A stretch of DNA of 64,000 nt from Nannocystis bainbridge (GTDB taxonomy: Bacteria; Myxococcota_A; Polyangia; Nannocystales; Nannocystaceae), in assembly GCF_028368995.1 (NCBI RefSeq), contig NZ_JAQNDL010000002.1, forward strand, positions 928,001-992,000, in the 5' to 3' direction. Positions 1-64,000 of the stretch are shown here, in pieces. Made by a program: the position numbers and the translations under genes. The notes beneath the pieces were generated by a model. The model searched no databases and had not been told where the DNA came from. It saw only the letters and a program-made list of their open reading frames with translations. How positions within the stretch are numbered: position 1 is the first letter of the stretch; each line of letters starts with the position of its first letter.

Positions 1-1246
1 CCATGATGAAGTACATCTTGATGCGGTCGTAGCCGCGCTCGAAGATCCGCCGCGCCGAGGTCAGGATGTCGTCGTCGCTGACGTTCTTGTTGATGACGTC
101 GCGCATCCGCTGGGTCCCGGCCTCGGGCGCGAAGGTGAGGCCGCTGATGCCGACGCTCTTGATCTCGTCGAGCAGGCCCTCGTTGAGGCCGTAAGCGCGC
201 AAGCTGGCGATGCCGAGCTTGATCTTGCGGCGCTTGAGCTCGGGCACGAGCTCCTTGATCAGCGGATCGATGCACGAGACGTCGGCGGTGCTCAGCGCGG
301 TGAGGCTGGTCTCGGAGAAGCCGGCCGCCTCGACGCCGTCGAGCACGGCCTTGACGATCTGCTTGGGGTCGCGCTCGCGGACCGGGCGGTAGATGATGCC
401 GGCCTGGCAGAACCGGCAGCCCTCGGTGCAGCCGCGGGTGATCTCGACGGAGGCGCGATCGAAGATGGCCTCGGCGTAGGGGATCGGGAACCGCGTGGGG
501 AAGGGGAAGCGATCGAGATCGCGCACGTAGACGCGACCGACCCGCGCGGGCACGCCGAGCGCTCGACCCTCCTCGGTCGGGCCGGTGACGACGAGCAGCT
601 CGCTCCGCTCGTCGCGCTCGACGGCGTAGAAGGTGGGCGCGTAGATGCCGGGCGTGCGGGCGGCGGCGGCCAGGATCTCGCGCCGCGACCGACCTTCGCT
701 ACGCATGCGGCCGATCGTGCGCAGGAGGTCGGGCAGGACCTCCTCGGCCTCGCCGACGAGGAAGAGATCGACGAAGGCGGCCAGCGGCTCGGGGTGCGTG
801 GCCGTGGGCCCGCCCGCGAGCACGATCGGGTCGGCGTCGCCTCGCGCGTCGCTGCGCAGCGGGATCCCGCCGAGTTCGAGGTTGAGGAGGACGTTGGTGT
901 AGCTGAGCTCGTACTGCAGGCTGAAGCCGACGACGTCGAACTCACGCAGCGGGGTGGCGGTCTCGAGGCTGACGAGCGGGAGACCCCGCGCACGCAGCTC
1001 GGCCTCCATGTCGGTCCACGGGCTGAACGCGCGCTCGCACACGAGGTCGTCGTGCTTGTTGACGAGGTCGTAGAGGATGCGCGTGCCGAGGTGGCTCATG
1101 CCGATCTCGTAGAGATCGGGGAAGGCGAGGACGAAGCGACACGCGAGCCCGGCGCCCGACTTGCGGATCTGCTGCTCTTCGCCGCCGAGGTAGCGCCCGG
1201 GCTTTTCCACGCGCCCGAGGAATTCGGCATAAGGATGTTCTGCCAT
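1..1246 (-). CDS. Radical SAM protein, TIGR03960-like family (partial, runs off the left edge)
   Basis: Read from the reverse strand: MAEHPYAEFLGRVEKPGRYLGGE...LAFPDLYEIGMSHLG. CxxxCxxC motif TRGCTEGCRFCQAG at about 405-440. Not in the ORF track because it is truncated by the window. Confidence 0.85.
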   Translation of the reverse strand, partial: MAEHPYAEFLGRVEKPGRYLGGEEQQIRKSGAGLACRFVLAFPDLYEIGMSHLGTRILYDLVNKHDDLVCERAFSPWTDMEAELRARGLPLVSLETATPLREFDVVGFSLQYELSYTNVLLNLELGGIPLRSDARGDADPIVLAGGPTATHPEPLAAFVDLFLVGEAEEVLPDLLRTIGRMRSEGRSRREILAAAARTPGIYAPTFYAVERDERSELLVVTGPTEEGRALGVPARVGRVYVRDLDRFPFPTRFPIPYAEAIFDRASVEITRGCTEGCRFCQAGIIYRPVRERDPKQIVKAVLDGVEAAGFSETSLTALSTADVSCIDPLIKELVPELKRRKIKLGIASLRAYGLNEGLLDEIKSVGISGLTFAPEAGTQRMRDVINKNVSDDDILTSARRIFERGYDRIKMYFIM

Positions 1247-1351
1247 GACGAGCCGCTCTTTTAGCCGAAATGGCGCGTCCGCACCACCGCGTCCGCGCCG
1301 GGCGCACCGCCCCCCTTGCCGCGGGCCGCGTGTGACCCAAGAATGCCTGCC

Positions 1352-2350
1352 GTGAAGGACCTGTACTCAGTCCTGGGCGTGCCGCGCACCGCCGACGAGA
1401 AAGAGATCAAGCGGGCGTTCCGCAAGCTGACTCAGCAGCATCACCCGGACAAGAACCCGGGCGACAAGCAGGCAGAGGAGAAATTCAAGGAGATGTCCGG
1501 CGCCTACGAGGTGCTGGGCGACGCTCAGCGGCGCAAGAACTACGACGAGTTCGGCGACATGAGCCTGACGCAGGGCTTCGATCCGGAGCGCGCGCGCGCC
1601 TATCAGCAGGCGACCCGCGGCGGCGGTGGCGGTCGCCGGCGCGCCGGGCCGGCCGGGTTCGGCGGCGGCGGCGGGTTTGACGCCGACGGCCAGTTCAATT
1701 TCCAGAACTTCGGCGACGCGCGCGGGGTGTCGTTCGACGACCTGCTGTCGCAGCTGTTCGGCGGCGGGCGCGTGGTCGACCCTGCTGCCCGCGGCGGTCG
1801 CGGGCGACCGGTCAGCACCCGCGGGAACGACATCGAGGGCGAGATCACGATCGATTTCCCGCAGCTGCTGCGCGGGGCCGTGATCCCGCTGCGCATCGAG
1901 TCGCAGACAGGGGGCTCGCGCACGCTCGACGTCAAGGTGCCGGTCGGGATCGCCGACGGCGGCAAGCTGCGTCTTCGCGGTCAGGGCGGCCCGGGCGACC
2001 CGCCGGGCGACATTCTATTGACGGTGAAGGTCGCGCCGCATCCGCGCCTCAAGCGCGATGGCAACAACCTGCAGATGAGTCTGCCCGTGACCGCGCTCGA
2101 GGCGGTGCGCGGCGGCCCGGTCGACATCCCGACGCCGGCCGGGGCGGTGACGTTGAAGCTCAAGCCCGGCAGTCAGAACGGGCAGACGCTGCGGCTCAAG
2201 GGCAAGGGCATCGCGCCGGCGAACGGCGAGGCGGGCGACCTGCTGGTGACGCTCGACGTGCGCCTCCCCACCGCGGCCGACCCTGAGCTGACAGCCGCGC
2301 TCGAGCGCCTGCAGGGGCACGAGAACGTGCGCGCCGACCTCGAGCTGTAG
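1352..2350 (+). CDS. DnaJ-class (CbpA-like) co-chaperone: J domain plus DnaJ C-terminal domain, no zinc finger
   Basis: KDLYSVLGV...HPDKN J-domain motif, G/F-rich linker, C-terminal LRLKGKG/GDLLV. GTG start at 1352 is preferred; ATG at 1343 is the alternative. Confidence 0.9.
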   Translation: MKDLYSVLGVPRTADEKEIKRAFRKLTQQHHPDKNPGDKQAEEKFKEMSGAYEVLGDAQRRKNYDEFGDMSLTQGFDPERARAYQQATRGGGGGRRRAGPAGFGGGGGFDADGQFNFQNFGDARGVSFDDLLSQLFGGGRVVDPAARGGRGRPVSTRGNDIEGEITIDFPQLLRGAVIPLRIESQTGGSRTLDVKVPVGIADGGKLRLRGQGGPGDPPGDILLTVKVAPHPRLKRDGNNLQMSLPVTALEAVRGGPVDIPTPAGAVTLKLKPGSQNGQTLRLKGKGIAPANGEAGDLLVTLDVRLPTAADPELTAALERLQGHENVRADLEL

Positions 2351-2370
2351 AGGTCGCCGCGTGCTATGCC

Positions 2371-3342
<972 letters not shown>

Positions 3343-3344
3343 TG

Positions 3345-3400
3345 TGGTTTTTGGGACATGCCCCGAAGGGCATGTCCGTCGAGACATGTCCGTGAAGACC
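3345..3400. repeat. Array of four phased 14-bp TGTCC-N4-GGACA-like units
   Basis: TGGTT-TTTG-GGACA|TGCCC-CGAA-GGGCA|TGTCC-GTCG-AGACA|TGTCC-GTGA-AGACC, abutting the GGAGG RBS of the GST gene. Confidence 0.85.
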
Positions 3401-3412
3401 TGGAGGACCCCG

Positions 3413-4072
3413 ATGCAGCTCGAGCTGATCAGCCACGCCCTGTGCCCGTTCGTCCACCGCGCCTGCATCATGCTGCGCGAGAAGGGGGTCGAGTACAGCC
3501 GCCGCGACATCGACCTCGACAACAAGCCGGAGTGGTTCTTGGCCCTGTCGCCGCGCGGCAAGGTGCCGGTGCTGGTGGCCGACGGGACGCCGCTGTTCGA
3601 GTCGGCGGCGATCGTCGAGTTCCTCGACGAGACCCACCCGCCGCCGGTGATCCCGACCGAGCCGTTCGCGCGGGCGCGCGGGCGGGCGTGGGTCGAGGTC
3701 GCCAGCGATCTGCTGATGGCGCAGTACCGGGTCTACATGGCGGCGACGCAGGCGGACTTCGAGGCGGCGGCCAAGACGGCGACGGCGGCGCTGGGCCGCT
3801 ACGACGATGCGCTGCGCAAGGGCGACCTGGCGGCGGACGAGTTCAAGCTGGTCGAGGTGGCGGCGGCGCCGGCGATGTTCCGCTTCGCGCTGCTGGCCGA
3901 CCACGCCGGCTGGGCGTTCTGGCCGGCGGGCTCGCAGGTCGAGGCGTGGGCGCGACGCCTGGCGAGCCGGCCGTCGGTGACTTCGTCGGTGGCCGAGGAC
4001 TTCGCCGAGAAGTTCCTGAAGCTGCTGGCCGACAAGAACAGCTACATGCTGAAGACCCGCCCGACGGCCTGA
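3413..4072 (+). CDS. Glutathione S-transferase family protein
   Basis: LCPFVHR active-site region, SPRGKVPVL, LFESAAIVEFLDE; GGAGG upstream of the ATG at 3413. Confidence 0.9.
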   Translation: MQLELISHALCPFVHRACIMLREKGVEYSRRDIDLDNKPEWFLALSPRGKVPVLVADGTPLFESAAIVEFLDETHPPPVIPTEPFARARGRAWVEVASDLLMAQYRVYMAATQADFEAAAKTATAALGRYDDALRKGDLAADEFKLVEVAAAPAMFRFALLADHAGWAFWPAGSQVEAWARRLASRPSVTSSVAEDFAEKFLKLLADKNSYMLKTRPTA

Positions 4073-4085
4073 GAGGAGCGTCCCC

Positions 4086-4700
4086 ATGCACATCGACATC
4101 GTGTCCGACATCGCCTGCCCGTGGTGCTTCATCGGCATCGAGCGGCTCGAGCGCGCGCTGGCCGAGACGGGGGCCGAGGCGACGGTGACGCTGCACCCGT
4201 TCCTGCTCGACCCCGACGGGCCCGACAGCGGGACCGACCTGCGCGAGCGCCTGCGCCAGAAGTTCGGCGGCGACCCGACGCCGGCGTTCGCCAACGTCGA
4301 GCGCGCGGCCCGAGAGTCGGGCATCGCGCTCGACTTCGCGAAGGTGCACATGGGCTACCCGACGCTGCGGGCGCACACGCTGCTGCGCCACTCGGTTGCC
4401 AAGGGGAGCCAGCGGGCGCTGTCGCGGGCGCTGTTCGCGGCCTACTTCCTCGAGGGCAAGAACATCGCCGACCCGGCGGTGCTGGCCGAACTGGCGGCGC
4501 CGCACGGGTTCGCCGCGGAGGAGGTTGCGGCGCTGGTCGGCGATGCGCGCGAGCTGGCCGAGACGCGCCAGGAGGCCGAACACGCGGCCCGCAACGGGGT
4601 CCGCGGGGTGCCGCTGTTCATCTTCGACGGTCGCACGGCGCTGTCGGGGGCGCAGCCGGAGGCGGTGTTCCGCGAGACGATCCGCAAGGCCGCGGGCTGA
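4086..4700 (+). CDS. DsbA-family oxidoreductase (FrnE-like)
   Basis: SDIACPWCFIG (CPWC) and GVRGVPLF...SGAQP; RBS AGGAG. Confidence 0.9.
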   Translation: MHIDIVSDIACPWCFIGIERLERALAETGAEATVTLHPFLLDPDGPDSGTDLRERLRQKFGGDPTPAFANVERAARESGIALDFAKVHMGYPTLRAHTLLRHSVAKGSQRALSRALFAAYFLEGKNIADPAVLAELAAPHGFAAEEVAALVGDARELAETRQEAEHAARNGVRGVPLFIFDGRTALSGAQPEAVFRETIRKAAG

Positions 4701-4794
4701 GCGGGCGCGTCAGGCGAGGGCGCCGAGGGCGAGCGACGTGCGCGCCGGCGACGGCGAGCTGCGTGCGCGCCGGTCATGGTCGGAGCGCGTGAGA

Positions 4795-4878
4795 TGGCTT
4801 TTCGAGCATGTCCTGATGGGCATGCTCGAGGCGACATGTCGATCGGGGCATGCTCCCGAAATCATGTCCCGAGAGACA
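4795..4878. repeat. Array of six phased 14-bp units between convergent genes
   Basis: CATG junctions at 4807, 4821, 4835, 4849 and 4863 (exact 14-bp period). Confidence 0.9.
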
Positions 4879-5398
4879 GCTGCCGCACCAAGTCCGGATC
4901 GAGCGGCTCGCTGACGTCGGGGCGGTGGAAATCGGGGCGCAGGCCGCCGGCGGGCAGGGCGGAGAGGTAGCGGCGCGCGTCGCCCTGGCCGTGGATCGCG
5001 TGGGCGTTGCAGCGGGCCAGGCCGGGCGGGAGCAGGTCGGCAGGGACGGTCGCGCGACCGCGCCAGCGGCCGCCGGCAAGCGCGTCGGCGACGAACTCGA
5101 CAGCGACGGTGGCGACGAGGTTGCGGACGCCGTGCAGCTGGAGCGCGAGCGAGTGGCCGTGCGGGCCGAACTCGAGCTCGAGGTAGCGATCGCCGGGGGC
5201 GTGGAGGAACAGCTCGACGACCTCGAAATTCCACAGGCCCGGGGTCGAGCCGGGCGGCGAGGGCGGCGGCGGATCGCGGTGAAACGGGGCGTCGATCGTC
5301 AGCTCGAGCGCGCCGGGGCGAGCGCGGAGCTCGAGGGTGGTTCGTTCGACAGGCGCCGCCGGGCGGCCGTCCCACGTGCGGTCGATGACGAGGTGCAC
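4862..5398 (-). CDS. Hypothetical protein resembling eukaryotic C4orf33/UPF0462
   Basis: Motifs TWDG, APF..DP, LWNFEVVELFL, YLELEFGPHG, NAHAIHG and PDFHR recall UPF0462 proteins (from memory). TACCCT lies 6 nt before the GTG. Confidence 0.65.
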   Translation of the reverse strand: MHLVIDRTWDGRPAAPVERTTLELRARPGALELTIDAPFHRDPPPPSPPGSTPGLWNFEVVELFLHAPGDRYLELEFGPHGHSLALQLHGVRNLVATVAVEFVADALAGGRWRGRATVPADLLPPGLARCNAHAIHGQGDARRYLSALPAGGLRPDFHRPDVSEPLDPDLVRQLSLGT

Positions 5399-5413
5399 GC
5401 GGCCAGGGTAGCG

Positions 5414-7546
5414 TCAGTCGGCGCGCACGGCGTCGCCGAGGATCGCCGAGTACAGCGCGGCGGCCGGATCGAGCGCGGCGGCGGGGGCGGCCAGCAGGAG
5501 CACGGCGTGGTCGCCGAGGCGGCGCTCGACGAGGCGGGCGATGGTCTCGCCGTTGCGCTGCAGCGTGTAGTTGGTGAAGCCGGCGAAGGCGGCCTCGGGA
5601 TCGGCCTCGGGGCGCAGGACGAGCTCGTGCGCGAGGGCCGGGGCGAGGACGAACAGAGCGCTGCCCTCGGCGGGGGCGTCGGGCACGACCACGAACTCGA
5701 CGAGGTGGCCGCCGCGCAGCGCCTGGGTGTCGAGCCAGCCAGGGAACACCTGCAGCAGCGGGTGGCGGCGCTCGCCAGCTTCGACGCGCTCGAAGCTGGT
5801 CGGCAGCGCGAGCGCGACGCCGTTCTCGACGACGCGGAGCTCGCGGTGGGCAGCGGCGAAGGCGATCGGATCTTCGCGCGAGACCTGGACGGCGCCGAGG
5901 CCGACGACGGCGATCGCGGCCAGGCACAGGCCGGCCAGCGGCTTGCGGGTCCAGCCGGGGAGGGTCGGTGGCAGCAGCAGGGTCAGCGCGGAGGCGACGA
6001 AGGCAGCTGTCCCGAGAGACAGGGGCGTCGAGCGCAGGCCGTAGACCCCGGGGATGCAGGCGAACACGTGCGCGCCGAGCAGGAAGAGCAGGGTGAGGAC
6101 GACGCTGCGGCGCACCGTCGAGAGCAGGCCCGGGGTGCGCGCGGGCAGCAGCGTCCACAAGGTGGCGACCAGCACGGCGACCGCGAGGGCGTTGCCGCCG
6201 CCGATGACCTGGGCCGGATCGGGGTCGGCGACCGCGGCGGCCCACATGCCGGCGGCGCTGCCGAGGATGGCGATCAGGCCGGTGCGGGCCCAGCCGTGGA
6301 TGCGCTCGAGCACATGTCCTGCGAGCCAGATCGAGTAGCAGTCGAGCAGCAGGCCGACGAGGTCGGCGTGCACGAACGGGGCGGTGAAGAGGCGGCCCCA
6401 GCTGCCGGCGCGCCACAGCTCGCCGGTCAGGGCGCCGGCGCGGAGCAGGCCGACGCCGGCCCAGCCGGCCGCGAGCGTGACCACGTACCAACCGGCCGAG
6501 ACGGCGATCAGGGCGGTGGTCATGATCAGCGGCTGCAGCCGGCGGGCCCCGCCGCGCTCGCGCAGGGCGGCGCGGAAGCGTTCGCCGACGGCCTGGACGA
6601 ACTCCTGCAGATCGTCGTCGAACGCCGGCGCGGGCTCGTCGACGTGGGCGCGCACGGTGCGAGCGGCGGCGGCGAGGCGGGTCTCGCTGCGGCGCGCGAG
6701 CCCGGGGACCTGCTGCAGCAACGCGTCGGCGCGCTGCGGATCGCCGGCGCGGGCGGCGGCGATCCCGAGGAACAGCGTGGCTGTCCCCGGGGACAGGCCG
6801 AGCCGGCGCCCGCGGTCGCGCACCAACGCGTCCTCGACGACGCCGAGCGCCCCGGAGTGGGCGAGGAAGGTGAGGCGCGCCTGGGCCAGCAGCTCGGCGG
6901 CGCCGGCCTCGCTGCCGAGCGGGCCGTCCTCGATCGAGCGCAGCAGCGCGGCCGCGGCGTCGTGACGCCCGAGCTCGCCGAAGGCGCGCAAGATCCCGAG
7001 CGCCAGCGTCGGCCGGACCGCGGCGTAGCTCGGGTGGAAGTGACTCTCGTAGTGCGTCACCGCCTCGCTCCAGCGGTGGTCGAACAGCAGCATCGCCACG
7101 ATCTGCTCGTGGATCACCGCCAGCTCGGCCGGCTCCTCGGCGGCGGCGACGAGGCCGCGGAAGTGGGCCAGCGCCGCGTCGACGCCGTCGCGGTCGAGCA
7201 GGGCGAAGCCGCGGAGGATCTGCTGCTGACGCCCGAGGCCGGCGCCGGGCATCAACATGGCTCGAAGACCAGACAGGCGCACGGCCAGGCGCGGGCGGCC
7301 GAGCGCGAACATCTGCCGGGCCCCGCGCTCGAGCAGCGCCGGGGCGACCACCGTCAGGCCGCACAGACAGATGACGACGGTCCCGAGGTAGCGGTCCTCG
7401 TAGACGATCGCGGTGAAGGCCAGCACGAGCTGCAGCCCCAGCACCGCCGCGTAGCCCCGCGGGCCGCCCGGTCGGCGGATCGTGCGGAGCAGGACCATGG
7501 CGAGGACCAGCCCCGCGAGGACCAGGAGGTTGTGATAGAGCGCCAA
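5414..7546 (-). CDS. Membrane protein: helical/TPR-like region plus rhomboid-like domain with degenerate catalytic motifs
   Basis: GA...GSWGRLFTAPFVHAD and LERIHG are rhomboid-like; multiple TM segments; the GxSG motif reads GGGN. Confidence 0.7.
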   Translation of the reverse strand: MALYHNLLVLAGLVLAMVLLRTIRRPGGPRGYAAVLGLQLVLAFTAIVYEDRYLGTVVICLCGLTVVAPALLERGARQMFALGRPRLAVRLSGLRAMLMPGAGLGRQQQILRGFALLDRDGVDAALAHFRGLVAAAEEPAELAVIHEQIVAMLLFDHRWSEAVTHYESHFHPSYAAVRPTLALGILRAFGELGRHDAAAALLRSIEDGPLGSEAGAAELLAQARLTFLAHSGALGVVEDALVRDRGRRLGLSPGTATLFLGIAAARAGDPQRADALLQQVPGLARRSETRLAAAARTVRAHVDEPAPAFDDDLQEFVQAVGERFRAALRERGGARRLQPLIMTTALIAVSAGWYVVTLAAGWAGVGLLRAGALTGELWRAGSWGRLFTAPFVHADLVGLLLDCYSIWLAGHVLERIHGWARTGLIAILGSAAGMWAAAVADPDPAQVIGGGNALAVAVLVATLWTLLPARTPGLLSTVRRSVVLTLLFLLGAHVFACIPGVYGLRSTPLSLGTAAFVASALTLLLPPTLPGWTRKPLAGLCLAAIAVVGLGAVQVSREDPIAFAAAHRELRVVENGVALALPTSFERVEAGERRHPLLQVFPGWLDTQALRGGHLVEFVVVPDAPAEGSALFVLAPALAHELVLRPEADPEAAFAGFTNYTLQRNGETIARLVERRLGDHAVLLLAAPAAALDPAAALYSAILGDAVRAD

Positions 7547-7553
7547 GCCGACC

Positions 7554-8513
7554 TTAACTCTGCAGCTCCACGTGACCCATGCGCCGGAACTTGGCGTAGC
7601 GCCGCTCGAGGCGGTCCTCGACCGAGAGCGCGGCGAGCTCGCCGAAGTGGCGGCGCAGGGTGTCGTGGAGCGCCGCGGCGGTGCCCGGGAGGCCGCGGTG
7701 GGCGCCGCCCAGGGTCTCGGGCACGATCTCGTCGCAGATGCCGAGGCCGACCAGGTCCTGCGCGGTCATCTTGAGCTGCTCGGCGGCGATGCGCTCGGCC
7801 TCGGCGTCCTTCCACAGGATCGAGGCGCAGCCGCGCGGCGAGATGACCGAGTAGACCGCGTGCTCGAGCATGAGGATCCGGTCGGTGACGCCGATGGCCA
7901 GCGCGCCGCCGGAGCCGCCCTCGCCGATGACGACCGAGATCGAGGGCACGCGCAGGCCGGCCATCAGCTCGAGGCAGGTGGCGATGGCCTCGGCCTGGCC
8001 GCGCTCCTCGGCGCCGATGCCCGGGTAGGCGCCGGCGGTGTCGATGAGGCAGAGCAGCGGCAGGCGGAACTGGTCGGCCATCTTCATCAGCCGCTGGGCC
8101 TTGCGGTAGCCCTCGGGGCGCGCCATCCCGAAGTTGCGGTGGAGGTTCTCCTTGGTGTTGCGGCCCTTCTGCTGGCCGAGCACCACCACGGAGCGGCCGT
8201 CGAGGCGGGCGATGCCGCCGACGATCGCGGGGTCGTCACCAAAGGCGCGGTCGCCCTTGAGCTCGACGAAGTCGGTGAGCATCTCGCCGATGTAGTCGAG
8301 CGTGTAGGGGCGGTCGGGGTGCTTGGCCAGCTGCAGCTGCTCCCACGGCGTGAGCGTGGCGAACCGCTCGCGCTGCAGCTCGGCGGCCTTCTGCTCGAGC
8401 CTGGCGATCTCGTCGGCCATCTCGCCGCTGGCGCCGCTCAGATCCTTGAGCTCGCGGATCTTCGTCTCGAGCTCGACGATCGGGCGCTCGAACTCCAATA
8501 CTTTGCCGCTCAT
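7554..8513 (-). CDS. accA: Acetyl-CoA carboxylase carboxyltransferase subunit alpha
   Basis: LEFERPI, HPDRP, GDRAFGDDPAIVGG, AYPGIGAEERGQAEAIA, GEGGSGGALA. Confidence 0.97.
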   Translation of the reverse strand: MSGKVLEFERPIVELETKIRELKDLSGASGEMADEIARLEQKAAELQRERFATLTPWEQLQLAKHPDRPYTLDYIGEMLTDFVELKGDRAFGDDPAIVGGIARLDGRSVVVLGQQKGRNTKENLHRNFGMARPEGYRKAQRLMKMADQFRLPLLCLIDTAGAYPGIGAEERGQAEAIATCLELMAGLRVPSISVVIGEGGSGGALAIGVTDRILMLEHAVYSVISPRGCASILWKDAEAERIAAEQLKMTAQDLVGLGICDEIVPETLGGAHRGLPGTAAALHDTLRRHFGELAALSVEDRLERRYAKFRRMGHVELQS

Positions 8514-9514
8514 GTCAGGTCCCCCGCGAGGAAGGCCGCGGCCTCGGCGGCGATGACGTCGGCCTCGCGCTCCAGCTCGACCTGGCCCATGAGCCAGATC
8601 GGCCGCGTGACCGCGATCCGGCGATCGACGGCCAGCTGGTGGCGGAAGTAGGTGCGCTGGCGCCGGGCGTAGCGCCGCGTCTGCTGCTTGATGGCAGCGA
8701 CGGCGTCGCCGAGGCTGAGGCCGGCGAGGTGATCGAGGATCTGGCGATAGCCGAGGCTTCCCATGGATCGATGGCGCGAATCATACCCAGCAGCGACGAG
8801 GTTGGACACCTCGGCGACGAGGCCCGCGCGGATCATCGCGTCGCAGCGGTCATCGATCGCGCGGTCGAGCGCGGTGTACTCGGGCTCGAGCACGACGGTG
8901 GCGAGGCGAGCTCGCGCACGCGGCGGGTCTTCGGCGCGGACGAGGCTCACGGGTCGATCATGCGCTTCGCACAGCCACAGGGCTCGCAGGGCGCGCACGA
9001 CGTTGCGCGGGTGGATCGCGGCGGCGGCTTCGGGATCACGGCGCTGCAGCTCCGCGTGCACGGCGCCCGCTCCCTCGCGCTCGCGTGCTTCCCACTGCGC
9101 GGTGAAGGCGGCGCGCCGCGGATCGCTCGCAGGGGCGTCGGCGACCGGATCGGCGCCGCTGTGCGTGTGCGTGACGGCGCGGAGGTAGAACCCGGTGCCG
9201 CCGGTGAACAGCCCTGGGCCGCGCGCGAGCAACTGCCAGGCGGACGACTGGTAATCTCCGGCGCTGAAGTCGGCGTCGGGATCGACGAGGTCGAGCAAGA
9301 AGTGCGGCACGCGCTCGCGCGTGGCCGCGTCGACCTTGGCGGAGCCGATGTCGAGGCCGCGATAGACCTGCACCGAGTCGCAGCAGAAGATCGGCAAGCG
9401 CAGGCGTTCGGCCAGCGCGACCGCGAGGCGTGATTTTCCAGACGCGGTCGGCCCGACGACGGCGAGCAGGCGCGGCAGATCGTGCGCGCGATCCATCGCG
9501 TCGTCGGCGGTCAT
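8510..9514 (-). CDS. miaA: tRNA dimethylallyltransferase
   Basis: GPTASGKS P-loop, DSVQVYRGLDIGSAK, GGTGFY, TRRYARRQRTYF; ATGA overlaps with mutL and accA. Confidence 0.95.
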   Translation of the reverse strand: MTADDAMDRAHDLPRLLAVVGPTASGKSRLAVALAERLRLPIFCCDSVQVYRGLDIGSAKVDAATRERVPHFLLDLVDPDADFSAGDYQSSAWQLLARGPGLFTGGTGFYLRAVTHTHSGADPVADAPASDPRRAAFTAQWEAREREGAGAVHAELQRRDPEAAAAIHPRNVVRALRALWLCEAHDRPVSLVRAEDPPRARARLATVVLEPEYTALDRAIDDRCDAMIRAGLVAEVSNLVAAGYDSRHRSMGSLGYRQILDHLAGLSLGDAVAAIKQQTRRYARRQRTYFRHQLAVDRRIAVTRPIWLMGQVELEREADVIAAEAAAFLAGDLT

Positions 9515-12500
9515 CCGCCTCCGAGCAGGGCGGAGCCGGTCCAGCGGCGGATCCCCGGCACCGACTCGAGCGCCGCGCCGGCGTCGACGAGCTCGGCGAG
9601 CCAGCGACGCGCGAGCCGGGGCGCCGGGTCGCCGCCGTGCGTGGTAGCGATCGCGTCGAGCAGCCCGCGTTCACGCGCCGCCCGGTCGCCGTCGGCGTCG
9701 CGGATCCGCAGCCACGGCACGATCCGGGCCACGAGGTCGGCGGCGTCGGCATCGTCGACGCAGTGGCGCAGGTGGGCCGGCACGCCGCGCACCACCACCG
9801 CGTCGTCGCCGAACACGTCGAGGTCGACGCCGAGGCCGAGCAGCTCGGCGCGCGCGGCCTGGATCAGCGCGACGTCGGCGGTCGGGCGCTGGACCACCGC
9901 CGGCGACAGCAGGCCCTGCACGGCGACGGCGCGGCGGCCGACCAGGTCGCGCTGCAGGCGGAGATAGACCAGGTGCGAGCGGACCCGCCGGAGGTCGACG
10001 GCCAGCAGCGCGTCGCGGTCGGCGAACACGGCCACCGGGCCCGGGAGGCAGGCGAGCAGGGCAGGGATGTCGGGCCGCGCGGTGGCGGCGCTGGCCTGTC
10101 CTCCGGGACCGGACTGTTCGCGCATGTCTCGCGGGACAGGTGCGTCGCCGGGCAGCAGCGCCAGCGAGGCCTCGCGCTCGGGCTCGGCCGGGCGCGGGGC
10201 GGCGCCATCGGGCCGCAGCGCGGCGGCGGCCTCCATCATCGAGCGCTTGTGGCGGTCGTAGCCGTGGTCGAGCGCGCGCGTGCTCAGGCGGTAGGCGCCG
10301 GGGCGCCGCTCGTCGGCCGCGGGCGCGGGCGCCGGCGCCGGGTCGGGCTGACGCTCGGACCAGCGCAGCAGCGGATCGGCGCTGGCGCGCAAGTCGGGTG
10401 GGAACTCGCCGTCGGCCCGCTCGATCCACGCGGCGGCGCGGTCGCGGGCCGGGTCGAGCTCGCCGACGGCGCCGGCGCGCGCCAGCCAGGCGAGGTCGTC
10501 GGGGGACATGTCCCCGGGGACAGGCACCTCGGGCCGCTCGCGGGCGGGACCGGTGCCCGAGGACATGTCCTGCGGGACAGGCGAGCGGAGCAGGGTGGGG
10601 CCGGCCGCGGGCGACATGTCCTCGGGGACAGGACGTGGGCTGGCCGAGGGCGCGGGGCTCGCGGATGGGTCCTCGGCGGGTCGAGCGGCTTGGCTACCCG
10701 AGGTTCGGGCAGCGACCGGATCGGCATCACCGGGGGTCGCTTGCTCGCGGTCCTGATCGGACCCGAATGGCATGTCCTGAGAGACATGTCCGAACGATCC
10801 GGGCCGAAGGGACATGTCCTCGGTGCCAGGTCGACCCGGGCCTGGCGCGGGCTCGCGGGACGAGTGCCGGGCGGCATCCGGATCGGCCAGGTCGAGGTCC
10901 CAGCCGGCGTCGCCCGTCGGCGCCGCCACGGTCGGCCCGGCGCCGGTCCGTCGCGCCGGCTCGGGGGCGGACGTGGCGAGCGCGGTCTCGACGAGCGGGC
11001 GGCGGGTGGCGTCGACCGAGGCCTCGGCGCGGCTCAGCCAGGCCTCGGCCTCGGCGCGGCGCCCGGCCGCCGCGGCTGCCGCTGCCTGCTGGGCGCGGCG
11101 GACGGCGGGGCCGGGCGCGTCGGACTCGAGGTCGTCGGCGCGACGCGGCGAGCTCGAAGACGTCTCGTCGCCAGCAGGAGCGCCGTCGTGGGCGTGCGTG
11201 GCCCTCGGAGCACCCGCGGAGACGTCGCGGCTCGCGTCGTCCCGCTGCGAGCGCGGGGGATCGCCCTCGTCGTCCGGGTCGTCGTCCTGCTCCTCCGGCG
11301 TCTCGCCGGCGTGCGGGCGCGCGGGGCGACGGCGCGGGTGTCCAGCGCCTTGTGCCTCGTCCTCGCGCGGGTCGCCGACGCGGACCGGCGCGAAGCCGAT
11401 CGGGATCGCGCCGCCGCGGCCGGGGGGCACGCCGGTCGCGCGCGGGGTCTCGCTCGCGGCTGGCGCATCGGACATGTTCGTAGCGACCTGTCCCGAAAGA
11501 CCGGCGAGTTCGCCGGCCCACGGCGCGGCGGCCACGGCGGCGGCGAGGATCCGGCGCACGGCCGCGTAGACCTGCTGCGGCTCGCTGAAGCGGACCTCGG
11601 CCTTTTGCGGGTGGACGTTGACGTCGACGGCGCCGCTGGGCGGCTCGACGAACAGGCAGGCCGAGGGGGCCTCTCCACCGAGGCCGTAGGCCTGGGTGAG
11701 GATCTGCGCCAGGCTGCGCTCCCGCACCACGCGCTGGCGGGTGATGAGGTAGGGGCTGCCGCGACCGCGGGCGGCGGCGGTCGGGTGGGGCAGGAAGGCT
11801 TCGACGCGGATGCCGTCGTCCTCGCCGCGGAAGGCGAAGAACGGGCCGCCGACGCGGCGCTCGAGCACCTGGGCGACGCGGCCCTCGCGGGTGGTCCGCG
11901 GCAAGTTGAGCAGCTCGCGCTTGCCGTGGCGCAGGGTGAAGTGGACGCCCGGGTGGACGATGGCGAGGCGCAGCAGGGTGTCGCTGCAGTGGCCGACCTC
12001 GGTCGCCTCGGCGCGCATGAACTTGCGCCGGGCGGGCAGGTTGGCGAACAGCGCGTGCACGTCGATCTGGGTCCCGACCGGCATGCCGGCCGGGGTGAGG
12101 ACGGGGGCCTCGCCAGGGATCCCGTGCAGGTGCACGCCGACGGCCGCGCCGGGCTGGCGGCTGCGCAGGTCGACGCGCGCGACCGCGGCGACGCTGGCGA
12201 GCGCCTCGCCGCGGAAGCCGAGAGTGACGATGTCGGCGATGTCGGCCGCGTGCCGCAGCTTGCTGGTGGCGTGGCGGGTGACGGCGAGCAGGAGGTCGTC
12301 AGGGTGGATCCCGCGGCCGTTGTCGCGGACGGAGATCCGGGCCATGCCGCCGTCCTCGAGCTCGACGTCGACGCGGGTCGCGCCGGCGTCGAGGCTGTTG
12401 TCGACCAGCTCCTTGATGACCGAGGCGGGCCGCTCGACGACCTCGCCGGCGGCGATCTGGTCGATCACCAGGGCGCCGAGCACGGCGATCCGTCCGGAGG

Positions 12501-12516
12501 GCGCGGGCGAATTCAC
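9511..12516 (-). CDS. mutL: DNA mismatch repair protein MutL with a greatly expanded linker
   Basis: IAAGEVVERPASVIKELVDNSLDAG, HATSK, TLGFRGEALAS, VDVNVHPQKAEVRF; mutL-miaA synteny. Confidence 0.93.
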   Translation of the reverse strand: MNSPAPSGRIAVLGALVIDQIAAGEVVERPASVIKELVDNSLDAGATRVDVELEDGGMARISVRDNGRGIHPDDLLLAVTRHATSKLRHAADIADIVTLGFRGEALASVAAVARVDLRSRQPGAAVGVHLHGIPGEAPVLTPAGMPVGTQIDVHALFANLPARRKFMRAEATEVGHCSDTLLRLAIVHPGVHFTLRHGKRELLNLPRTTREGRVAQVLERRVGGPFFAFRGEDDGIRVEAFLPHPTAAARGRGSPYLITRQRVVRERSLAQILTQAYGLGGEAPSACLFVEPPSGAVDVNVHPQKAEVRFSEPQQVYAAVRRILAAAVAAAPWAGELAGLSGQVATNMSDAPAASETPRATGVPPGRGGAIPIGFAPVRVGDPREDEAQGAGHPRRRPARPHAGETPEEQDDDPDDEGDPPRSQRDDASRDVSAGAPRATHAHDGAPAGDETSSSSPRRADDLESDAPGPAVRRAQQAAAAAAAGRRAEAEAWLSRAEASVDATRRPLVETALATSAPEPARRTGAGPTVAAPTGDAGWDLDLADPDAARHSSREPAPGPGRPGTEDMSLRPGSFGHVSQDMPFGSDQDREQATPGDADPVAARTSGSQAARPAEDPSASPAPSASPRPVPEDMSPAAGPTLLRSPVPQDMSSGTGPARERPEVPVPGDMSPDDLAWLARAGAVGELDPARDRAAAWIERADGEFPPDLRASADPLLRWSERQPDPAPAPAPAADERRPGAYRLSTRALDHGYDRHKRSMMEAAAALRPDGAAPRPAEPEREASLALLPGDAPVPRDMREQSGPGGQASAATARPDIPALLACLPGPVAVFADRDALLAVDLRRVRSHLVYLRLQRDLVGRRAVAVQGLLSPAVVQRPTADVALIQAARAELLGLGVDLDVFGDDAVVVRGVPAHLRHCVDDADAADLVARIVPWLRIRDADGDRAARERGLLDAIATTHGGDPAPRLARRWLAELVDAGAALESVPGIRRWTGSALLGGG
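10097..11502. repeat. Cluster of 14-bp-unit arrays inside the mutL linker
   Basis: Arrays at 10097-10138, 10504-10522, 10547-10579, 10612-10630, 10759-10842 and 11461-11502; translated as recurring DMS/EDMS peptides. Confidence 0.85.
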
Positions 12517-12624
12517 GCGGGTTAGTTAGGCCGACCGGAGGCCGCCGCGCAAGGCCCCCGCGCGGGCGCGCCCACCGCGGGGCCGGCAGCGATAGGGTCG
12601 GGGACCACCCCCGAGGCATCTGCG

Positions 12625-12909
12625 ATGGATCTCCGCGCGTTCTTTACGACCTTCGGTCTCGTGTTCCTCGCCGAGCTGGGCGACAAGACCCAGCTCACCA
12701 CCATGAGCATGGCGGCGTCGAGCGGCCGCCGCTGGCTGGTGTTCGCCGCGTCGGCGCTGGCGCTGGTGCTGTCGAGCCTCGTCGCGGTGCTGGCCGGCGA
12801 GTGGCTGCGCACCCGCGTCGAGCCGGTGATGATCGAGCGCGTCGCCGGGGCGCTGTTCGTGATCCTCGGCGGCTGGATGCTGGCGGCCACGTTCGTGGCC
12901 AAGACCTGA
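12625..12909 (+). CDS. TMEM165/GDT1 (UPF0016) family protein, single-repeat form
   Basis: FLAELGDKTQL motif, 3 TM segments, 94 aa. Confidence 0.9.
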   Translation: MDLRAFFTTFGLVFLAELGDKTQLTTMSMAASSGRRWLVFAASALALVLSSLVAVLAGEWLRTRVEPVMIERVAGALFVILGGWMLAATFVAKT

Positions 12910-12953
12910 GGCGCGGGCGACCGCGAGTCGCCCGCCTCGAACCGCGGCGCGGA

Positions 12954-13838
<885 letters not shown>

Positions 13839-14123
13839 AAGCCCGCGGCAGTCCTCGAGGGGGCCCCCCTCTGCGGCGGTCAAATTACCAGAGCCGGGCA
13901 ACGACGCGGAGCGCGAGGGGTGATTCTGGTGCGACGCAGTCTGGAGATGTAGGCTCGTTATGGCGCCCTCGGGCCTGCACCCCCCGTCTCAGGTCACGTC
14001 GTGTAAGTGACCGAAATGAAAGGGTTATTGAGCCGATGTGGCGGCCGGCGCGCGGGCTCCGTAGCCGTCGTGATCCGGCGAAATTTTGCCGAGCCCGCAG
14101 GGGCGCTGCTATGACCAGCCGAC

Positions 14124-15686
14124 ATGTCGGCCCCCAACACCCGACTCAGCGGTCTCGGCGCGCTCTTCTTCGTCGGCACTCTCGGCGCCATCGCATTCTA
14201 CGTGCAGCGCCAGGAGGTCCCGGAGACGCACGACGTGGTGCGGACCGCGGCGACGGGGACGCAGGCGGCGCCAGAGGAGGCGCCGGTGGCCGCGTTGCCG
14301 TGGCAGGACCGGCTCGACCTCACGGCCGTGACGCCCGCCCCGCTCGGGGCCGACGCGCCGGCGCCGACCCGGGCGGCGAAGACCGCGGATCCGGATTTCC
14401 CGACGCTGGCCACCGATTTGGCGCGCACGCGCCTGGTCCAGGAGCTGAGCGACGGCCACCGGATCCTCTACACGCTCGATCCGGTGCTTCAGGACGCGGC
14501 GCTGCAGATCTTCCGCAACCGCGAGGTGCCATACGCGGCCGCGGTGGTGCTCGACGTGCGCGACAACGCGGTGCTCGCGCTGGCCGGCCACTCGAGCATG
14601 GACCCCGAGGTCGACCCGCTCGAGATCGTGACCACGGCCTGGGCGCCGGCGGCGTCGACGTTCAAGCTGGTGACCGCGGCGTCGCTGCTGGCCAACAAGC
14701 ACGTCAACAACAAGACGCGGGTGTGCTTCAGCGGCGGCCTCCACGGCATCACCGACGACCTGCTGCTCGACGACCCGCGCCGCGACGAGCGCTGCGACGA
14801 CCTCGGCGGGGCCGTCGCGCACAGCCACAACGTCGTGATCGCCAAGCTCGCGCTCAAGCACCTCAGCGCCGACGCGCTGCAGGCGACGGTGCGCTCGTTC
14901 AAGTTCGACAGCGACATCCCGTTCGAATTCCCGGTCGAGCGCTCGCCGGCGCTGATCCCGGCCGACGCCAAGGAGCGGGCCAAGGTCGCGGCCGGGTTCT
15001 GGCACGTCGACATGAGCCCGCTGCACGGGGCGCTGCTCGCCAGCGTGTTCGCGCGCGACGGCGTGTACCAGGCGCCGCACGTCATCTCGCAGGTGCTCGG
15101 GCCCGACGGCACCGACCGCACGCCGTCGCTGCCGAAGACCGAGCGCGTGCTGACGAAGGACGTCGCCGAGGCGGTCGGCGCGATGATGGTGCGCACCACC
15201 ACCGAGGGCACCGCGCGCGCGAGCTTCGTCGACCGTCAGGGCACCTCGTACATCGCCGACGTGCAGGTCGCCGGCAAGACCGGCAGCCTCACCGGCAAGC
15301 GCGCCCCGGGCCTCAACTACAACTGGTTCGTCGGCTACGCGCCGGCCGACCGCCCGGAGATCGCGTTCGCGGTGCTCCTCGCCAACGAGCCGAAGTGGCA
15401 GATCAAGGCCCACTACGCGGCGCGTCGGCTGGTCCAGATCTACGCCCAGCGGCGCGACGCGATCGCCGAGCACCGCGTCGCCAAGCTGACGAAGAAGGGC
15501 GTCGAGCTGCCGGTCGAGGGCAAGAAGCCGGCGCCCGCGACGAGCCCGAGCAAGCCCGCGCCGGCCGACGCCGTGGCCGCGCGCAAGCCCCCGGCCACTC
15601 GTCAGGACCCTGACGCGCTGCCGCCGGTGCCCGGTCCTGTCGCAAGGCCGCAGGCCGCGAGCGGCAAGGCGCCGAGCGGCGTCTGA
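14124..15686 (+). CDS. Penicillin-binding transpeptidase-domain protein
   Basis: N-terminal TM; SxxK (STFK), SxN (SHN) and KTG motifs; NWFVGYAP. Confidence 0.88.
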   Translation: MSAPNTRLSGLGALFFVGTLGAIAFYVQRQEVPETHDVVRTAATGTQAAPEEAPVAALPWQDRLDLTAVTPAPLGADAPAPTRAAKTADPDFPTLATDLARTRLVQELSDGHRILYTLDPVLQDAALQIFRNREVPYAAAVVLDVRDNAVLALAGHSSMDPEVDPLEIVTTAWAPAASTFKLVTAASLLANKHVNNKTRVCFSGGLHGITDDLLLDDPRRDERCDDLGGAVAHSHNVVIAKLALKHLSADALQATVRSFKFDSDIPFEFPVERSPALIPADAKERAKVAAGFWHVDMSPLHGALLASVFARDGVYQAPHVISQVLGPDGTDRTPSLPKTERVLTKDVAEAVGAMMVRTTTEGTARASFVDRQGTSYIADVQVAGKTGSLTGKRAPGLNYNWFVGYAPADRPEIAFAVLLANEPKWQIKAHYAARRLVQIYAQRRDAIAEHRVAKLTKKGVELPVEGKKPAPATSPSKPAPADAVAARKPPATRQDPDALPPVPGPVARPQAASGKAPSGV

Positions 15687-15741
15687 GGGCGCGGCCGCGT
15701 GCACCCTTGCGCGCCCGCCCGCCGCGCCGGAAGATGAGCGC

Positions 15742-16959
15742 GTGCGAGTCAGCGCCGTCGCCGTCCCCCGCGCGTCTCGCAAGTGTCGCTCAGGACATGT
15801 CCGATGGGCCATGTCCCTCGGGCTAGGTCTCTCGATCTGGCTCTCGGGACAGCCGGCGATCGCGGCCCCGGCGGCGCCGGCGACCGCGGCGCGGGCGGCG
15901 TTCGAGGCCGGCGCCAAGGCGTTCGCCGCCGGCGACTACGAGCGCGCGCTGGCGGAGTTCGAGCGGGCGATGGCGCTGCGGCCGTCGCCGAAGATCCACT
16001 ACAACATCGGCGTGTGTCGCCAGCAGTTGATGCTCGCGGCCCAGGAGCGGGGCGATGTCGCGGCCGAGTCGCTGCACGCGGCCGCGGCGGTCGAGGCGTA
16101 CAAGGCGTACCTGCGCGAGGTGCCGGACGCGGACGATCGCGGCGAGGTCGAGGCGACGATCCGCGATCTCGGCGGGACGCCGCAATTTCAGCTCAAACCC
16201 CTCCCATCGCCGCGCGGCGAGGGGACACCTGTCGGACGCGAGGACGCGGCGACGTCACCCGCACCTGTCCCCGAGTCGCCGCCGGTGCCTGTCCCCGATC
16301 CGTCGCCCGTGGCTCCACTGCCGTCCGGGGCGGACGCGCGCGAGTCGACGCCGCCGCCGGCCGCAGTAACACCGTTGTTCCGCGGTCGCGTCGGCGCGAC
16401 CTTCGGACTTAACGGTCAACCGCAAGTCGGCACGTCGCGGCTCGACGGCGCGGTGCAGGGCTTCGCGATGGCGCGGCTCGGCGGCTTCCTCGGCGCGCGA
16501 CGTCGGGTCTACATCGGCGGCGCCGGCTTGCTCGCGGGGGCCGCCGTGACGGCGAACGACAAGCTCGCCCTGCACATGCAAGCGGTGCTGCTCGACCTCG
16601 AGTACGCGCATCCGGTCGGTCGTGCGCGGCGCTTCGAGATCGTTGGCGGCGGGTTCCTCGTCCTCGCGCGCGAGGCTCTGCGGATCCGCGCGGAGGGGCA
16701 ACGTCCGGTGTGTGCGGCGCATTCCAGCGGAGGCCTCGTCAGCCAGCGGGGCGGGGCGGGCGCGGGTGGACGGGTCGGTTTCCACGTGCTACTTGGAGCG
16801 CGCAAAAACCACGAGCTCGGCGTGCGACTCTCCTCCGCAATTCTCGGCTTTGGACAGGGCACGGCGGCCGCCGGCTGCGAGCCGTCGTTCTCCCAGCTCG
16901 ATGTCCCGAGAGCCAGGTGGCTCGTCCTCGTCGACTCGGGTTACTCGTTCCGATTCTAG
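15742..16959 (+). CDS. Exported TPR protein with Pro-rich linker and C-terminal beta-rich domain ending in Phe
   Basis: Signal-like segment, TPR (AFAAGDYERALAEFERA...YNIG), C-terminus SGYSFRF; alternative start ATG at 15811. Confidence 0.7.
   Translation: MRVSAVAVPRASRKCRSGHVRWAMSLGLGLSIWLSGQPAIAAPAAPATAARAAFEAGAKAFAAGDYERALAEFERAMALRPSPKIHYNIGVCRQQLMLAAQERGDVAAESLHAAAAVEAYKAYLREVPDADDRGEVEATIRDLGGTPQFQLKPLPSPRGEGTPVGREDAATSPAPVPESPPVPVPDPSPVAPLPSGADARESTPPPAAVTPLFRGRVGATFGLNGQPQVGTSRLDGAVQGFAMARLGGFLGARRRVYIGGAGLLAGAAVTANDKLALHMQAVLLDLEYAHPVGRARRFEIVGGGFLVLAREALRIRAEGQRPVCAAHSSGGLVSQRGGAGAGGRVGFHVLLGARKNHELGVRLSSAILGFGQGTAAAGCEPSFSQLDVPRARWLVLVDSGYSFRF
15784..15851. repeat. Phased 14-bp array in the signal-peptide region of the TPR gene
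   Basis: TGTCG-CTCA-GGACA|TGTCC-GATG-GGCCA|TGTCC-CTCG-GGCTA, plus TGGCT-CTCG-GGACA at 15838. Confidence 0.75.
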
Positions 16960-17010
16960 GTCGAACATGGTGTGTACCCCGCGACAGCGTGGCGCCCGGA
17001 GGCGGCACGC

Positions 17011-18447
17011 ATGACTGCCTCCGGCGCTGGACAGTTCTACAGCTGGCTCGAAGAGGCCGTGCCGCGCGCGGGCAGTCAGCGCTCGCTCGACAGTCAGGAC
17101 ACGACGCTCAGCCGCCGCGGGCTCATCATCCGCGCCGACAAGCGGGCGCGCGAGCTGGTCGGCCTCAAGATCGGGGCCGGCGACGTGGTCGCCCTCAGCA
17201 TGGGCAACGTGGCCGAGTTCGTGATCCTGCTGCTCGCGGTCAGCAAGCTCGGCGCGATCGCTATGCCCATCGATCCGGCCAACGGCGATCGCAGCCTGCT
17301 CGCGGCGGCGCGACGGATCCCGATCCGCGCCGTGCTCCGGCGCCCGCGCGGGCTCGAGAACTCGCCGCTCGAGTACCCCGAGGGCTACGTGCTGCACTCG
17401 CGGCGCAAGCTCAGCGGGTCGCTGCTCGAGGTCGACGTGCTCGAGCCGCCGTCCGACCTGCGCTCGGCTGTCCCCGGGGACACGGAGTTCGTGCTCGAGG
17501 CCGTGAGCCCCAACGGGGCCGTGCACGACATCTTCCGCAGCGGCGCGCACCTGAAGTGGATCGGCGAGACGGCAGCGGCGCGGCTCGAGCTCGGCGCCGG
17601 GACCCACCTCGCCTGCTCGCAGGCGTTCACCAGCCCGCGCTTCTTCGACGCGGTGGTGCTCGGCTGGCTGGCCTCCGAGGCGCGCCTGGCCATGGCCGAC
17701 AACCCGACGCTCGAGTCGGTGCTGCCGCCGCCCGGCACCTACGAGCGGCTGGTGGTCGTCGACCTCCTCTATTCGCTGCAACGCACCGCGCGCGCGATCA
17801 AGGCCGCGGGGGCCGAGCGCGAGCTGCTGGCCGTGATTCCCCAGGCCACGATCGCGACCTCGCACGGCAAGCTGCTCAAGCAAGTGTTCGGCGCGCCGCC
17901 GGTGCAGCTGCTGTGCCTCGAGGAGATCGGGATCCTCGGCACCCGCGTGATGGCCCGCGGCGAGCGCTTCGAGCCGTCGCCCGGCGTCGAGCTGCGCCCC
18001 GGCAAGGCCGGCGACGGCGGCCACGAGGTGCTCGCGCGCTCGCCTCACCCGGTGCGCACGCGCCCGCTGCTGGCCGCAGGTGAGCCCGGCGGTCCGGTCG
18101 CCGGCGAGACCGCGTGGATCCACACCGGCTACGCCGGCCACTTCGGCGCCGCCGGCTCGCTCGGCGAGGTACCTGGCCGCACGGACAGCCTCGTCAACCT
18201 CGAGGGCCGGCGCGCCAGCCTGCGCAGCATCGAGGCCGCGATGCGCAAGCACCGGCGGATCACCGAGGCCGAGGCCGAGGTCGACTACGACGTCGACGGC
18301 AACCCGTTCGTCCACCTGCGCTACCGCGCCACCGGCTCGACCGGCCTCGACGACCTCGAGGAGTTCATGGTCGCCGAGCTGCCGCCGTACCTGGTCCCGC
18401 GCGAGCACACGCGCATCGACCCGCCGCCTCCGGAAGACGAGAACTGA
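17011..18447 (+). CDS. AMP-binding (ANL superfamily)-like protein with degenerate catalytic motifs
   Basis: GAGDVVALSMGN..EFV..LLAVSKLGAIAMPIDP, WIHTG, GRTDSLVN..G and LPPYLVPR are ANL-like; P-loop and A10 Lys not recognisable. Confidence 0.7.
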   Translation: MTASGAGQFYSWLEEAVPRAGSQRSLDSQDTTLSRRGLIIRADKRARELVGLKIGAGDVVALSMGNVAEFVILLLAVSKLGAIAMPIDPANGDRSLLAAARRIPIRAVLRRPRGLENSPLEYPEGYVLHSRRKLSGSLLEVDVLEPPSDLRSAVPGDTEFVLEAVSPNGAVHDIFRSGAHLKWIGETAAARLELGAGTHLACSQAFTSPRFFDAVVLGWLASEARLAMADNPTLESVLPPPGTYERLVVVDLLYSLQRTARAIKAAGAERELLAVIPQATIATSHGKLLKQVFGAPPVQLLCLEEIGILGTRVMARGERFEPSPGVELRPGKAGDGGHEVLARSPHPVRTRPLLAAGEPGGPVAGETAWIHTGYAGHFGAAGSLGEVPGRTDSLVNLEGRRASLRSIEAAMRKHRRITEAEAEVDYDVDGNPFVHLRYRATGSTGLDDLEEFMVAELPPYLVPREHTRIDPPPPEDEN

Positions 18448-18473
18448 GCGGCCCGCGAGGGCGGTGCCCTGAA

Positions 18474-18510
18474 TGGCTTCGAGGACATGTCCTGCAGGAC
18501 ATGTCCTCGA
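18474..18510. repeat. 14-bp array containing a perfect 32-bp palindrome
   Basis: TCGAGGACATGTCCTGCAGGACATGTCCTCGA at 18479-18510, between convergent genes. Confidence 0.9.
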
Positions 18511-18574
18511 GTGCTTCGTGTCGACGGCTCGACCTGGCGCGCGCGTGTCGGCGCTCGCTCCGAGGCCTGCAGGA

Positions 18575-19207
18575 TCAGCCGGCGACCGGCAGGACCTTCT
18601 CGATCGCCGTCGTCACCTCGGGCGCCAGCGGATCGATCGGCGACTCGAAGCGGGCGACCACGCGGCCCGTCGGGTCGATCAGGAACTTGGTGAAGTTCCA
18701 CTTCACTTCGCCGCGGATCCCCTCGGGCGTCTCTTCGGTCAGTGTCTTGTAGATCGGCGCGATCTCGGGCCCCTTCGCGTGGACCTTGTTCATCATCGGG
18801 AAATCGATCGCGTACTTGCTGGCGACGAAGTCCTTGATCTGCGTGGCGTCGCCCGGCTCCTGGCCGCCGAAGTCGTTGGACGGGAAGCCGAGGACCACCA
18901 GGCCGCGATCCTTGTAGCGGCCGTACAGCTCCTGCAGCTTGGCGTACTGCGGCGTGAAGCCGCACTCCGAGGCGGTGTTGACGACCAGGATCGCCTTGCC
19001 GCGGAGCTCCGAGAATTTTTGCTGGCTGCCGTCGAGCGCCTCGACCGTATGGTCGATGACCGGGCTCTCGGCGGCCGGGCTCGGCTTGGCCTCGGCGGGG
19101 GCGGCGGGCGCGGCCTTGGCGACCTCGGCCTGGGCCGGCTTCGCGGGGGTGGAGGACGAGTCGCAGGCGGCGGCGACCAGGGCGAGGAGCGCGAGCGAGC
19201 GGAGCAT
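18575..19207 (-). CDS. Glutathione peroxidase, predicted lipoprotein
   Basis: Lipobox LVAAAC; NTASECGFT, LGFPSNDFGGQEP, KWNFTKFLI; Cys (TGC) at the peroxidatic site. Confidence 0.92.
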   Translation of the reverse strand: MLRSLALLALVAAACDSSSTPAKPAQAEVAKAAPAAPAEAKPSPAAESPVIDHTVEALDGSQQKFSELRGKAILVVNTASECGFTPQYAKLQELYGRYKDRGLVVLGFPSNDFGGQEPGDATQIKDFVASKYAIDFPMMNKVHAKGPEIAPIYKTLTEETPEGIRGEVKWNFTKFLIDPTGRVVARFESPIDPLAPEVTTAIEKVLPVAG

Positions 19208-19247
19208 GGGCGGCAGCATAGCGGAGGCGTGCGCTAAAGTGAGGGCC

Positions 19248-19850
19248 ATGGCAGCCGATCGTCACACGCTGGCGCGCGCGCTCGAGTTCGCTGCGGTCGC
19301 CCACGGCGAGCAGACGCGCAAGGGCACCACGATCCCGTACGTCAGCCACCTGTTGCAGGTCAGCGGGCTCGTCCTTGAGTGGGACGGCGATCTCGAGCAG
19401 GCGACCGCCGCGCTGCTGCACGACGTCGTCGAAGACACGCCGGTGAGCCTGCGCGAGGTCGTCGAAGCGTTCGGTCCGGGGGTCGGCGAGATCGTCGGCG
19501 ACTGCACCGACACCGGCGCCGACGAGACCCCGGGCAGCAAGCGGCCGTGGCTGCTGCGCAAGCGCGGCTACCTCGACAAGCTGCGCAGCGTCGGAGCGCG
19601 CAGCGCCCTCGTGATCGCCTGCGACAAGCTGCACAACACCTCGACGCTGCTCGTCGATCTCGAGCTCCACGGGCTGGAGACGCTGGGCCGCTTCAACGCG
19701 CCGGCGCCGAAGCAGCTGTGGTACTTCCGCTCGGTCGCCGCGGCCCTGCGCGGGCGCGTGCCCGACGGGCTGCAGGCGCTGCTGGCCGAGCACGCCGAGC
19801 GGTTCGCGGCGCTGACCGGCGCGGTCGAGTGGCGCGAGGACGCGGGCTAG
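19248..19850 (+). CDS. HD-domain hydrolase, RelA/SpoT hydrolase (Mesh1/SAH-like)
   Basis: HGEQTRKG..PYVSH, ALLHDVVEDT, DKLHN. Confidence 0.88.
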   Translation: MAADRHTLARALEFAAVAHGEQTRKGTTIPYVSHLLQVSGLVLEWDGDLEQATAALLHDVVEDTPVSLREVVEAFGPGVGEIVGDCTDTGADETPGSKRPWLLRKRGYLDKLRSVGARSALVIACDKLHNTSTLLVDLELHGLETLGRFNAPAPKQLWYFRSVAAALRGRVPDGLQALLAEHAERFAALTGAVEWREDAG

Positions 19851-19854
19851 CGCC

Positions 19855-19938
19855 TGTCGCAGAGGACATGCTCGGACGAGCATGTCGCCGGGGGCATGTC
19901 GCTTCGGGCATGTCGTTTCGGGCATGTCTCGAGAGACA
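19855..19938. repeat. Array of six phased 14-bp units between convergent genes
   Basis: TGTCG-CAGA-GGACA|TGCTC-GGAC-GAGCA|TGTCG-CCGG-GGGCA|TGTCG-CTTC-GGGCA|TGTCG-TTTC-GGGCA|TGTCT-CGAG-AGACA. Confidence 0.9.
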
Positions 19939-19984
19939 TACAAGGCCGGCCGTTCAGGCGGGCCCCCGAAGCCCGCGAGGCGGG

Positions 19985-20809
19985 TCAGCGCTGGAACGCC
20001 AGCGCCGGCGCGCCGCCGAGCTCGAGCTGCAGGTGCCCGAGCAGGCGCAAGGTGAACAGCAGGGCCAGCAGCTCGTGCTCGTCGACCTCGAAGTCGTCGA
20101 GCAGCTCGGCGAGGGTGCGCGAGCCGTCGAGGCGCGCCAGCCAGGCCGACTCGCTCGGCTCGAGCATGAGGGTCGCGGTCAGCTCGGCGCGGCCGTCGTC
20201 GGTGCGGTGCTCGTAGGCGAGGCGCGGCAGCTGGTGGTGGTCGCCGATGGCGTCCCACAGGCGGCGCAGGGGGATCCGGTGGCGGGCCGCGCTCATGAGG
20301 ATGGCGGCGAGCGAGCGGTCCAGGACGACGCGGTCGGTGCACGGCCCGGGCTCGAACTGCCAGCTGCCCTCGTTCCACGAGAACATCGATTCGACCATGC
20401 GCAGGATCTGCTCGCCGAGCGCCTCGTTGAGCTCGCGCTCGCGGATGAGGCCGTTCTCGAGCAGGACCTCGCCGATCCGCTTGCCGCTGGTGCGCGCGAG
20501 CAGGTCCTGGGCCTGATCGAACTGCGCCCGCGTCAGCAGTCCGCGGACCAGCAGGCGATCGGTGAGGCGATCGCCGGCCTCGTTGCTGCGGGCGAACACC
20601 GGCGCGCCGGCGGCCAGCCACAGCGTCTTCTCGAGCGCGCCCTTGCGCAGGCGCAGGCACCCGCTGCGACCCTCGCTGTGGAACTGCCACAGCAGCTCGG
20701 GCAGAGGGAAGTCGCGCAGGCGGCCACCCTCGGGCCGGGCCTCGCCGCCCGGAGCGGACGCTCCTGCAGGGGAAGCAGACTCTGCGCGGCTCGGATCTTG
20801 GGTATCCAT
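19985..20809 (-). CDS. DUF4388 (PatA-N-like) domain protein
   Basis: GRLRDFPLPELL...SGCLRL, RIGEVLLENGLI, FSWNEGSWQF. Confidence 0.8.
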   Translation of the reverse strand: MDTQDPSRAESASPAGASAPGGEARPEGGRLRDFPLPELLWQFHSEGRSGCLRLRKGALEKTLWLAAGAPVFARSNEAGDRLTDRLLVRGLLTRAQFDQAQDLLARTSGKRIGEVLLENGLIRERELNEALGEQILRMVESMFSWNEGSWQFEPGPCTDRVVLDRSLAAILMSAARHRIPLRRLWDAIGDHHQLPRLAYEHRTDDGRAELTATLMLEPSESAWLARLDGSRTLAELLDDFEVDEHELLALLFTLRLLGHLQLELGGAPALAFQR

Positions 20810-20995
20810 GGGGCGGCTTCGTCCGTCTGCGCCGGCGGCGCGTACTCGACAAGATAGACCACAGCCGGCCGACCAGGGCGGCGGGGTCGCCGAGCTTCAC
20901 GGGGCAGGCGCGTGGATTGCCGCGTGTGGGCCCGCACGTGAGGCAGTGCGGGGTCCGCGAAGTCCGAGCCGGGGGCGGCGGGATAGAAGCGAGCC

Positions 20996-21037
20996 TGTCT
21001 GAAAGAACAGGTCTCATGCGCTATGTCCGAAGAGACA
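20996..21037. repeat. Array of three phased 14-bp units (divergent intergenic region)
   Basis: TGTCT-GAAA-GAACA|GGTCT-CATG-CGCTA|TGTCC-GAAG-AGACA. Confidence 0.7.
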
Positions 21038-21129
21038 CCTGGTTCGTCGGCGCGCGCGGCGGCGGCCCGGCCCGGGCGCCGGACGGGCGCCCTTGCTGGG
21101 CCGCGCGTGGCCGCGATAAAACGCCGGCC

Positions 21130-22869
21130 ATGAGGCTCGCCCCGCTCGCCGCGCTCGCGCTGTCCGTCACCGCTTGCCCGAAACCGGGGGCCGAGCCCGC
21201 CAGCGAGGCGAAGCCAGGACCCGCGCCGGTGGCGGTCCAGACGCCGCAGAGCGCGGCCGGGAGCATCACGCCCGGGGCGACGCGCGTGACGGAGTGCCCG
21301 CGCTCGCTCGGGGGCGCCGAGGCGCAGATCGATCGGGTGATCTCGAAGGACTGCGGGCCGGTCACGGTGGTCGAGGATTACCGCGTCGACAACGGCTCGC
21401 TCACGCTCGAGGCCGGGGCGACGCTGCAGTTCAAGGACGGCGCGGCGCTGATCGTCGGCGCGTCGGAGCCGGCGAAGCTGCTGGTCGCGGGCACGCCGAC
21501 GGAGCCGGTCACGCTGACTTCGGCCAGCGACAAGGCGGCGGGCGCGTGGCGAGGCGTGGAGCTCGGCGACAAGGCGGCGCGCTCGCAGATCCAGGGCGCG
21601 GTGATCGAGTTCGCCGGCACGGAGGAGCGGGCGCTGTGGATCGCGGCCGCCGAGGTGACGCTCGAGGGCACGACGATCCGCGAGGCCCGCGGTCCGGCGA
21701 TCCGGCTCGAGGGCGCGGGCAGCCTGGCGTCGTTCACCGGCAACACGCTGCGCAAGCTCGGCTCGAAGGCGGCGATCGTGGCCCCGGCGACGGCGGTGAT
21801 CGGGATCGCCGGCGGCAACCGCTTCGACGGCGAGGCGGTGGTGCAGGTGCTGGGCGGTGACATCGGCGCGCCGACCACGTGGCCCAACCCGGGCGTGCCG
21901 CTGCGGCTCAACGAGGAGGTGCGGGTGGGTGGCGCCGGGCCCGAGCGCGCGGTGCTCAACCTGTCCCCGGGGACAGAGCTGCGGTTCGGGCCGGAGGGTC
22001 GGCTGTCGATCGGCAGCAGCGCCGACGGCGGCCTGGTGGCCCGCGGCACCAGCGAGGCGCCGATCACGTTCACGGCCGGCGATCGGCGTCAGGCCGGTGG
22101 GTGGGGCGGGCTGCAGATCTGGGCCCGCGGCGAGGCGGACCTCGAGCACGCGGCCTTCGAATTCGGCGGCGGCGGCGACGAGGGCACCGCCGCGCTGATG
22201 GTCGAGGACGGGGCGCTGTCGCTGCGCGAGACGACGTTTCGCAGCAACCGCGCGGGCGTGGCGATCCGCGGCAAGGCGACGCTGCGCGCGCTGGCCGACA
22301 ACCGCTTCGCGGCCACCAAGCGGGCGCTCGAGCTGCCGGCCGACCTGGTCGGGGCGCTCGGCGAGGGCAACGCGTTCGACAGCGACGGGCGCATCGTGGT
22401 GGTCCCGGGCGCGGTCACCAGCAAGGCGACGTGGGCGGCTCACGGCGCGCCGCTCGAGCTGAGCGGCGAGGTGCTGGTCGGCGCCGAGCTGACCCTCGAG
22501 GCAGGTCTGCGCGTGCTCGCCGGACCCGAGGCCGCGCTGATCGTCGGCAGCGACGCGCCGGCGGCCCTGCTGGCCCACGGGACCGCGGAGGCGCCGATCC
22601 AGCTGGCGGCGAGCGCCGGGGTGTGGCGCGGCATCAAGCTGCACGGCAAGACGCTGGCGAGCACGCTGCAGCACGTCGAGCTGTCGCAGACGGGGGCAGA
22701 GCCGGCGGTGTGGGTCGAGGCGCCGACCGAGGTGCGCCTCGACAACGTCACCTGCGCGAAGTGCAAGGCGGCGGTGGTCGGCTGGCAGTGCGGCGCCTCG
22801 GTGTCGCAGTCGGCGGTGCTGGCGACCGACGGCACGCCGGCGATCGACGCGCCGCCGCAGGGCTGCTGA
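21130..22869 (+). CDS. Lipoprotein with right-handed beta-helix-like repeats
   Basis: Lipobox SVTAC; three internal repeats LxLxxG..L...GT.E.P(V/I)....G.W.G. Confidence 0.75.
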   Translation: MRLAPLAALALSVTACPKPGAEPASEAKPGPAPVAVQTPQSAAGSITPGATRVTECPRSLGGAEAQIDRVISKDCGPVTVVEDYRVDNGSLTLEAGATLQFKDGAALIVGASEPAKLLVAGTPTEPVTLTSASDKAAGAWRGVELGDKAARSQIQGAVIEFAGTEERALWIAAAEVTLEGTTIREARGPAIRLEGAGSLASFTGNTLRKLGSKAAIVAPATAVIGIAGGNRFDGEAVVQVLGGDIGAPTTWPNPGVPLRLNEEVRVGGAGPERAVLNLSPGTELRFGPEGRLSIGSSADGGLVARGTSEAPITFTAGDRRQAGGWGGLQIWARGEADLEHAAFEFGGGGDEGTAALMVEDGALSLRETTFRSNRAGVAIRGKATLRALADNRFAATKRALELPADLVGALGEGNAFDSDGRIVVVPGAVTSKATWAAHGAPLELSGEVLVGAELTLEAGLRVLAGPEAALIVGSDAPAALLAHGTAEAPIQLAASAGVWRGIKLHGKTLASTLQHVELSQTGAEPAVWVEAPTEVRLDNVTCAKCKAAVVGWQCGASVSQSAVLATDGTPAIDAPPQGC

Positions 22870-22978
22870 CGGGGCAGGGGAGGCGCGTCGGCCCTGAGGT
22901 CGCGTCGGGCGGTATCACCGGTCACGGGCAGCGACGGCGACGACGCGCCTGCGGTCCCGTGTGGTCGCGCGAGTGAGA

Positions 22979-23034
22979 TGGCCGAAGCGACATGTCTTCA
23001 TGCACATGTCCGACCAGTCATGTTCTAGCGGCGC
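22979..23034. repeat. Array of four phased 14-bp units between convergent genes
   Basis: CATG at 22991, 23005 and 23019. Confidence 0.85.
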
Positions 23035-23073
23035 TGGATCGCGGGCGGACCGGGCGGGCCCGGCCGGCGCGGA

Positions 23074-23496
23074 TCACAGCAGGCCGAACTTCTCGGGCTG
23101 GACTTCGCGCAGCACGTCGCGGATGCGCGACTGCAGCAGGTCGTCCTCGTACGGCTTCATCACGTAGCCGTGGGCGCCGTTGCGCAGGCCCCAGTAGCGG
23201 TCGCTCTCGCGGGCCATCGTCGTGACGAACACGAACGGCGGCACCTGGCCCGCAGGCAAGGTCGCGCGCAGGCGGCGGAGGATCGACAGGCCGCTCAGGC
23301 CCTCGAGCAGCACCTCGCTCAGCACCAGATGGGGCTTGCGCTGCTCGATGAGCGCCAGCGCGACCTGGCCGTCGCTGGCGGCGTGGACCTCGAGCGACAG
23401 CCCCAGCTCCTCCGCGGGCACGCGCAGCAGCTCCTGCACGCGGGCCCGCTCGCGCGGGTCGGGGTCGGCGACGACGACGTGGCGCGGCTCGCTCAT
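23074..23496 (-). CDS. Single-domain response regulator, atypical (Glu at the phosphoacceptor position)
   Basis: VVVADPD...PHLVLSEVLLEGLSG...FVTT...GAHGYVMKPY. Confidence 0.85.
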   Translation of the reverse strand: MSEPRHVVVADPDPRERARVQELLRVPAEELGLSLEVHAASDGQVALALIEQRKPHLVLSEVLLEGLSGLSILRRLRATLPAGQVPPFVFVTTMARESDRYWGLRNGAHGYVMKPYEDDLLQSRIRDVLREVQPEKFGLL

Positions 23497-23503
23497 GTTC
23501 GCC

Positions 23504-24820
23504 TCAGACCGGCACGGGCATCACCCGCTTGCGCACCAGGTTGGCCTTGGCATGGCGGTAAAGCACGCGGGCGACCGCGTAGGTGCCCGTACGGGTCTTG
23601 CGCGCGATCTCCTTGACGCTGTTGCGGCCGTTGACCAGCTCGAGCACCGCCAGCTCGTCGCGCGGCAGCGCCTCGCGGCTCAGCTTGGCCACCTGCTCGT
23701 CGATGCGGAGGTACACGTCGTCGACGTCGGGGATGTGCGGGCCCATGAGCGCCTGCTCGTCGATCAAGCGCAGGCCGTCGAGCAGCGCGTCGGCGATGGT
23801 CAGCTCGGCCCGGCCCTGGGCGGCGGCGGCGGTGGCCATCGGGTCGAGCTCGACCGTCGGGGTGAACGTGAAAGTGCCCTGCTTCCACGCCAGCAGGTGG
23901 GAGATCAGCGCGCGGGCCTGGTCGACCAGGATCTGCGCCAGCTCGGCGGGGCTGAGGAACCCGCCCTCGACCAGGCGCGAGCCGAGCGGCCGCTGCTCCG
24001 GGTCCTTGCCGACGATGAACGCCTCGAGCTGCTCGTCGCGCATGAATCCGCCCTCGACGACGAAGCGGCCGAGCTTGAGGTCTTCCTCGGTGCCCTTGAC
24101 CTCGGCCAGGCGGATCCGGCCGGCGTCGAGGTGCAGCTTGCCCCACGACGAGCCTTGCTCGACCTTCAGCACCCCGCGCACGCCGGAGTTGCCGAGCATC
24201 TCGAGCACGGCCTCGAGGCGGACCCCGCCGAGCGAGCCGCGGATCGCCGGCTTGTCGGCCTGGACCGCGAACTCTTCGTCGGAGCGCAGCGCCTTGACGA
24301 AGTGGTCGACGTCGGCGTCACTGAACTCCTGGCCAGGAAAGTGGTCGCCCAGCAGGTGCTTGAGCCGGGTCACGGCCGGGTCCTGCGGGGTCACGGCCGG
24401 CGCCTTGGACGCCGCGGGGACGTGGCCTTCGAGCGCCTCCTCGACGATCTTGATCAGCGCCGGGGTGCTGAACGGCCGCCGGAGGGCGGGCAGGTCCTCG
24501 GCGCCCGGGATCGGGTTGGGGTTCGAGCGGCTGACGAGCAGGATCCCCGGGAGCTGCGCACCGCCGGGGATCTGGACCAGCGCCCGGAGCACGCCGCCCG
24601 AGGCGGCGGGGTCGGCGGCGGCGTCGAGCAGGAGGGCCATGATCGCCCGATCCCCGGCCGGACCGTGCCGCTTGCACAGTTCGACCGCGTCCTGCTGCGT
24701 GTGCGCGTTGAACACCTGGTAGCCGGCCAGCCGCAGGCCCGCCGTCGCCAGCTTGGCCGTGGTCGTATTCGGGTCGTAGTACAGAATCCCGGGCTGGGAC
24801 GGGCCGGACGGGGCTGGCAT
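23504..24820 (-). CDS. Receiver-like domain plus DUF4388 domain protein
   Basis: N-terminal degenerate receiver (ILYYDPN...LLLD), GSLGGVRLEAVLEML, LLAWKQGTFTF, C-terminal wHTH-like segment. Confidence 0.8.
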   Translation of the reverse strand: MPAPSGPSQPGILYYDPNTTTAKLATAGLRLAGYQVFNAHTQQDAVELCKRHGPAGDRAIMALLLDAAADPAASGGVLRALVQIPGGAQLPGILLVSRSNPNPIPGAEDLPALRRPFSTPALIKIVEEALEGHVPAASKAPAVTPQDPAVTRLKHLLGDHFPGQEFSDADVDHFVKALRSDEEFAVQADKPAIRGSLGGVRLEAVLEMLGNSGVRGVLKVEQGSSWGKLHLDAGRIRLAEVKGTEEDLKLGRFVVEGGFMRDEQLEAFIVGKDPEQRPLGSRLVEGGFLSPAELAQILVDQARALISHLLAWKQGTFTFTPTVELDPMATAAAAQGRAELTIADALLDGLRLIDEQALMGPHIPDVDDVYLRIDEQVAKLSREALPRDELAVLELVNGRNSVKEIARKTRTGTYAVARVLYRHAKANLVRKRVMPVPV

Positions 24821-24876
24821 GGATGCGGCAAAGGATACTCGGAAACCGCCGAGTCGTGGTAGCGTTTGGCACACAC

Positions 24877-27723
<2,847 letters not shown>

Positions 27724-27904
27724 CGCGCAAGTTCGGGCCTGCGTGATCGCGCCGGGATCAAGGCGCGAACGCGCGCTGGCCGGAGCCTCTCAGAAGTGGA
27801 CGCGCGGGGAGATGTGGGGCCATAATTGGCGTGCCCTTGTCAGGCCGGGCCAGGTGATGTCACCTTAGCCCGCCGCTCCGGCCCCTTTGGGTCCCCCCGC
27901 GCTC

Positions 27905-28822
27905 ATGTACGCCTCGATCCTGGTCGCCTTCTCGCTCGTCCTCTCGCCTGCGCCTGGGGTCTGCCGTAGCGCGCCGCCGCAGCCGGCACAAGCCGAACGC
28001 GTGTTGCTGCCGCCGGCCTCGCGCGGCGTGCCCACGCCGCCCGCAGCCAAGCGCGAGCGCCTGGCCGCGTCGGCCTCGGTCGCCATCGACACCGCAGCCG
28101 CCGGCGAAGAGGGTCAGCTGATGAACCCGCGGATCCAGGCCCGGGTGGTCGACGCCATGCGGGCGTTCAACATCACCGAGGGCAAGGACGCCGGCCTGCC
28201 GAAGGTCGCGATCAAGGTCAGCGAGCTCGGAGGCGACGCGATCGGGTGGAGCTACACCATCGACGTCCGCCACGGCAGCGACCAGGCCATCTCGGGCGGC
28301 AGCCTGCGCGGCGAGTGTGTCGACTGCATCGAGAAGGAGCTGGTCGAGAAGGTCGGCACCGACGCTCGCCTCGCGCTGCAGCAGCTCCGCGTCTACATCG
28401 ACGAGTACAACGCCAAGGTCGACGCCGACAACAAGCAGGCCGAGTCCTCCGCGACGACGACCACCGGCGACGCCGCGGCGACGCCGGGCGGGCCCACGGT
28501 CGACGCCGGTCCGGGCGGCGAAGCGGCGATGCATCCGCTGTGCAAGGCCGGCATCGGCCTCATGGCCGCTGGCGTGGTCGGCATCGGTGTCGGCATCGGC
28601 CTCGCGCTGGTGCCCGATCGACAGATCGATCCGAACATCGGCTACGAGCTTCGCAGCACCACGCTTCCTGGGTACGTGACGCTCGGAATCGGCGGCGCGG
28701 CGGCGCTCGCCGGCGTGGCTCTGTTCGTCGTCGGTCACCGCAAGGCCCGCGCGTCGCAGACCGCGCTCGTACCCAGCTTCGGCGCGGGCATGGTCGGGCT
28801 GCAGTGGTCCGGCCGCTTCTGA
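27905..28822 (+). CDS. Exported protein with two Gly-rich hydrophobic segments and a terminal beta-strand (GLQWSGRF)
   Basis: Signal peptide MYASILVAFSLVL; GIGLMAAGVVGIGVGIGLAL and GYVTLGIGGAAALAGVALFVVG. Confidence 0.75.
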   Translation: MYASILVAFSLVLSPAPGVCRSAPPQPAQAERVLLPPASRGVPTPPAAKRERLAASASVAIDTAAAGEEGQLMNPRIQARVVDAMRAFNITEGKDAGLPKVAIKVSELGGDAIGWSYTIDVRHGSDQAISGGSLRGECVDCIEKELVEKVGTDARLALQQLRVYIDEYNAKVDADNKQAESSATTTTGDAAATPGGPTVDAGPGGEAAMHPLCKAGIGLMAAGVVGIGVGIGLALVPDRQIDPNIGYELRSTTLPGYVTLGIGGAAALAGVALFVVGHRKARASQTALVPSFGAGMVGLQWSGRF

Positions 28823-28852
28823 TATCTTGTGGGGTCGAGGTTCGAGGTACTT

Positions 28853-30547
28853 ATGTCGGAGCTTGGTTTGCGTGGTCTCGGGGTGCGAACGCTGTCCATG
28901 ATGCTCGGCGCGGGCGCGCTGATCGGATTCGCGGGCGGCTGCTTCATCACCAACACCGCCCACTGCGGCTACCACGAGAACGGGGCCGAAAACCCGTGTC
29001 CCGTGGGCTTCGTGTGCAGCGCGTGCGCGTCGGCCAACAACGGCTGCGTGCCCGTGAGCGAGGCCGACGCGATCGAGCCGAGCTGTCGTGAAGGCGGCGG
29101 CACCACGGGGCCGACCACCGAGTCCAGCACGGCCGACCCGACGGTGGGTCCGACCTCGATGCCGACGACCACGGAGACCTCGACGACCGACGATACGACG
29201 ATCGGCGTGACGACGATGGGCCCGACGTCGACCACCGACTCGACGACCACGCAGACGACCGAGACCAGCACCACCGAGGCGCCGTCGACCACGATCGAGA
29301 CGATGTGCGACCCGGGCAACCTCAACGACCCGAACTGCGGCGAGCAGTACTGCGTGGCCCAGAATCAGTGCGGCTGGTGCACGTCGCTGCCGGAGGACAA
29401 GACCTGCAACGACGTGAACACCGCCACGCCGGCGTGCGACGAGGCCTCGGGCCTGTGCGTCGAGTGCACGGAGCAGGAGGCGCAGCTGTGCACCGGCGCC
29501 ACGCCGACCTGCGATCCGGAGACGCATGAGTGCGTCCCGTGCACCGAGCACTCGCAGTGCGGCAGCACGGCCTGCGACATCTTCGAGGGCAGCTGCTTCC
29601 CCGAGCAGTCGGTGTTCTTCGTCAAGGGCGGCAAGGTCGACTGTCAGGCCAAGACCGGCCTGACGGCGGACAGCCCGTTCTGCAAGTTGACCGATGTCCC
29701 GCTCGACGCGGCCAAGACGACGGTCCGGCTGCTCGCCAGCAACGACGCTCCCGGCGGGCTGTCCGTCCCCGCCGGCAAGGTCGTGGCCATCGTCAAGCAC
29801 AACGCGGGCATCCCCGAGATCAACGGCGCCAACATCCTGGGCCCGTCTCTGCAGGTCAGCGGCGCCGGGGCGCGGCTCTACATCTCGGGCGTCAAGCTCC
29901 GCTTCGCCCAGGGCGCGCTCGTCAAGTGCACCGGCGCCCGGCTCTACGCCCACGACTCGTGGTGGGACGGCAACAACCTCAACGCCGCGCGCGGCATCGA
30001 GGGTTCGAGCTGCGACGTGTCGATCCACCGCTCGCGGATCGTGCGCTGCGGCGCGGCGATGCAGCTCACCGCCGGTTCGCTGTGGATGGAGAACAGCTTC
30101 GTCATGGAGAACGGCGCCAACACTGCGGCGCACACCGCGTTCAACTTCGTCAACGCGGTGCAGGGCACGATCACGTACTCGACCATCGCCCGCAACCGGG
30201 TGATCGGCGGGCTGTCGGCCTTCAAGTGCGGCGGCAACCCGTCGACGATCACCGTGCGCAACTCGGCGGTCATCGGCGTCAATCCGATCACCGACTGCGG
30301 CGCCGCCCTGTCGTTCGTGAACGGTCGCGTCGAGGAGACCGCGGACGAGACCGCGGCCAACATCGTCATGAACCAGTGGTTCAACCCTGGCCTCGAGGAC
30401 GTGTACACGCCGCGCAAGAGCGACAACATGGACCCGCTCGAGGACATGGCGGTCTGGCAGGAAGGCGATCCGCGGCGGGACTTCAGCAACGAGGCGGTGA
30501 TCCCCACGGAGGATCCCAGCTTTGCCGGAGCCAGGCAGCCGCTCTGA
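28853..30547 (+). CDS. Cys-rich beta-helix lipoprotein, paralog 1
   Basis: Lipobox FAGGC, Thr-rich stalk, Cys-rich repeats, PFC motif, beta-helix-like repeats, C-terminal WQEGDP...FAGA. Confidence 0.8.
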   Translation: MSELGLRGLGVRTLSMMLGAGALIGFAGGCFITNTAHCGYHENGAENPCPVGFVCSACASANNGCVPVSEADAIEPSCREGGGTTGPTTESSTADPTVGPTSMPTTTETSTTDDTTIGVTTMGPTSTTDSTTTQTTETSTTEAPSTTIETMCDPGNLNDPNCGEQYCVAQNQCGWCTSLPEDKTCNDVNTATPACDEASGLCVECTEQEAQLCTGATPTCDPETHECVPCTEHSQCGSTACDIFEGSCFPEQSVFFVKGGKVDCQAKTGLTADSPFCKLTDVPLDAAKTTVRLLASNDAPGGLSVPAGKVVAIVKHNAGIPEINGANILGPSLQVSGAGARLYISGVKLRFAQGALVKCTGARLYAHDSWWDGNNLNAARGIEGSSCDVSIHRSRIVRCGAAMQLTAGSLWMENSFVMENGANTAAHTAFNFVNAVQGTITYSTIARNRVIGGLSAFKCGGNPSTITVRNSAVIGVNPITDCGAALSFVNGRVEETADETAANIVMNQWFNPGLEDVYTPRKSDNMDPLEDMAVWQEGDPRRDFSNEAVIPTEDPSFAGARQPL

Positions 30548-30713
30548 AGGTAGGCGCAGGGGCGCACAGGGTTTTGCGCCCGGCGCTGCGCCCGGGGCCC
30601 TCGTAGGGCCCTGATTGTTCGTTCAGCGGTGTGCTGTGGAGACGTGGTTCCGGCGGCTCGCCTGGCGGGGGCGGTTGTCCGGCGCGGGAGGGTGAGCGAT
30701 AATCGAACTTGCC

Positions 30714-32477
30714 ATGCGTTCACCCCGTGCCTGGTCTTATGTGACGTACCTCGCCTCTCTCTTCGCGCTCGGTGCGTGCCCGGTCTCGCCGGCAGCGACG
30801 GAGACCGACAGCGACTCGACGACGGCGGGCTCACAGGCTCAAACCACAGGCACCACGGAGAATTGCCCGGTCGGCGACCTCGGCTGTCCGTGCACGCAGG
30901 GGGGCGCCTGCAACGACGGTCTCGAGTGCTCGCCGAGCCAGACGTGCGTGACCCGCGGGGACGACACGACCACCGAGAACGGCCCTGACGGCACGAGCAC
31001 CACCACGGTCGAGCCCGCTACCACGACGAGCGAGACCAGCTCCACCACCGGTCCGGCGACGCCCTGCGACCCGGGCGGCGAGCAGCCCAGCGACGACTGC
31101 AAGGGCATCAGCGCCGACAAGCCCTACTGCTCCGAAGGGGGCGTGTGCGGCGACTGCTCGGTGCTGCCCGCCGACGGCTGCGCGGCCATCGATCCGAGCA
31201 AGCCGCTCTGCAACGCCGACGACGGCCAGTGCGTCGCCTGCACGATCGACGATCAGTCGCTCTGCTCGGGCGCCACGCCGGCGTGCAACCCGGCCACCAA
31301 CGCCTGCGAGGGCTGCTTCGAGCACAGCCACTGCCCCGACACCGCGTGCGACGTGCTCAAGCGCGAGTGCTTCCCGATCGACAAGGTGCTCTACATCCGC
31401 CACGGCATCGAGGCCAAGGGGGACTGCACCAACAACATGAAGCAGGGCGGCTACGAGCAGGCCCCGTTCTGCAACGCCAACGTGGCGCTGGAGCGCGCGC
31501 AGTCCGAGGGGGCGACCAGCGGCTGGACCTTCAAGTTCCTCGAGAGCGAAGAGTTCAGCTCCTACCACGGCGACATCACGATCCCCTCGGTCGACGTGAA
31601 CGAGCCGGTCAGCTACGCGTTCGTGCACGTCGGCGAGTTCGCCCAGGAGGACCTGAGCGCGCAGCGCCACACGCGGTGGCAGTCGAACGGCGCCGTGATG
31701 ACCGTCGGCGCCAACGTGGTCGCCTACGTCAACAACTTCGCCATCTACAGCGTCAGCAACCAGGACGACAACGCCGTCGGCATCGGCTGCCTGCAGAACT
31801 CGAGCGTCTTCATCGACGACAGCTACATCCGCGACACCCGCGGCTCCGGCATCCGCTCGTTCGGCTGCGACGTGTACATGCGCCGCTCGAGCATCTTCAA
31901 GAGCCGCACCGAGGGCATCGAGCTCAACTGCGCCGATCAGGCGTGCGAGCTGCACATGAGCAACAGCTACATCACCGAGAGCCAGCACGTCCAGGGCGAC
32001 GGCGGCGGCGGGATCGTGGCCGACAACGCGACCCTCGACATCAGCTTCAGCGGGATCCTCGCCAACAACGCCGAGGTCGACCCCATGGACATGACCGCCC
32101 GCGGCGACTCGATCCACTGCGTCAACGACAACGTCGACGGGGTCATCCGCAACTCGGCGATCGGCCGCAAGCAGATGGGCAACGTGCTGTCGGTCAAGTG
32201 CAGCGCCATGCTGAGCATCACGAACTCCCTGATCGACAGCGACGAGTTCAAGATCGGCAACAACAAGAAGGCCGGCGAGGATATTCTCGGGTACTTCCTG
32301 GCCAATGGGGTCACCGGGGCGCGACCCCTCAATCCTCAGCCGCCGATGGGCTTGCCCAAGGATCTCGAGTTCGCGGTGTGGAAGAAGGGCGACCCGGTGG
32401 TCGACTACGACGGCCAGCCGCGCCCGGCCAAGGTCAATCAGAAGGACTTCGTCGGCGCCGACATCATGGGCCAGTGA
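30714..32477 (+). CDS. Cys-rich beta-helix lipoprotein, paralog 2
   Basis: Lipobox ALGAC; same architecture; C-terminal WKKGDPVVDYDGQPRP...FVGAD. Confidence 0.8.
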   Translation: MRSPRAWSYVTYLASLFALGACPVSPAATETDSDSTTAGSQAQTTGTTENCPVGDLGCPCTQGGACNDGLECSPSQTCVTRGDDTTTENGPDGTSTTTVEPATTTSETSSTTGPATPCDPGGEQPSDDCKGISADKPYCSEGGVCGDCSVLPADGCAAIDPSKPLCNADDGQCVACTIDDQSLCSGATPACNPATNACEGCFEHSHCPDTACDVLKRECFPIDKVLYIRHGIEAKGDCTNNMKQGGYEQAPFCNANVALERAQSEGATSGWTFKFLESEEFSSYHGDITIPSVDVNEPVSYAFVHVGEFAQEDLSAQRHTRWQSNGAVMTVGANVVAYVNNFAIYSVSNQDDNAVGIGCLQNSSVFIDDSYIRDTRGSGIRSFGCDVYMRRSSIFKSRTEGIELNCADQACELHMSNSYITESQHVQGDGGGGIVADNATLDISFSGILANNAEVDPMDMTARGDSIHCVNDNVDGVIRNSAIGRKQMGNVLSVKCSAMLSITNSLIDSDEFKIGNNKKAGEDILGYFLANGVTGARPLNPQPPMGLPKDLEFAVWKKGDPVVDYDGQPRPAKVNQKDFVGADIMGQ

Positions 32478-32579
32478 AGCCGCGTGCGCGCTCGCGCGCG
32501 AGTGTGCACGGGCTTGCACGTGGGCGCGCGAACGGCTCAGATTGCGGCCCGCGGGGCCCTTGGGGATACTGCCGGGACC

Positions 32580-34124
32580 ATGCGCATCTCCTTGCTTTGT
32601 CGGGGCCTCGGGTTCGGCCTCGGCTTCCTCGCGGCGGCATGCACGCCGGGCGGCCCGCAGACTGAAACGTCGTCCGAGAGCGACAGCGACGCTTGCCAGC
32701 CGGGTTCGCTGAACTGTGTGTGCGAGGCCAACGGCTGTGATCCGGGCCTCGTGTGCGCGTCGGGCTTCTGCGTCGAAGACGGCAGCGGGAGCTCCGAAGC
32801 GACGCTCACCACCAGCACCTCGTCACCGACCTCGGCGACCGAGACCGACCCCGGCACGACGGACCCCACGGGCCCCACGGTGACCACCGAGACCCCGCAG
32901 TGCGACGACGGTCCGGGCGTCTCGCAGCAGTGCCCCGAGACCGCGCCGTACTGCCTCGCCGAGGGGGTCTGCGCCGACTGCTCCGGCTTGACGAGCTGCG
33001 CCGACATCGACGCCGGCGCGCCCGCGTGCGACGCCGCCTCGGGCCTGTGCGTCGAGTGTACCGAGGCCGACGCCTCGGCTTGCGGCGGTAACACGCCCGT
33101 GTGCGACGCGGCCGACAACACCTGCGCCGCGTGCACCGATCACGAGCAGTGCCCGAGCGGCGCCTGCAACATCGCCACCGGCGCCTGCTTCGAGGACGCG
33201 CTGTGGGTCGACGGTCAGGCCGACTGCGGCGGCGACGGCAGCGAGGACGCCCCGTTCTGCGAGATCCAGGACGCCATCGCCGTCATCGGCACCGGCAAGC
33301 CCACCGTCGTGCACGTCAAGCCGGGTCCTTCGTACAAGACCAAGATCGACGTCGGCAGCAACCTGGTCGTGGCCATCGTCGGCGACGGCCCCTCGCCGGC
33401 GATCGACGTCGACGTCGACGCGCTGCTCGTCAACGACGACGCCCGCGTCTACCTCAAGGACCTGCGCTTCATCGGCAGCTCGATGTCGGCCGGCAACGCG
33501 CTGGTGTGCCTCAACGCCGAGGTGTGGGCCGACAAGGTCGAGTTCTCGTCGCGCGAGTCGGTGGCGATCGACACCATCGGCTGCGCCCTGCAGATCCGTC
33601 GCTCGCGCGTGTACGCCAACCAGGGCGGCGGGATCCGGATCGACAAGGGGCAGACGCGGATCGAGAACAGCTTCATCACCTCGAACGGCGGCAACTTCGC
33701 GCAGTACGGCGGCATCCACGTCGTCACCGGCGACCTCGACGTCGTCTACTCGTCGATCATCGGCAACAACAGCGACGCCAACGCCGACTCGCTCCACTGC
33801 AACGATCCGGGCACGATCCGTCTGCGCAACGTGGTCCTGTTCGGCCAGTCGCAGCTGACCTCGGTCACCTGCGACGGCGCGACCGTCAGCGACAGCCTCG
33901 TCGACAGCAGCGTGCTCGCCGGTCGCAACGTGACGGTCGAGGGCGCTGCTCAGTCGGCGTGGTTCGAGAACGCCGCGGGCGGTGACTTCCACGCCAAGGC
34001 CGGGGCGCCGTTCGCGGAGCTCGGGCGCTGGCGCACCGGCGATCCCGCGGTCGATTACGACGGCGATCCGCGGCCCGACGTCGACATGTCGCCCGACTGG
34101 GCCGGCGCCGATCGCTTGCCGTGA
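32580..34124 (+). CDS. Cys-rich beta-helix lipoprotein, paralog 3
   Basis: Lipobox LAAAC; C-terminal WRTGDPAVDYDGDPRP...WAGAD. Confidence 0.8.
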   Translation: MRISLLCRGLGFGLGFLAAACTPGGPQTETSSESDSDACQPGSLNCVCEANGCDPGLVCASGFCVEDGSGSSEATLTTSTSSPTSATETDPGTTDPTGPTVTTETPQCDDGPGVSQQCPETAPYCLAEGVCADCSGLTSCADIDAGAPACDAASGLCVECTEADASACGGNTPVCDAADNTCAACTDHEQCPSGACNIATGACFEDALWVDGQADCGGDGSEDAPFCEIQDAIAVIGTGKPTVVHVKPGPSYKTKIDVGSNLVVAIVGDGPSPAIDVDVDALLVNDDARVYLKDLRFIGSSMSAGNALVCLNAEVWADKVEFSSRESVAIDTIGCALQIRRSRVYANQGGGIRIDKGQTRIENSFITSNGGNFAQYGGIHVVTGDLDVVYSSIIGNNSDANADSLHCNDPGTIRLRNVVLFGQSQLTSVTCDGATVSDSLVDSSVLAGRNVTVEGAAQSAWFENAAGGDFHAKAGAPFAELGRWRTGDPAVDYDGDPRPDVDMSPDWAGADRLP

Positions 34125-34302
34125 TCGTCGCTAGCGACGTTGCACGGGCGTCATCGACGTCGTGGCGCGTCGCTGCGGCCGTCGTTCGCCGCTTCGGACG
34201 CCGTTGCGCGCGTTCGTCGGGCGCGGGGGCGCGCGCGCATTTTCAAGGCGTGTCCCGAGGGACAGGTTGCGACCGGGCCGGCGAACGGGAATACTCGAGC
34301 GA

Positions 34303-35865
34303 ATGATGCGGCTCGCGTCAGCGCATTTGGCTTTGTGGCTCGGATTCGGCGGCCTGCTCGGGGTCGCCTGCACGGGCTCCTCCGGGACGACCACCGAGAG
34401 CTCCAGCTCGTCCACCGGCAACACCGAGTGCCTGGTCGGCAGCGTCGGCTGTGCGTGCACGCCGGGCGGCACCTGCGACGGCAACCTCGTGTGCGCCTCC
34501 AAGTATTGCGTCCCGCTCGAGGACACCACCGGCGTCACGTCGACGGACACGAGTCTGCCGACCACCGGGACCGACACGGCCGGCGAGTGCGAGCCGGGCG
34601 AAGGCCAGCCGAACCCGGCGTGCAGCAGCCCCGCCGAGCCGTACTGCAGCGGCAACGGCGAGTGCGTCGATTGCAGCGGCCTCGCGAGCTGCGCGGTCGT
34701 CGATCCGGCCACGCCCGCGTGCGACCCGGCGACCGGCCTGTGCGTCGCGTGCACCGAGAGCGACGCCTCCGGCTGCACCGGCACCACGCCGATCTGCGAC
34801 TCGGCGCTGCAGACCTGCCAGGCGTGCACGCAGCACGAGCAGTGCACGGGCGGCGCCTGTGACCTCGAGACCGGCGCGTGCTTCCTCGCCGAGGACGCGC
34901 TGTGGGTCGCCGGCGCCGGCGCCTGCGACGACGCCGCGAGCGGCAGCGAGGCCGAGCCGCTGTGCACGATCGCCGAGGCGCTCGCGCGGGTCGAGCCGGC
35001 CACCCCGCGGGCGATCCGGGTCCGCGCCGCCGTCTACGACGAGCCGCTCGCCGTGCCCGCGGCCAGCAGCGTCGCCATCGTCCGCGCCGGCGCCGGCGAC
35101 GTCGAGATCACCGGCAGCGGCGAGGCGGCGCTCGCCATCGCCAGCGGCGCGCGCGTCTACCTCGACGGCCTCGAGATCCGCGGCAACGCGACCGGCAGCG
35201 GGGTCGTCTGCGGCGGCGGCGACCTGCTGTGGATCGAGCGCTCGCTGATCCGCGAGCACCACGTCAGCGGGGTATCGGCCAGCGGCTGCGAGGTGCGGGT
35301 GCGCGCGACCACGCTGACGAAGAACCTCGGCGAGGGCCTGTTCGTGTCGGGCGGCTCGGTCCGGATCGAGAACTCCTTCATCACCGAGAACGGCGACAAG
35401 GCCATCGCCGACAACCCGCGCGGCGGGCTCGCGCTGGCGGGCGGCGCCGCGGCCACGCTGGTCTACGTCACGCTGGTCGGCAACAACGCGTACACCGGCG
35501 GCGGTCTGTCGGTCGAGTGCGAGCCCGACATGGGCGAGGAGTCGATCAGCCTGCGCAACTCGATCGCCTTCAACGCCGTCGGCTACAGCACCTTCAATTG
35601 CGAGGGTGCCGAGGTCGTGTCGCACTCGGCGTACTCGGCCGCGACCGACGAGCCCAACGACGACAACGTCGGCGTGGCGACGGCCGAGGTGCCGATGCTC
35701 GTGACCCTGGACGTGGCGATCCCGGGCGTGTACCGGCCGAGCCCCGGCGGCAAGCTCGACGCCGTGGCGATGTTCGCCGAGGGAGACCCCGACATCGACT
35801 TCGAGGGCGACCCGCGACCGACCGACGCATTGAGCTTCCCTGGCGCGGATCAGCCCCCGCCGTGA
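34303..35865 (+). CDS. Cys-rich beta-helix lipoprotein, paralog 4
   Basis: Lipobox LGVAC; C-terminal FAEGDPDIDFEGDPRP...FPGAD. Confidence 0.8.
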   Translation: MMRLASAHLALWLGFGGLLGVACTGSSGTTTESSSSSTGNTECLVGSVGCACTPGGTCDGNLVCASKYCVPLEDTTGVTSTDTSLPTTGTDTAGECEPGEGQPNPACSSPAEPYCSGNGECVDCSGLASCAVVDPATPACDPATGLCVACTESDASGCTGTTPICDSALQTCQACTQHEQCTGGACDLETGACFLAEDALWVAGAGACDDAASGSEAEPLCTIAEALARVEPATPRAIRVRAAVYDEPLAVPAASSVAIVRAGAGDVEITGSGEAALAIASGARVYLDGLEIRGNATGSGVVCGGGDLLWIERSLIREHHVSGVSASGCEVRVRATTLTKNLGEGLFVSGGSVRIENSFITENGDKAIADNPRGGLALAGGAAATLVYVTLVGNNAYTGGGLSVECEPDMGEESISLRNSIAFNAVGYSTFNCEGAEVVSHSAYSAATDEPNDDNVGVATAEVPMLVTLDVAIPGVYRPSPGGKLDAVAMFAEGDPDIDFEGDPRPTDALSFPGADQPPP

Positions 35866-36010
35866 GCGCGAATTGTTGCCTCCGCGGCCAAAAAATCCCC
35901 GCGGTCACCGAGCCGGTGGCGAGTTTTCCGGTTCGGACATGGCTTTGTGGACAACTCGCGTGGCCCGGTGCATCCTGGCCACGATCCCCTTTGTGCACTA
36001 GGAGTTACCG

Positions 36011-37513
36011 ATGACCCGAACGTACTGGACCGTCGCAATCTTGGCCTGCGCGCCGCTGGTCGCCGGCTGTCCGCCGACCTACACCCCCGGGGAGACCGAG
36101 AGCGGGACCGAGACCGAGGGCGAGACGAACGAAACGTCGACCTCGACCGACACGACGCTGACGACTTCGACGTCGACCCAGCCCACGTCGACGACCGAGG
36201 CCGAGACCTCGACGACCACCACGAGCACGTCGACCTCGGAGCCGACCACCGGCACCATGGGCTGCGCCGGTGACGGCGACTGCGGCGACGCGAGCAAGCC
36301 GTTCTGCGTCGACGAGGCCTGCGTCGGCTGCGACGGCACGGCCGAGCCGGACGCCACCTGCGCCGAGGTCGACGCGGCCACGCCGGTCTGCGACATGGAC
36401 GCGGGCGCCTGCGTCGTGTGCACGCCGGACAACAAGGCCCTGTGCTCGGGCACGACCCCGGTGTGCGACGCCGCCACCAACGAGTGCGCCGGCTGCATCG
36501 AGCACGCTGACTGCCCGGACAGCGCCTGCAACGCCGAGTCGGGCGCCTGCTTCGCGCTCGAGAACGTCATCCACGTCGACAGCGCCGCCCAGTGCGACAT
36601 CGGCGACGGCACCAAGGCGCAGCCGTTCTGCCAGATCACGCAGGCGCTCGACCAGGTGGGGATGAACGACCCGTCGCTCGGCTGGACCATCAAGGTCAAG
36701 ACCGGCAACTACATCCAGCCCGCGCTGGTCGTGCCCGAGGCGAGCAACCTGGCGATCGTCGGCGACGGCGGCGTCGCCAAGATCCGCTCGACCACCGCGG
36801 CGACGCTGCAGATCAGCCCGTCGTCGAAGGTCACGCTCGGCAAGCTCAACCTCGCCAGCAACGCCGACGACTCCGGCATGACCTGCACGGGCTCGCAGGT
36901 CCTCGGCAGCGACCTGACCTTCAGCCTCAACCGCCAGGGCTACGTCGGAACCGACTGCACCGCGCACTTCAACCGCAGCGTGTTCTACAAGAACACCTCG
37001 GGCGGCCTGTCGGCGTTCGGCGCCGGCGCGACCGCGCTGGTCAACAGCTACGTGTCCAACAACGGCTCCAACGCCGAGTCCAACTACGGCGGCGTGCTGA
37101 CCGGCCAGGGCCACGAGCTCAGCCTGATCTACTCGACGGTGGTCAACAACCTGTCCGAGGTCGGCGCGCGCTCGCTGCTGTGCATGCCCGACGCCGGCCC
37201 GGCGACGATCCGCAACTCGGTCATCATCGCCTTCGTCGCCCCGTCGATCGACTGCGCGACCGCGACGTTCGAGAACTCCGCCATCGACGAGGGCAAGCAG
37301 GACGGCGACACCAACCTGCTCGCCGTCATGGCCGACGCGATGACGTGGTTCGAGCCGCAGGTCGGCGGCGTGTACAAGGCCAAGGCCGATACGCCGATCG
37401 CCGAGCTCGCGGTGTGGAAGGACGGCGACCCCGCGACCGACTTCAACGGCGACGCGCGGCCGGCGACCAACGAGAGCACCGACTACGCCGGCGCCGACCG
37501 CCCGGCTCCCTGA
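36011..37513 (+). CDS. Cys-rich beta-helix lipoprotein, paralog 5
   Basis: RBS AGGAG, lipobox LVAGC; C-terminal WKDGDPATDFNGDARP...YAGAD. Confidence 0.8.
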   Translation: MTRTYWTVAILACAPLVAGCPPTYTPGETESGTETEGETNETSTSTDTTLTTSTSTQPTSTTEAETSTTTTSTSTSEPTTGTMGCAGDGDCGDASKPFCVDEACVGCDGTAEPDATCAEVDAATPVCDMDAGACVVCTPDNKALCSGTTPVCDAATNECAGCIEHADCPDSACNAESGACFALENVIHVDSAAQCDIGDGTKAQPFCQITQALDQVGMNDPSLGWTIKVKTGNYIQPALVVPEASNLAIVGDGGVAKIRSTTAATLQISPSSKVTLGKLNLASNADDSGMTCTGSQVLGSDLTFSLNRQGYVGTDCTAHFNRSVFYKNTSGGLSAFGAGATALVNSYVSNNGSNAESNYGGVLTGQGHELSLIYSTVVNNLSEVGARSLLCMPDAGPATIRNSVIIAFVAPSIDCATATFENSAIDEGKQDGDTNLLAVMADAMTWFEPQVGGVYKAKADTPIAELAVWKDGDPATDFNGDARPATNESTDYAGADRPAP

Positions 37514-37515
37514 GC

Positions 37516-37556
37516 GGGCCTCGAGGACATGTCCTGCGGGACATGTCCTGAAAGCA
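37516..37556. repeat. Array of about three 14-bp units right after the paralog-5 stop codon
   Basis: GGGCC-TCGA-GGACA|TGTCC-TGCG-GGACA|TGTCC-TGAA-AGCA. Confidence 0.85.
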
Positions 37557-37557
37557 T

Positions 37558-37590
37558 GAGAGGAGGCCGCGAGGCCTCCTCTCTTTGTTT
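37558..37590 (+). terminator. Intrinsic (Rho-independent) terminator
   Basis: Perfect 11-bp stem GAGAGGAGGCC/GGCCTCCTCTC, GCGA tetraloop, followed by TTTGTTT. Confidence 0.85.
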
Positions 37591-37972
37591 GGGTCGCGGC
37601 ACCGTCAAATTGACGATCGACGTCTGGCGCGCTCTCCGGCCGGCAAGCGGGCAGGCGCCCAGGGCGAGCTGCTGCGATGGCGTGGGAAGATCGCCGTGGT
37701 GCCCGGCGAAGCGGCCGCGGGCGAGGTGGTGGAGCGTCGAGCAGGGCAGGGGCCAGGACATGCCGATTGTGAGCGGGGCTCTCGCGCCGTCTCCCGATGA
37801 CGCTCGCCACCATCGAGAAGACCAGGCTCTCGCATCCGGGCGTGACGCGGCGGAGCGGCCGCCTCGCTGCCGGGCCTCGAGCTTGCGCCACGTCTGGCGA
37901 TATGCGCGCACGAGATTGGGACGCGCCCGCTGGCGCTGGCGTCGGCGGGCGAGCGTGCTAGCGTCGGCAGAG

Positions 37973-38155
37973 ATGAAGATCCGCTGCCCGATCTGTCACA
38001 AAGAGCAGGAGGTACCCGCCGACTTCGCGTATCGGCCGTTCTGCTCGCAGCGCTGCAAGACGATCGACCTCGGCAACTGGCTCGGCGAGGCGTACCGGAT
38101 CTCCCGGCCGATCGCCGCCGACGACGAAGAGCCGGGCGTCCGCGGCGAAAACTGA
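37973..38155 (+). CDS. yacG: DNA gyrase inhibitor YacG
   Basis: CPIC...RPFCSQRCKTIDLGNWLGE.YRI; 60 aa. Confidence 0.9.
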   Translation: MKIRCPICHKEQEVPADFAYRPFCSQRCKTIDLGNWLGEAYRISRPIAADDEEPGVRGEN

Positions 38156-38423
38156 GAGCCGTCGAAGCGCCGTGTGGGGCGCCGCGCGGGCGCCCTGACG
38201 GACATGTCCCTGCGGACATGCGCATGGCGCCGGTGCCCGGCGCCATGTCCGAGAGCCTTCGAAGCGCCGTGCGGGCGCCCTGACGGACATGTCCCTGCGG
38301 ACATGCGCATGGCGCCAGCGCCATGTCCGAGAGCCTTCGAAGCGCCGCGCGGGCGCCCTGATGGACATGTCCCTCCAGACATGCACATGGCGCCATGTCC
38401 CGAGTGACATGCCCGAACGGGCA
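38154..38423. repeat. Three-copy composite tandem repeat (about 72-97 bp) built around 14-bp units and CATGGCGCC...GGCGCCATG hairpins
   Basis: Copies start GAGAGCC at 38154, 38251 and 38329; each contains GGACATGTCC-N4-RGACATG. Confidence 0.9.
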
Positions 38424-38427
38424 GGTC

Positions 38428-40230
<1,803 letters not shown>

Positions 40231-40370
40231 GCCCGCGGGTTCTACCACGGGCCCCCCCGGCGCGCCGACCCGCGCGTGGGCGCGGCGTAGCTCACAAGCC
40301 CCGGCCCCCCGCCGTCCGTCCCCGGCCCGCCGCTGGTGAATCTCGCGCCGAACGGCTACGTTCCGGGGCC

Positions 40371-42230
40371 ATGGGAAAGCCCACTGCCGCGCCCGGGGAG
40401 CCTCATGGCTGGGGGATCCGCCTGTCGTTCCGCGGTCGCACGGTGGCCCAGATCGCGGCCGACGACGCCGCCCCGGTCGCCCTCGGCGAGGGCAAGGACT
40501 GCGATCTCGTACTCCCCGGTCTCGGCGAGCGCACGCCGCTGACCGACGGCGCGACCCTGATCGTCCCCGCCGGCCTCGTCGGTGAGATCCACGTCGGCGA
40601 GCGCACGCAGGCAGCGGAGGGCAGGGTGATCCTGGCGCCCGGCGACCGGGCCTCGCTGCGGATGGCGGCCCACCCGGACATCACGCTCGAGATCCAGCGG
40701 GTCACGCGCGAGCGCCTGCCGTGGTCGGCCCGCTTCCACGCCCGCGACCTGGCCCGTCAGCTCGTCACCGGGGCGGCGCTGGTCGCCATGGTGGCGCTGC
40801 TGTGGCGGGTCGAGGCGGCCGAGAACGTGCTCAAGCTGCGCGGGGAGCCGACGGCGGTCGACGACTCGCCGCTGCTGCGAGTGATGTTCGCGCCGACGCC
40901 CGAACCACTCGAGGTGGTCCGGACCCGCGAGCTGTTCCTCGCGCACCTGCCGCCGCCACCGCCGCCGGCCGCCGAGGAGCCTGGCCCGGACCTGGAGACG
41001 AGCGATCCTTCGGCGATCGCGCTGGCGCTGGGGGGCGTGGTCGAAGCCGCGGCGGTCGTGCCCGAGGAGGCGCCGGTCGAGGCGCCGCGCCCGGGCAAGA
41101 AGAAGCGCCGCAGCAAGCGCGCGCCGGATGTGGTCGAGTTCGGGGTCCTCAGCGCCTACGGCACCTTCAAGGAGGAGAGCGACGTCGCGTACCTCAGTAT
41201 GCTCGAGACGGGCAGTGATGACAGCGACGCCGTCGCGGTCCTCCGCGGCGGAGTGATCGGCGAGGGCGTCGGCGGGGGCGGCCTCGGCTACGAGGGCGGG
41301 GTGGTCGAAGGCGTCGCCGGCGGGGTGCTCGGCGGTGTCGTGCTCGACAGTGTGGCTGAAGGGACAGGTCTCGAAGAACCTGCCCCTTTGAACATGGTCG
41401 TCGGGACAGTCCATGAGATCGGTCCGAACTCGCACGCGGCGGCGGGGGCCACCGCGCCGCGCGGCGAGCTCGACGGCCTGGCGGCGGCGGTCGTCGCGAC
41501 CTCGTGCCCTGATCCCGCGATCGTGCGCAAGCAGCAGATCGACGTGGTGTTCGCGGTCGATGTGTCGACGACGATGAACTTCATGCTCGCCAAGATCGGC
41601 CGCGAGATCGCCGCGGTCGACGCGGAGGTGCGGCTCCACAACCTCGACGCGCGCTACGGCCTGGTCGTGTTCGTCGACGACGTGATGGTCACGAACGGCG
41701 GCCAGCCGTTCGCCGACCTGGCGGGGCTGCAGCAGGAGCTGACGCGGTGGCAGCGGTTCACCGCCGGCAACCGCGAGATCGGCAGCGCCGACGCCAACCT
41801 CGACTGGCCGGAGAACACGCTCGACGCGCTGCACGCGGCCGCGACCCGGTTCGCCTGGCGCGACCCGGCGACGACGCTGCGCGCGGTGGTCCACGCCACC
41901 GACGACGACTTCGGCGAGGCGCCCGCGGTGCAGAGCGGCCAGCGCGTGCAGCACGGCTACGGCGAGACGGTCACGGCCCTGCGCGCGGCCGAGGTGCGGG
42001 TGTTCAGCTTCGCGGCCAAGGTCGGCGGCCAGTGCGAGTGCCTCGACGTGCGCGCCGGGCTGTTCGCGCCCTACCGCGGGCAGCAGGCGATCCCGGCGGC
42101 GACCGGCGGGGCGGTGTTCGACATCGACGAGGTCGCGTCGGGCGCGCTGAACTTCGGCGCCGCGGTGTCGGGGGCGCTGAACTCGGCGGTCTGCACGCAC
42201 TATCCGCTCTCGCCATTCGCCGGCAAATAG
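40371..42230 (+). CDS. Membrane-anchored vWA-domain protein with N-terminal beta-rich cytoplasmic domain
   Basis: TM helix LVTGAALVAMVALLW, Pro/Gly-rich linker, IDVVFAVDVSTTM (MIDAS-like DxSxT), ENTLDAL, ATDDD. Confidence 0.78.
   Translation: MGKPTAAPGEPHGWGIRLSFRGRTVAQIAADDAAPVALGEGKDCDLVLPGLGERTPLTDGATLIVPAGLVGEIHVGERTQAAEGRVILAPGDRASLRMAAHPDITLEIQRVTRERLPWSARFHARDLARQLVTGAALVAMVALLWRVEAAENVLKLRGEPTAVDDSPLLRVMFAPTPEPLEVVRTRELFLAHLPPPPPPAAEEPGPDLETSDPSAIALALGGVVEAAAVVPEEAPVEAPRPGKKKRRSKRAPDVVEFGVLSAYGTFKEESDVAYLSMLETGSDDSDAVAVLRGGVIGEGVGGGGLGYEGGVVEGVAGGVLGGVVLDSVAEGTGLEEPAPLNMVVGTVHEIGPNSHAAAGATAPRGELDGLAAAVVATSCPDPAIVRKQQIDVVFAVDVSTTMNFMLAKIGREIAAVDAEVRLHNLDARYGLVVFVDDVMVTNGGQPFADLAGLQQELTRWQRFTAGNREIGSADANLDWPENTLDALHAAATRFAWRDPATTLRAVVHATDDDFGEAPAVQSGQRVQHGYGETVTALRAAEVRVFSFAAKVGGQCECLDVRAGLFAPYRGQQAIPAATGGAVFDIDEVASGALNFGAAVSGALNSAVCTHYPLSPFAGK
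41353..41408. repeat. Four phased 14-bp units inside the vWA gene linker
   Basis: TGGCT-GAAG-GGACA|GGTCT-CGAA-GAACC|TGCCC-CTTT-GAACA|TGGTC-GTCG-GGACA; locally A/T-rich codons. Confidence 0.75.
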
Positions 42231-42288
42231 CCTCGGAGGCCGCGAGGGCCTTCTCAAGCGCGGGCGTCCGGCGCTAAGGTGACGGCCG

Positions 42289-42549
42289 GTGGCGGGCGAC
42301 GTGCAAAAGCAGCTCGGCGAGCTCGAGCAGCTGGCGGGCAACCTCGGGGTCCGGGTCTGTTATGAGTCGATGACCGGCCTGTCGCAGGGTGGCGGCGGCC
42401 TGTGCAAGGTCCGCGGCGAGTGGCGGGTGATCATGGACAAGCGGCTCAAGCCGGCCGAGCGCCTGGAGGTGCTCGCCAACGGGCTGAAGAGCTTCGACAC
42501 CGAGGCGCACTTCTTGTCGCCGCAGGTGCGGGCGCTGCTCGAGGCGTAG
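42289..42549 (+). CDS. Small hypothetical protein
   Basis: Good GC3 codon bias; LGVRVCYE...GGGLCKVRG...IMDKRL; TAAGGT 8 nt upstream of the GTG. Confidence 0.75.
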   Translation: MAGDVQKQLGELEQLAGNLGVRVCYESMTGLSQGGGGLCKVRGEWRVIMDKRLKPAERLEVLANGLKSFDTEAHFLSPQVRALLEA

Positions 42550-42654
42550 GCGAATCGGCCCGCGCGACGCGTGGACGACGCTCCCGAGCCGCATGCTCGA
42601 GCCGTCGTGCAAGCGATGCCTCGCCAGCCGACGCGGCACCGGGGGACACTCAAA

Positions 42655-42748
42655 TGTCCTCGAAGAACATGTCCCGAAGGCCAGCATGATATGTCCTCCG
42701 GGACACGTCGACAGGATGCCTGTCCCTGCGGACATGTCCGTTCGCGCA
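42655..42748. repeat. About six 14/15-bp units between convergent genes
   Basis: TGTCC at 42655, 42670, 42692, 42721 and 42735, paired with GGACA-like halves. Confidence 0.8.
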
Positions 42749-42820
42749 GGCTCCGATCGACCGCGTGCCCGAGCGCCTCGCGCCAGCGTGGAGGCCGGTC
42801 AAAACCCCCGCGGGCGGGCA

Positions 42821-43138
42821 CTAAATAGGGGCCAAGAGATCGGCCAGCGCCGGGTCGTCGGCCAGCAGCGCCGAGACCTCACGTTCCACGGCGGCCCACG
42901 CCTCGGAAGAAACGCGGGTCGGGCGCTGAGCGGCGACGGTCGCGGCGACGAGGCGCTCTGCCGCGACTGCGGGCTCGAGTTCGCCGGCGGCGACCGCCGC
43001 CGCGAGCGCCTCGCCGGGCGTCACGCCGGTCGTCGACGCGGTCGCCGCGACGCCCTCGGTCGCGGTCGGGCTCACGGGCTGCGGGCCCTCGGCGCGGGTG
43101 ATGCCCGCGACCGTCGTGGGATCGTCGATCGGCCGCAT
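42821..43138 (-). CDS. Small Ala/Thr-rich hypothetical protein
   Basis: MRPIDDPTTVAG...LLADDPALADLLAPI; codon bias consistent with coding. Confidence 0.6.
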   Translation of the reverse strand: MRPIDDPTTVAGITRAEGPQPVSPTATEGVAATASTTGVTPGEALAAAVAAGELEPAVAAERLVAATVAAQRPTRVSSEAWAAVEREVSALLADDPALADLLAPI

Positions 43139-43456
43139 CGGTCTCGCAGGCCAAGGTAACAGGTCCGGCACGCGCTGTCAGGGGCGCGCGGCTCACCTTC
43201 GCCCGGCGAGGTCGGCGCGCGACCTGCGAGCCGCGGGGGAGGTGGCGAGGTCACCGGGCACCGAGCCATGGCCGGGCGCGCGGCGAGCCGTCGCAGCGCG
43301 CCCGGAAAGTCGCTCTGTCGCGCCGGTCCAGACGCTCACGAGGGGGCGCCGGCGAGGCGCGCGGGGGGCCGCCGCTGGCGGCCGATTGACTTTCGCTCGC
43401 GCCCGGGGTCACATGGCGGGGCCCTGCTTCCTCGCGTGCATGGGCCGGAGTTCGCG

Positions 43457-46174
43457 TTGAATCAGATCACCCAATTTGGCCCCTACAAGCTGATGGAGCG
43501 CATCAGCGTGGGCGGCATGGCGGAGGTGTACAAGGCCGTCGAGCAGGGCGTCGAGGGCTTCGAGCGGATCGTCGCCGTCAAGCGGATCCTGCCGCACATC
43601 GCCGAGGATGACGAATTCATCACGATGTTCAAGGACGAGGCCAAGATCGCCGGCCAGCTCCAGCACGGGAACATCGCGCAGATCTACAACCTCGGCCAGC
43701 AGGGCGACAGCTTCTACATCGCGCTCGAGTACGTCGCCGGCAAGGACCTCCGCAACATCTTCACCCGCTGCCAGCAGCAGGGCAAGCCGATGCCGCTCGC
43801 GCAGGCCTGCTTCGTGGTGATGAAAATCTGCGAGGGCCTCGACTACGCCCATAACAAGCGCGACAAGCACGGCCGGCACCTCAACATCGTCCACCGCGAC
43901 GTGAGCCCGCCGAACATCCTCGTGTCCTACGAGGGCGAGGTGAAGCTCATCGACTTCGGCGTGGCCAAGGCCGCCGGTCGGGTCTCGCGCACGCAGGCCG
44001 GCATCCTCAAGGGCAAGTTCGGCTACATGTCCCCGGAGCAGGTCCGCGGCATGCCGCTCGACCGCCGCAGCGACGTGTTCTCGCTCGGCGTGGTGCTCTA
44101 CGAGGTGCTGGTCGGCAACCGCTTGTTCCAGGGCGAGACCGACTTCGCCACCCTCGAGATGGTGCGCACCGTCGACGTCCCGGTGCCGAGCTCGAAGAAC
44201 CCGGAGATCCCGAAGGACCTCGAGAACATCATCATGAAGGCGCTCTCGGGCGAGCCCGAGACCCGCTACCAGACGGCGATGGAGCTCCACGACGACCTCC
44301 AGGCCTTCATGTTCGCGCACGGCATGTTCTACAGTCGCAAGGACCTCGCGACGTGGATGCGCAAGCAGTACGCGCGAGAGATCGAGCTCGAGAAGGGCTC
44401 GGGCAAGGCCCCGCCGGCGCCCGGGCAGCGGCCCGCCCCGCCCGGAGCTCCGCCGCGCAAGGCCCCGCCGCCGCGCCCGCCGGGCAACAAGACAGTGCCG
44501 CCGCAGGCGAGGCCGGCCGCGATCCCGCCAGCGGGCCGTTCTGCGGCCCCGGCGAGCCGCTCCGACGCCGATCCGCTGCAGCCGAGCGAGGACCAACTGG
44601 CCGCGGCGCGCAAGCGGTCGAAGACGATGTTGATGTCGCCGTCGAGCCGGCCTTCGACGCTCAAGCCCGGTACGCCGGCGACCGGGAGCGTGCCGACGCT
44701 GCCGCCGGGGATGGGCGGGCCGAAGGATCCGATCAAGTCGACGATCGTGCCCGGCGGCGCCCCGCCGCAGCCGGCCAAGAGCTCCGCCCCGCCGCGGGCC
44801 GCAGCCGCTCCGGCGGCGGCCAAGGCCGCTCCCATGCCCGCGTCGGACCTCGACTGGGACGACGACGAGCTCGAGACCAAGCTGTTCGACGATCCGGTCG
44901 GCGTGCCCAAGGTGAAGCGGCCGGAAGGCGAGGGGCCGCTGCGCCCGGAGCCGCCGCCGCAGGCCGGCCAGATCGACTCCGACGCCGACGAGGGCTCGCC
45001 GACGGTCCAGATCCCGCCGAGCGCCGCGGCCGTGATCCTGGCCGCCTCGATGGCCCAGGGGCCCTCGCAGGCGATGCCGGCGCCGCCGCCCGGCGCGACC
45101 CTCAGCCCCGCGGCCTCGTCGAGCATGGCCCGCGCGCCGGCCCCGATCGCGCCGTCGGTCACCGGTCCGCGCCCGGCGGCGCAGGCCCAGACGCACGCGG
45201 TCACGGCCGAGGTCGAGATCGAGGACACCGAGACGGGCAAGCGCCCGCCGCCGATCGCCCTCTACGCGGCCGCCGGCATCGGTGCGCTGCTGCTGGTCGT
45301 GTTCGTCATCTCGTTCTTGCGCGACCCGGCCGTGCCCACGCCGGGCCCGACCGATCCGGTCGCGTCCGCCGACACCGCCGCAGCGCCGCAGCCGACCGCG
45401 GCTGTCGGCACGGTCCAGCTCGACGTGAAGCCCGCCGACGCGCGCGTCACCGTCAACGGCGTCGAGTACCCCGGCAACACGCCGCGCCTGATCTCCAACC
45501 TCGGGCCCGGCACGCACAAGCTGATCGTGTCGCAGGACGCTGGCTACCTGCCGTACGAGCAGGATGTCCCGATCGCCGCCGGCCAGCAGCTGGCGCTGCA
45601 GGTCAAGCTGCAGGTCCGCGACATCACGCTGACGATCAACACCAAGCCGCCGGAGGCGACGGTCAAGCTGCTCGAGACCGGCGCGGCGCCGCTGCCGGTC
45701 GGCAAGGGCGGCGAGAGCTTCAAGCTGACGCGCAAGCCTGGCGTGGCCTACAAGGTCCTGGTCGAGGCGCCCGGGTTCGATCCGAGCGAGGTCCCGGTCA
45801 GCTTCAGCGGCGAGGCGTCCGACTCCGCCGAGGTCGTGCTCGTCAAGGCCAAGGGCCCGACGCCGCCCGACGTGGTGACGCCGGTGCCGAACAACAACAC
45901 GGCGACGCCCAAGCCGCCCGTCGACAAGCCCAAGCCGCCGGCCGACAAGCCCAAGCCGAAGGCGAAGACGGCCGAGCTCAAGATCGGCAGCGCCCCCGGC
46001 CGCCCGCCGGCCACGGTGTGGGTCGACAACCAGAAGCAGGCAAAGCCGACGCCGGTCGTCGTGATGGTCGCCCCCGGGTCGCACACCATCAAGTGGAAGT
46101 ACCCCGACGGCAAGACCGAGACCCGCAAGATCACCGCCACCGACGGCGCGCAGGTCATCAAGGGCACGCCCTGA
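43457..46174 (+). CDS. Membrane Ser/Thr protein kinase with extracytoplasmic PEGA-like domains
   Basis: GGMAEVY, VAVKR, HRDVSPPN, DFG, GKFGYMSPEQ; Pro-rich linker, TM, PEGA-like P.DARVTVNG...TP; GGAG before TTG at 43457. Confidence 0.92.
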   Translation: MNQITQFGPYKLMERISVGGMAEVYKAVEQGVEGFERIVAVKRILPHIAEDDEFITMFKDEAKIAGQLQHGNIAQIYNLGQQGDSFYIALEYVAGKDLRNIFTRCQQQGKPMPLAQACFVVMKICEGLDYAHNKRDKHGRHLNIVHRDVSPPNILVSYEGEVKLIDFGVAKAAGRVSRTQAGILKGKFGYMSPEQVRGMPLDRRSDVFSLGVVLYEVLVGNRLFQGETDFATLEMVRTVDVPVPSSKNPEIPKDLENIIMKALSGEPETRYQTAMELHDDLQAFMFAHGMFYSRKDLATWMRKQYAREIELEKGSGKAPPAPGQRPAPPGAPPRKAPPPRPPGNKTVPPQARPAAIPPAGRSAAPASRSDADPLQPSEDQLAAARKRSKTMLMSPSSRPSTLKPGTPATGSVPTLPPGMGGPKDPIKSTIVPGGAPPQPAKSSAPPRAAAAPAAAKAAPMPASDLDWDDDELETKLFDDPVGVPKVKRPEGEGPLRPEPPPQAGQIDSDADEGSPTVQIPPSAAAVILAASMAQGPSQAMPAPPPGATLSPAASSSMARAPAPIAPSVTGPRPAAQAQTHAVTAEVEIEDTETGKRPPPIALYAAAGIGALLLVVFVISFLRDPAVPTPGPTDPVASADTAAAPQPTAAVGTVQLDVKPADARVTVNGVEYPGNTPRLISNLGPGTHKLIVSQDAGYLPYEQDVPIAAGQQLALQVKLQVRDITLTINTKPPEATVKLLETGAAPLPVGKGGESFKLTRKPGVAYKVLVEAPGFDPSEVPVSFSGEASDSAEVVLVKAKGPTPPDVVTPVPNNNTATPKPPVDKPKPPADKPKPKAKTAELKIGSAPGRPPATVWVDNQKQAKPTPVVVMVAPGSHTIKWKYPDGKTETRKITATDGAQVIKGTP

Positions 46175-46183
46175 ACCCGCGCC

Positions 46184-46578
46184 TGCCCGATCGGGCAGGT
46201 CCTCGCGGACATGTGTGAACAGACAGGACCCGAGGGCCATGGCCTTCGGGTCCTGTGCTTTCGGGCAGGTCGTCGCGCCCGCGATCCCATGAGCGGTCGA
46301 TGCTCCGGTGGGCCGTACCGAGGGGGTGAGCCAGCTCGCTCGCGCGGCGAAGGTGACGATGGCAGGGGCGCTGGTTCGCCCTCGGGCGGCTCCCCACGGC
46401 TCATCTTCGACCGATGCGCTCGCGCGGACTGCCGGTCGGCGCGCCTGTCGCTTCGGACATGTCCCGCAGGGCTGCCGCGCGGAGCCGACGGGCGCCGCTG
46501 CTGAGGGGGGGCCCCAGGGACCTGGTCCATCGGACATGGCCCGAAGGCCAGGGTCTTCGGGCCATGTCGCCCGGCGCG
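46184..46578. repeat. Three arrays of phased 14-bp units in one convergent gap
   Basis: Six units at 46184-46267, two at 46446-46473, four or more at 46509-46578. Confidence 0.85.
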
Positions 46579-46582
46579 GAGG

Positions 46583-47227
46583 TCAGCGGGCCAGCGCCTC
46601 GGGGCAGGCCTGGAGCGGGCCGGCGATCACGCCCTCGGCGGTGGCGACGCCGTCGCGGCGGAACTCGTTGCACGGGTCGGCTTCGTCGTCGCCGCGCACG
46701 ATCACCGTGAAGCGGCACACCCCGTGGTCGTCGGGGTTGCTGTTGTGCGTGACCAGGTCGTAATGGTGGGCGTGCGGGGTGGTCTGCACGAACCCGAGGG
46801 CGATCCACATCGGGTGGGCCGTCCATGCCGTCAGCGGATAGGCGCCGGGGACATCGGTCGCGCCGGGCGTGCAGGCTCCGCCGGCGGCGTCGCTGCAGAC
46901 GATGTCGAGGCTCGGAGTGAAACCTGTTTCACCGCCGGCGGACGCGCCCGGCGGATGCGGGCAGCGGTGCGGGGCCTCGGCGCCGTCGTCGGTGAAGCTC
47001 GGGCGACGCTCGTGGTAGTACGCCGCCGTGGCGTTGAACAGCTCGCCCATGACCGTCACTGCCTCCGTGTGACGCTCGTGTCGCTTGATCGCCGCGTGCT
47101 CGCGCACCGCGAGGGCCGCGAGGATCGCCGCGATCGCGACCACGAGCAGCGAGTCGAGAGACGACAGACCCCGGCGCGCGCGACCGGAGCGTGGTGGGGG
47201 AAGCGGGCGATGGGCGTGGGGGGACAT
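46583..47227 (-). CDS. Type IV pilin-like protein with atypical cleavage motif
   Basis: Basic leader RSGRARRG, then LSSLDSLLVVAIAAILAALAV hydrophobic helix and R.TEA...M..L...A.AYY; Cys-containing head. Confidence 0.65.
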   Translation of the reverse strand: MSPHAHRPLPPPRSGRARRGLSSLDSLLVVAIAAILAALAVREHAAIKRHERHTEAVTVMGELFNATAAYYHERRPSFTDDGAEAPHRCPHPPGASAGGETGFTPSLDIVCSDAAGGACTPGATDVPGAYPLTAWTAHPMWIALGFVQTTPHAHHYDLVTHNSNPDDHGVCRFTVIVRGDDEADPCNEFRRDGVATAEGVIAGPLQACPEALAR

Positions 47228-47425
47228 GATCGCGTCAGTGGGTCGACCGAAGGCCAGCCGGATGGGAGGCTGCTGGGTCTGTCGGCGTGACACGCGGCGC
47301 ACGAGGGCTGGCCGCTGAACTTCCTAGGTAAACTCTATTCAAAATTCGATCACACTCGGCTCCGATGCAAGGATCCAGATTCGCACAGGACTCTGGGGTA
47401 TCTCGCGCGCTCCTGTCCGGCGGTC

Positions 47426-48241
47426 TCAAGGATGCGCGATCCGGCCCGCGTTTGGGTCGGGCTTGCGCAGAACGGCGAGCAAGTGCGCGCCGAACTGGCG
47501 CAGAAAGCTGTCGCGGGCCCACCACTCGCCGGCCGCCAGGACTCTGCCGAGCAGCGGCAGCGAGAGGATCCGGGAGATCGGCACGAGCACCCGGATCCCG
47601 TACACCCGCGAGAGCTCCAGTTCGCGGGGGGCGAGCTTGAGCAGGCGGCCGAGCGAATCGTAGCGGGTGACGTGGTGGTCGCCCTCGACGAGGACCCCGC
47701 CGGCGGCGACGACCGTGATCGGGTGGCGGATCCCGTGGGCGACGCCGCGGAGGCTGCGAGGGTTGTTGATCTCGAGCAGCAGCAGGCCGCCGGGCGCCGT
47801 GACGCGGACCGCCTCTCGCAGCAGCGAGCGCACCAGCGCCAGCGAGCTCTCCTCGTCGCGGCCGAGGTGGGCCAGCGTGCGCAGGCAATAGACGGCTTCG
47901 TAGGAGGCATCCTCGGCGGGGATCTGCAGCGAGTCGCCGTGTTGGTCGAGTTCGGCGAGCGGCGCGACCGAGACGGAGCTGGCGACGCGGCGGACCCACT
48001 GGGTGATCTCCGGCGCGCCGTGGCCGAGGTCGAGGACGCGGCGGCCGGCCACGTGGCGGAGCACGGCCTCGCCCGCGAGCGCCTGGGTGAGCTCGGACGC
48101 GCTGGCGCCCGGGTCCGTCATCGCCGGCACGGGAGCGCCCCACCAGGTCTGTTCGCTGGAAGCCTCGGGCGGTGCGGCCGCGCCCCGGCGGCTGCTCGCG
48201 CCTGACGACCGTGGATTCGTTGACCCGCTCACAGGCTCCAT
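47426..48241 (-). CDS. Class I SAM-dependent methyltransferase
   Basis: RVLDLGHG, IPAEDASYEAVYC..TLAH, LLREAVRVTAPGGLLLLE; start uncertain (48241 or 48121). Confidence 0.8.
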   Translation of the reverse strand: MEPVSGSTNPRSSGASSRRGAAAPPEASSEQTWWGAPVPAMTDPGASASELTQALAGEAVLRHVAGRRVLDLGHGAPEITQWVRRVASSVSVAPLAELDQHGDSLQIPAEDASYEAVYCLRTLAHLGRDEESSLALVRSLLREAVRVTAPGGLLLLEINNPRSLRGVAHGIRHPITVVAAGGVLVEGDHHVTRYDSLGRLLKLAPRELELSRVYGIRVLVPISRILSLPLLGRVLAAGEWWARDSFLRQFGAHLLAVLRKPDPNAGRIAHP

Positions 48242-48271
48242 GGTACCCCTTGGACCCTCGAAGGAGCCTCG

Positions 48272-49153
48272 ATGCCGACCAAGATCCTCGCGATCGACGA
48301 CAGCAAGACCATGCGCCTCGCCATCAAGATCACCTTCGCGGCCGAAGACTATGACGTAGTCGCGGTGAGCAAGGGCTCCGAGGCGGTCGCCCGCGCCAAG
48401 CAGATGCCAGCGGACGTGCTTATCGTCGACGCCGCGCTCGCCGCCGGCGAGCCCTCCGGGTACGATGTGGTCAAGGCGATTCGCGCCGACCCCGACACCG
48501 CGCACATCCCGGTGCTCCTCCTGGTCTCGAACCAGGTCGGCATCGACGAGGCCCAGGTCCAGGCCAGCGGCGCCAACGGGGCGATGATCAAGCCGTTCGA
48601 CACCCAGGAAATGCTCGAGAAGGTGACCGCCCTCGCGCAGGGCAAGCCGATCTCGAGCGGCAAGACGGTCCCGAAGACTGCGCCCGCGCCGCAGCCGACC
48701 GCCGCGCCGGCCCGTCCGGCGCCGGCCGTCGCGCCGACGCCCGTGGCCGCCGCGCCGACGCCGGTGGCTGCCCGCCCGGTCCAAGCTCCTTCGACGCCTC
48801 CGGCCGCGGCGCCCAAGCCCGCGGTCGCGGCGACCCCGACGCCCGCGGCGCGGCCCGCGGCGACCCCCGCCAGCGGCGGCAACAAGAATTTCCCGGCAGC
48901 TTTCGCTTCAGGAGAGGATATGGCCAGCAAGATCCCGATCGCGACCCCCATCCCGTTCGCTCCCGCCGATGCGCCGTCCGCCGGCATGCTCAAGCGCCTC
49001 CAGGCGGCCGGCGGGGCCGGCACTGGGCTCGACCCGAAGGCCGTGCAAGCGCTGCTGTCCCTCAGCCGCGACGTGATCGAGCAGGTCGTTTGGGAGGTCG
49101 TCCCGGACATGGCTGAGCAGATCCTCGCGCGCGGGCAGCAGGCCCGGCACTGA
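48272..49153 (+). CDS. romR: RomR-like response regulator (receiver, Pro/Ala-rich linker, conserved C-terminal helix)
   Basis: ILAIDDS receiver; C-terminal IEQVVWEVVPDMAEQI resembles the RomR C-terminus; located directly upstream of valS. Confidence 0.75.
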   Translation: MPTKILAIDDSKTMRLAIKITFAAEDYDVVAVSKGSEAVARAKQMPADVLIVDAALAAGEPSGYDVVKAIRADPDTAHIPVLLLVSNQVGIDEAQVQASGANGAMIKPFDTQEMLEKVTALAQGKPISSGKTVPKTAPAPQPTAAPARPAPAVAPTPVAAAPTPVAARPVQAPSTPPAAAPKPAVAATPTPAARPAATPASGGNKNFPAAFASGEDMASKIPIATPIPFAPADAPSAGMLKRLQAAGGAGTGLDPKAVQALLSLSRDVIEQVVWEVVPDMAEQILARGQQARH

Positions 49154-49366
49154 GCCGTCCCGGGGCTGGCCCCGGTTCCAAGATGATGGCCGCCTCGCGC
49201 GATCTGGATCGCTCCCAGGTCGATGCGTGGCGGCTTTGCCGTGTTCGCGGTGGTGGCCCACGCGACACACGAAGGTGCGCCCCCGCCGGACCGTGACAGA
49301 GTCTCGGCGGGGATGGGCCGCATGAGTGCGAGTGACGATGCCGCCCCGACGAGGGCCGGAGGGAGC

Positions 49367-52117
<2,751 letters not shown>

Positions 52118-52140
52118 CGGGCGCTCGTTCACGAAGGAAC

Positions 52141-52220
52141 GGGCATGTCCTCGCGGACATGCCCGTTTTTTCATGTGCGAAAGGACATGTCGTGAAGGGC
52201 ATGTCTGATAGGACATGCCA
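52141..52220. repeat. Phased 14-bp array between convergent valS and cdd
   Basis: CATG at 52144, 52158, 52172, 52186, 52200 and 52214. Confidence 0.92.
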
Positions 52221-52345
52221 GAGGTCGACGGCGAGGGAATGACGGGGGCTCACGAGCGCCGCGGCGCGAGGTCGCGGACCGGCGAGCGCCGCGGATCGTC
52301 AGCGAGTTCGAAGGTCGCGGCGTCGCGCTCGCGCCGGCGCGGCGC

Positions 52346-52765
52346 TCAGGGCTGGCGCGGCGTCAGGAAGCCGGCGTCGAAGGCCAGCGGCAGGAGGTCG
52401 CGGACGGACGAGTGCAGGCGGGCGCCGCCGGTGGTCACGAGCACGAGGTCGGCGTCGGCGGCGAACTCGAAGAGGATCTGGCGGCACGCACCGCACGGCG
52501 GGGTCGGGACCTCGGCGGCGGTGACGACGGCGATCGACGCGATCTTGCCCGCGCCGTGGGTCACTGCGTGGAAGATCGCCACCCGCTCGGCGCACAGGCC
52601 GAGGGTGTAGCTGGCGTTCTCGACGTTGGCGCCGGTCCAGATCCTGCCGTCGACGTCGCGCATGGCGCAGCCGACGGCGAAGCCGCTGAACGGGCAGTGG
52701 GCGCGGCCGCGGACCTCGACGGCTGCGGCGACGAGCGCGGCTTCCTGGGACTCAGTTGCCGTCAT
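52346..52765 (-). CDS. cdd: Cytidine deaminase (homotetrameric type)
   Basis: PFSGFAVG, GANVENASY..GLCAER, PCGACRQ, LLPLAF. Confidence 0.93.
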   Translation of the reverse strand: MTATESQEAALVAAAVEVRGRAHCPFSGFAVGCAMRDVDGRIWTGANVENASYTLGLCAERVAIFHAVTHGAGKIASIAVVTAAEVPTPPCGACRQILFEFAADADLVLVTTGGARLHSSVRDLLPLAFDAGFLTPRQP

Positions 52766-54179
52766 CCATCACGTCTTCGATCTCTTCGATCTCTTCGACC
52801 AACTCGGGCTCGGCCTTGGTGAGCTTGGGGATCACGAGGCCGCGCGGGTTGGTCTCGACGAACGACTCCGTCTCGTCGGTGTCGACGTCGACGCCCACGT
52901 CGGTGTCGGCCTCGGTCTCGCTGACGTCGACGACCATGGTCCGCTCGCCGCCGTCACCGATCGCGTGGGCGAGCTGCGACTGCGAGTCCTCGAGGCGGCG
53001 TCCGAGCTCGGCGGAGAGGCTCCACAGCAGCTTGGAGGCGAGCGCGTGATCGCGGCGCAGCAGCTCCTGCAGGTCGCGGCGACCGATCCGCAGCAGCTTG
53101 CCGTTGGCCTCGACGGTGATGGTGACGCGCGCTGTGTCGGTGCCGACGAGGTCGGTCTCGCCGAGCAGGGTGCCGGCGTTGACGGTGACGAGGTGGTTGC
53201 CGCCGCGCGAGAGGGTGGCGCGGCCGTCGAGGACCACGAACAGGTCGCCCGGCTCCTCGCCCTCGCGCGCGAGCACCTCGCCCTTGTGGCAGGCCTGGAC
53301 GCGCGAGATGTTCATGACTTTGCACAGGTGCTGGTACGTCAGGCCCTCGAACAGCTTGACGCCGCGCAGGGTCTCGACGGTGAACTGCAGCTGAGCGACG
53401 CGCGACGCGTCGCCGCGGACCTGCACCGCGAGGGCGGTGACGTTGTCCTTGCCGCCGCGGCTGTTGGCGAGGTCGATGAAGCGGCCCGGGATGTCCTCGA
53501 TGTCGGAGAGCGCCAGGTTGCTGGCGATCTCGGCGTCGTCGAGATAGTCGTAGAGCCCGTCGGAGCACAGCAGGAACGCGTCGCCCGGCAGGATCTCGAA
53601 GTCGAGGATGTCGACCTCGACGTGCTCGTAGACGCCGACGGCCCGCGTCATCGCGTTCTTGAAGTTGGCGTACGGGCTGACCGCGAACTCGTCGGCGCGG
53701 ACCTTGCCGCTGCGGATCAGCTCGTTCATCAGCGAGTGATCCTCGGTCAGCGGATAGACCACGCCGTTGCGGCTGAGGTAGATCCGGCTGTCGCCGACGT
53801 AGGCGATGAAGCCGCGCTGACCGATGATCAGCAGCGCGACCACGGTGGTGCCCATGCCGCGCTTCTCGGGCTCCTGCTGGGCCTTGTGATAGATCTGCGC
53901 CGAGGCCGAGTGCACGGCGTACTCGAGCAGGGTGCACAGCTCCATCTGCGCGGTCGCATCGAAGTCGCCGAAGCGCGTCAGCAGGTCGCGCTCGCGGCTG
54001 ACGACGTCGCGGATCGTGTGCACCGCCAGCGCGCTCGCCACTTCACCGGACGCGTGGCCCCCCATGCCATCCGCGACGATGAAGAGGTTGAGGTTCTTGT
54101 CGATGAGGAAATTGTCCTCGTTGTGCGACCGCTTTCGCCCGACATCGGTCGCTGCCCAGTGCTTGATCTCCATCGCCAT
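52752..54179 (-). CDS. PP2C-family Ser/Thr phosphatase fused to a cyclic-nucleotide-binding domain
   Basis: DVGRKRSHNED, VADGMGG, GMGTT, VGDSR, CSDGL, GGKDN; cNMP fold REGEEPGDLFVVLDG...LLGE; acidic tail. Confidence 0.9.
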   Translation of the reverse strand: MAMEIKHWAATDVGRKRSHNEDNFLIDKNLNLFIVADGMGGHASGEVASALAVHTIRDVVSRERDLLTRFGDFDATAQMELCTLLEYAVHSASAQIYHKAQQEPEKRGMGTTVVALLIIGQRGFIAYVGDSRIYLSRNGVVYPLTEDHSLMNELIRSGKVRADEFAVSPYANFKNAMTRAVGVYEHVEVDILDFEILPGDAFLLCSDGLYDYLDDAEIASNLALSDIEDIPGRFIDLANSRGGKDNVTALAVQVRGDASRVAQLQFTVETLRGVKLFEGLTYQHLCKVMNISRVQACHKGEVLAREGEEPGDLFVVLDGRATLSRGGNHLVTVNAGTLLGETDLVGTDTARVTITVEANGKLLRIGRRDLQELLRRDHALASKLLWSLSAELGRRLEDSQSQLAHAIGDGGERTMVVDVSETEADTDVGVDVDTDETESFVETNPRGLVIPKLTKAEPELVEEIEEIEDVMDDGN

Positions 54180-54200
54180 GGACCTCGTCGCTACCGGACC

Positions 54201-55412
54201 TCAGGGCTCCGGCGCCGCTGCCGAGAATACGGCATCGAGCGGGCGCTGGGCGGCGTCGGCTCCTGCGAGCCGGGCGGCGAGTGCGTCGAGATCGCTCTGG
54301 CCGACCGCGGCGCCGTCGAGCCATACGCCCTCGGGTAACGCGGTGATGCCTCCAGGCCCCCGCTCGAGCTCGGGTTCGCCCAGCTCGCAGGTCTGCGCCT
54401 CGGGCGCTTCGTCGAGGCGGGCGATGAAGTCGGCCGCCGCGGCGCTGCGCGGCTCCCTGCGAGCGCCTTCGCCCTCGCGCGCGAGGATCCGCAGGTACTC
54501 GAGCTGCAGCCCCAGGCGCTCGGCCACGCAGGTGCGCACCCGCAGCTGCCGGGCCCCGGTGTTGGTGCCGCGGGCGATGACCTGCACGGCCAGGAGGCCA
54601 GGATTCTGCCGGCGGAACTCGAGAACCGGGGCGAGCAGCGAGAAATTGGGGTGCTCGTCGTGCTCGGCGAACACGACGAGGCGATGGGGGAGGGCGACCC
54701 CACCGACGATCATGCCCGCCTTCGCCGGCGGGCGCATGAGCCGCTGGCTGATGCCGCGTCGGGCGGCGATCAGCGGCCGCACGAGCGGGCGGTTGCCGCG
54801 GATCCGCTGGGCCTCGCGGGCCAGCTCGCCGCGCACGCGCTCGAGGCCGAGGCCGTCCTCGAAGGCGGCGGCCTGGCCGACGACGAAGATCGGCGGACGG
54901 CCGAGGTAGCCGCCGGCGGCTTGATGCAGGCGCTGCAGCTCGGCCTTGCCGGCGCGCAGGGCGGTGTCGATGCAGCGATCGTCGAGGATCGCGGTGAGAT
55001 CTTCAGGGCGCATCCCGAGCTCGCCGGCGAGGATGGGACGGGCTGCGAGATCGGCGAGGCGGACGGCCAGGCGATCGCGGCCGTCGCGGTCGAGCAGGCG
55101 CAGCGCGGCCTCCTGGTGGCCGCGCACGCCGGCGCCGAGCAGGAGGCGGAGGATCCGGGCGTCCCCCGGGGTCTCGACCATGGTCGTGGCGATCGGGACG
55201 ACGCGCACGCTGACGGCGCCCTCGTGGTCGGCGACGAGGCGCCGGAGTTCGAGCCAGAGGCTGAAGGTCGTGGGCGCGAATGGGTCGACGAAGGCGGAGA
55301 TCGCCAGGGGGGCGTCGACCGGGCCGACGTGGAGGGTCAACGGGGCGCAGTCGGGGCCGCGCGCGGCCGGTGCGGCGAGCAGCACGGCGGCGAGCGCGGA
55401 GGCGACGAGCAC
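54201..55412 (-). CDS. Exported thioredoxin/DsbA-like protein lacking CXXC
   Basis: Signal peptide; GPVDAPLAISAFVDPF and GRPPIFVVG resemble DsbA-like GP.DAP.TI..F.DF.CP.C and GTP.FFVNG. Confidence 0.55.
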   Translation of the reverse strand: MLVASALAAVLLAAPAARGPDCAPLTLHVGPVDAPLAISAFVDPFAPTTFSLWLELRRLVADHEGAVSVRVVPIATTMVETPGDARILRLLLGAGVRGHQEAALRLLDRDGRDRLAVRLADLAARPILAGELGMRPEDLTAILDDRCIDTALRAGKAELQRLHQAAGGYLGRPPIFVVGQAAAFEDGLGLERVRGELAREAQRIRGNRPLVRPLIAARRGISQRLMRPPAKAGMIVGGVALPHRLVVFAEHDEHPNFSLLAPVLEFRRQNPGLLAVQVIARGTNTGARQLRVRTCVAERLGLQLEYLRILAREGEGARREPRSAAAADFIARLDEAPEAQTCELGEPELERGPGGITALPEGVWLDGAAVGQSDLDALAARLAGADAAQRPLDAVFSAAAPEP

Positions 55413-55456
55413 GCGCCCACTGTGACCTGCAGCCGCGGTTTGTTCAAGGCGAGCCC

Positions 55457-56158
55457 GTGGTAGTGTCGCGGCCCGTGCTGCGCGCCGCCCTGCATGTCCT
55501 GCTCAGTGGGTCGCTCCTCGCCGGCCCACCGACGGCGCGCGAGTACACCGGCGACGACGCGGCCATCGAGGCGCCGAGCGCCGGCGGGACGACGCCCGAG
55601 GTGCCCGAGCCGCCGACGACGGCCGGCCAGCCCCCGGCGGGCGCGATGGCGCCGACGGGCGCGCCGCAGGGCACCGAGGGCACGAGTTCGGCGAGCGCGA
55701 CGTCGCCGTCGGCCTCGACGCCGGACACCACGCCGCCGACGCCCGCGCCGGTACAGCCCGAGGGGCCGGCGGACGATGAAGAAGAAGAGGACGAGCTCCC
55801 GTACGACCCGCTGATCGACAGCCCGGAGGCTCAGCGTGCGCGCAGCTGGGTGCGCGGCGGCGCGGTGTTCCTCGGCATCGGCGCGGTGCTGACCGGCGGC
55901 GGGATCGCCATGTCGCAGGCCAAGGTCAACACGCTCGAACAGCAGGAAGCCTGCGATGCGCGCCAGGACCGGGCCGGCAACGGTTGTCTAGAGCCGGCGC
56001 GAAACCGCGCTGCGGCCGCGATGCTGGTCCCGGGCGTGCTGCTGCTGCTCGGCGGGGCGGCGATGCTGACGGCCGGCAAGCTGCAGCAGAAGCGCCTGCG
56101 GGCCGACCTGCGGGCGAGCCGCCGCGAGGTGGTGCTCGGGCTGCAGTGGTCGTTCTGA
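55457..56158 (+). CDS. Exported protein with Pro/Thr-rich linker, two Gly-rich hydrophobic segments and terminal GLQWSF
   Basis: GGAVFLGIGAVLTGGGIAM and AMLVPGVLLLLGGAAMLTAG; start uncertain. Confidence 0.65.
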   Translation: MVVSRPVLRAALHVLLSGSLLAGPPTAREYTGDDAAIEAPSAGGTTPEVPEPPTTAGQPPAGAMAPTGAPQGTEGTSSASATSPSASTPDTTPPTPAPVQPEGPADDEEEEDELPYDPLIDSPEAQRARSWVRGGAVFLGIGAVLTGGGIAMSQAKVNTLEQQEACDARQDRAGNGCLEPARNRAAAAMLVPGVLLLLGGAAMLTAGKLQQKRLRADLRASRREVVLGLQWSF

Positions 56159-56165
56159 GGCGAGC

Positions 56166-56795
56166 TTGAACCTGTTCGTCGAGCCAGGTCACCCCGACGC
56201 CGGGGCGCCGCTGCTGCAGGTGCTCGCGCGGGCGCTGGCGGCGATGGGCGCGGAGGTGGTGATCGCGGCGGGCGACGACAACCTGATCCGGGCCCGCCGC
56301 GCCGACGACCCGGGCGACCGGCCGTTCGTGGTGGTCGCGTCCGGGCTGCCGAACCTGGTCCACGAGTTCGCCCACGCGGTCCAGGCCGGGCGCCTGGCCG
56401 ACGATCACGGGTTCGACTACGGGCTCATCCCGCTCGATCTGCGGGCGGCCGGGCAGCGGGCGCTGCTGTGGGAGGAGCTGGCCTGCGCGGTGCTTTCGTG
56501 TGCGTACGCGCCGGACGACGTCGACGCGTGGTTCAAGGAGCAGGTCGAGATTCAGGGGGTGTTCTACGGGGTCGCCGAGGGGGCCGAGTTCGCCGACCTG
56601 GTCGACGCCACGCGGGCGGCCCACCCGGACGAGCTGCCAGCGGCGGTCGAGGCGGCCTACCGGGCGGTGGCGCAAAATTTGCGCGAGGCGGGGGCCACGG
56701 ATGCAGAGGCCGAGCCCCCACAAGCTCTCACCTTCGAGGCCCTGTGGGCGCGGTATCGCCGGCATTTGCCTGCATCGCCGCTTGCTTCCAGCTGA
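56166..56795 (+). CDS. Hypothetical HExxH-motif protein
   Basis: NLVHEFAHAV...DYG...WEELAC. Confidence 0.65.
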   Translation: MNLFVEPGHPDAGAPLLQVLARALAAMGAEVVIAAGDDNLIRARRADDPGDRPFVVVASGLPNLVHEFAHAVQAGRLADDHGFDYGLIPLDLRAAGQRALLWEELACAVLSCAYAPDDVDAWFKEQVEIQGVFYGVAEGAEFADLVDATRAAHPDELPAAVEAAYRAVAQNLREAGATDAEAEPPQALTFEALWARYRRHLPASPLASS

Positions 56796-56909
56796 AACCG
56801 CGGGGACCCTGGTCGGGTCGTACGAGGGTCGATGCTGCGCACCTTCTTGTCATCTCTGGATTATGGCGGGTTTGGCCTGCACATCGATGATCTGGTCGAA
56901 GGCGCCGCG

Positions 56910-57320
56910 ATGGCGACCCGCGGCTGCTTTACCCGCATCGGCTCGTTCTGGTGGGGCGGCCCGAGCGGGCCGAGCGGCGGCGCGGATGTCTGCGCCTCGT
57001 CGGTGATCGTCGACGTCGCGTTCCTCGCGCTGCTGGTGATCGCGGTGATCGCGGTGGTGAGGATCCGCCAGCGCAGCGAGGAAGGCCGATTCGAGCTGGC
57101 GCGACGCTACCTCGAAAAGGGCATGGATCCGCCGCAGGATCTGTTCCCGTCGTCGGCCCAGGGCGACCTGCGACGCGGGATCGTGCTGGTGTTCGCGGGC
57201 CTCGGCCTGCTCGGTGCTTCGGTCAGCATGCCCGGCCTCGGCCCCACGGGCCTCATCCCCGGCTTTATCGGTCTCGGCTATCTCGCGTCGTTCGCCGCGT
57301 CGCGCAAGAGGAACTCATGA
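56910..57320 (+). CDS. Small membrane protein (DUF6249-like) upstream of an ECF sigma factor
   Basis: TM, then LEKGMDPP and LRRGIVLVFAGLG...GLIPGFIGLGYL; start uncertain (56832 or 56910). Confidence 0.7.
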   Translation: MATRGCFTRIGSFWWGGPSGPSGGADVCASSVIVDVAFLALLVIAVIAVVRIRQRSEEGRFELARRYLEKGMDPPQDLFPSSAQGDLRRGIVLVFAGLGLLGASVSMPGLGPTGLIPGFIGLGYLASFAASRKRNS

Positions 57321-57949
57321 GCAAGGTGTCCACAGCAGCGCTCTCCTGGCTCGGGTTCGGGCTTCGTAAGACCCAAAATCTGGCCGATCTCGGTGACGAG
57401 GCGCTGGTCCAGGCCGCAGGCCGGGCCGACGGTGAAAAGGCGTTCGGCGAGCTGCTGCGGCGGCACCAGGGCAAGGTCCGCGGGCTGCTCCTGCGCCTGA
57501 CCAGCGACCGCAACCTCGCCGACGACCTCGCGCAGGAGGTGTTCCTCCGCGCCTATCGCGGTCTGTGTGGCTTCGAGGGCCGGGCCCGGTTTTCGACCTG
57601 GCTGTACCGGATCGCCTACAACGTCTATCTCAACCACCGCGCCCGCGTGCGCGAGCTGGCGGCGCTGCCGGAGAACTTCGAGGCGGGCGCGATGGCCCCC
57701 GAGACTTCGACGAGCGCCAACCGCTGCGACATGCGCAAGGACCTCGACGCGGCCATCGGCGCGCTGCCCGAGCGCTACCGGGCGGTCGTGATGCTGTACT
57801 ACCTCGAGGACGTCTCGTACCCCGAGATCGCGGAGATCCTCGAGCTGCCTCTCGGGACAGTCAAGACGCACCTCCACCGCGCCAAGCGGATGCTGCGCGA
57901 GCACCTCGATGGATGGGGGTCGGGCGAAGTCGAGGCCGAGGATGCCTGA
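57317..57949 (+). CDS. ECF RNA polymerase sigma factor
   Basis: ADDLAQEVFLRAY, FSTWLYRIAYN, SYPEIAEILELPLGTVKTHLHRAK; ATGA overlap with the upstream gene. Confidence 0.93.
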   Translation: MSKVSTAALSWLGFGLRKTQNLADLGDEALVQAAGRADGEKAFGELLRRHQGKVRGLLLRLTSDRNLADDLAQEVFLRAYRGLCGFEGRARFSTWLYRIAYNVYLNHRARVRELAALPENFEAGAMAPETSTSANRCDMRKDLDAAIGALPERYRAVVMLYYLEDVSYPEIAEILELPLGTVKTHLHRAKRMLREHLDGWGSGEVEAEDA

Positions 57950-58472
57950 GCCGTCGCCATCGGTCCTGCGGCTGCGTGCGTTCCTCGAGATGCTCGACGT
58001 CCCGTCGAGCACGCTCAAGCGCGACCCTCGCGGCCGGACATGGTTGGCGCCCGAGCTGCGCGCGCTGGTCGAGGCCGACGCCGAGTGCCACACCGAGCTC
58101 GTCCGCTTCGTCGACCGCGAGATCGAGCTGTTCGACAGCGTGCGCCAGCGCAACGATCCGCTGTTCGCCAAGGACGTGCTCAACGCCACGCATGCGGTCG
58201 AGATCGCCGGCTCGGGGCTCGATCCGCGGATTCGCAGCTGGATCCTCGGGCTGTTCTACGCGCTGGCGACGATCGCCGCGTATGCCACGCTCGCGCCGCT
58301 GTTCGGGCTGTCGGAGCGGGGCGGCGTGCTCGCGCAGGCCCGGGCCGCGTTGGGTCTGGCGAGCGAGGCGACGAGCCCGAGCGCGTGGGGCATGGCTGCG
58401 GTCGGGGCCGCTGTGGCGCTGGCGCTGCTGCTCGCGTTCATGCCGGGCCGGCGTCCGAGCTCGCGCGCCTGA
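57942..58472 (+). CDS. Putative membrane anti-sigma factor
   Basis: Overlaps the sigma stop codon; N-terminal cytoplasmic segment with ECHTEL, two TM helices. Confidence 0.6.
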   Translation: MPEPSPSVLRLRAFLEMLDVPSSTLKRDPRGRTWLAPELRALVEADAECHTELVRFVDREIELFDSVRQRNDPLFAKDVLNATHAVEIAGSGLDPRIRSWILGLFYALATIAAYATLAPLFGLSERGGVLAQARAALGLASEATSPSAWGMAAVGAAVALALLLAFMPGRRPSSRA

Positions 58473-58678
58473 GTGTGCTTGCGATCACTCGCAGGCCGAA
58501 GTCGAGGCCGCGTGCAAGGCTTCAAAGTGTGAGTTGGCGGACGGCCGAACGGCCTCTGCCGAGCTCTGCAATTCGCTCGCAAACACCCATTGGCGGGCCA
58601 CCCGCAGCGGATTTCGCCCCGGCCGCGAGACGGTGCATAGTTGAGGCACAGGCCCGTCCAAGCGCGCCAGGAGACAAC

Positions 58679-59518
58679 ATGCCCGTTTCACGCAGACTCG
58701 CTTCCACCGCCCTCGCTGTCGCTTGCTGTGCCGCCGTCGCCGCGGTGACGCCGACGGCCCGGGCGGCTGATGGCACCGTCAACGTGCTGGTGATCAAGGA
58801 GCACGGAGTGGGCAGCGCGGCGCAGGCTCAACCCTTGATCGACAAGCTCATCGCCGTGGTGGCGAAGCAGAACGGCTGGGCCGCGAGCGCGGGCAAGTAC
58901 CTCACGAGCCGCGAAGCCGCCGAGACGCAGATCCACTCGGTCGACCCGCACTACGGGATCATGTCGCTGGCCGCGTTCCTGGCCCTCGGTCCCAAGCACA
59001 AGCTCGACATCATCGGCCAGGCCGAGGTGGCGCAGGCCGGCGGGCGGCAGTACCACATCATCAGCAAGACCCAGGCGGACCTCGCCGGTTGCAAGGGCAA
59101 GACGCTGGCGAGCGACCACGCCGACGACCGCAAGTTCATCGACAAGGTGATCGGCGCCGGCAAGTTCACGCTCGGCGACTTCACGCTGGTCGAGACCAAG
59201 CGGCCGGTGCAGACGCTCAAGAAGGTGACGAGCGGCGAGGCCGAGTGCGCCCTCGTCGACGACGCGCAGCTGGCCGAGCTCGCCAAGATCGAGGGCGGCG
59301 CGGCGGTGAAGTCGATCTGGGCGTCCGACAAGCTGCCGCCGATGGTGGTCGTCGCGTTCCCGTCGGCGCCCGCGGCGGAGCGCAAGACGTTCCAGAGCAG
59401 CCTCGGGAAGATCTGCGCCGGCGACGGCAAGGCGACCTGCCGCGAAGCGGGTCTGTCGGCGTTCAAGAGCGCGAGCGCGGCTGACTACGCCAGCGTGACC
59501 ACGGCCTACGACAAGTGA
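58679..59518 (+). CDS. PhnD/SsuA-type periplasmic substrate-binding protein
   Basis: Signal peptide, DLAGCKGKTLA, LKKVTSGEAECALVD, IWASDKLP..VVV; RBS AGGAG. Confidence 0.75.
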   Translation: MPVSRRLASTALAVACCAAVAAVTPTARAADGTVNVLVIKEHGVGSAAQAQPLIDKLIAVVAKQNGWAASAGKYLTSREAAETQIHSVDPHYGIMSLAAFLALGPKHKLDIIGQAEVAQAGGRQYHIISKTQADLAGCKGKTLASDHADDRKFIDKVIGAGKFTLGDFTLVETKRPVQTLKKVTSGEAECALVDDAQLAELAKIEGGAAVKSIWASDKLPPMVVVAFPSAPAAERKTFQSSLGKICAGDGKATCREAGLSAFKSASAADYASVTTAYDK

Positions 59519-59552
59519 CCGCGTGGCGAGCGCCGTGGTATTCCTGCCGGCG

Positions 59553-60224
59553 ATGCGCAGCTCGCTCCTCGCCGTCATCCTCGTCGCGCTCGCCGGTTGT
59601 CGCCCGCACGGCAACGTCCAGAACCCCAAGTTCACCGCGGCCGCCGAGGCGCACGACCCGATCGCCGTGTACGAGGCGCTCGAGGCCCAGATCGACGCCC
59701 AGACCGACAGCAAGACCGACCGCGAGGACGCGTACGCGCTGATCACGTCCTGGGAAGAGGACACGGCCGCCTATGCGTTCGCCCGCGCCGCGATCGCCGG
59801 TCGGCTGGCTGAAAATCGCGGGCTGCAAGCGGGCGGCCTGGTGACCGAGGCCGAGGCGTACGCCCGCAAGGCCCGCGAGAAGGAGCCCGATTTCCGCGAG
59901 GGCGCGGCGACGCATCTGCTCGGGTCGTTGTACGTGGCGGCGCCGTCGCGGCTGCTGAAGCACGGCGACTCGGAGACGGGGATCGAGCTGCTCGAGAAGG
60001 AGGTCGAGGCCCACCCCGAGCGGCCGATCGGTCAGCTGCGCCTGGCGAGCGGCTACATCACGCTCGGCGACGCGGACTCGGCGAAGGAGCCGCTGTGCGC
60101 GGCCAAGGGGATGGAAGATCGCCTCGGCGCGGGCGACCGCCGCCTGCTGGCCAAGCTGATCGAGGAGGCCGACGGCGCGGCGGCGCTGGCCTGCCCGGCG
60201 CCGGTCGGCGGGGCCGCGGAATGA
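59553..60224 (+). CDS. Helical (TPR/TatT-like) lipoprotein
   Basis: Lipobox ALAGC; PDFREGAATHLLGSLYVAAP. Confidence 0.65.
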   Translation: MRSSLLAVILVALAGCRPHGNVQNPKFTAAAEAHDPIAVYEALEAQIDAQTDSKTDREDAYALITSWEEDTAAYAFARAAIAGRLAENRGLQAGGLVTEAEAYARKAREKEPDFREGAATHLLGSLYVAAPSRLLKHGDSETGIELLEKEVEAHPERPIGQLRLASGYITLGDADSAKEPLCAAKGMEDRLGAGDRRLLAKLIEEADGAAALACPAPVGGAAE

Positions 60225-63200
60225 CGACCGCCGCCGGCGGAGACGGCCCGCCGGAGCGGCAGGGCCGGCGATCGATGCGCGGCGAAGGGGAGTTGCGAGG
60301 CTCCGAGAAGTTCGACCGACGCACGACGAGCGGTAGTTCGCAACGGTCCGACCTTCGTTGCCCGGGAACGACGAGCGGTGAGTTGCAAAGGTTTGATCTG
60401 ACAGGGCCGGGAACGACGGGCGGCGAGTCGCGAAGGTCCGACCTGAAGGGCCCGGGAGCGACGAGCGGTGGGTCGCAAAGATCCGGCTCTCGGGGCCCGG
60501 GAACGACGAGCGGTGAGCTTCAAAGGTCCGCCCTGAAGGACCCGAAGACGACGAGGGGCGAGGCGCGCCGGTCCTTTCGGACATGTCGGAACGTTCTGGT
60601 AGCTTGGGCCATGTTCTTCGGGACAGGTTCAGTCGCGTGTCACTCGCGTCTGCCGCGGCTGTCCGAGCAGGGCCGCCACGCGGAGGTGGTGGAGCGCGCC
60701 GGGCAGGCGCGGATCCTGCCGCGCGGCAAGTCGGCGCGAGCGTGGGCTCGCTCGCTGGTGGCGCTCGGGCGCCCGGAGGAGGCGCGGGCGGTGCTGCTCC
60801 GCGATTTCCGCAAGCACGCGGAGCTGCCGTCGCTGGTGGCGCTCGCCGATCTCGAGGCTGCCGAGGGCCTGGCTGGCCTGGCGGCGGCTCACTACGCCCG
60901 CGCGGCCAGCCTCGAGACCGATCCGCTGGCGGGGCGGAGCGACGTGTGCGGGCTGTTTCGCCGCCGCGCGGCCCGGTTCCTGGCCGAGGGCGAGGCGCTG
61001 GCGGCCGATCTCGACCTCCGGCGCGTGGCGATGATCTGTCCCAAGGGCAAGACGAGCGCCGACGAGGTGCAGTGGCGAGCCGACCGCGCGCTGCACGAGG
61101 AGGTGGCGGCGGCGGCGAAGAGCCAGGCGCGCGCCCAGCGGACGCTGGTCGGCTGCGAAGGCGAGCGCTGCCGGCCGCCCTCGCTCGACTCGCGCACGCA
61201 GGCGCTGGCCCAGGCGCTCGCGCAGGCGCGGACGGCCGGGCCGGCGGCGCTGCGCGAGGCGGCGGTTCGGCTGGCGGTCCAGCTCGATCCGGGCGACGTG
61301 GCCGAGCTGCTGGCGGCGGAGCTGCGCGGGGAGCTCGGGCTGGATCTGGTCGACCTCGACGAGCTGCGCGGGTGGATCGGCGAGTCGGCGGCGGCGGACG
61401 TGGTCGCGGCCGCCGACGCGCGGGTGTCCCCGCTGGGGCGCGACTACGTGCGCCTGCGGCTGGCGCAGCTCGGGCCCGGCTACGAGCTGCCGGGCGACGA
61501 CGCGGCGCGCTCGACGGCGAGCACGGTGATCCGCCTGCTGGACGCGGCCGACGACGACCCTGGCGCGGCGGCGATGAGCTGGCGAGTGTTCGTGCTGCTC
61601 GGAGATCTGCCGAGCGCCGAGATGGCGCTGACAGGCAGCCTGGGGGCGCGCGCGGGGGCCGGACGCGCGGCGGCGGTGGCCGACGACCTGGCGCGCGAGA
61701 CGGCCGGGGAGCCGCGCGCGAAGCCGGTCGACGATGCGAGTCTGTCCAAGGGGACAGGTCGCAGAGCGAAGGGCAAGGGCGCCGCTGCGACGGGTGCTGG
61801 CGGTGCGATCCTGTCCGGAGGGACAGGTGGCACGTCGGGCAACAACGCTGGAGTGGCAGGGGCGAGCGTGTCCAAAGGGACAGGCCCCGGACCGGCAGGC
61901 GCTGGCGATGCGGGTCTGTCCGGAGGGACAGGTCGTGGGGCGAACGACAAGGGCGTCGCTACGAATTCCGGCCTGTCTGGAGGGACAGGTGATGCCAGGG
62001 GCCAGGCAGGCAGCGATCGTTCGGTCGGCGCTGCGAGTCCGGCGAGCGCCGCGAAGGCGCCCGGGCTGGCGCCGAGATCCGGCGAACCCGAGCGCACGTC
62101 GTCTGGCGCTTCGGACATGTCTTCCGGACCAGGTACCAGCGGCCCGGCGCAGCGGCTGGTCCCGCCGCCGGCGTTGTGGTCGGCGCGGGCCGCCGTCGAC
62201 GCCTCGACGCTGCCGCGGCTGTTGCAGCTGGCGCGCCTGCGCGGGGCCGCGGGGCGGCGCGACCAGGCGGTGGCGATCGCGGCCTGGGGGCTGGCCGAGG
62301 GCCAGGCGCGCGGGATCCCGGCGATCGCCGAGCTGGCGGCGGCCGAGGCCCGGCACGAGCTGGCGGCGGGTCGACCGTGGGCGGCGCTCGCCCTCGCGGC
62401 GGTGGTCCGCGGCGGTCCGACCGACGACGTCGTGCGCGCTGCTGGTTCGGCGCTCGTACTCGAGCAGGCCGCCTGCGGCGATCGCTGCGACCAGGCCGAC
62501 GACCGCGCCGCGGTGTTGCAGCTGTTCGGAGAGACATGGCTCTTGGAGCAGGAGCGGCGGGCGACCGAGTCAGCCCACGCGCGCGCGCCGGCGGGCCCGC
62601 GCGGGGCCGCGTGCCCGCTGCTGGCCGAGTCGCTGGCGCCGGGCGCGAGCGGACCGCTGGCAGACGCGCTGCGCCGCGCTCGCACCACGGGCCTCGGCGC
62701 GCCGGAGCTCGGCGAGAGGCTGCGCGGCGCGATCGAGGCCGACCTGACGCTCGACTGCGTCGGGCGGATCGCGGTGCCGCTGATGTACGCCGCCGACACG
62801 CGCGTGGCCGCGGAGGCGCTGGCCGACAACCTCGCTCACGTGCCGCAGGAGATCGCCGCCGGGCAACTCGCGCTGCAGTCGGAGCTGGCGCTGATGCTCG
62901 GTCGCCGCGACCACGCCGATCAGCTGGCCCAGGCGGCCGCGGCGGCGTCGGCCGATCCGCGGGCGGTGTGGCGGCGTGCGGCGTGGATGGCGGAGTGGAT
63001 CGACGCCCGTCACTACGAGCTGCTGGCCCTGCGTCAGCTGCTGCTGCACGGGGTCGACGGGAGCGAGGCCGACGAGGTGCGCCTGCGGCTGACGGTGCGA
63101 GCGGTGCGGGACGCCAACGACGCCTGGGCGCCGCGCAGCGCCGAGGCCGGGCGCGAGGCCCTGATCCGCGGGGTCGAGAGTTACCTGGCCGAGGTCCCGC

Positions 63201-64000
63201 CGGCGCGCCGGTGGCACGCCCGCGAGGCGCTGGCGCTGGCGCTGGCCGAGTATGCGTGGACCGACGAGCAGGCGGCCGCGCTGGTGCGGGCCGCGGTGTG
63301 GCCCGACCTCTCGACGGTGCTCACGCACCCGGCCGGGTTCCGCCGGCTCGAGCGGGCGTTCGGCGGTGATGTCCCCGGCGTCACCGCGCCCGAGCTGGCA
63401 CCGGCGCAGCTGGCAGCAGGGCTGGCCCCGGTGACGCCGCTGGGCGACCCGCGCGTGGTCGGCCGGCAGGCTGCGGCGAAGGGGGCTGGTTCGGCGCGGG
63501 CTGGCGGGAAGGACATGGCCTCGGGGGCAGGTTCGGCGGCGACCGCAGACGGCACGGCGTCGGGGGCCGGTGTCGCGCCGACAGGTGGAGAGGACACGGC
63601 GCCCGGCACGGACGCCCAGAAGCCTGGCGCGAAGGACATGTCGCCCGGGGCAGGTTCCCAGAGACCTGGCGCGCAGGACATGGCGAAAAGGGCAGGTCGA
63701 GAAGGACATGGCGGAGAGGACATGGCCTCTCGATCAGGTTCCGAAGGTCCTGGCGGATCCGCGCTGCCGGTCGAGGCGGAGGCGTTCTGCGCCGTCGATG
63801 CGCTGCAGCCGGCCCGGCTGGCGGCCCTGCGCGGGCTGAGCGGGGCGGCGCGGGTGCGGGCGGCGGCGGCGCTGGCGACCACGGGCGACGCGGCCGCGCG
63901 CAGGCAGGCGTTGCAGCAGCTGGTGGCCGGGCTCGATCCGGCCCGCCGCGCGGCCGTGCTCGACGCGGTCATCGTCGGTCTGGCCGCGGTCCCGGGCCGC
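60221..64000 (+). CDS. Very large Ala/Arg-rich helical-repeat protein, probable lipoprotein (partial, runs off the right edge)
   Basis: ATG at 60221 overlaps the upstream TGA (ATGA). I read this frame open through 60221-60800 and 61680-62160, and codon bias fits elsewhere. Signal-like RRSFRTCRNVLVAWAMFFGTGSVAC follows an N-terminal 15-aa repeat. Alternative start ATG at 60611. Confidence 0.7.
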   Translation, partial: MTTAAGGDGPPERQGRRSMRGEGELRGSEKFDRRTTSGSSQRSDLRCPGTTSGELQRFDLTGPGTTGGESRRSDLKGPGATSGGSQRSGSRGPGTTSGELQRSALKDPKTTRGEARRSFRTCRNVLVAWAMFFGTGSVACHSRLPRLSEQGRHAEVVERAGQARILPRGKSARAWARSLVALGRPEEARAVLLRDFRKHAELPSLVALADLEAAEGLAGLAAAHYARAASLETDPLAGRSDVCGLFRRRAARFLAEGEALAADLDLRRVAMICPKGKTSADEVQWRADRALHEEVAAAAKSQARAQRTLVGCEGERCRPPSLDSRTQALAQALAQARTAGPAALREAAVRLAVQLDPGDVAELLAAELRGELGLDLVDLDELRGWIGESAAADVVAAADARVSPLGRDYVRLRLAQLGPGYELPGDDAARSTASTVIRLLDAADDDPGAAAMSWRVFVLLGDLPSAEMALTGSLGARAGAGRAAAVADDLARETAGEPRAKPVDDASLSKGTGRRAKGKGAAATGAGGAILSGGTGGTSGNNAGVAGASVSKGTGPGPAGAGDAGLSGGTGRGANDKGVATNSGLSGGTGDARGQAGSDRSVGAASPASAAKAPGLAPRSGEPERTSSGASDMSSGPGTSGPAQRLVPPPALWSARAAVDASTLPRLLQLARLRGAAGRRDQAVAIAAWGLAEGQARGIPAIAELAAAEARHELAAGRPWAALALAAVVRGGPTDDVVRAAGSALVLEQAACGDRCDQADDRAAVLQLFGETWLLEQERRATESAHARAPAGPRGAACPLLAESLAPGASGPLADALRRARTTGLGAPELGERLRGAIEADLTLDCVGRIAVPLMYAADTRVAAEALADNLAHVPQEIAAGQLALQSELALMLGRRDHADQLAQAAAAASADPRAVWRRAAWMAEWIDARHYELLALRQLLLHGVDGSEADEVRLRLTVRAVRDANDAWAPRSAEAGREALIRGVESYLAEVPPARRWHAREALALALAEYAWTDEQAAALVRAAVWPDLSTVLTHPAGFRRLERAFGGDVPGVTAPELAPAQLAAGLAPVTPLGDPRVVGRQAAAKGAGSARAGGKDMASGAGSAATADGTASGAGVAPTGGEDTAPGTDAQKPGAKDMSPGAGSQRPGAQDMAKRAGREGHGGEDMASRSGSEGPGGSALPVEAEAFCAVDALQPARLAALRGLSGAARVRAAAALATTGDAAARRQALQQLVAGLDPARRAAVLDAVIVGLAAVPGR
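60324..60555. repeat. 45-bp tandem repeat, about 5 full copies plus degenerate flanks
   Basis: CGACGRG at 60324, 60369, 60414, 60459, 60504 and 60549; encodes TTSGELQRSDLKGPG-like 15-mers. Confidence 0.9.
61743..62131. repeat. Five near-perfect TGTCC-N4-GGACA sites plus a two-unit array in a Gly-rich in-frame linker
   Basis: Sites at 61743, 61812, 61869, 61917 and 61974 (each encoding (L/V)SxGTG); array at 62104-62131. Confidence 0.88.
63625..63750. repeat. Nine-unit phased 14-bp array (126 bp) inside a CDS
   Basis: TGGCG-CGAA-GGACA|TGTCG-CCCG-GGGCA|GGTTC-CCAG-AGACC|TGGCG-CGCA-GGACA|TGGCG-AAAA-GGGCA|GGTCG-AGAA-GGACA|TGGCG-GAGA-GGACA|TGGCC-TCTC-GATCA|GGTTC-CGAA-GGTCC. Confidence 0.85.

Follow-up and report, generated by a model that had tools for sequence, protein, structure and literature searches.

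The window, by which we mean the whole 64,000-nt stretch of Nannocystis bainbridge DNA analysed here (GCF_028368995.1, contig NZ_JAQNDL010000002.1, positions 928,001 to 992,000 of the forward strand), carries arrays of a short palindromic repeat, both between genes and inside predicted coding regions. The repeat is best described as a 14-bp unit in which a variable spacer of 4 nt follows a 10-bp arm, GGRCATGYCC; an equivalent description is a row of TGYCC-N4-GGRCA palindromes meeting at CA/TG. Arrays in the window were called with a PWM caller, which gives 20 arrays of 2–7 units, 12 of them with at least three units, rather than the about 25 arrays of 2–9 units counted in an earlier sequence-only reading. 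No Rfam match is found within the window. Gene positions, here and in the 11.05-Mb genome (5 contigs) that was scanned, are those of a crude model of our own (6,420 genes, 72% of the genome) in which starts are uncertain. The arrays and unit groups are listed below without strand; G010 and G001 are two sister species.

3354..3391, 3-unit array in a 43-nt tandem intergenic gap, 12 nt past the upstream gene's stop
4804..4869, 5-unit array between convergent genes, CATG at 4807/21/35/49/63
10509..10630, three single units (10509, 10566, 10617) in the disordered MutL linker, PVPxDMS on the minus strand
10768..10819, 3-4-unit array in the MutL linker
11470..11493, pair of units in the MutL coding region, the core of one being degenerate
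15793..15816, pair of units where a gene predicted from 15811 has its 5′ edge, kept in G010
18483..18506, two perfect arms in a convergent gap, 36 nt past a stop, 15-bp stem with a 4-nt loop
19864..19929, 5-unit array
20991..21014, divergent gap with a pair of degenerate units, cores CCTG and CAGG
22988..23025, 3-unit array in a convergent gap
37525..37548, two units 12 nt past a stop, CATG...CATG
38200..38428, three arrays (38200-38223, 38285-38308, 38363-38428) in a convergent gap, within a 78-bp tandem duplication
41362..41399, three degenerate units in a predicted coding region
42692..42734, convergent gap with strict single units at 42692 and 42721, and with units in G010 and G001 too
46193..46244, 3-4-unit array, CAGG cores in part, 19 nt past a stop
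46532..46569, 2-3-unit array 14 nt before a convergent gene's stop, kept in G010 and G001
52141..52220, 6-unit array starting 24 nt past the valS stop, CATG at 52144/58/72/86/200/214
60579..60630, 3-4-unit array with gaps on the 5′ side of a large ORF
61743..61930, four single units, read as LSxGTG, in a low-complexity part of that large ORF
63511..63727, again in that ORF, two phased arrays (63511-63534; 63634-63727, up to 7 units), DM(A/S)

The sequence-only reading had proposed a real, iterated and strictly phased palindrome, and this is borne out by counts far above those of shuffled sequence and of the reversed genome. The window holds 22 strict units (TGYCCNNNNGGRCA, TGYCC-N4-GGRCA) against 0.25 ± 0.48 in 100 dinucleotide shuffles, none of which reaches 22, and 28 copies of CATG-N10-CATG against 0.52 ± 0.72 expected; the CATG positions named earlier for the arrays at 4804..4869 and 52141..52220 are correct. 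A scan of the genome against background, which had been suggested as a check, gives 2,828 strict units versus 21 in the reversed genome, and arrays of at least two units number 2,470. Likewise, the autocorrelation anticipated at 14, 28 and 42 bp is present among the 39,940 CATG of the genome (3,736, 2,073 and 1,586 pairs, respectively) and extends to 56 bp (751) and 70 bp (383). The 14-bp phase is strict, because no excess stands beside these peaks at 13 bp (72) or at 15 bp (262, the usual level for multiples of 3). There is also a weak 42-bp super-period, i.e., four helical turns, in the arrays. When the spacer is reset to 0–3 or 5–9 nt, only 23–93 matches are obtained, versus 2,828 at 4 nt. 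Each arm fits the consensus on its own. TGTCC by itself is not enriched (1.2-fold). A lone arm is rare: of 2,237 GACATGTC words, 1,936 are accompanied by a second arm 4 nt away.

All three junction cores named in the earlier reading, CA/TG, CA/GG and CC/TG, do occur, but not on an equal footing: CATG is the core of 92–94% of inner units, and CAGG and CCTG are found chiefly at array ends, plus in a few all-CAGG or all-CCTG arrays. Nor are the central four nucleotides completely free to vary, as had been stated. The spacer is A/T-richer, its first position favours a pyrimidine and its last a purine, and these preferences are alike on both strands.

Neighbouring units are mostly not copies of each other, as noted before, but identical adjacent spacers are found in 75 of 1,670 cases, against 19.4 ± 4.7 expected, and from this enrichment it follows that slippage happens. 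Spacer identity at lags of one to three units amounts to 4.3–5.4%, against 1.2% by chance, several of the 12 longest arrays contain 42-bp higher-order repeats, and duplication signals appear at 14, 28 and 42 bp. At 19864..19929, two adjoining units differ by one base, indicating recent duplication. One orthologous array pair differs by exactly one 14-bp unit; the G010 counterpart of the array at 4804..4869 has six CATG and different spacers, and its span is exactly 14 bp longer. The former argument against slippage thus holds in that the arrays are not plain VNTRs, but it was too strong, since the identical spacers, the 28- and 42-bp higher-order repeats and the one-unit orthologue difference show slippage-type turnover. 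Arrays change by whole units, and unit number and spacers turn over fast between species with about 90% identical genes. Among 33 orthologous gaps compared, 12 have units in the window; of these 12, eight also have them in G010 and eight in G001, where 3.6 and 3.3, respectively, would be expected. Both species carry arrays in the gap of 4804..4869 and units in that of 18483..18506, and at the valS stop both have an unrelated hairpin in the array's place.

The lineage range is narrow. A survey of related genomes, again suggested by the sequence-only reading, finds the repeats in 11 of 11 Nannocystis genomes, about 20 single units in each of two sister genera (some in A/T-rich 5′ regions), and no arrays in thirty other relatives. 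Co-occurrence with a RAYT gene had been put forward as a further check, and none of the 11 Nannocystis genomes has a RAYT (Y1) transposase gene. The N. bainbridge genome contains no unit-flanked insertion sequence and no multi-copy element with unit-bearing ends, and no candidate binding protein for the repeats was found.

Arrays lie just past stop codons, chiefly between convergent genes. At least one array of two or more units is present in 663 of 1,224 convergent intergenic regions (54%), in 374 of 1,513 and 315 of 1,461 tandem ones (22–25%), and in 167 of 1,342 divergent ones (12%). A strict unit lies within 100 nt past the 3′ end in 26.8% of 2,234 convergent and 13.0% of 2,710 tandem cases, whereas of 2,585 divergent 5′ ends only 1.6% have one in the 100 nt upstream. 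The distance from stop to array peaks at 10–19 nt, a range that takes in 134 of 892 cases for tandem genes and 291 of 1,692 sides for convergent ones, and the longest arrays occupy entire convergent gaps, leaving 0–6 nt to each stop. At 3354..3391, the third CATG supplies the ATG of the next gene's start as predicted by our own gene model. Furthermore, 842 of the 2,828 strict units are inside predicted genes, with frame counts of 460, 315 and 67, and sit in tolerant places and frames such as the MutL linker.

Since each arm can pair with either neighbour, hairpins with 4-nt loops are possible on both strands. Neighbouring arms form 7.316 Watson-Crick pairs of 10, against 7.083 ± 0.014 for randomly paired arms; perfect 10-bp stems are found in 199 of 3,736 pairs (63 with random pairing), and complementarity continues at least 4 bp past the arms in 150 of 3,736 pairs (29 in the control). 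The 10-mer itself has no excess of self-complementarity (6.98 versus 7.05 expected). Positions (−1,14) and (2,11) covary and spacer positions show no pairing. Against pairing, a C at position 2 faces A 381 times and G just 146 times, and the core next to a non-CATG core is at least as often the same (39 times, 8.7 expected) as the complementary one (23 times, 9.2 expected). In the orthologues of 37525..37548 in G010 and G001, the pair reads CAGG...CCTG, a two-sided change by which the hairpin is kept. Stems are about 7–10 bp, and 12–15 bp in the folded examples. All six window folds (four arrays, two of them on both strands) beat shuffles, with z from −2.9 to −6.6: z is −4.5 on the plus and −2.9 on the minus strand for 4804..4869, −5.7 and −6.6 for 52141..52220, where a long stem from the first two arms is followed by T6, and −6.5 for 18483..18506 (−30.3 kcal/mol). 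Up to 150 nt from stops, the sense strand has more G.U-type than A.C-type mismatches (316 versus 210, p = 4e-6), and farther away the counts are 154 and 176.

Stop-proximal placement, convergent bias, stem excess and G.U excess point to hairpin elements at transcript ends. The arrays are not canonical intrinsic terminators, because a run of at least four T follows only 1.8% of 493 stop-proximal arrays. Folding energy in the 70 nt past stops is nearly the same with units (−31.2 kcal/mol) as without (−29.7). The pairing signal is small, with typical adjoining arms at 7–8 of 10 Watson-Crick pairs, roughly the level given by the consensus, and the G.U excess could also reflect a transcription-linked mutation bias. 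A strand preference would be expected of selected RNA loops, but the loop tetramers show none (TTCG 64 versus CGAA 55; GNRA 54 versus TYNC 61), and a function at transcript ends does not explain the 842 intragenic units.

Some features also fit a sequence-specific reader, namely autonomous arms, strand-symmetric spacers and intragenic units. The sequence-only reading had proposed arrays acting as double-stranded DNA platforms, on each 14-bp palindrome of which a putative dimeric protein would bind cooperatively; such a protein could be a nucleoid or topology factor or an RNA polymerase roadblock between convergent genes. Arms that match the consensus singly with little extra pairing (7.32 versus 7.08), the sole use of 4-nt spacing (2,828 versus 23–93), the lack of excess at 13 or 15 bp, spacer preferences identical on both strands, 842 intragenic units against 21 in the whole reversed genome, the weak 42-bp super-period and the single units of the sister genera, some in A/T-rich 5′ regions, all agree with this, and the MetJ met boxes are a precedent for phased palindromic arrays. 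Nevertheless, such a platform seems unlikely. No candidate protein was found, and a position 10–19 nt past stops, with few units at promoters (1.6–3.9% of divergent 5′ ends), is unlike that of operators. Independent half-sites would not be expected to give the excess of perfect and extended stems or the covarying pairs, nor a DNA site the G.U excess that the sense strand has near stops.

Doubtful to a like degree is the view that the units are selfish or neutral DNA without function, made and spread by a copying bias such as hairpin-templated repair, slippage or an unknown enzyme. Selection would then purge units only where they are harmful, so that the repeats would accumulate behind genes and in the disordered linkers of proteins; the tolerant places and unequal frames (460, 315, 67) of coding-region units, including the MutL linker, the filling of the space between convergent stops, the 14-, 28- and 42-bp duplication signals, the quick turnover between species with about 90% identical genes, and an expansion confined to one genus, the two sister genera having few copies, are in its favour. 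On the other hand, the sharp 10–19-nt peak, together with arrays that persist across species in 8 of 12 gaps, suggests that selection acts on their place, and the G.U excess near stops is strand-specific. With a RAYT gene in 0 of 11 genus genomes and no unit-ended multi-copy element in this genome, there is no known mobilising enzyme for the repeats.

Very improbable is a DNA-uptake-type signal spread by biased uptake and recombination in natural transformation, its inverted pairs co-opted as terminators as in Neisseria and Pasteurellaceae. Known uptake sequences are asymmetric with a single copy being enough, whereas here lone arms are rare and TGTCC alone is not enriched, and uptake sequences are not known to form strict 14-bp arrays. 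In favour of such a signal are thousands of copies confined to one genus and its nearest kin, pairs after genes, permissive intragenic copies with frame bias, and the DUS pairs themselves, which in the part of PMC2397512 drawn on here are terminators and lie in permissive regions.

Returning to hairpin elements at transcript ends, several known systems can be compared. Like REP/BIME of Escherichia coli and Pseudomonas, the repeats are lineage-specific short extragenic palindromes in hundreds to thousands of copies that gather behind genes, often in clusters, and can fold into hairpins on the transcript. Unlike them, the Nannocystis unit has 14 bp and no conserved flanking tetranucleotide, units abut in a single 14-bp phase whereas REP alternate with linker motifs, and copies are also found inside genes. 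A classical REP system is rejected, as none of the 11 genomes has a RAYT and N. bainbridge lacks insertion sequences flanked by units. MetJ met-box arrays and phased operator or centromere repeats are head-to-tail, strictly phased short palindromes as well, but there are only a few of them, they lie at promoters or plasmid centromeres, and the protein that binds them is known; in Nannocystis, by contrast, the arrays run into thousands and follow genes. HIP1, the highly iterated octamer palindrome of cyanobacteria, is vastly over-represented genome-wide, genes included, but its copies are dispersed and unphased, without fixed-spacing pairs or concentration at 3′ ends, so that the Nannocystis repeats resemble it in abundance and intragenic copies and differ in phase, pairing and 3′-end placement.

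Closer in placement is TRIT (“Tuberculosis Rho-independent terminator”), described in the sections of PMC3152330 used here as a mostly bidirectional palindrome of 147 copies in one genus, narrowly placed near stops; the sections of PMC13714241 used here later propose it as an RNase III site and describe species-specific 3′-end motifs. By these accounts, both families are terminator-like palindromes conserved in sequence and structure, genus-restricted and tightly spaced to stops, and a stem-reading factor is suspected for both. TRIT differs in number (147 copies versus 2,828 strict units and 2,470 arrays) and is a single longer hairpin at about position −8, inside the coding sequence, so that its description sets it apart from short phased units starting 10–19 nt past the stop. 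DUS/USS of Neisseria and Pasteurellaceae, as far as the same part of PMC2397512 describes them, are likewise lineage-specific hyper-abundant short words with copies in permissive gene parts, and inverted DUS pairs after genes work as terminators; the Nannocystis motif is unlike them in being palindromic, nearly always partnered at 4-nt spacing and arranged in tandem arrays. The repeats fail the tests made for membership in the REP/RAYT, HIP1 and DNA-uptake-sequence families, in line with the earlier opinion that they are none of these. That opinion also held that no known iterated motif has this consensus and phasing, and in the literature searched neither the repeat family nor its strict phasing was found described.

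Probably, the transcript hairpins would mark or protect the 3′ end, by bidirectional termination, by blocking 3′-exonucleases or as a processing site, for which REP elements, the mycobacterial TRIT motif and neisserial DUS pairs are precedents in other bacteria. Arrays may gain or lose 14, 28 or 42 bp at a time through copying that is slipped-strand or hairpin-templated, which is proposed because all arms are alike, and the arm sequence may be held by a sequence-specific agent, either a stem-reading factor or a biased copying process, that would also account for the copies in tolerant coding regions. Taken as one proposal, to which we give an even chance, the repeats are, by the literature searched, a new lineage-specific family of 3′-end hairpin elements comparable to REP, TRIT and DUS terminators, changing in slippage-driven 14-bp steps, with the arm kept by a sequence-specific agent.

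In the window (71.9% G+C), the strict unit TGYCC-N4-GGRCA, a 14-bp palindrome, occurs 22 times against 0.25 ± 0.48 expected, a count reached by none of 100 dinucleotide-preserving shuffles, and CATG-N10-CATG occurs 28 times against 0.52 ± 0.72. Both CATG series located by the sequence-only reading are correct (52144, 52158, 52172, 52186, 52200 and 52214; 4807, 4821, 4835, 4849 and 4863), and the strict phase that it described holds for the whole genome (11.05 Mb in five contigs, with 39,940 CATG), where CATG spacing peaks at multiples of 14 bp only.

Pairs of CATG at given distances in the whole genome
13 bp: 72
14 bp: 3,736
15 bp: 262, the ordinary level for multiples of three
28 bp: 2,073
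42 bp: 1,586
56 bp: 751
70 bp: 383

The strict unit is found 2,828 times genome-wide and 21 times in the reversed genome, and with a spacer of any other length from 0 to 9 nt it has only 23–93 copies each. Arrays were called with a position weight matrix derived from inner units, whose matches were chained at 14-bp steps. By this procedure the genome has 2,470 arrays of at least two units, of which 1,142 have at least three and the longest has 12; together the arrays cover 96,968 bases, or 0.88% of the genome. Their density is alike across contigs (180–271 per Mb; 25–89 arrays in full 250-kb bins). For the window the caller gives 20 arrays of 2–7 units; the phased arrays of the sequence-only reading are real, and its estimate of about 25 arrays of 2–9 units was too high. 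Single matrix matches (13,874 genome-wide) are contaminated, as 643 of 6,419 predicted starts score through ordinary start-codon context alone; a link of units to start codons was rejected for this reason, and only two-arm units and arrays are counted.

The logo of the unit is GGR-CATG-YCC followed by four variable bases, and two dyads alternate along an array, one through CATG and the other through the spacer. Among units with CATG on both sides (n = 2,073), the core C, A, T and G are each kept in 92–94%. The spacer is richer in A/T than the genome and tends to begin with a pyrimidine and end with a purine, on one strand as much as on the other. The spacer-centred dyad is the primary one. Of 2,237 GACATGTC words, 87% have a partner arm at 4-nt spacing: 660 have two, one to each side, and 1,276 a single one, which leaves 301 unpartnered. 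TGTCC alone is not enriched (1.2-fold), and GGACATGTCC, a 10-bp palindrome, exceeds the expectation from base composition about 100-fold. Next to the arms of lone units are C[A/C] and [T/G]G, with nothing conserved further out, and these flank positions covary (A-T 1,112, C-G 539, A-G 399, C-T 473), while self-complementarity of the 10-mer is slightly below the prediction from its halves (6.98 vs 7.05 ± 0.02). Because of the partner arms, the non-enrichment of TGTCC, the covarying flanks and this weak self-complementarity, the 14-bp unit originally proposed is a fair description, with CA|GG and CC|TG as its end forms. A few arrays are made wholly of CAGG or CCTG cores.

Genes were predicted by a crude model based on third-position G+C (6,420 genes, 72% of the genome), in which stops are exact and starts uncertain.

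Placement of arrays relative to predicted genes (arrays of at least three units, n = 1,142; gaps holding an array of at least two units)
Between convergent genes: 505 arrays; 663 of 1,224 gaps (54%)
Tandem gaps: 218 and 200 arrays; 374 of 1,513 (25%) and 315 of 1,461 gaps (22%)
Divergent gaps: 67 arrays; 167 of 1,342 gaps (12%)
Inside predicted genes: 152 arrays

Arrays of tandem gaps lie close to the upstream gene, at a stop-to-array distance that peaks at 10–19 nt (134 of 892), and in convergent gaps a peak at this distance is present on both sides (291 of 1,692). A strict unit follows within 100 nt of 26.8% of convergent and 13.0% of tandem 3′ ends, whereas only 1.6% of divergent 5′ ends have one within 100 nt upstream. 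The longest arrays occupy an entire convergent gap, with 0–6 nt left to each stop. A canonical intrinsic terminator, namely a G+C-rich hairpin with a U-tract, was rejected as an explanation because T-runs are nearly absent: the hairpins are present, but of 493 stop-proximal arrays only 1.8% have a run of four or more T behind them, an exception being the array after valS (52141) with its T6. In this 72% G+C genome, folding energy after stops is near-equal with and without units. Metagenome and metatranscriptome contigs contain at most 0.21 of the sampled words; the four compared are from relatives of 90–95% similarity, and three of them (one each in X1, X5 and X7) match up to the valS stop (52117–52119), two continuing with non-matching letters, a boundary that does not bear on RNA ends.

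Units are also found within genes. Inside predicted genes lie 842 of the 2,828 strict units, evenly along gene length, with frame counts of 460, 315 and 67, the rare frame being one that would encode cysteine. It follows that units must be made or spread by a process that acts on DNA, at any site that tolerates them. Two genes of the window serve as examples:

9511–12483, minus strand: MutL, with a linker of about 500 residues and five or six units at about residues 551–658 (DNA 10509–10830)
60686–64108, plus strand: a large ORF with no Pfam match and with units in low-complexity stretches

In MutL, which has ATPase domains at 17–316 and a dimerisation domain at 818–921, the units lie in the disordered linker and read PVPxDMS; across three species, this linker differs by hundreds of bases in length and also in unit content. 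Units of the large ORF read LSxGTG (about 61743–61974) and DM(A/S) (about 63511–63727), and a phased array of up to seven units lies inside the reading frame. Upstream of this ORF is a separate 45-bp tandem repeat (60323–60574), with about five copies and higher-order periods of 90 and 135 bp; in two other species of the genus (G010 and G001), the orthologous gaps lack it and are shorter by about 310 bp. One fully palindromic 14-mer, whose loop is CCGG, is present in the window at 6782, 10509, 17469 and 21962, in all four cases inside a predicted gene. The 18- and 36-bp tandem repeats at 38526–38649 (about five copies), in the minus-strand gene 38428–40230, have no relation to the 14-bp family and probably code for a repeat.

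How arrays change was followed in 80 kb syntenic to the window from G010 and G001, whose genes are about 84–94% identical to those of the window. Twelve of 33 orthologous gaps hold units in the window, and in each of G010 and G001 eight of these have them too, where independence would give 3.6 and 3.3, respectively; the excess is partly a shared preference for convergent gaps. Spacers and unit number of shared arrays differ between species. For example, the array at 4804–4869 has five CATG in the window and six in G010, where its span is exactly 14 bp longer. At 37525, a CATG...CATG pair corresponds to CAGG...CCTG in both other species, with pairing kept, and 3′ of valS, the array with the T6 run is represented in both by an unrelated hairpin. 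Behind valS, the window has a gap of 228 bp (52118–52345), as compared with 3.6 kb for G010 and 4.3 kb for G001, which implies an insertion in the latter two or a deletion in the window.

Within arrays, 75 of 1,670 pairs of adjacent spacers are identical (19.4 ± 4.7 expected); among 869 pairs at a distance of two units, 44 are identical and 33 reverse-complementary. Spacer identity is 4.3%, 4.3% and 5.4% at lags of one, two and three units, compared with 1.2% by chance, and a higher-order period of 42 bp, or three units, appears in several of the 12 longest arrays. This period is seen at C3:1347899, C3:1816604, C1:638595 and C2:2022975 (contigs of the source genome); spacer identity is slightly highest at lags of three and six units, and 42 bp is equal to four helical turns as well as a multiple of three. 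The identical spacers and the unit-step differences between species indicate that array turnover consists in one to three units being duplicated or lost, with the arms remaining near consensus. Slippage had been disfavoured by the sequence-only reading on the ground that neighbouring units are not copies; most are indeed unlike, but identical adjacent spacers exceed chance. Furthermore, a 78-bp tandem duplication at 38240–38395 (2.0 copies, 93% match) contains units, so larger unit-bearing blocks also duplicate.

Several features of the arms speak for pairing. Adjacent arms are more complementary than random pairs (7.316 vs 7.083 ± 0.014 of 10), perfect 10-bp stems number 199 against 63 in random pairing, and in 150 of 3,736 pairs (29 in the control) complementarity continues past the arms for 4 bp or more. 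Covariation is seen between positions 2 and 11, with an odds ratio of about 2.4, and spacer positions do not pair. Four arrays of the window were folded as RNA, two on both strands, and all six folds beat shuffles, with z from −2.9 to −6.6, and the folded stems at 52141, 18483 and 4804 are 12–15 bp long. In tandem gaps, the sense strand has 316 G·U-type and 210 A·C-type mismatches up to 150 nt from the stop (p = 4e-6), as compared with 154 and 176 further away. This excess near stops fits selection on RNA, to which transcription-linked mutation bias could contribute.

Other features are against pure structure. The pairing excess is small and typical stems have two or three mismatches; C at position 2 faces A in 381 cases and G in 146; loop tetramers have no strand preference; and T-runs after arrays are nearly absent. 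After a non-CATG core, the next core is the same in 39 and complementary in 23 cases (about nine expected for each), so that when core covariation between CAGG and CCTG is taken as a hairpin test, same-core neighbours are at least as enriched. Taken together, these features indicate that the arm is held to sequence, not merely to its partner.

From this combination we infer, with about an even chance of being right, that the arrays are transcript-end hairpins: hairpins would form at the ends of transcripts, the arrays would grow and shrink by slippage, and a sequence-specific agent would keep the arm sequence. It is unlikely that the arrays are a DNA-binding platform, as in the cooperative protein-binding arrays first proposed. 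Strictly phased tandem palindromic units are shared with MetJ-like operators, and the strand-neutral loops and the arm held to sequence are set against pure structure; unlike such operators, however, the units are placed at convergent 3′ ends (26.8%) rather than at divergent 5′ ends (1.6%), and no candidate for a protein that binds the units was found. Equally improbable is a drive without function. Units do lie within genes, where a DNA-level process must have put them, and arrays do turn over by duplication and loss; the G·U excess near stops fits selection on RNA.

Among known systems, those that behave most like the arrays are REP elements, the mycobacterial TRIT motif and pairs of neisserial DNA uptake sequences (DUS). 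REP elements are similar in that abundant extragenic palindromes are concentrated after genes. A REP element is an imperfect palindrome of about 20–40 bp with a conserved head tetranucleotide, while the Nannocystis unit is 14 bp and has no conserved flank beyond C[A/C] and [T/G]G. A REP/RAYT system was rejected, since the Y1 transposase domain PF01797 is found in none of 11 genomes of the genus, whereas it is detected in the control genomes and, over all relatives, in 17 of 41. An origin from MITEs or insertion sequences was also rejected for this genome: 24-mers with three or more occurrences define 30 repeated stretches of 500 bp or longer, and a unit lies close to one end of just one of these and to both ends of none. 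The TRIT ("Tuberculosis Rho-independent terminator") motif is described as 147 palindromic, mostly bidirectional copies in one genus, narrowly placed near stops (PMC3152330), and was later proposed to be an RNase III site (PMC13714241); as a conserved, mostly bidirectional palindrome near gene termini in one lineage, it resembles the Nannocystis arrays. Pairs of DUS are reported to be terminators (PMC2397512). That the units are themselves a DNA-uptake-type signal is very improbable, as a single asymmetric word is over-represented in DUS, while in Nannocystis it is the palindrome (about 100-fold, against 1.2-fold for TGTCC), with 87% of GACATGTC words partnered. From REP, TRIT and DUS pairs alike, the arrays are set apart by their 14-bp unit, by the strict phase in which units follow head to tail, by the absence of a RAYT gene and by the proportion of gene ends at which they occur. 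Rfam 15 has no match at gathering score within the window. The literature searched gave no description of the Nannocystis repeat; among the matches listed for its 10-mer word, papers mostly concern p53 and none bacterial repeats. The arrays are a new, very abundant, lineage-specific member of a broad class, the sequence-conserved gene-end palindromes.

Taxonomic range was probed with four CATG at 14-bp steps, for which the backwards control is 0 everywhere. This pattern occurs 869 times in the source genome, 409–527 times in five large genomes of the genus and 1–13 times in five smaller or fragmented ones, and is absent, outside the genus, from 14 genera of its family and another 16 genomes of its class. 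A five-CATG scan over one genome per species gave many Nannocystis loci (exedens, pusilla, punicea, radixulma and sp.) and one or two loci per record in other taxa, among the 80 of 117 matches listed. Exact CATGTCC-N4-GGACATG is found 369 times in the source genome, 2–266 times in the other ten of the genus, five and two times in two sister genera (G011 and G013, respectively) and in none of 28 others. The shorter ATGTCC-N4-GGACAT occurs 78 times in genome G009, 23 in G011 and 22 in G013, and is absent from G019 and G024; controls are 0. Nine of the 22 units of G013 are not independent, because all nine are copies of a single site in a multi-copy element that is at least 2.8 kb long. Eight copies of this element (loci L146–L153; seven 99.6–99.8% identical to the first, one 96%) each have one unit with the same loop in apparent coding sequence. 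In G011 (about 60% G+C), loci L139, L141 and L142 carry exact single units at position about 1500, with A/T-only loops and in A/T-rich 5′ regions, and in L139 and L141 the right-arm ATG could be the start codon of a secreted-protein gene; such single units may represent an ancestral regulatory use. Low-copy units in sister genera and arrays in the genus indicate that the unit predates the genus, and that expansion and array formation took place within it.

A more specific possibility, less probable again than a binding platform or a drive, is that a protein of the lineage recognises the 14-bp palindrome and punctuates gene ends by binding, either cooperatively to arrays on DNA or to the stacked RNA stems. 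If so, the arrays would be a roadblock or insulator between convergent genes in a genome nearly without U-tract terminators, the sister-genus units would be ancestral operators, and the thousands of units in Nannocystis would be a later expansion.

Lineage-specific post-gene palindromes, such as REP, TRIT, DUS pairs and Correia elements, are described as shaping transcript ends in a species-specific manner (PMC13714241). Nannocystis is an extreme and unusually regular case. With more than half of convergent pairs carrying an array, a 14-bp unit, strict phase, no RAYT and few units in sister genera, it is a clean system for asking whether the sequence is maintained by a factor that binds it or by biased copying, by what means transcripts are ended in high-G+C bacteria that lack U-tract terminators, and how repeat families of this type arise and expand. 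The arrays are also ready-made strain-typing markers and candidate compact bidirectional terminators for engineering myxobacterial natural-product producers.
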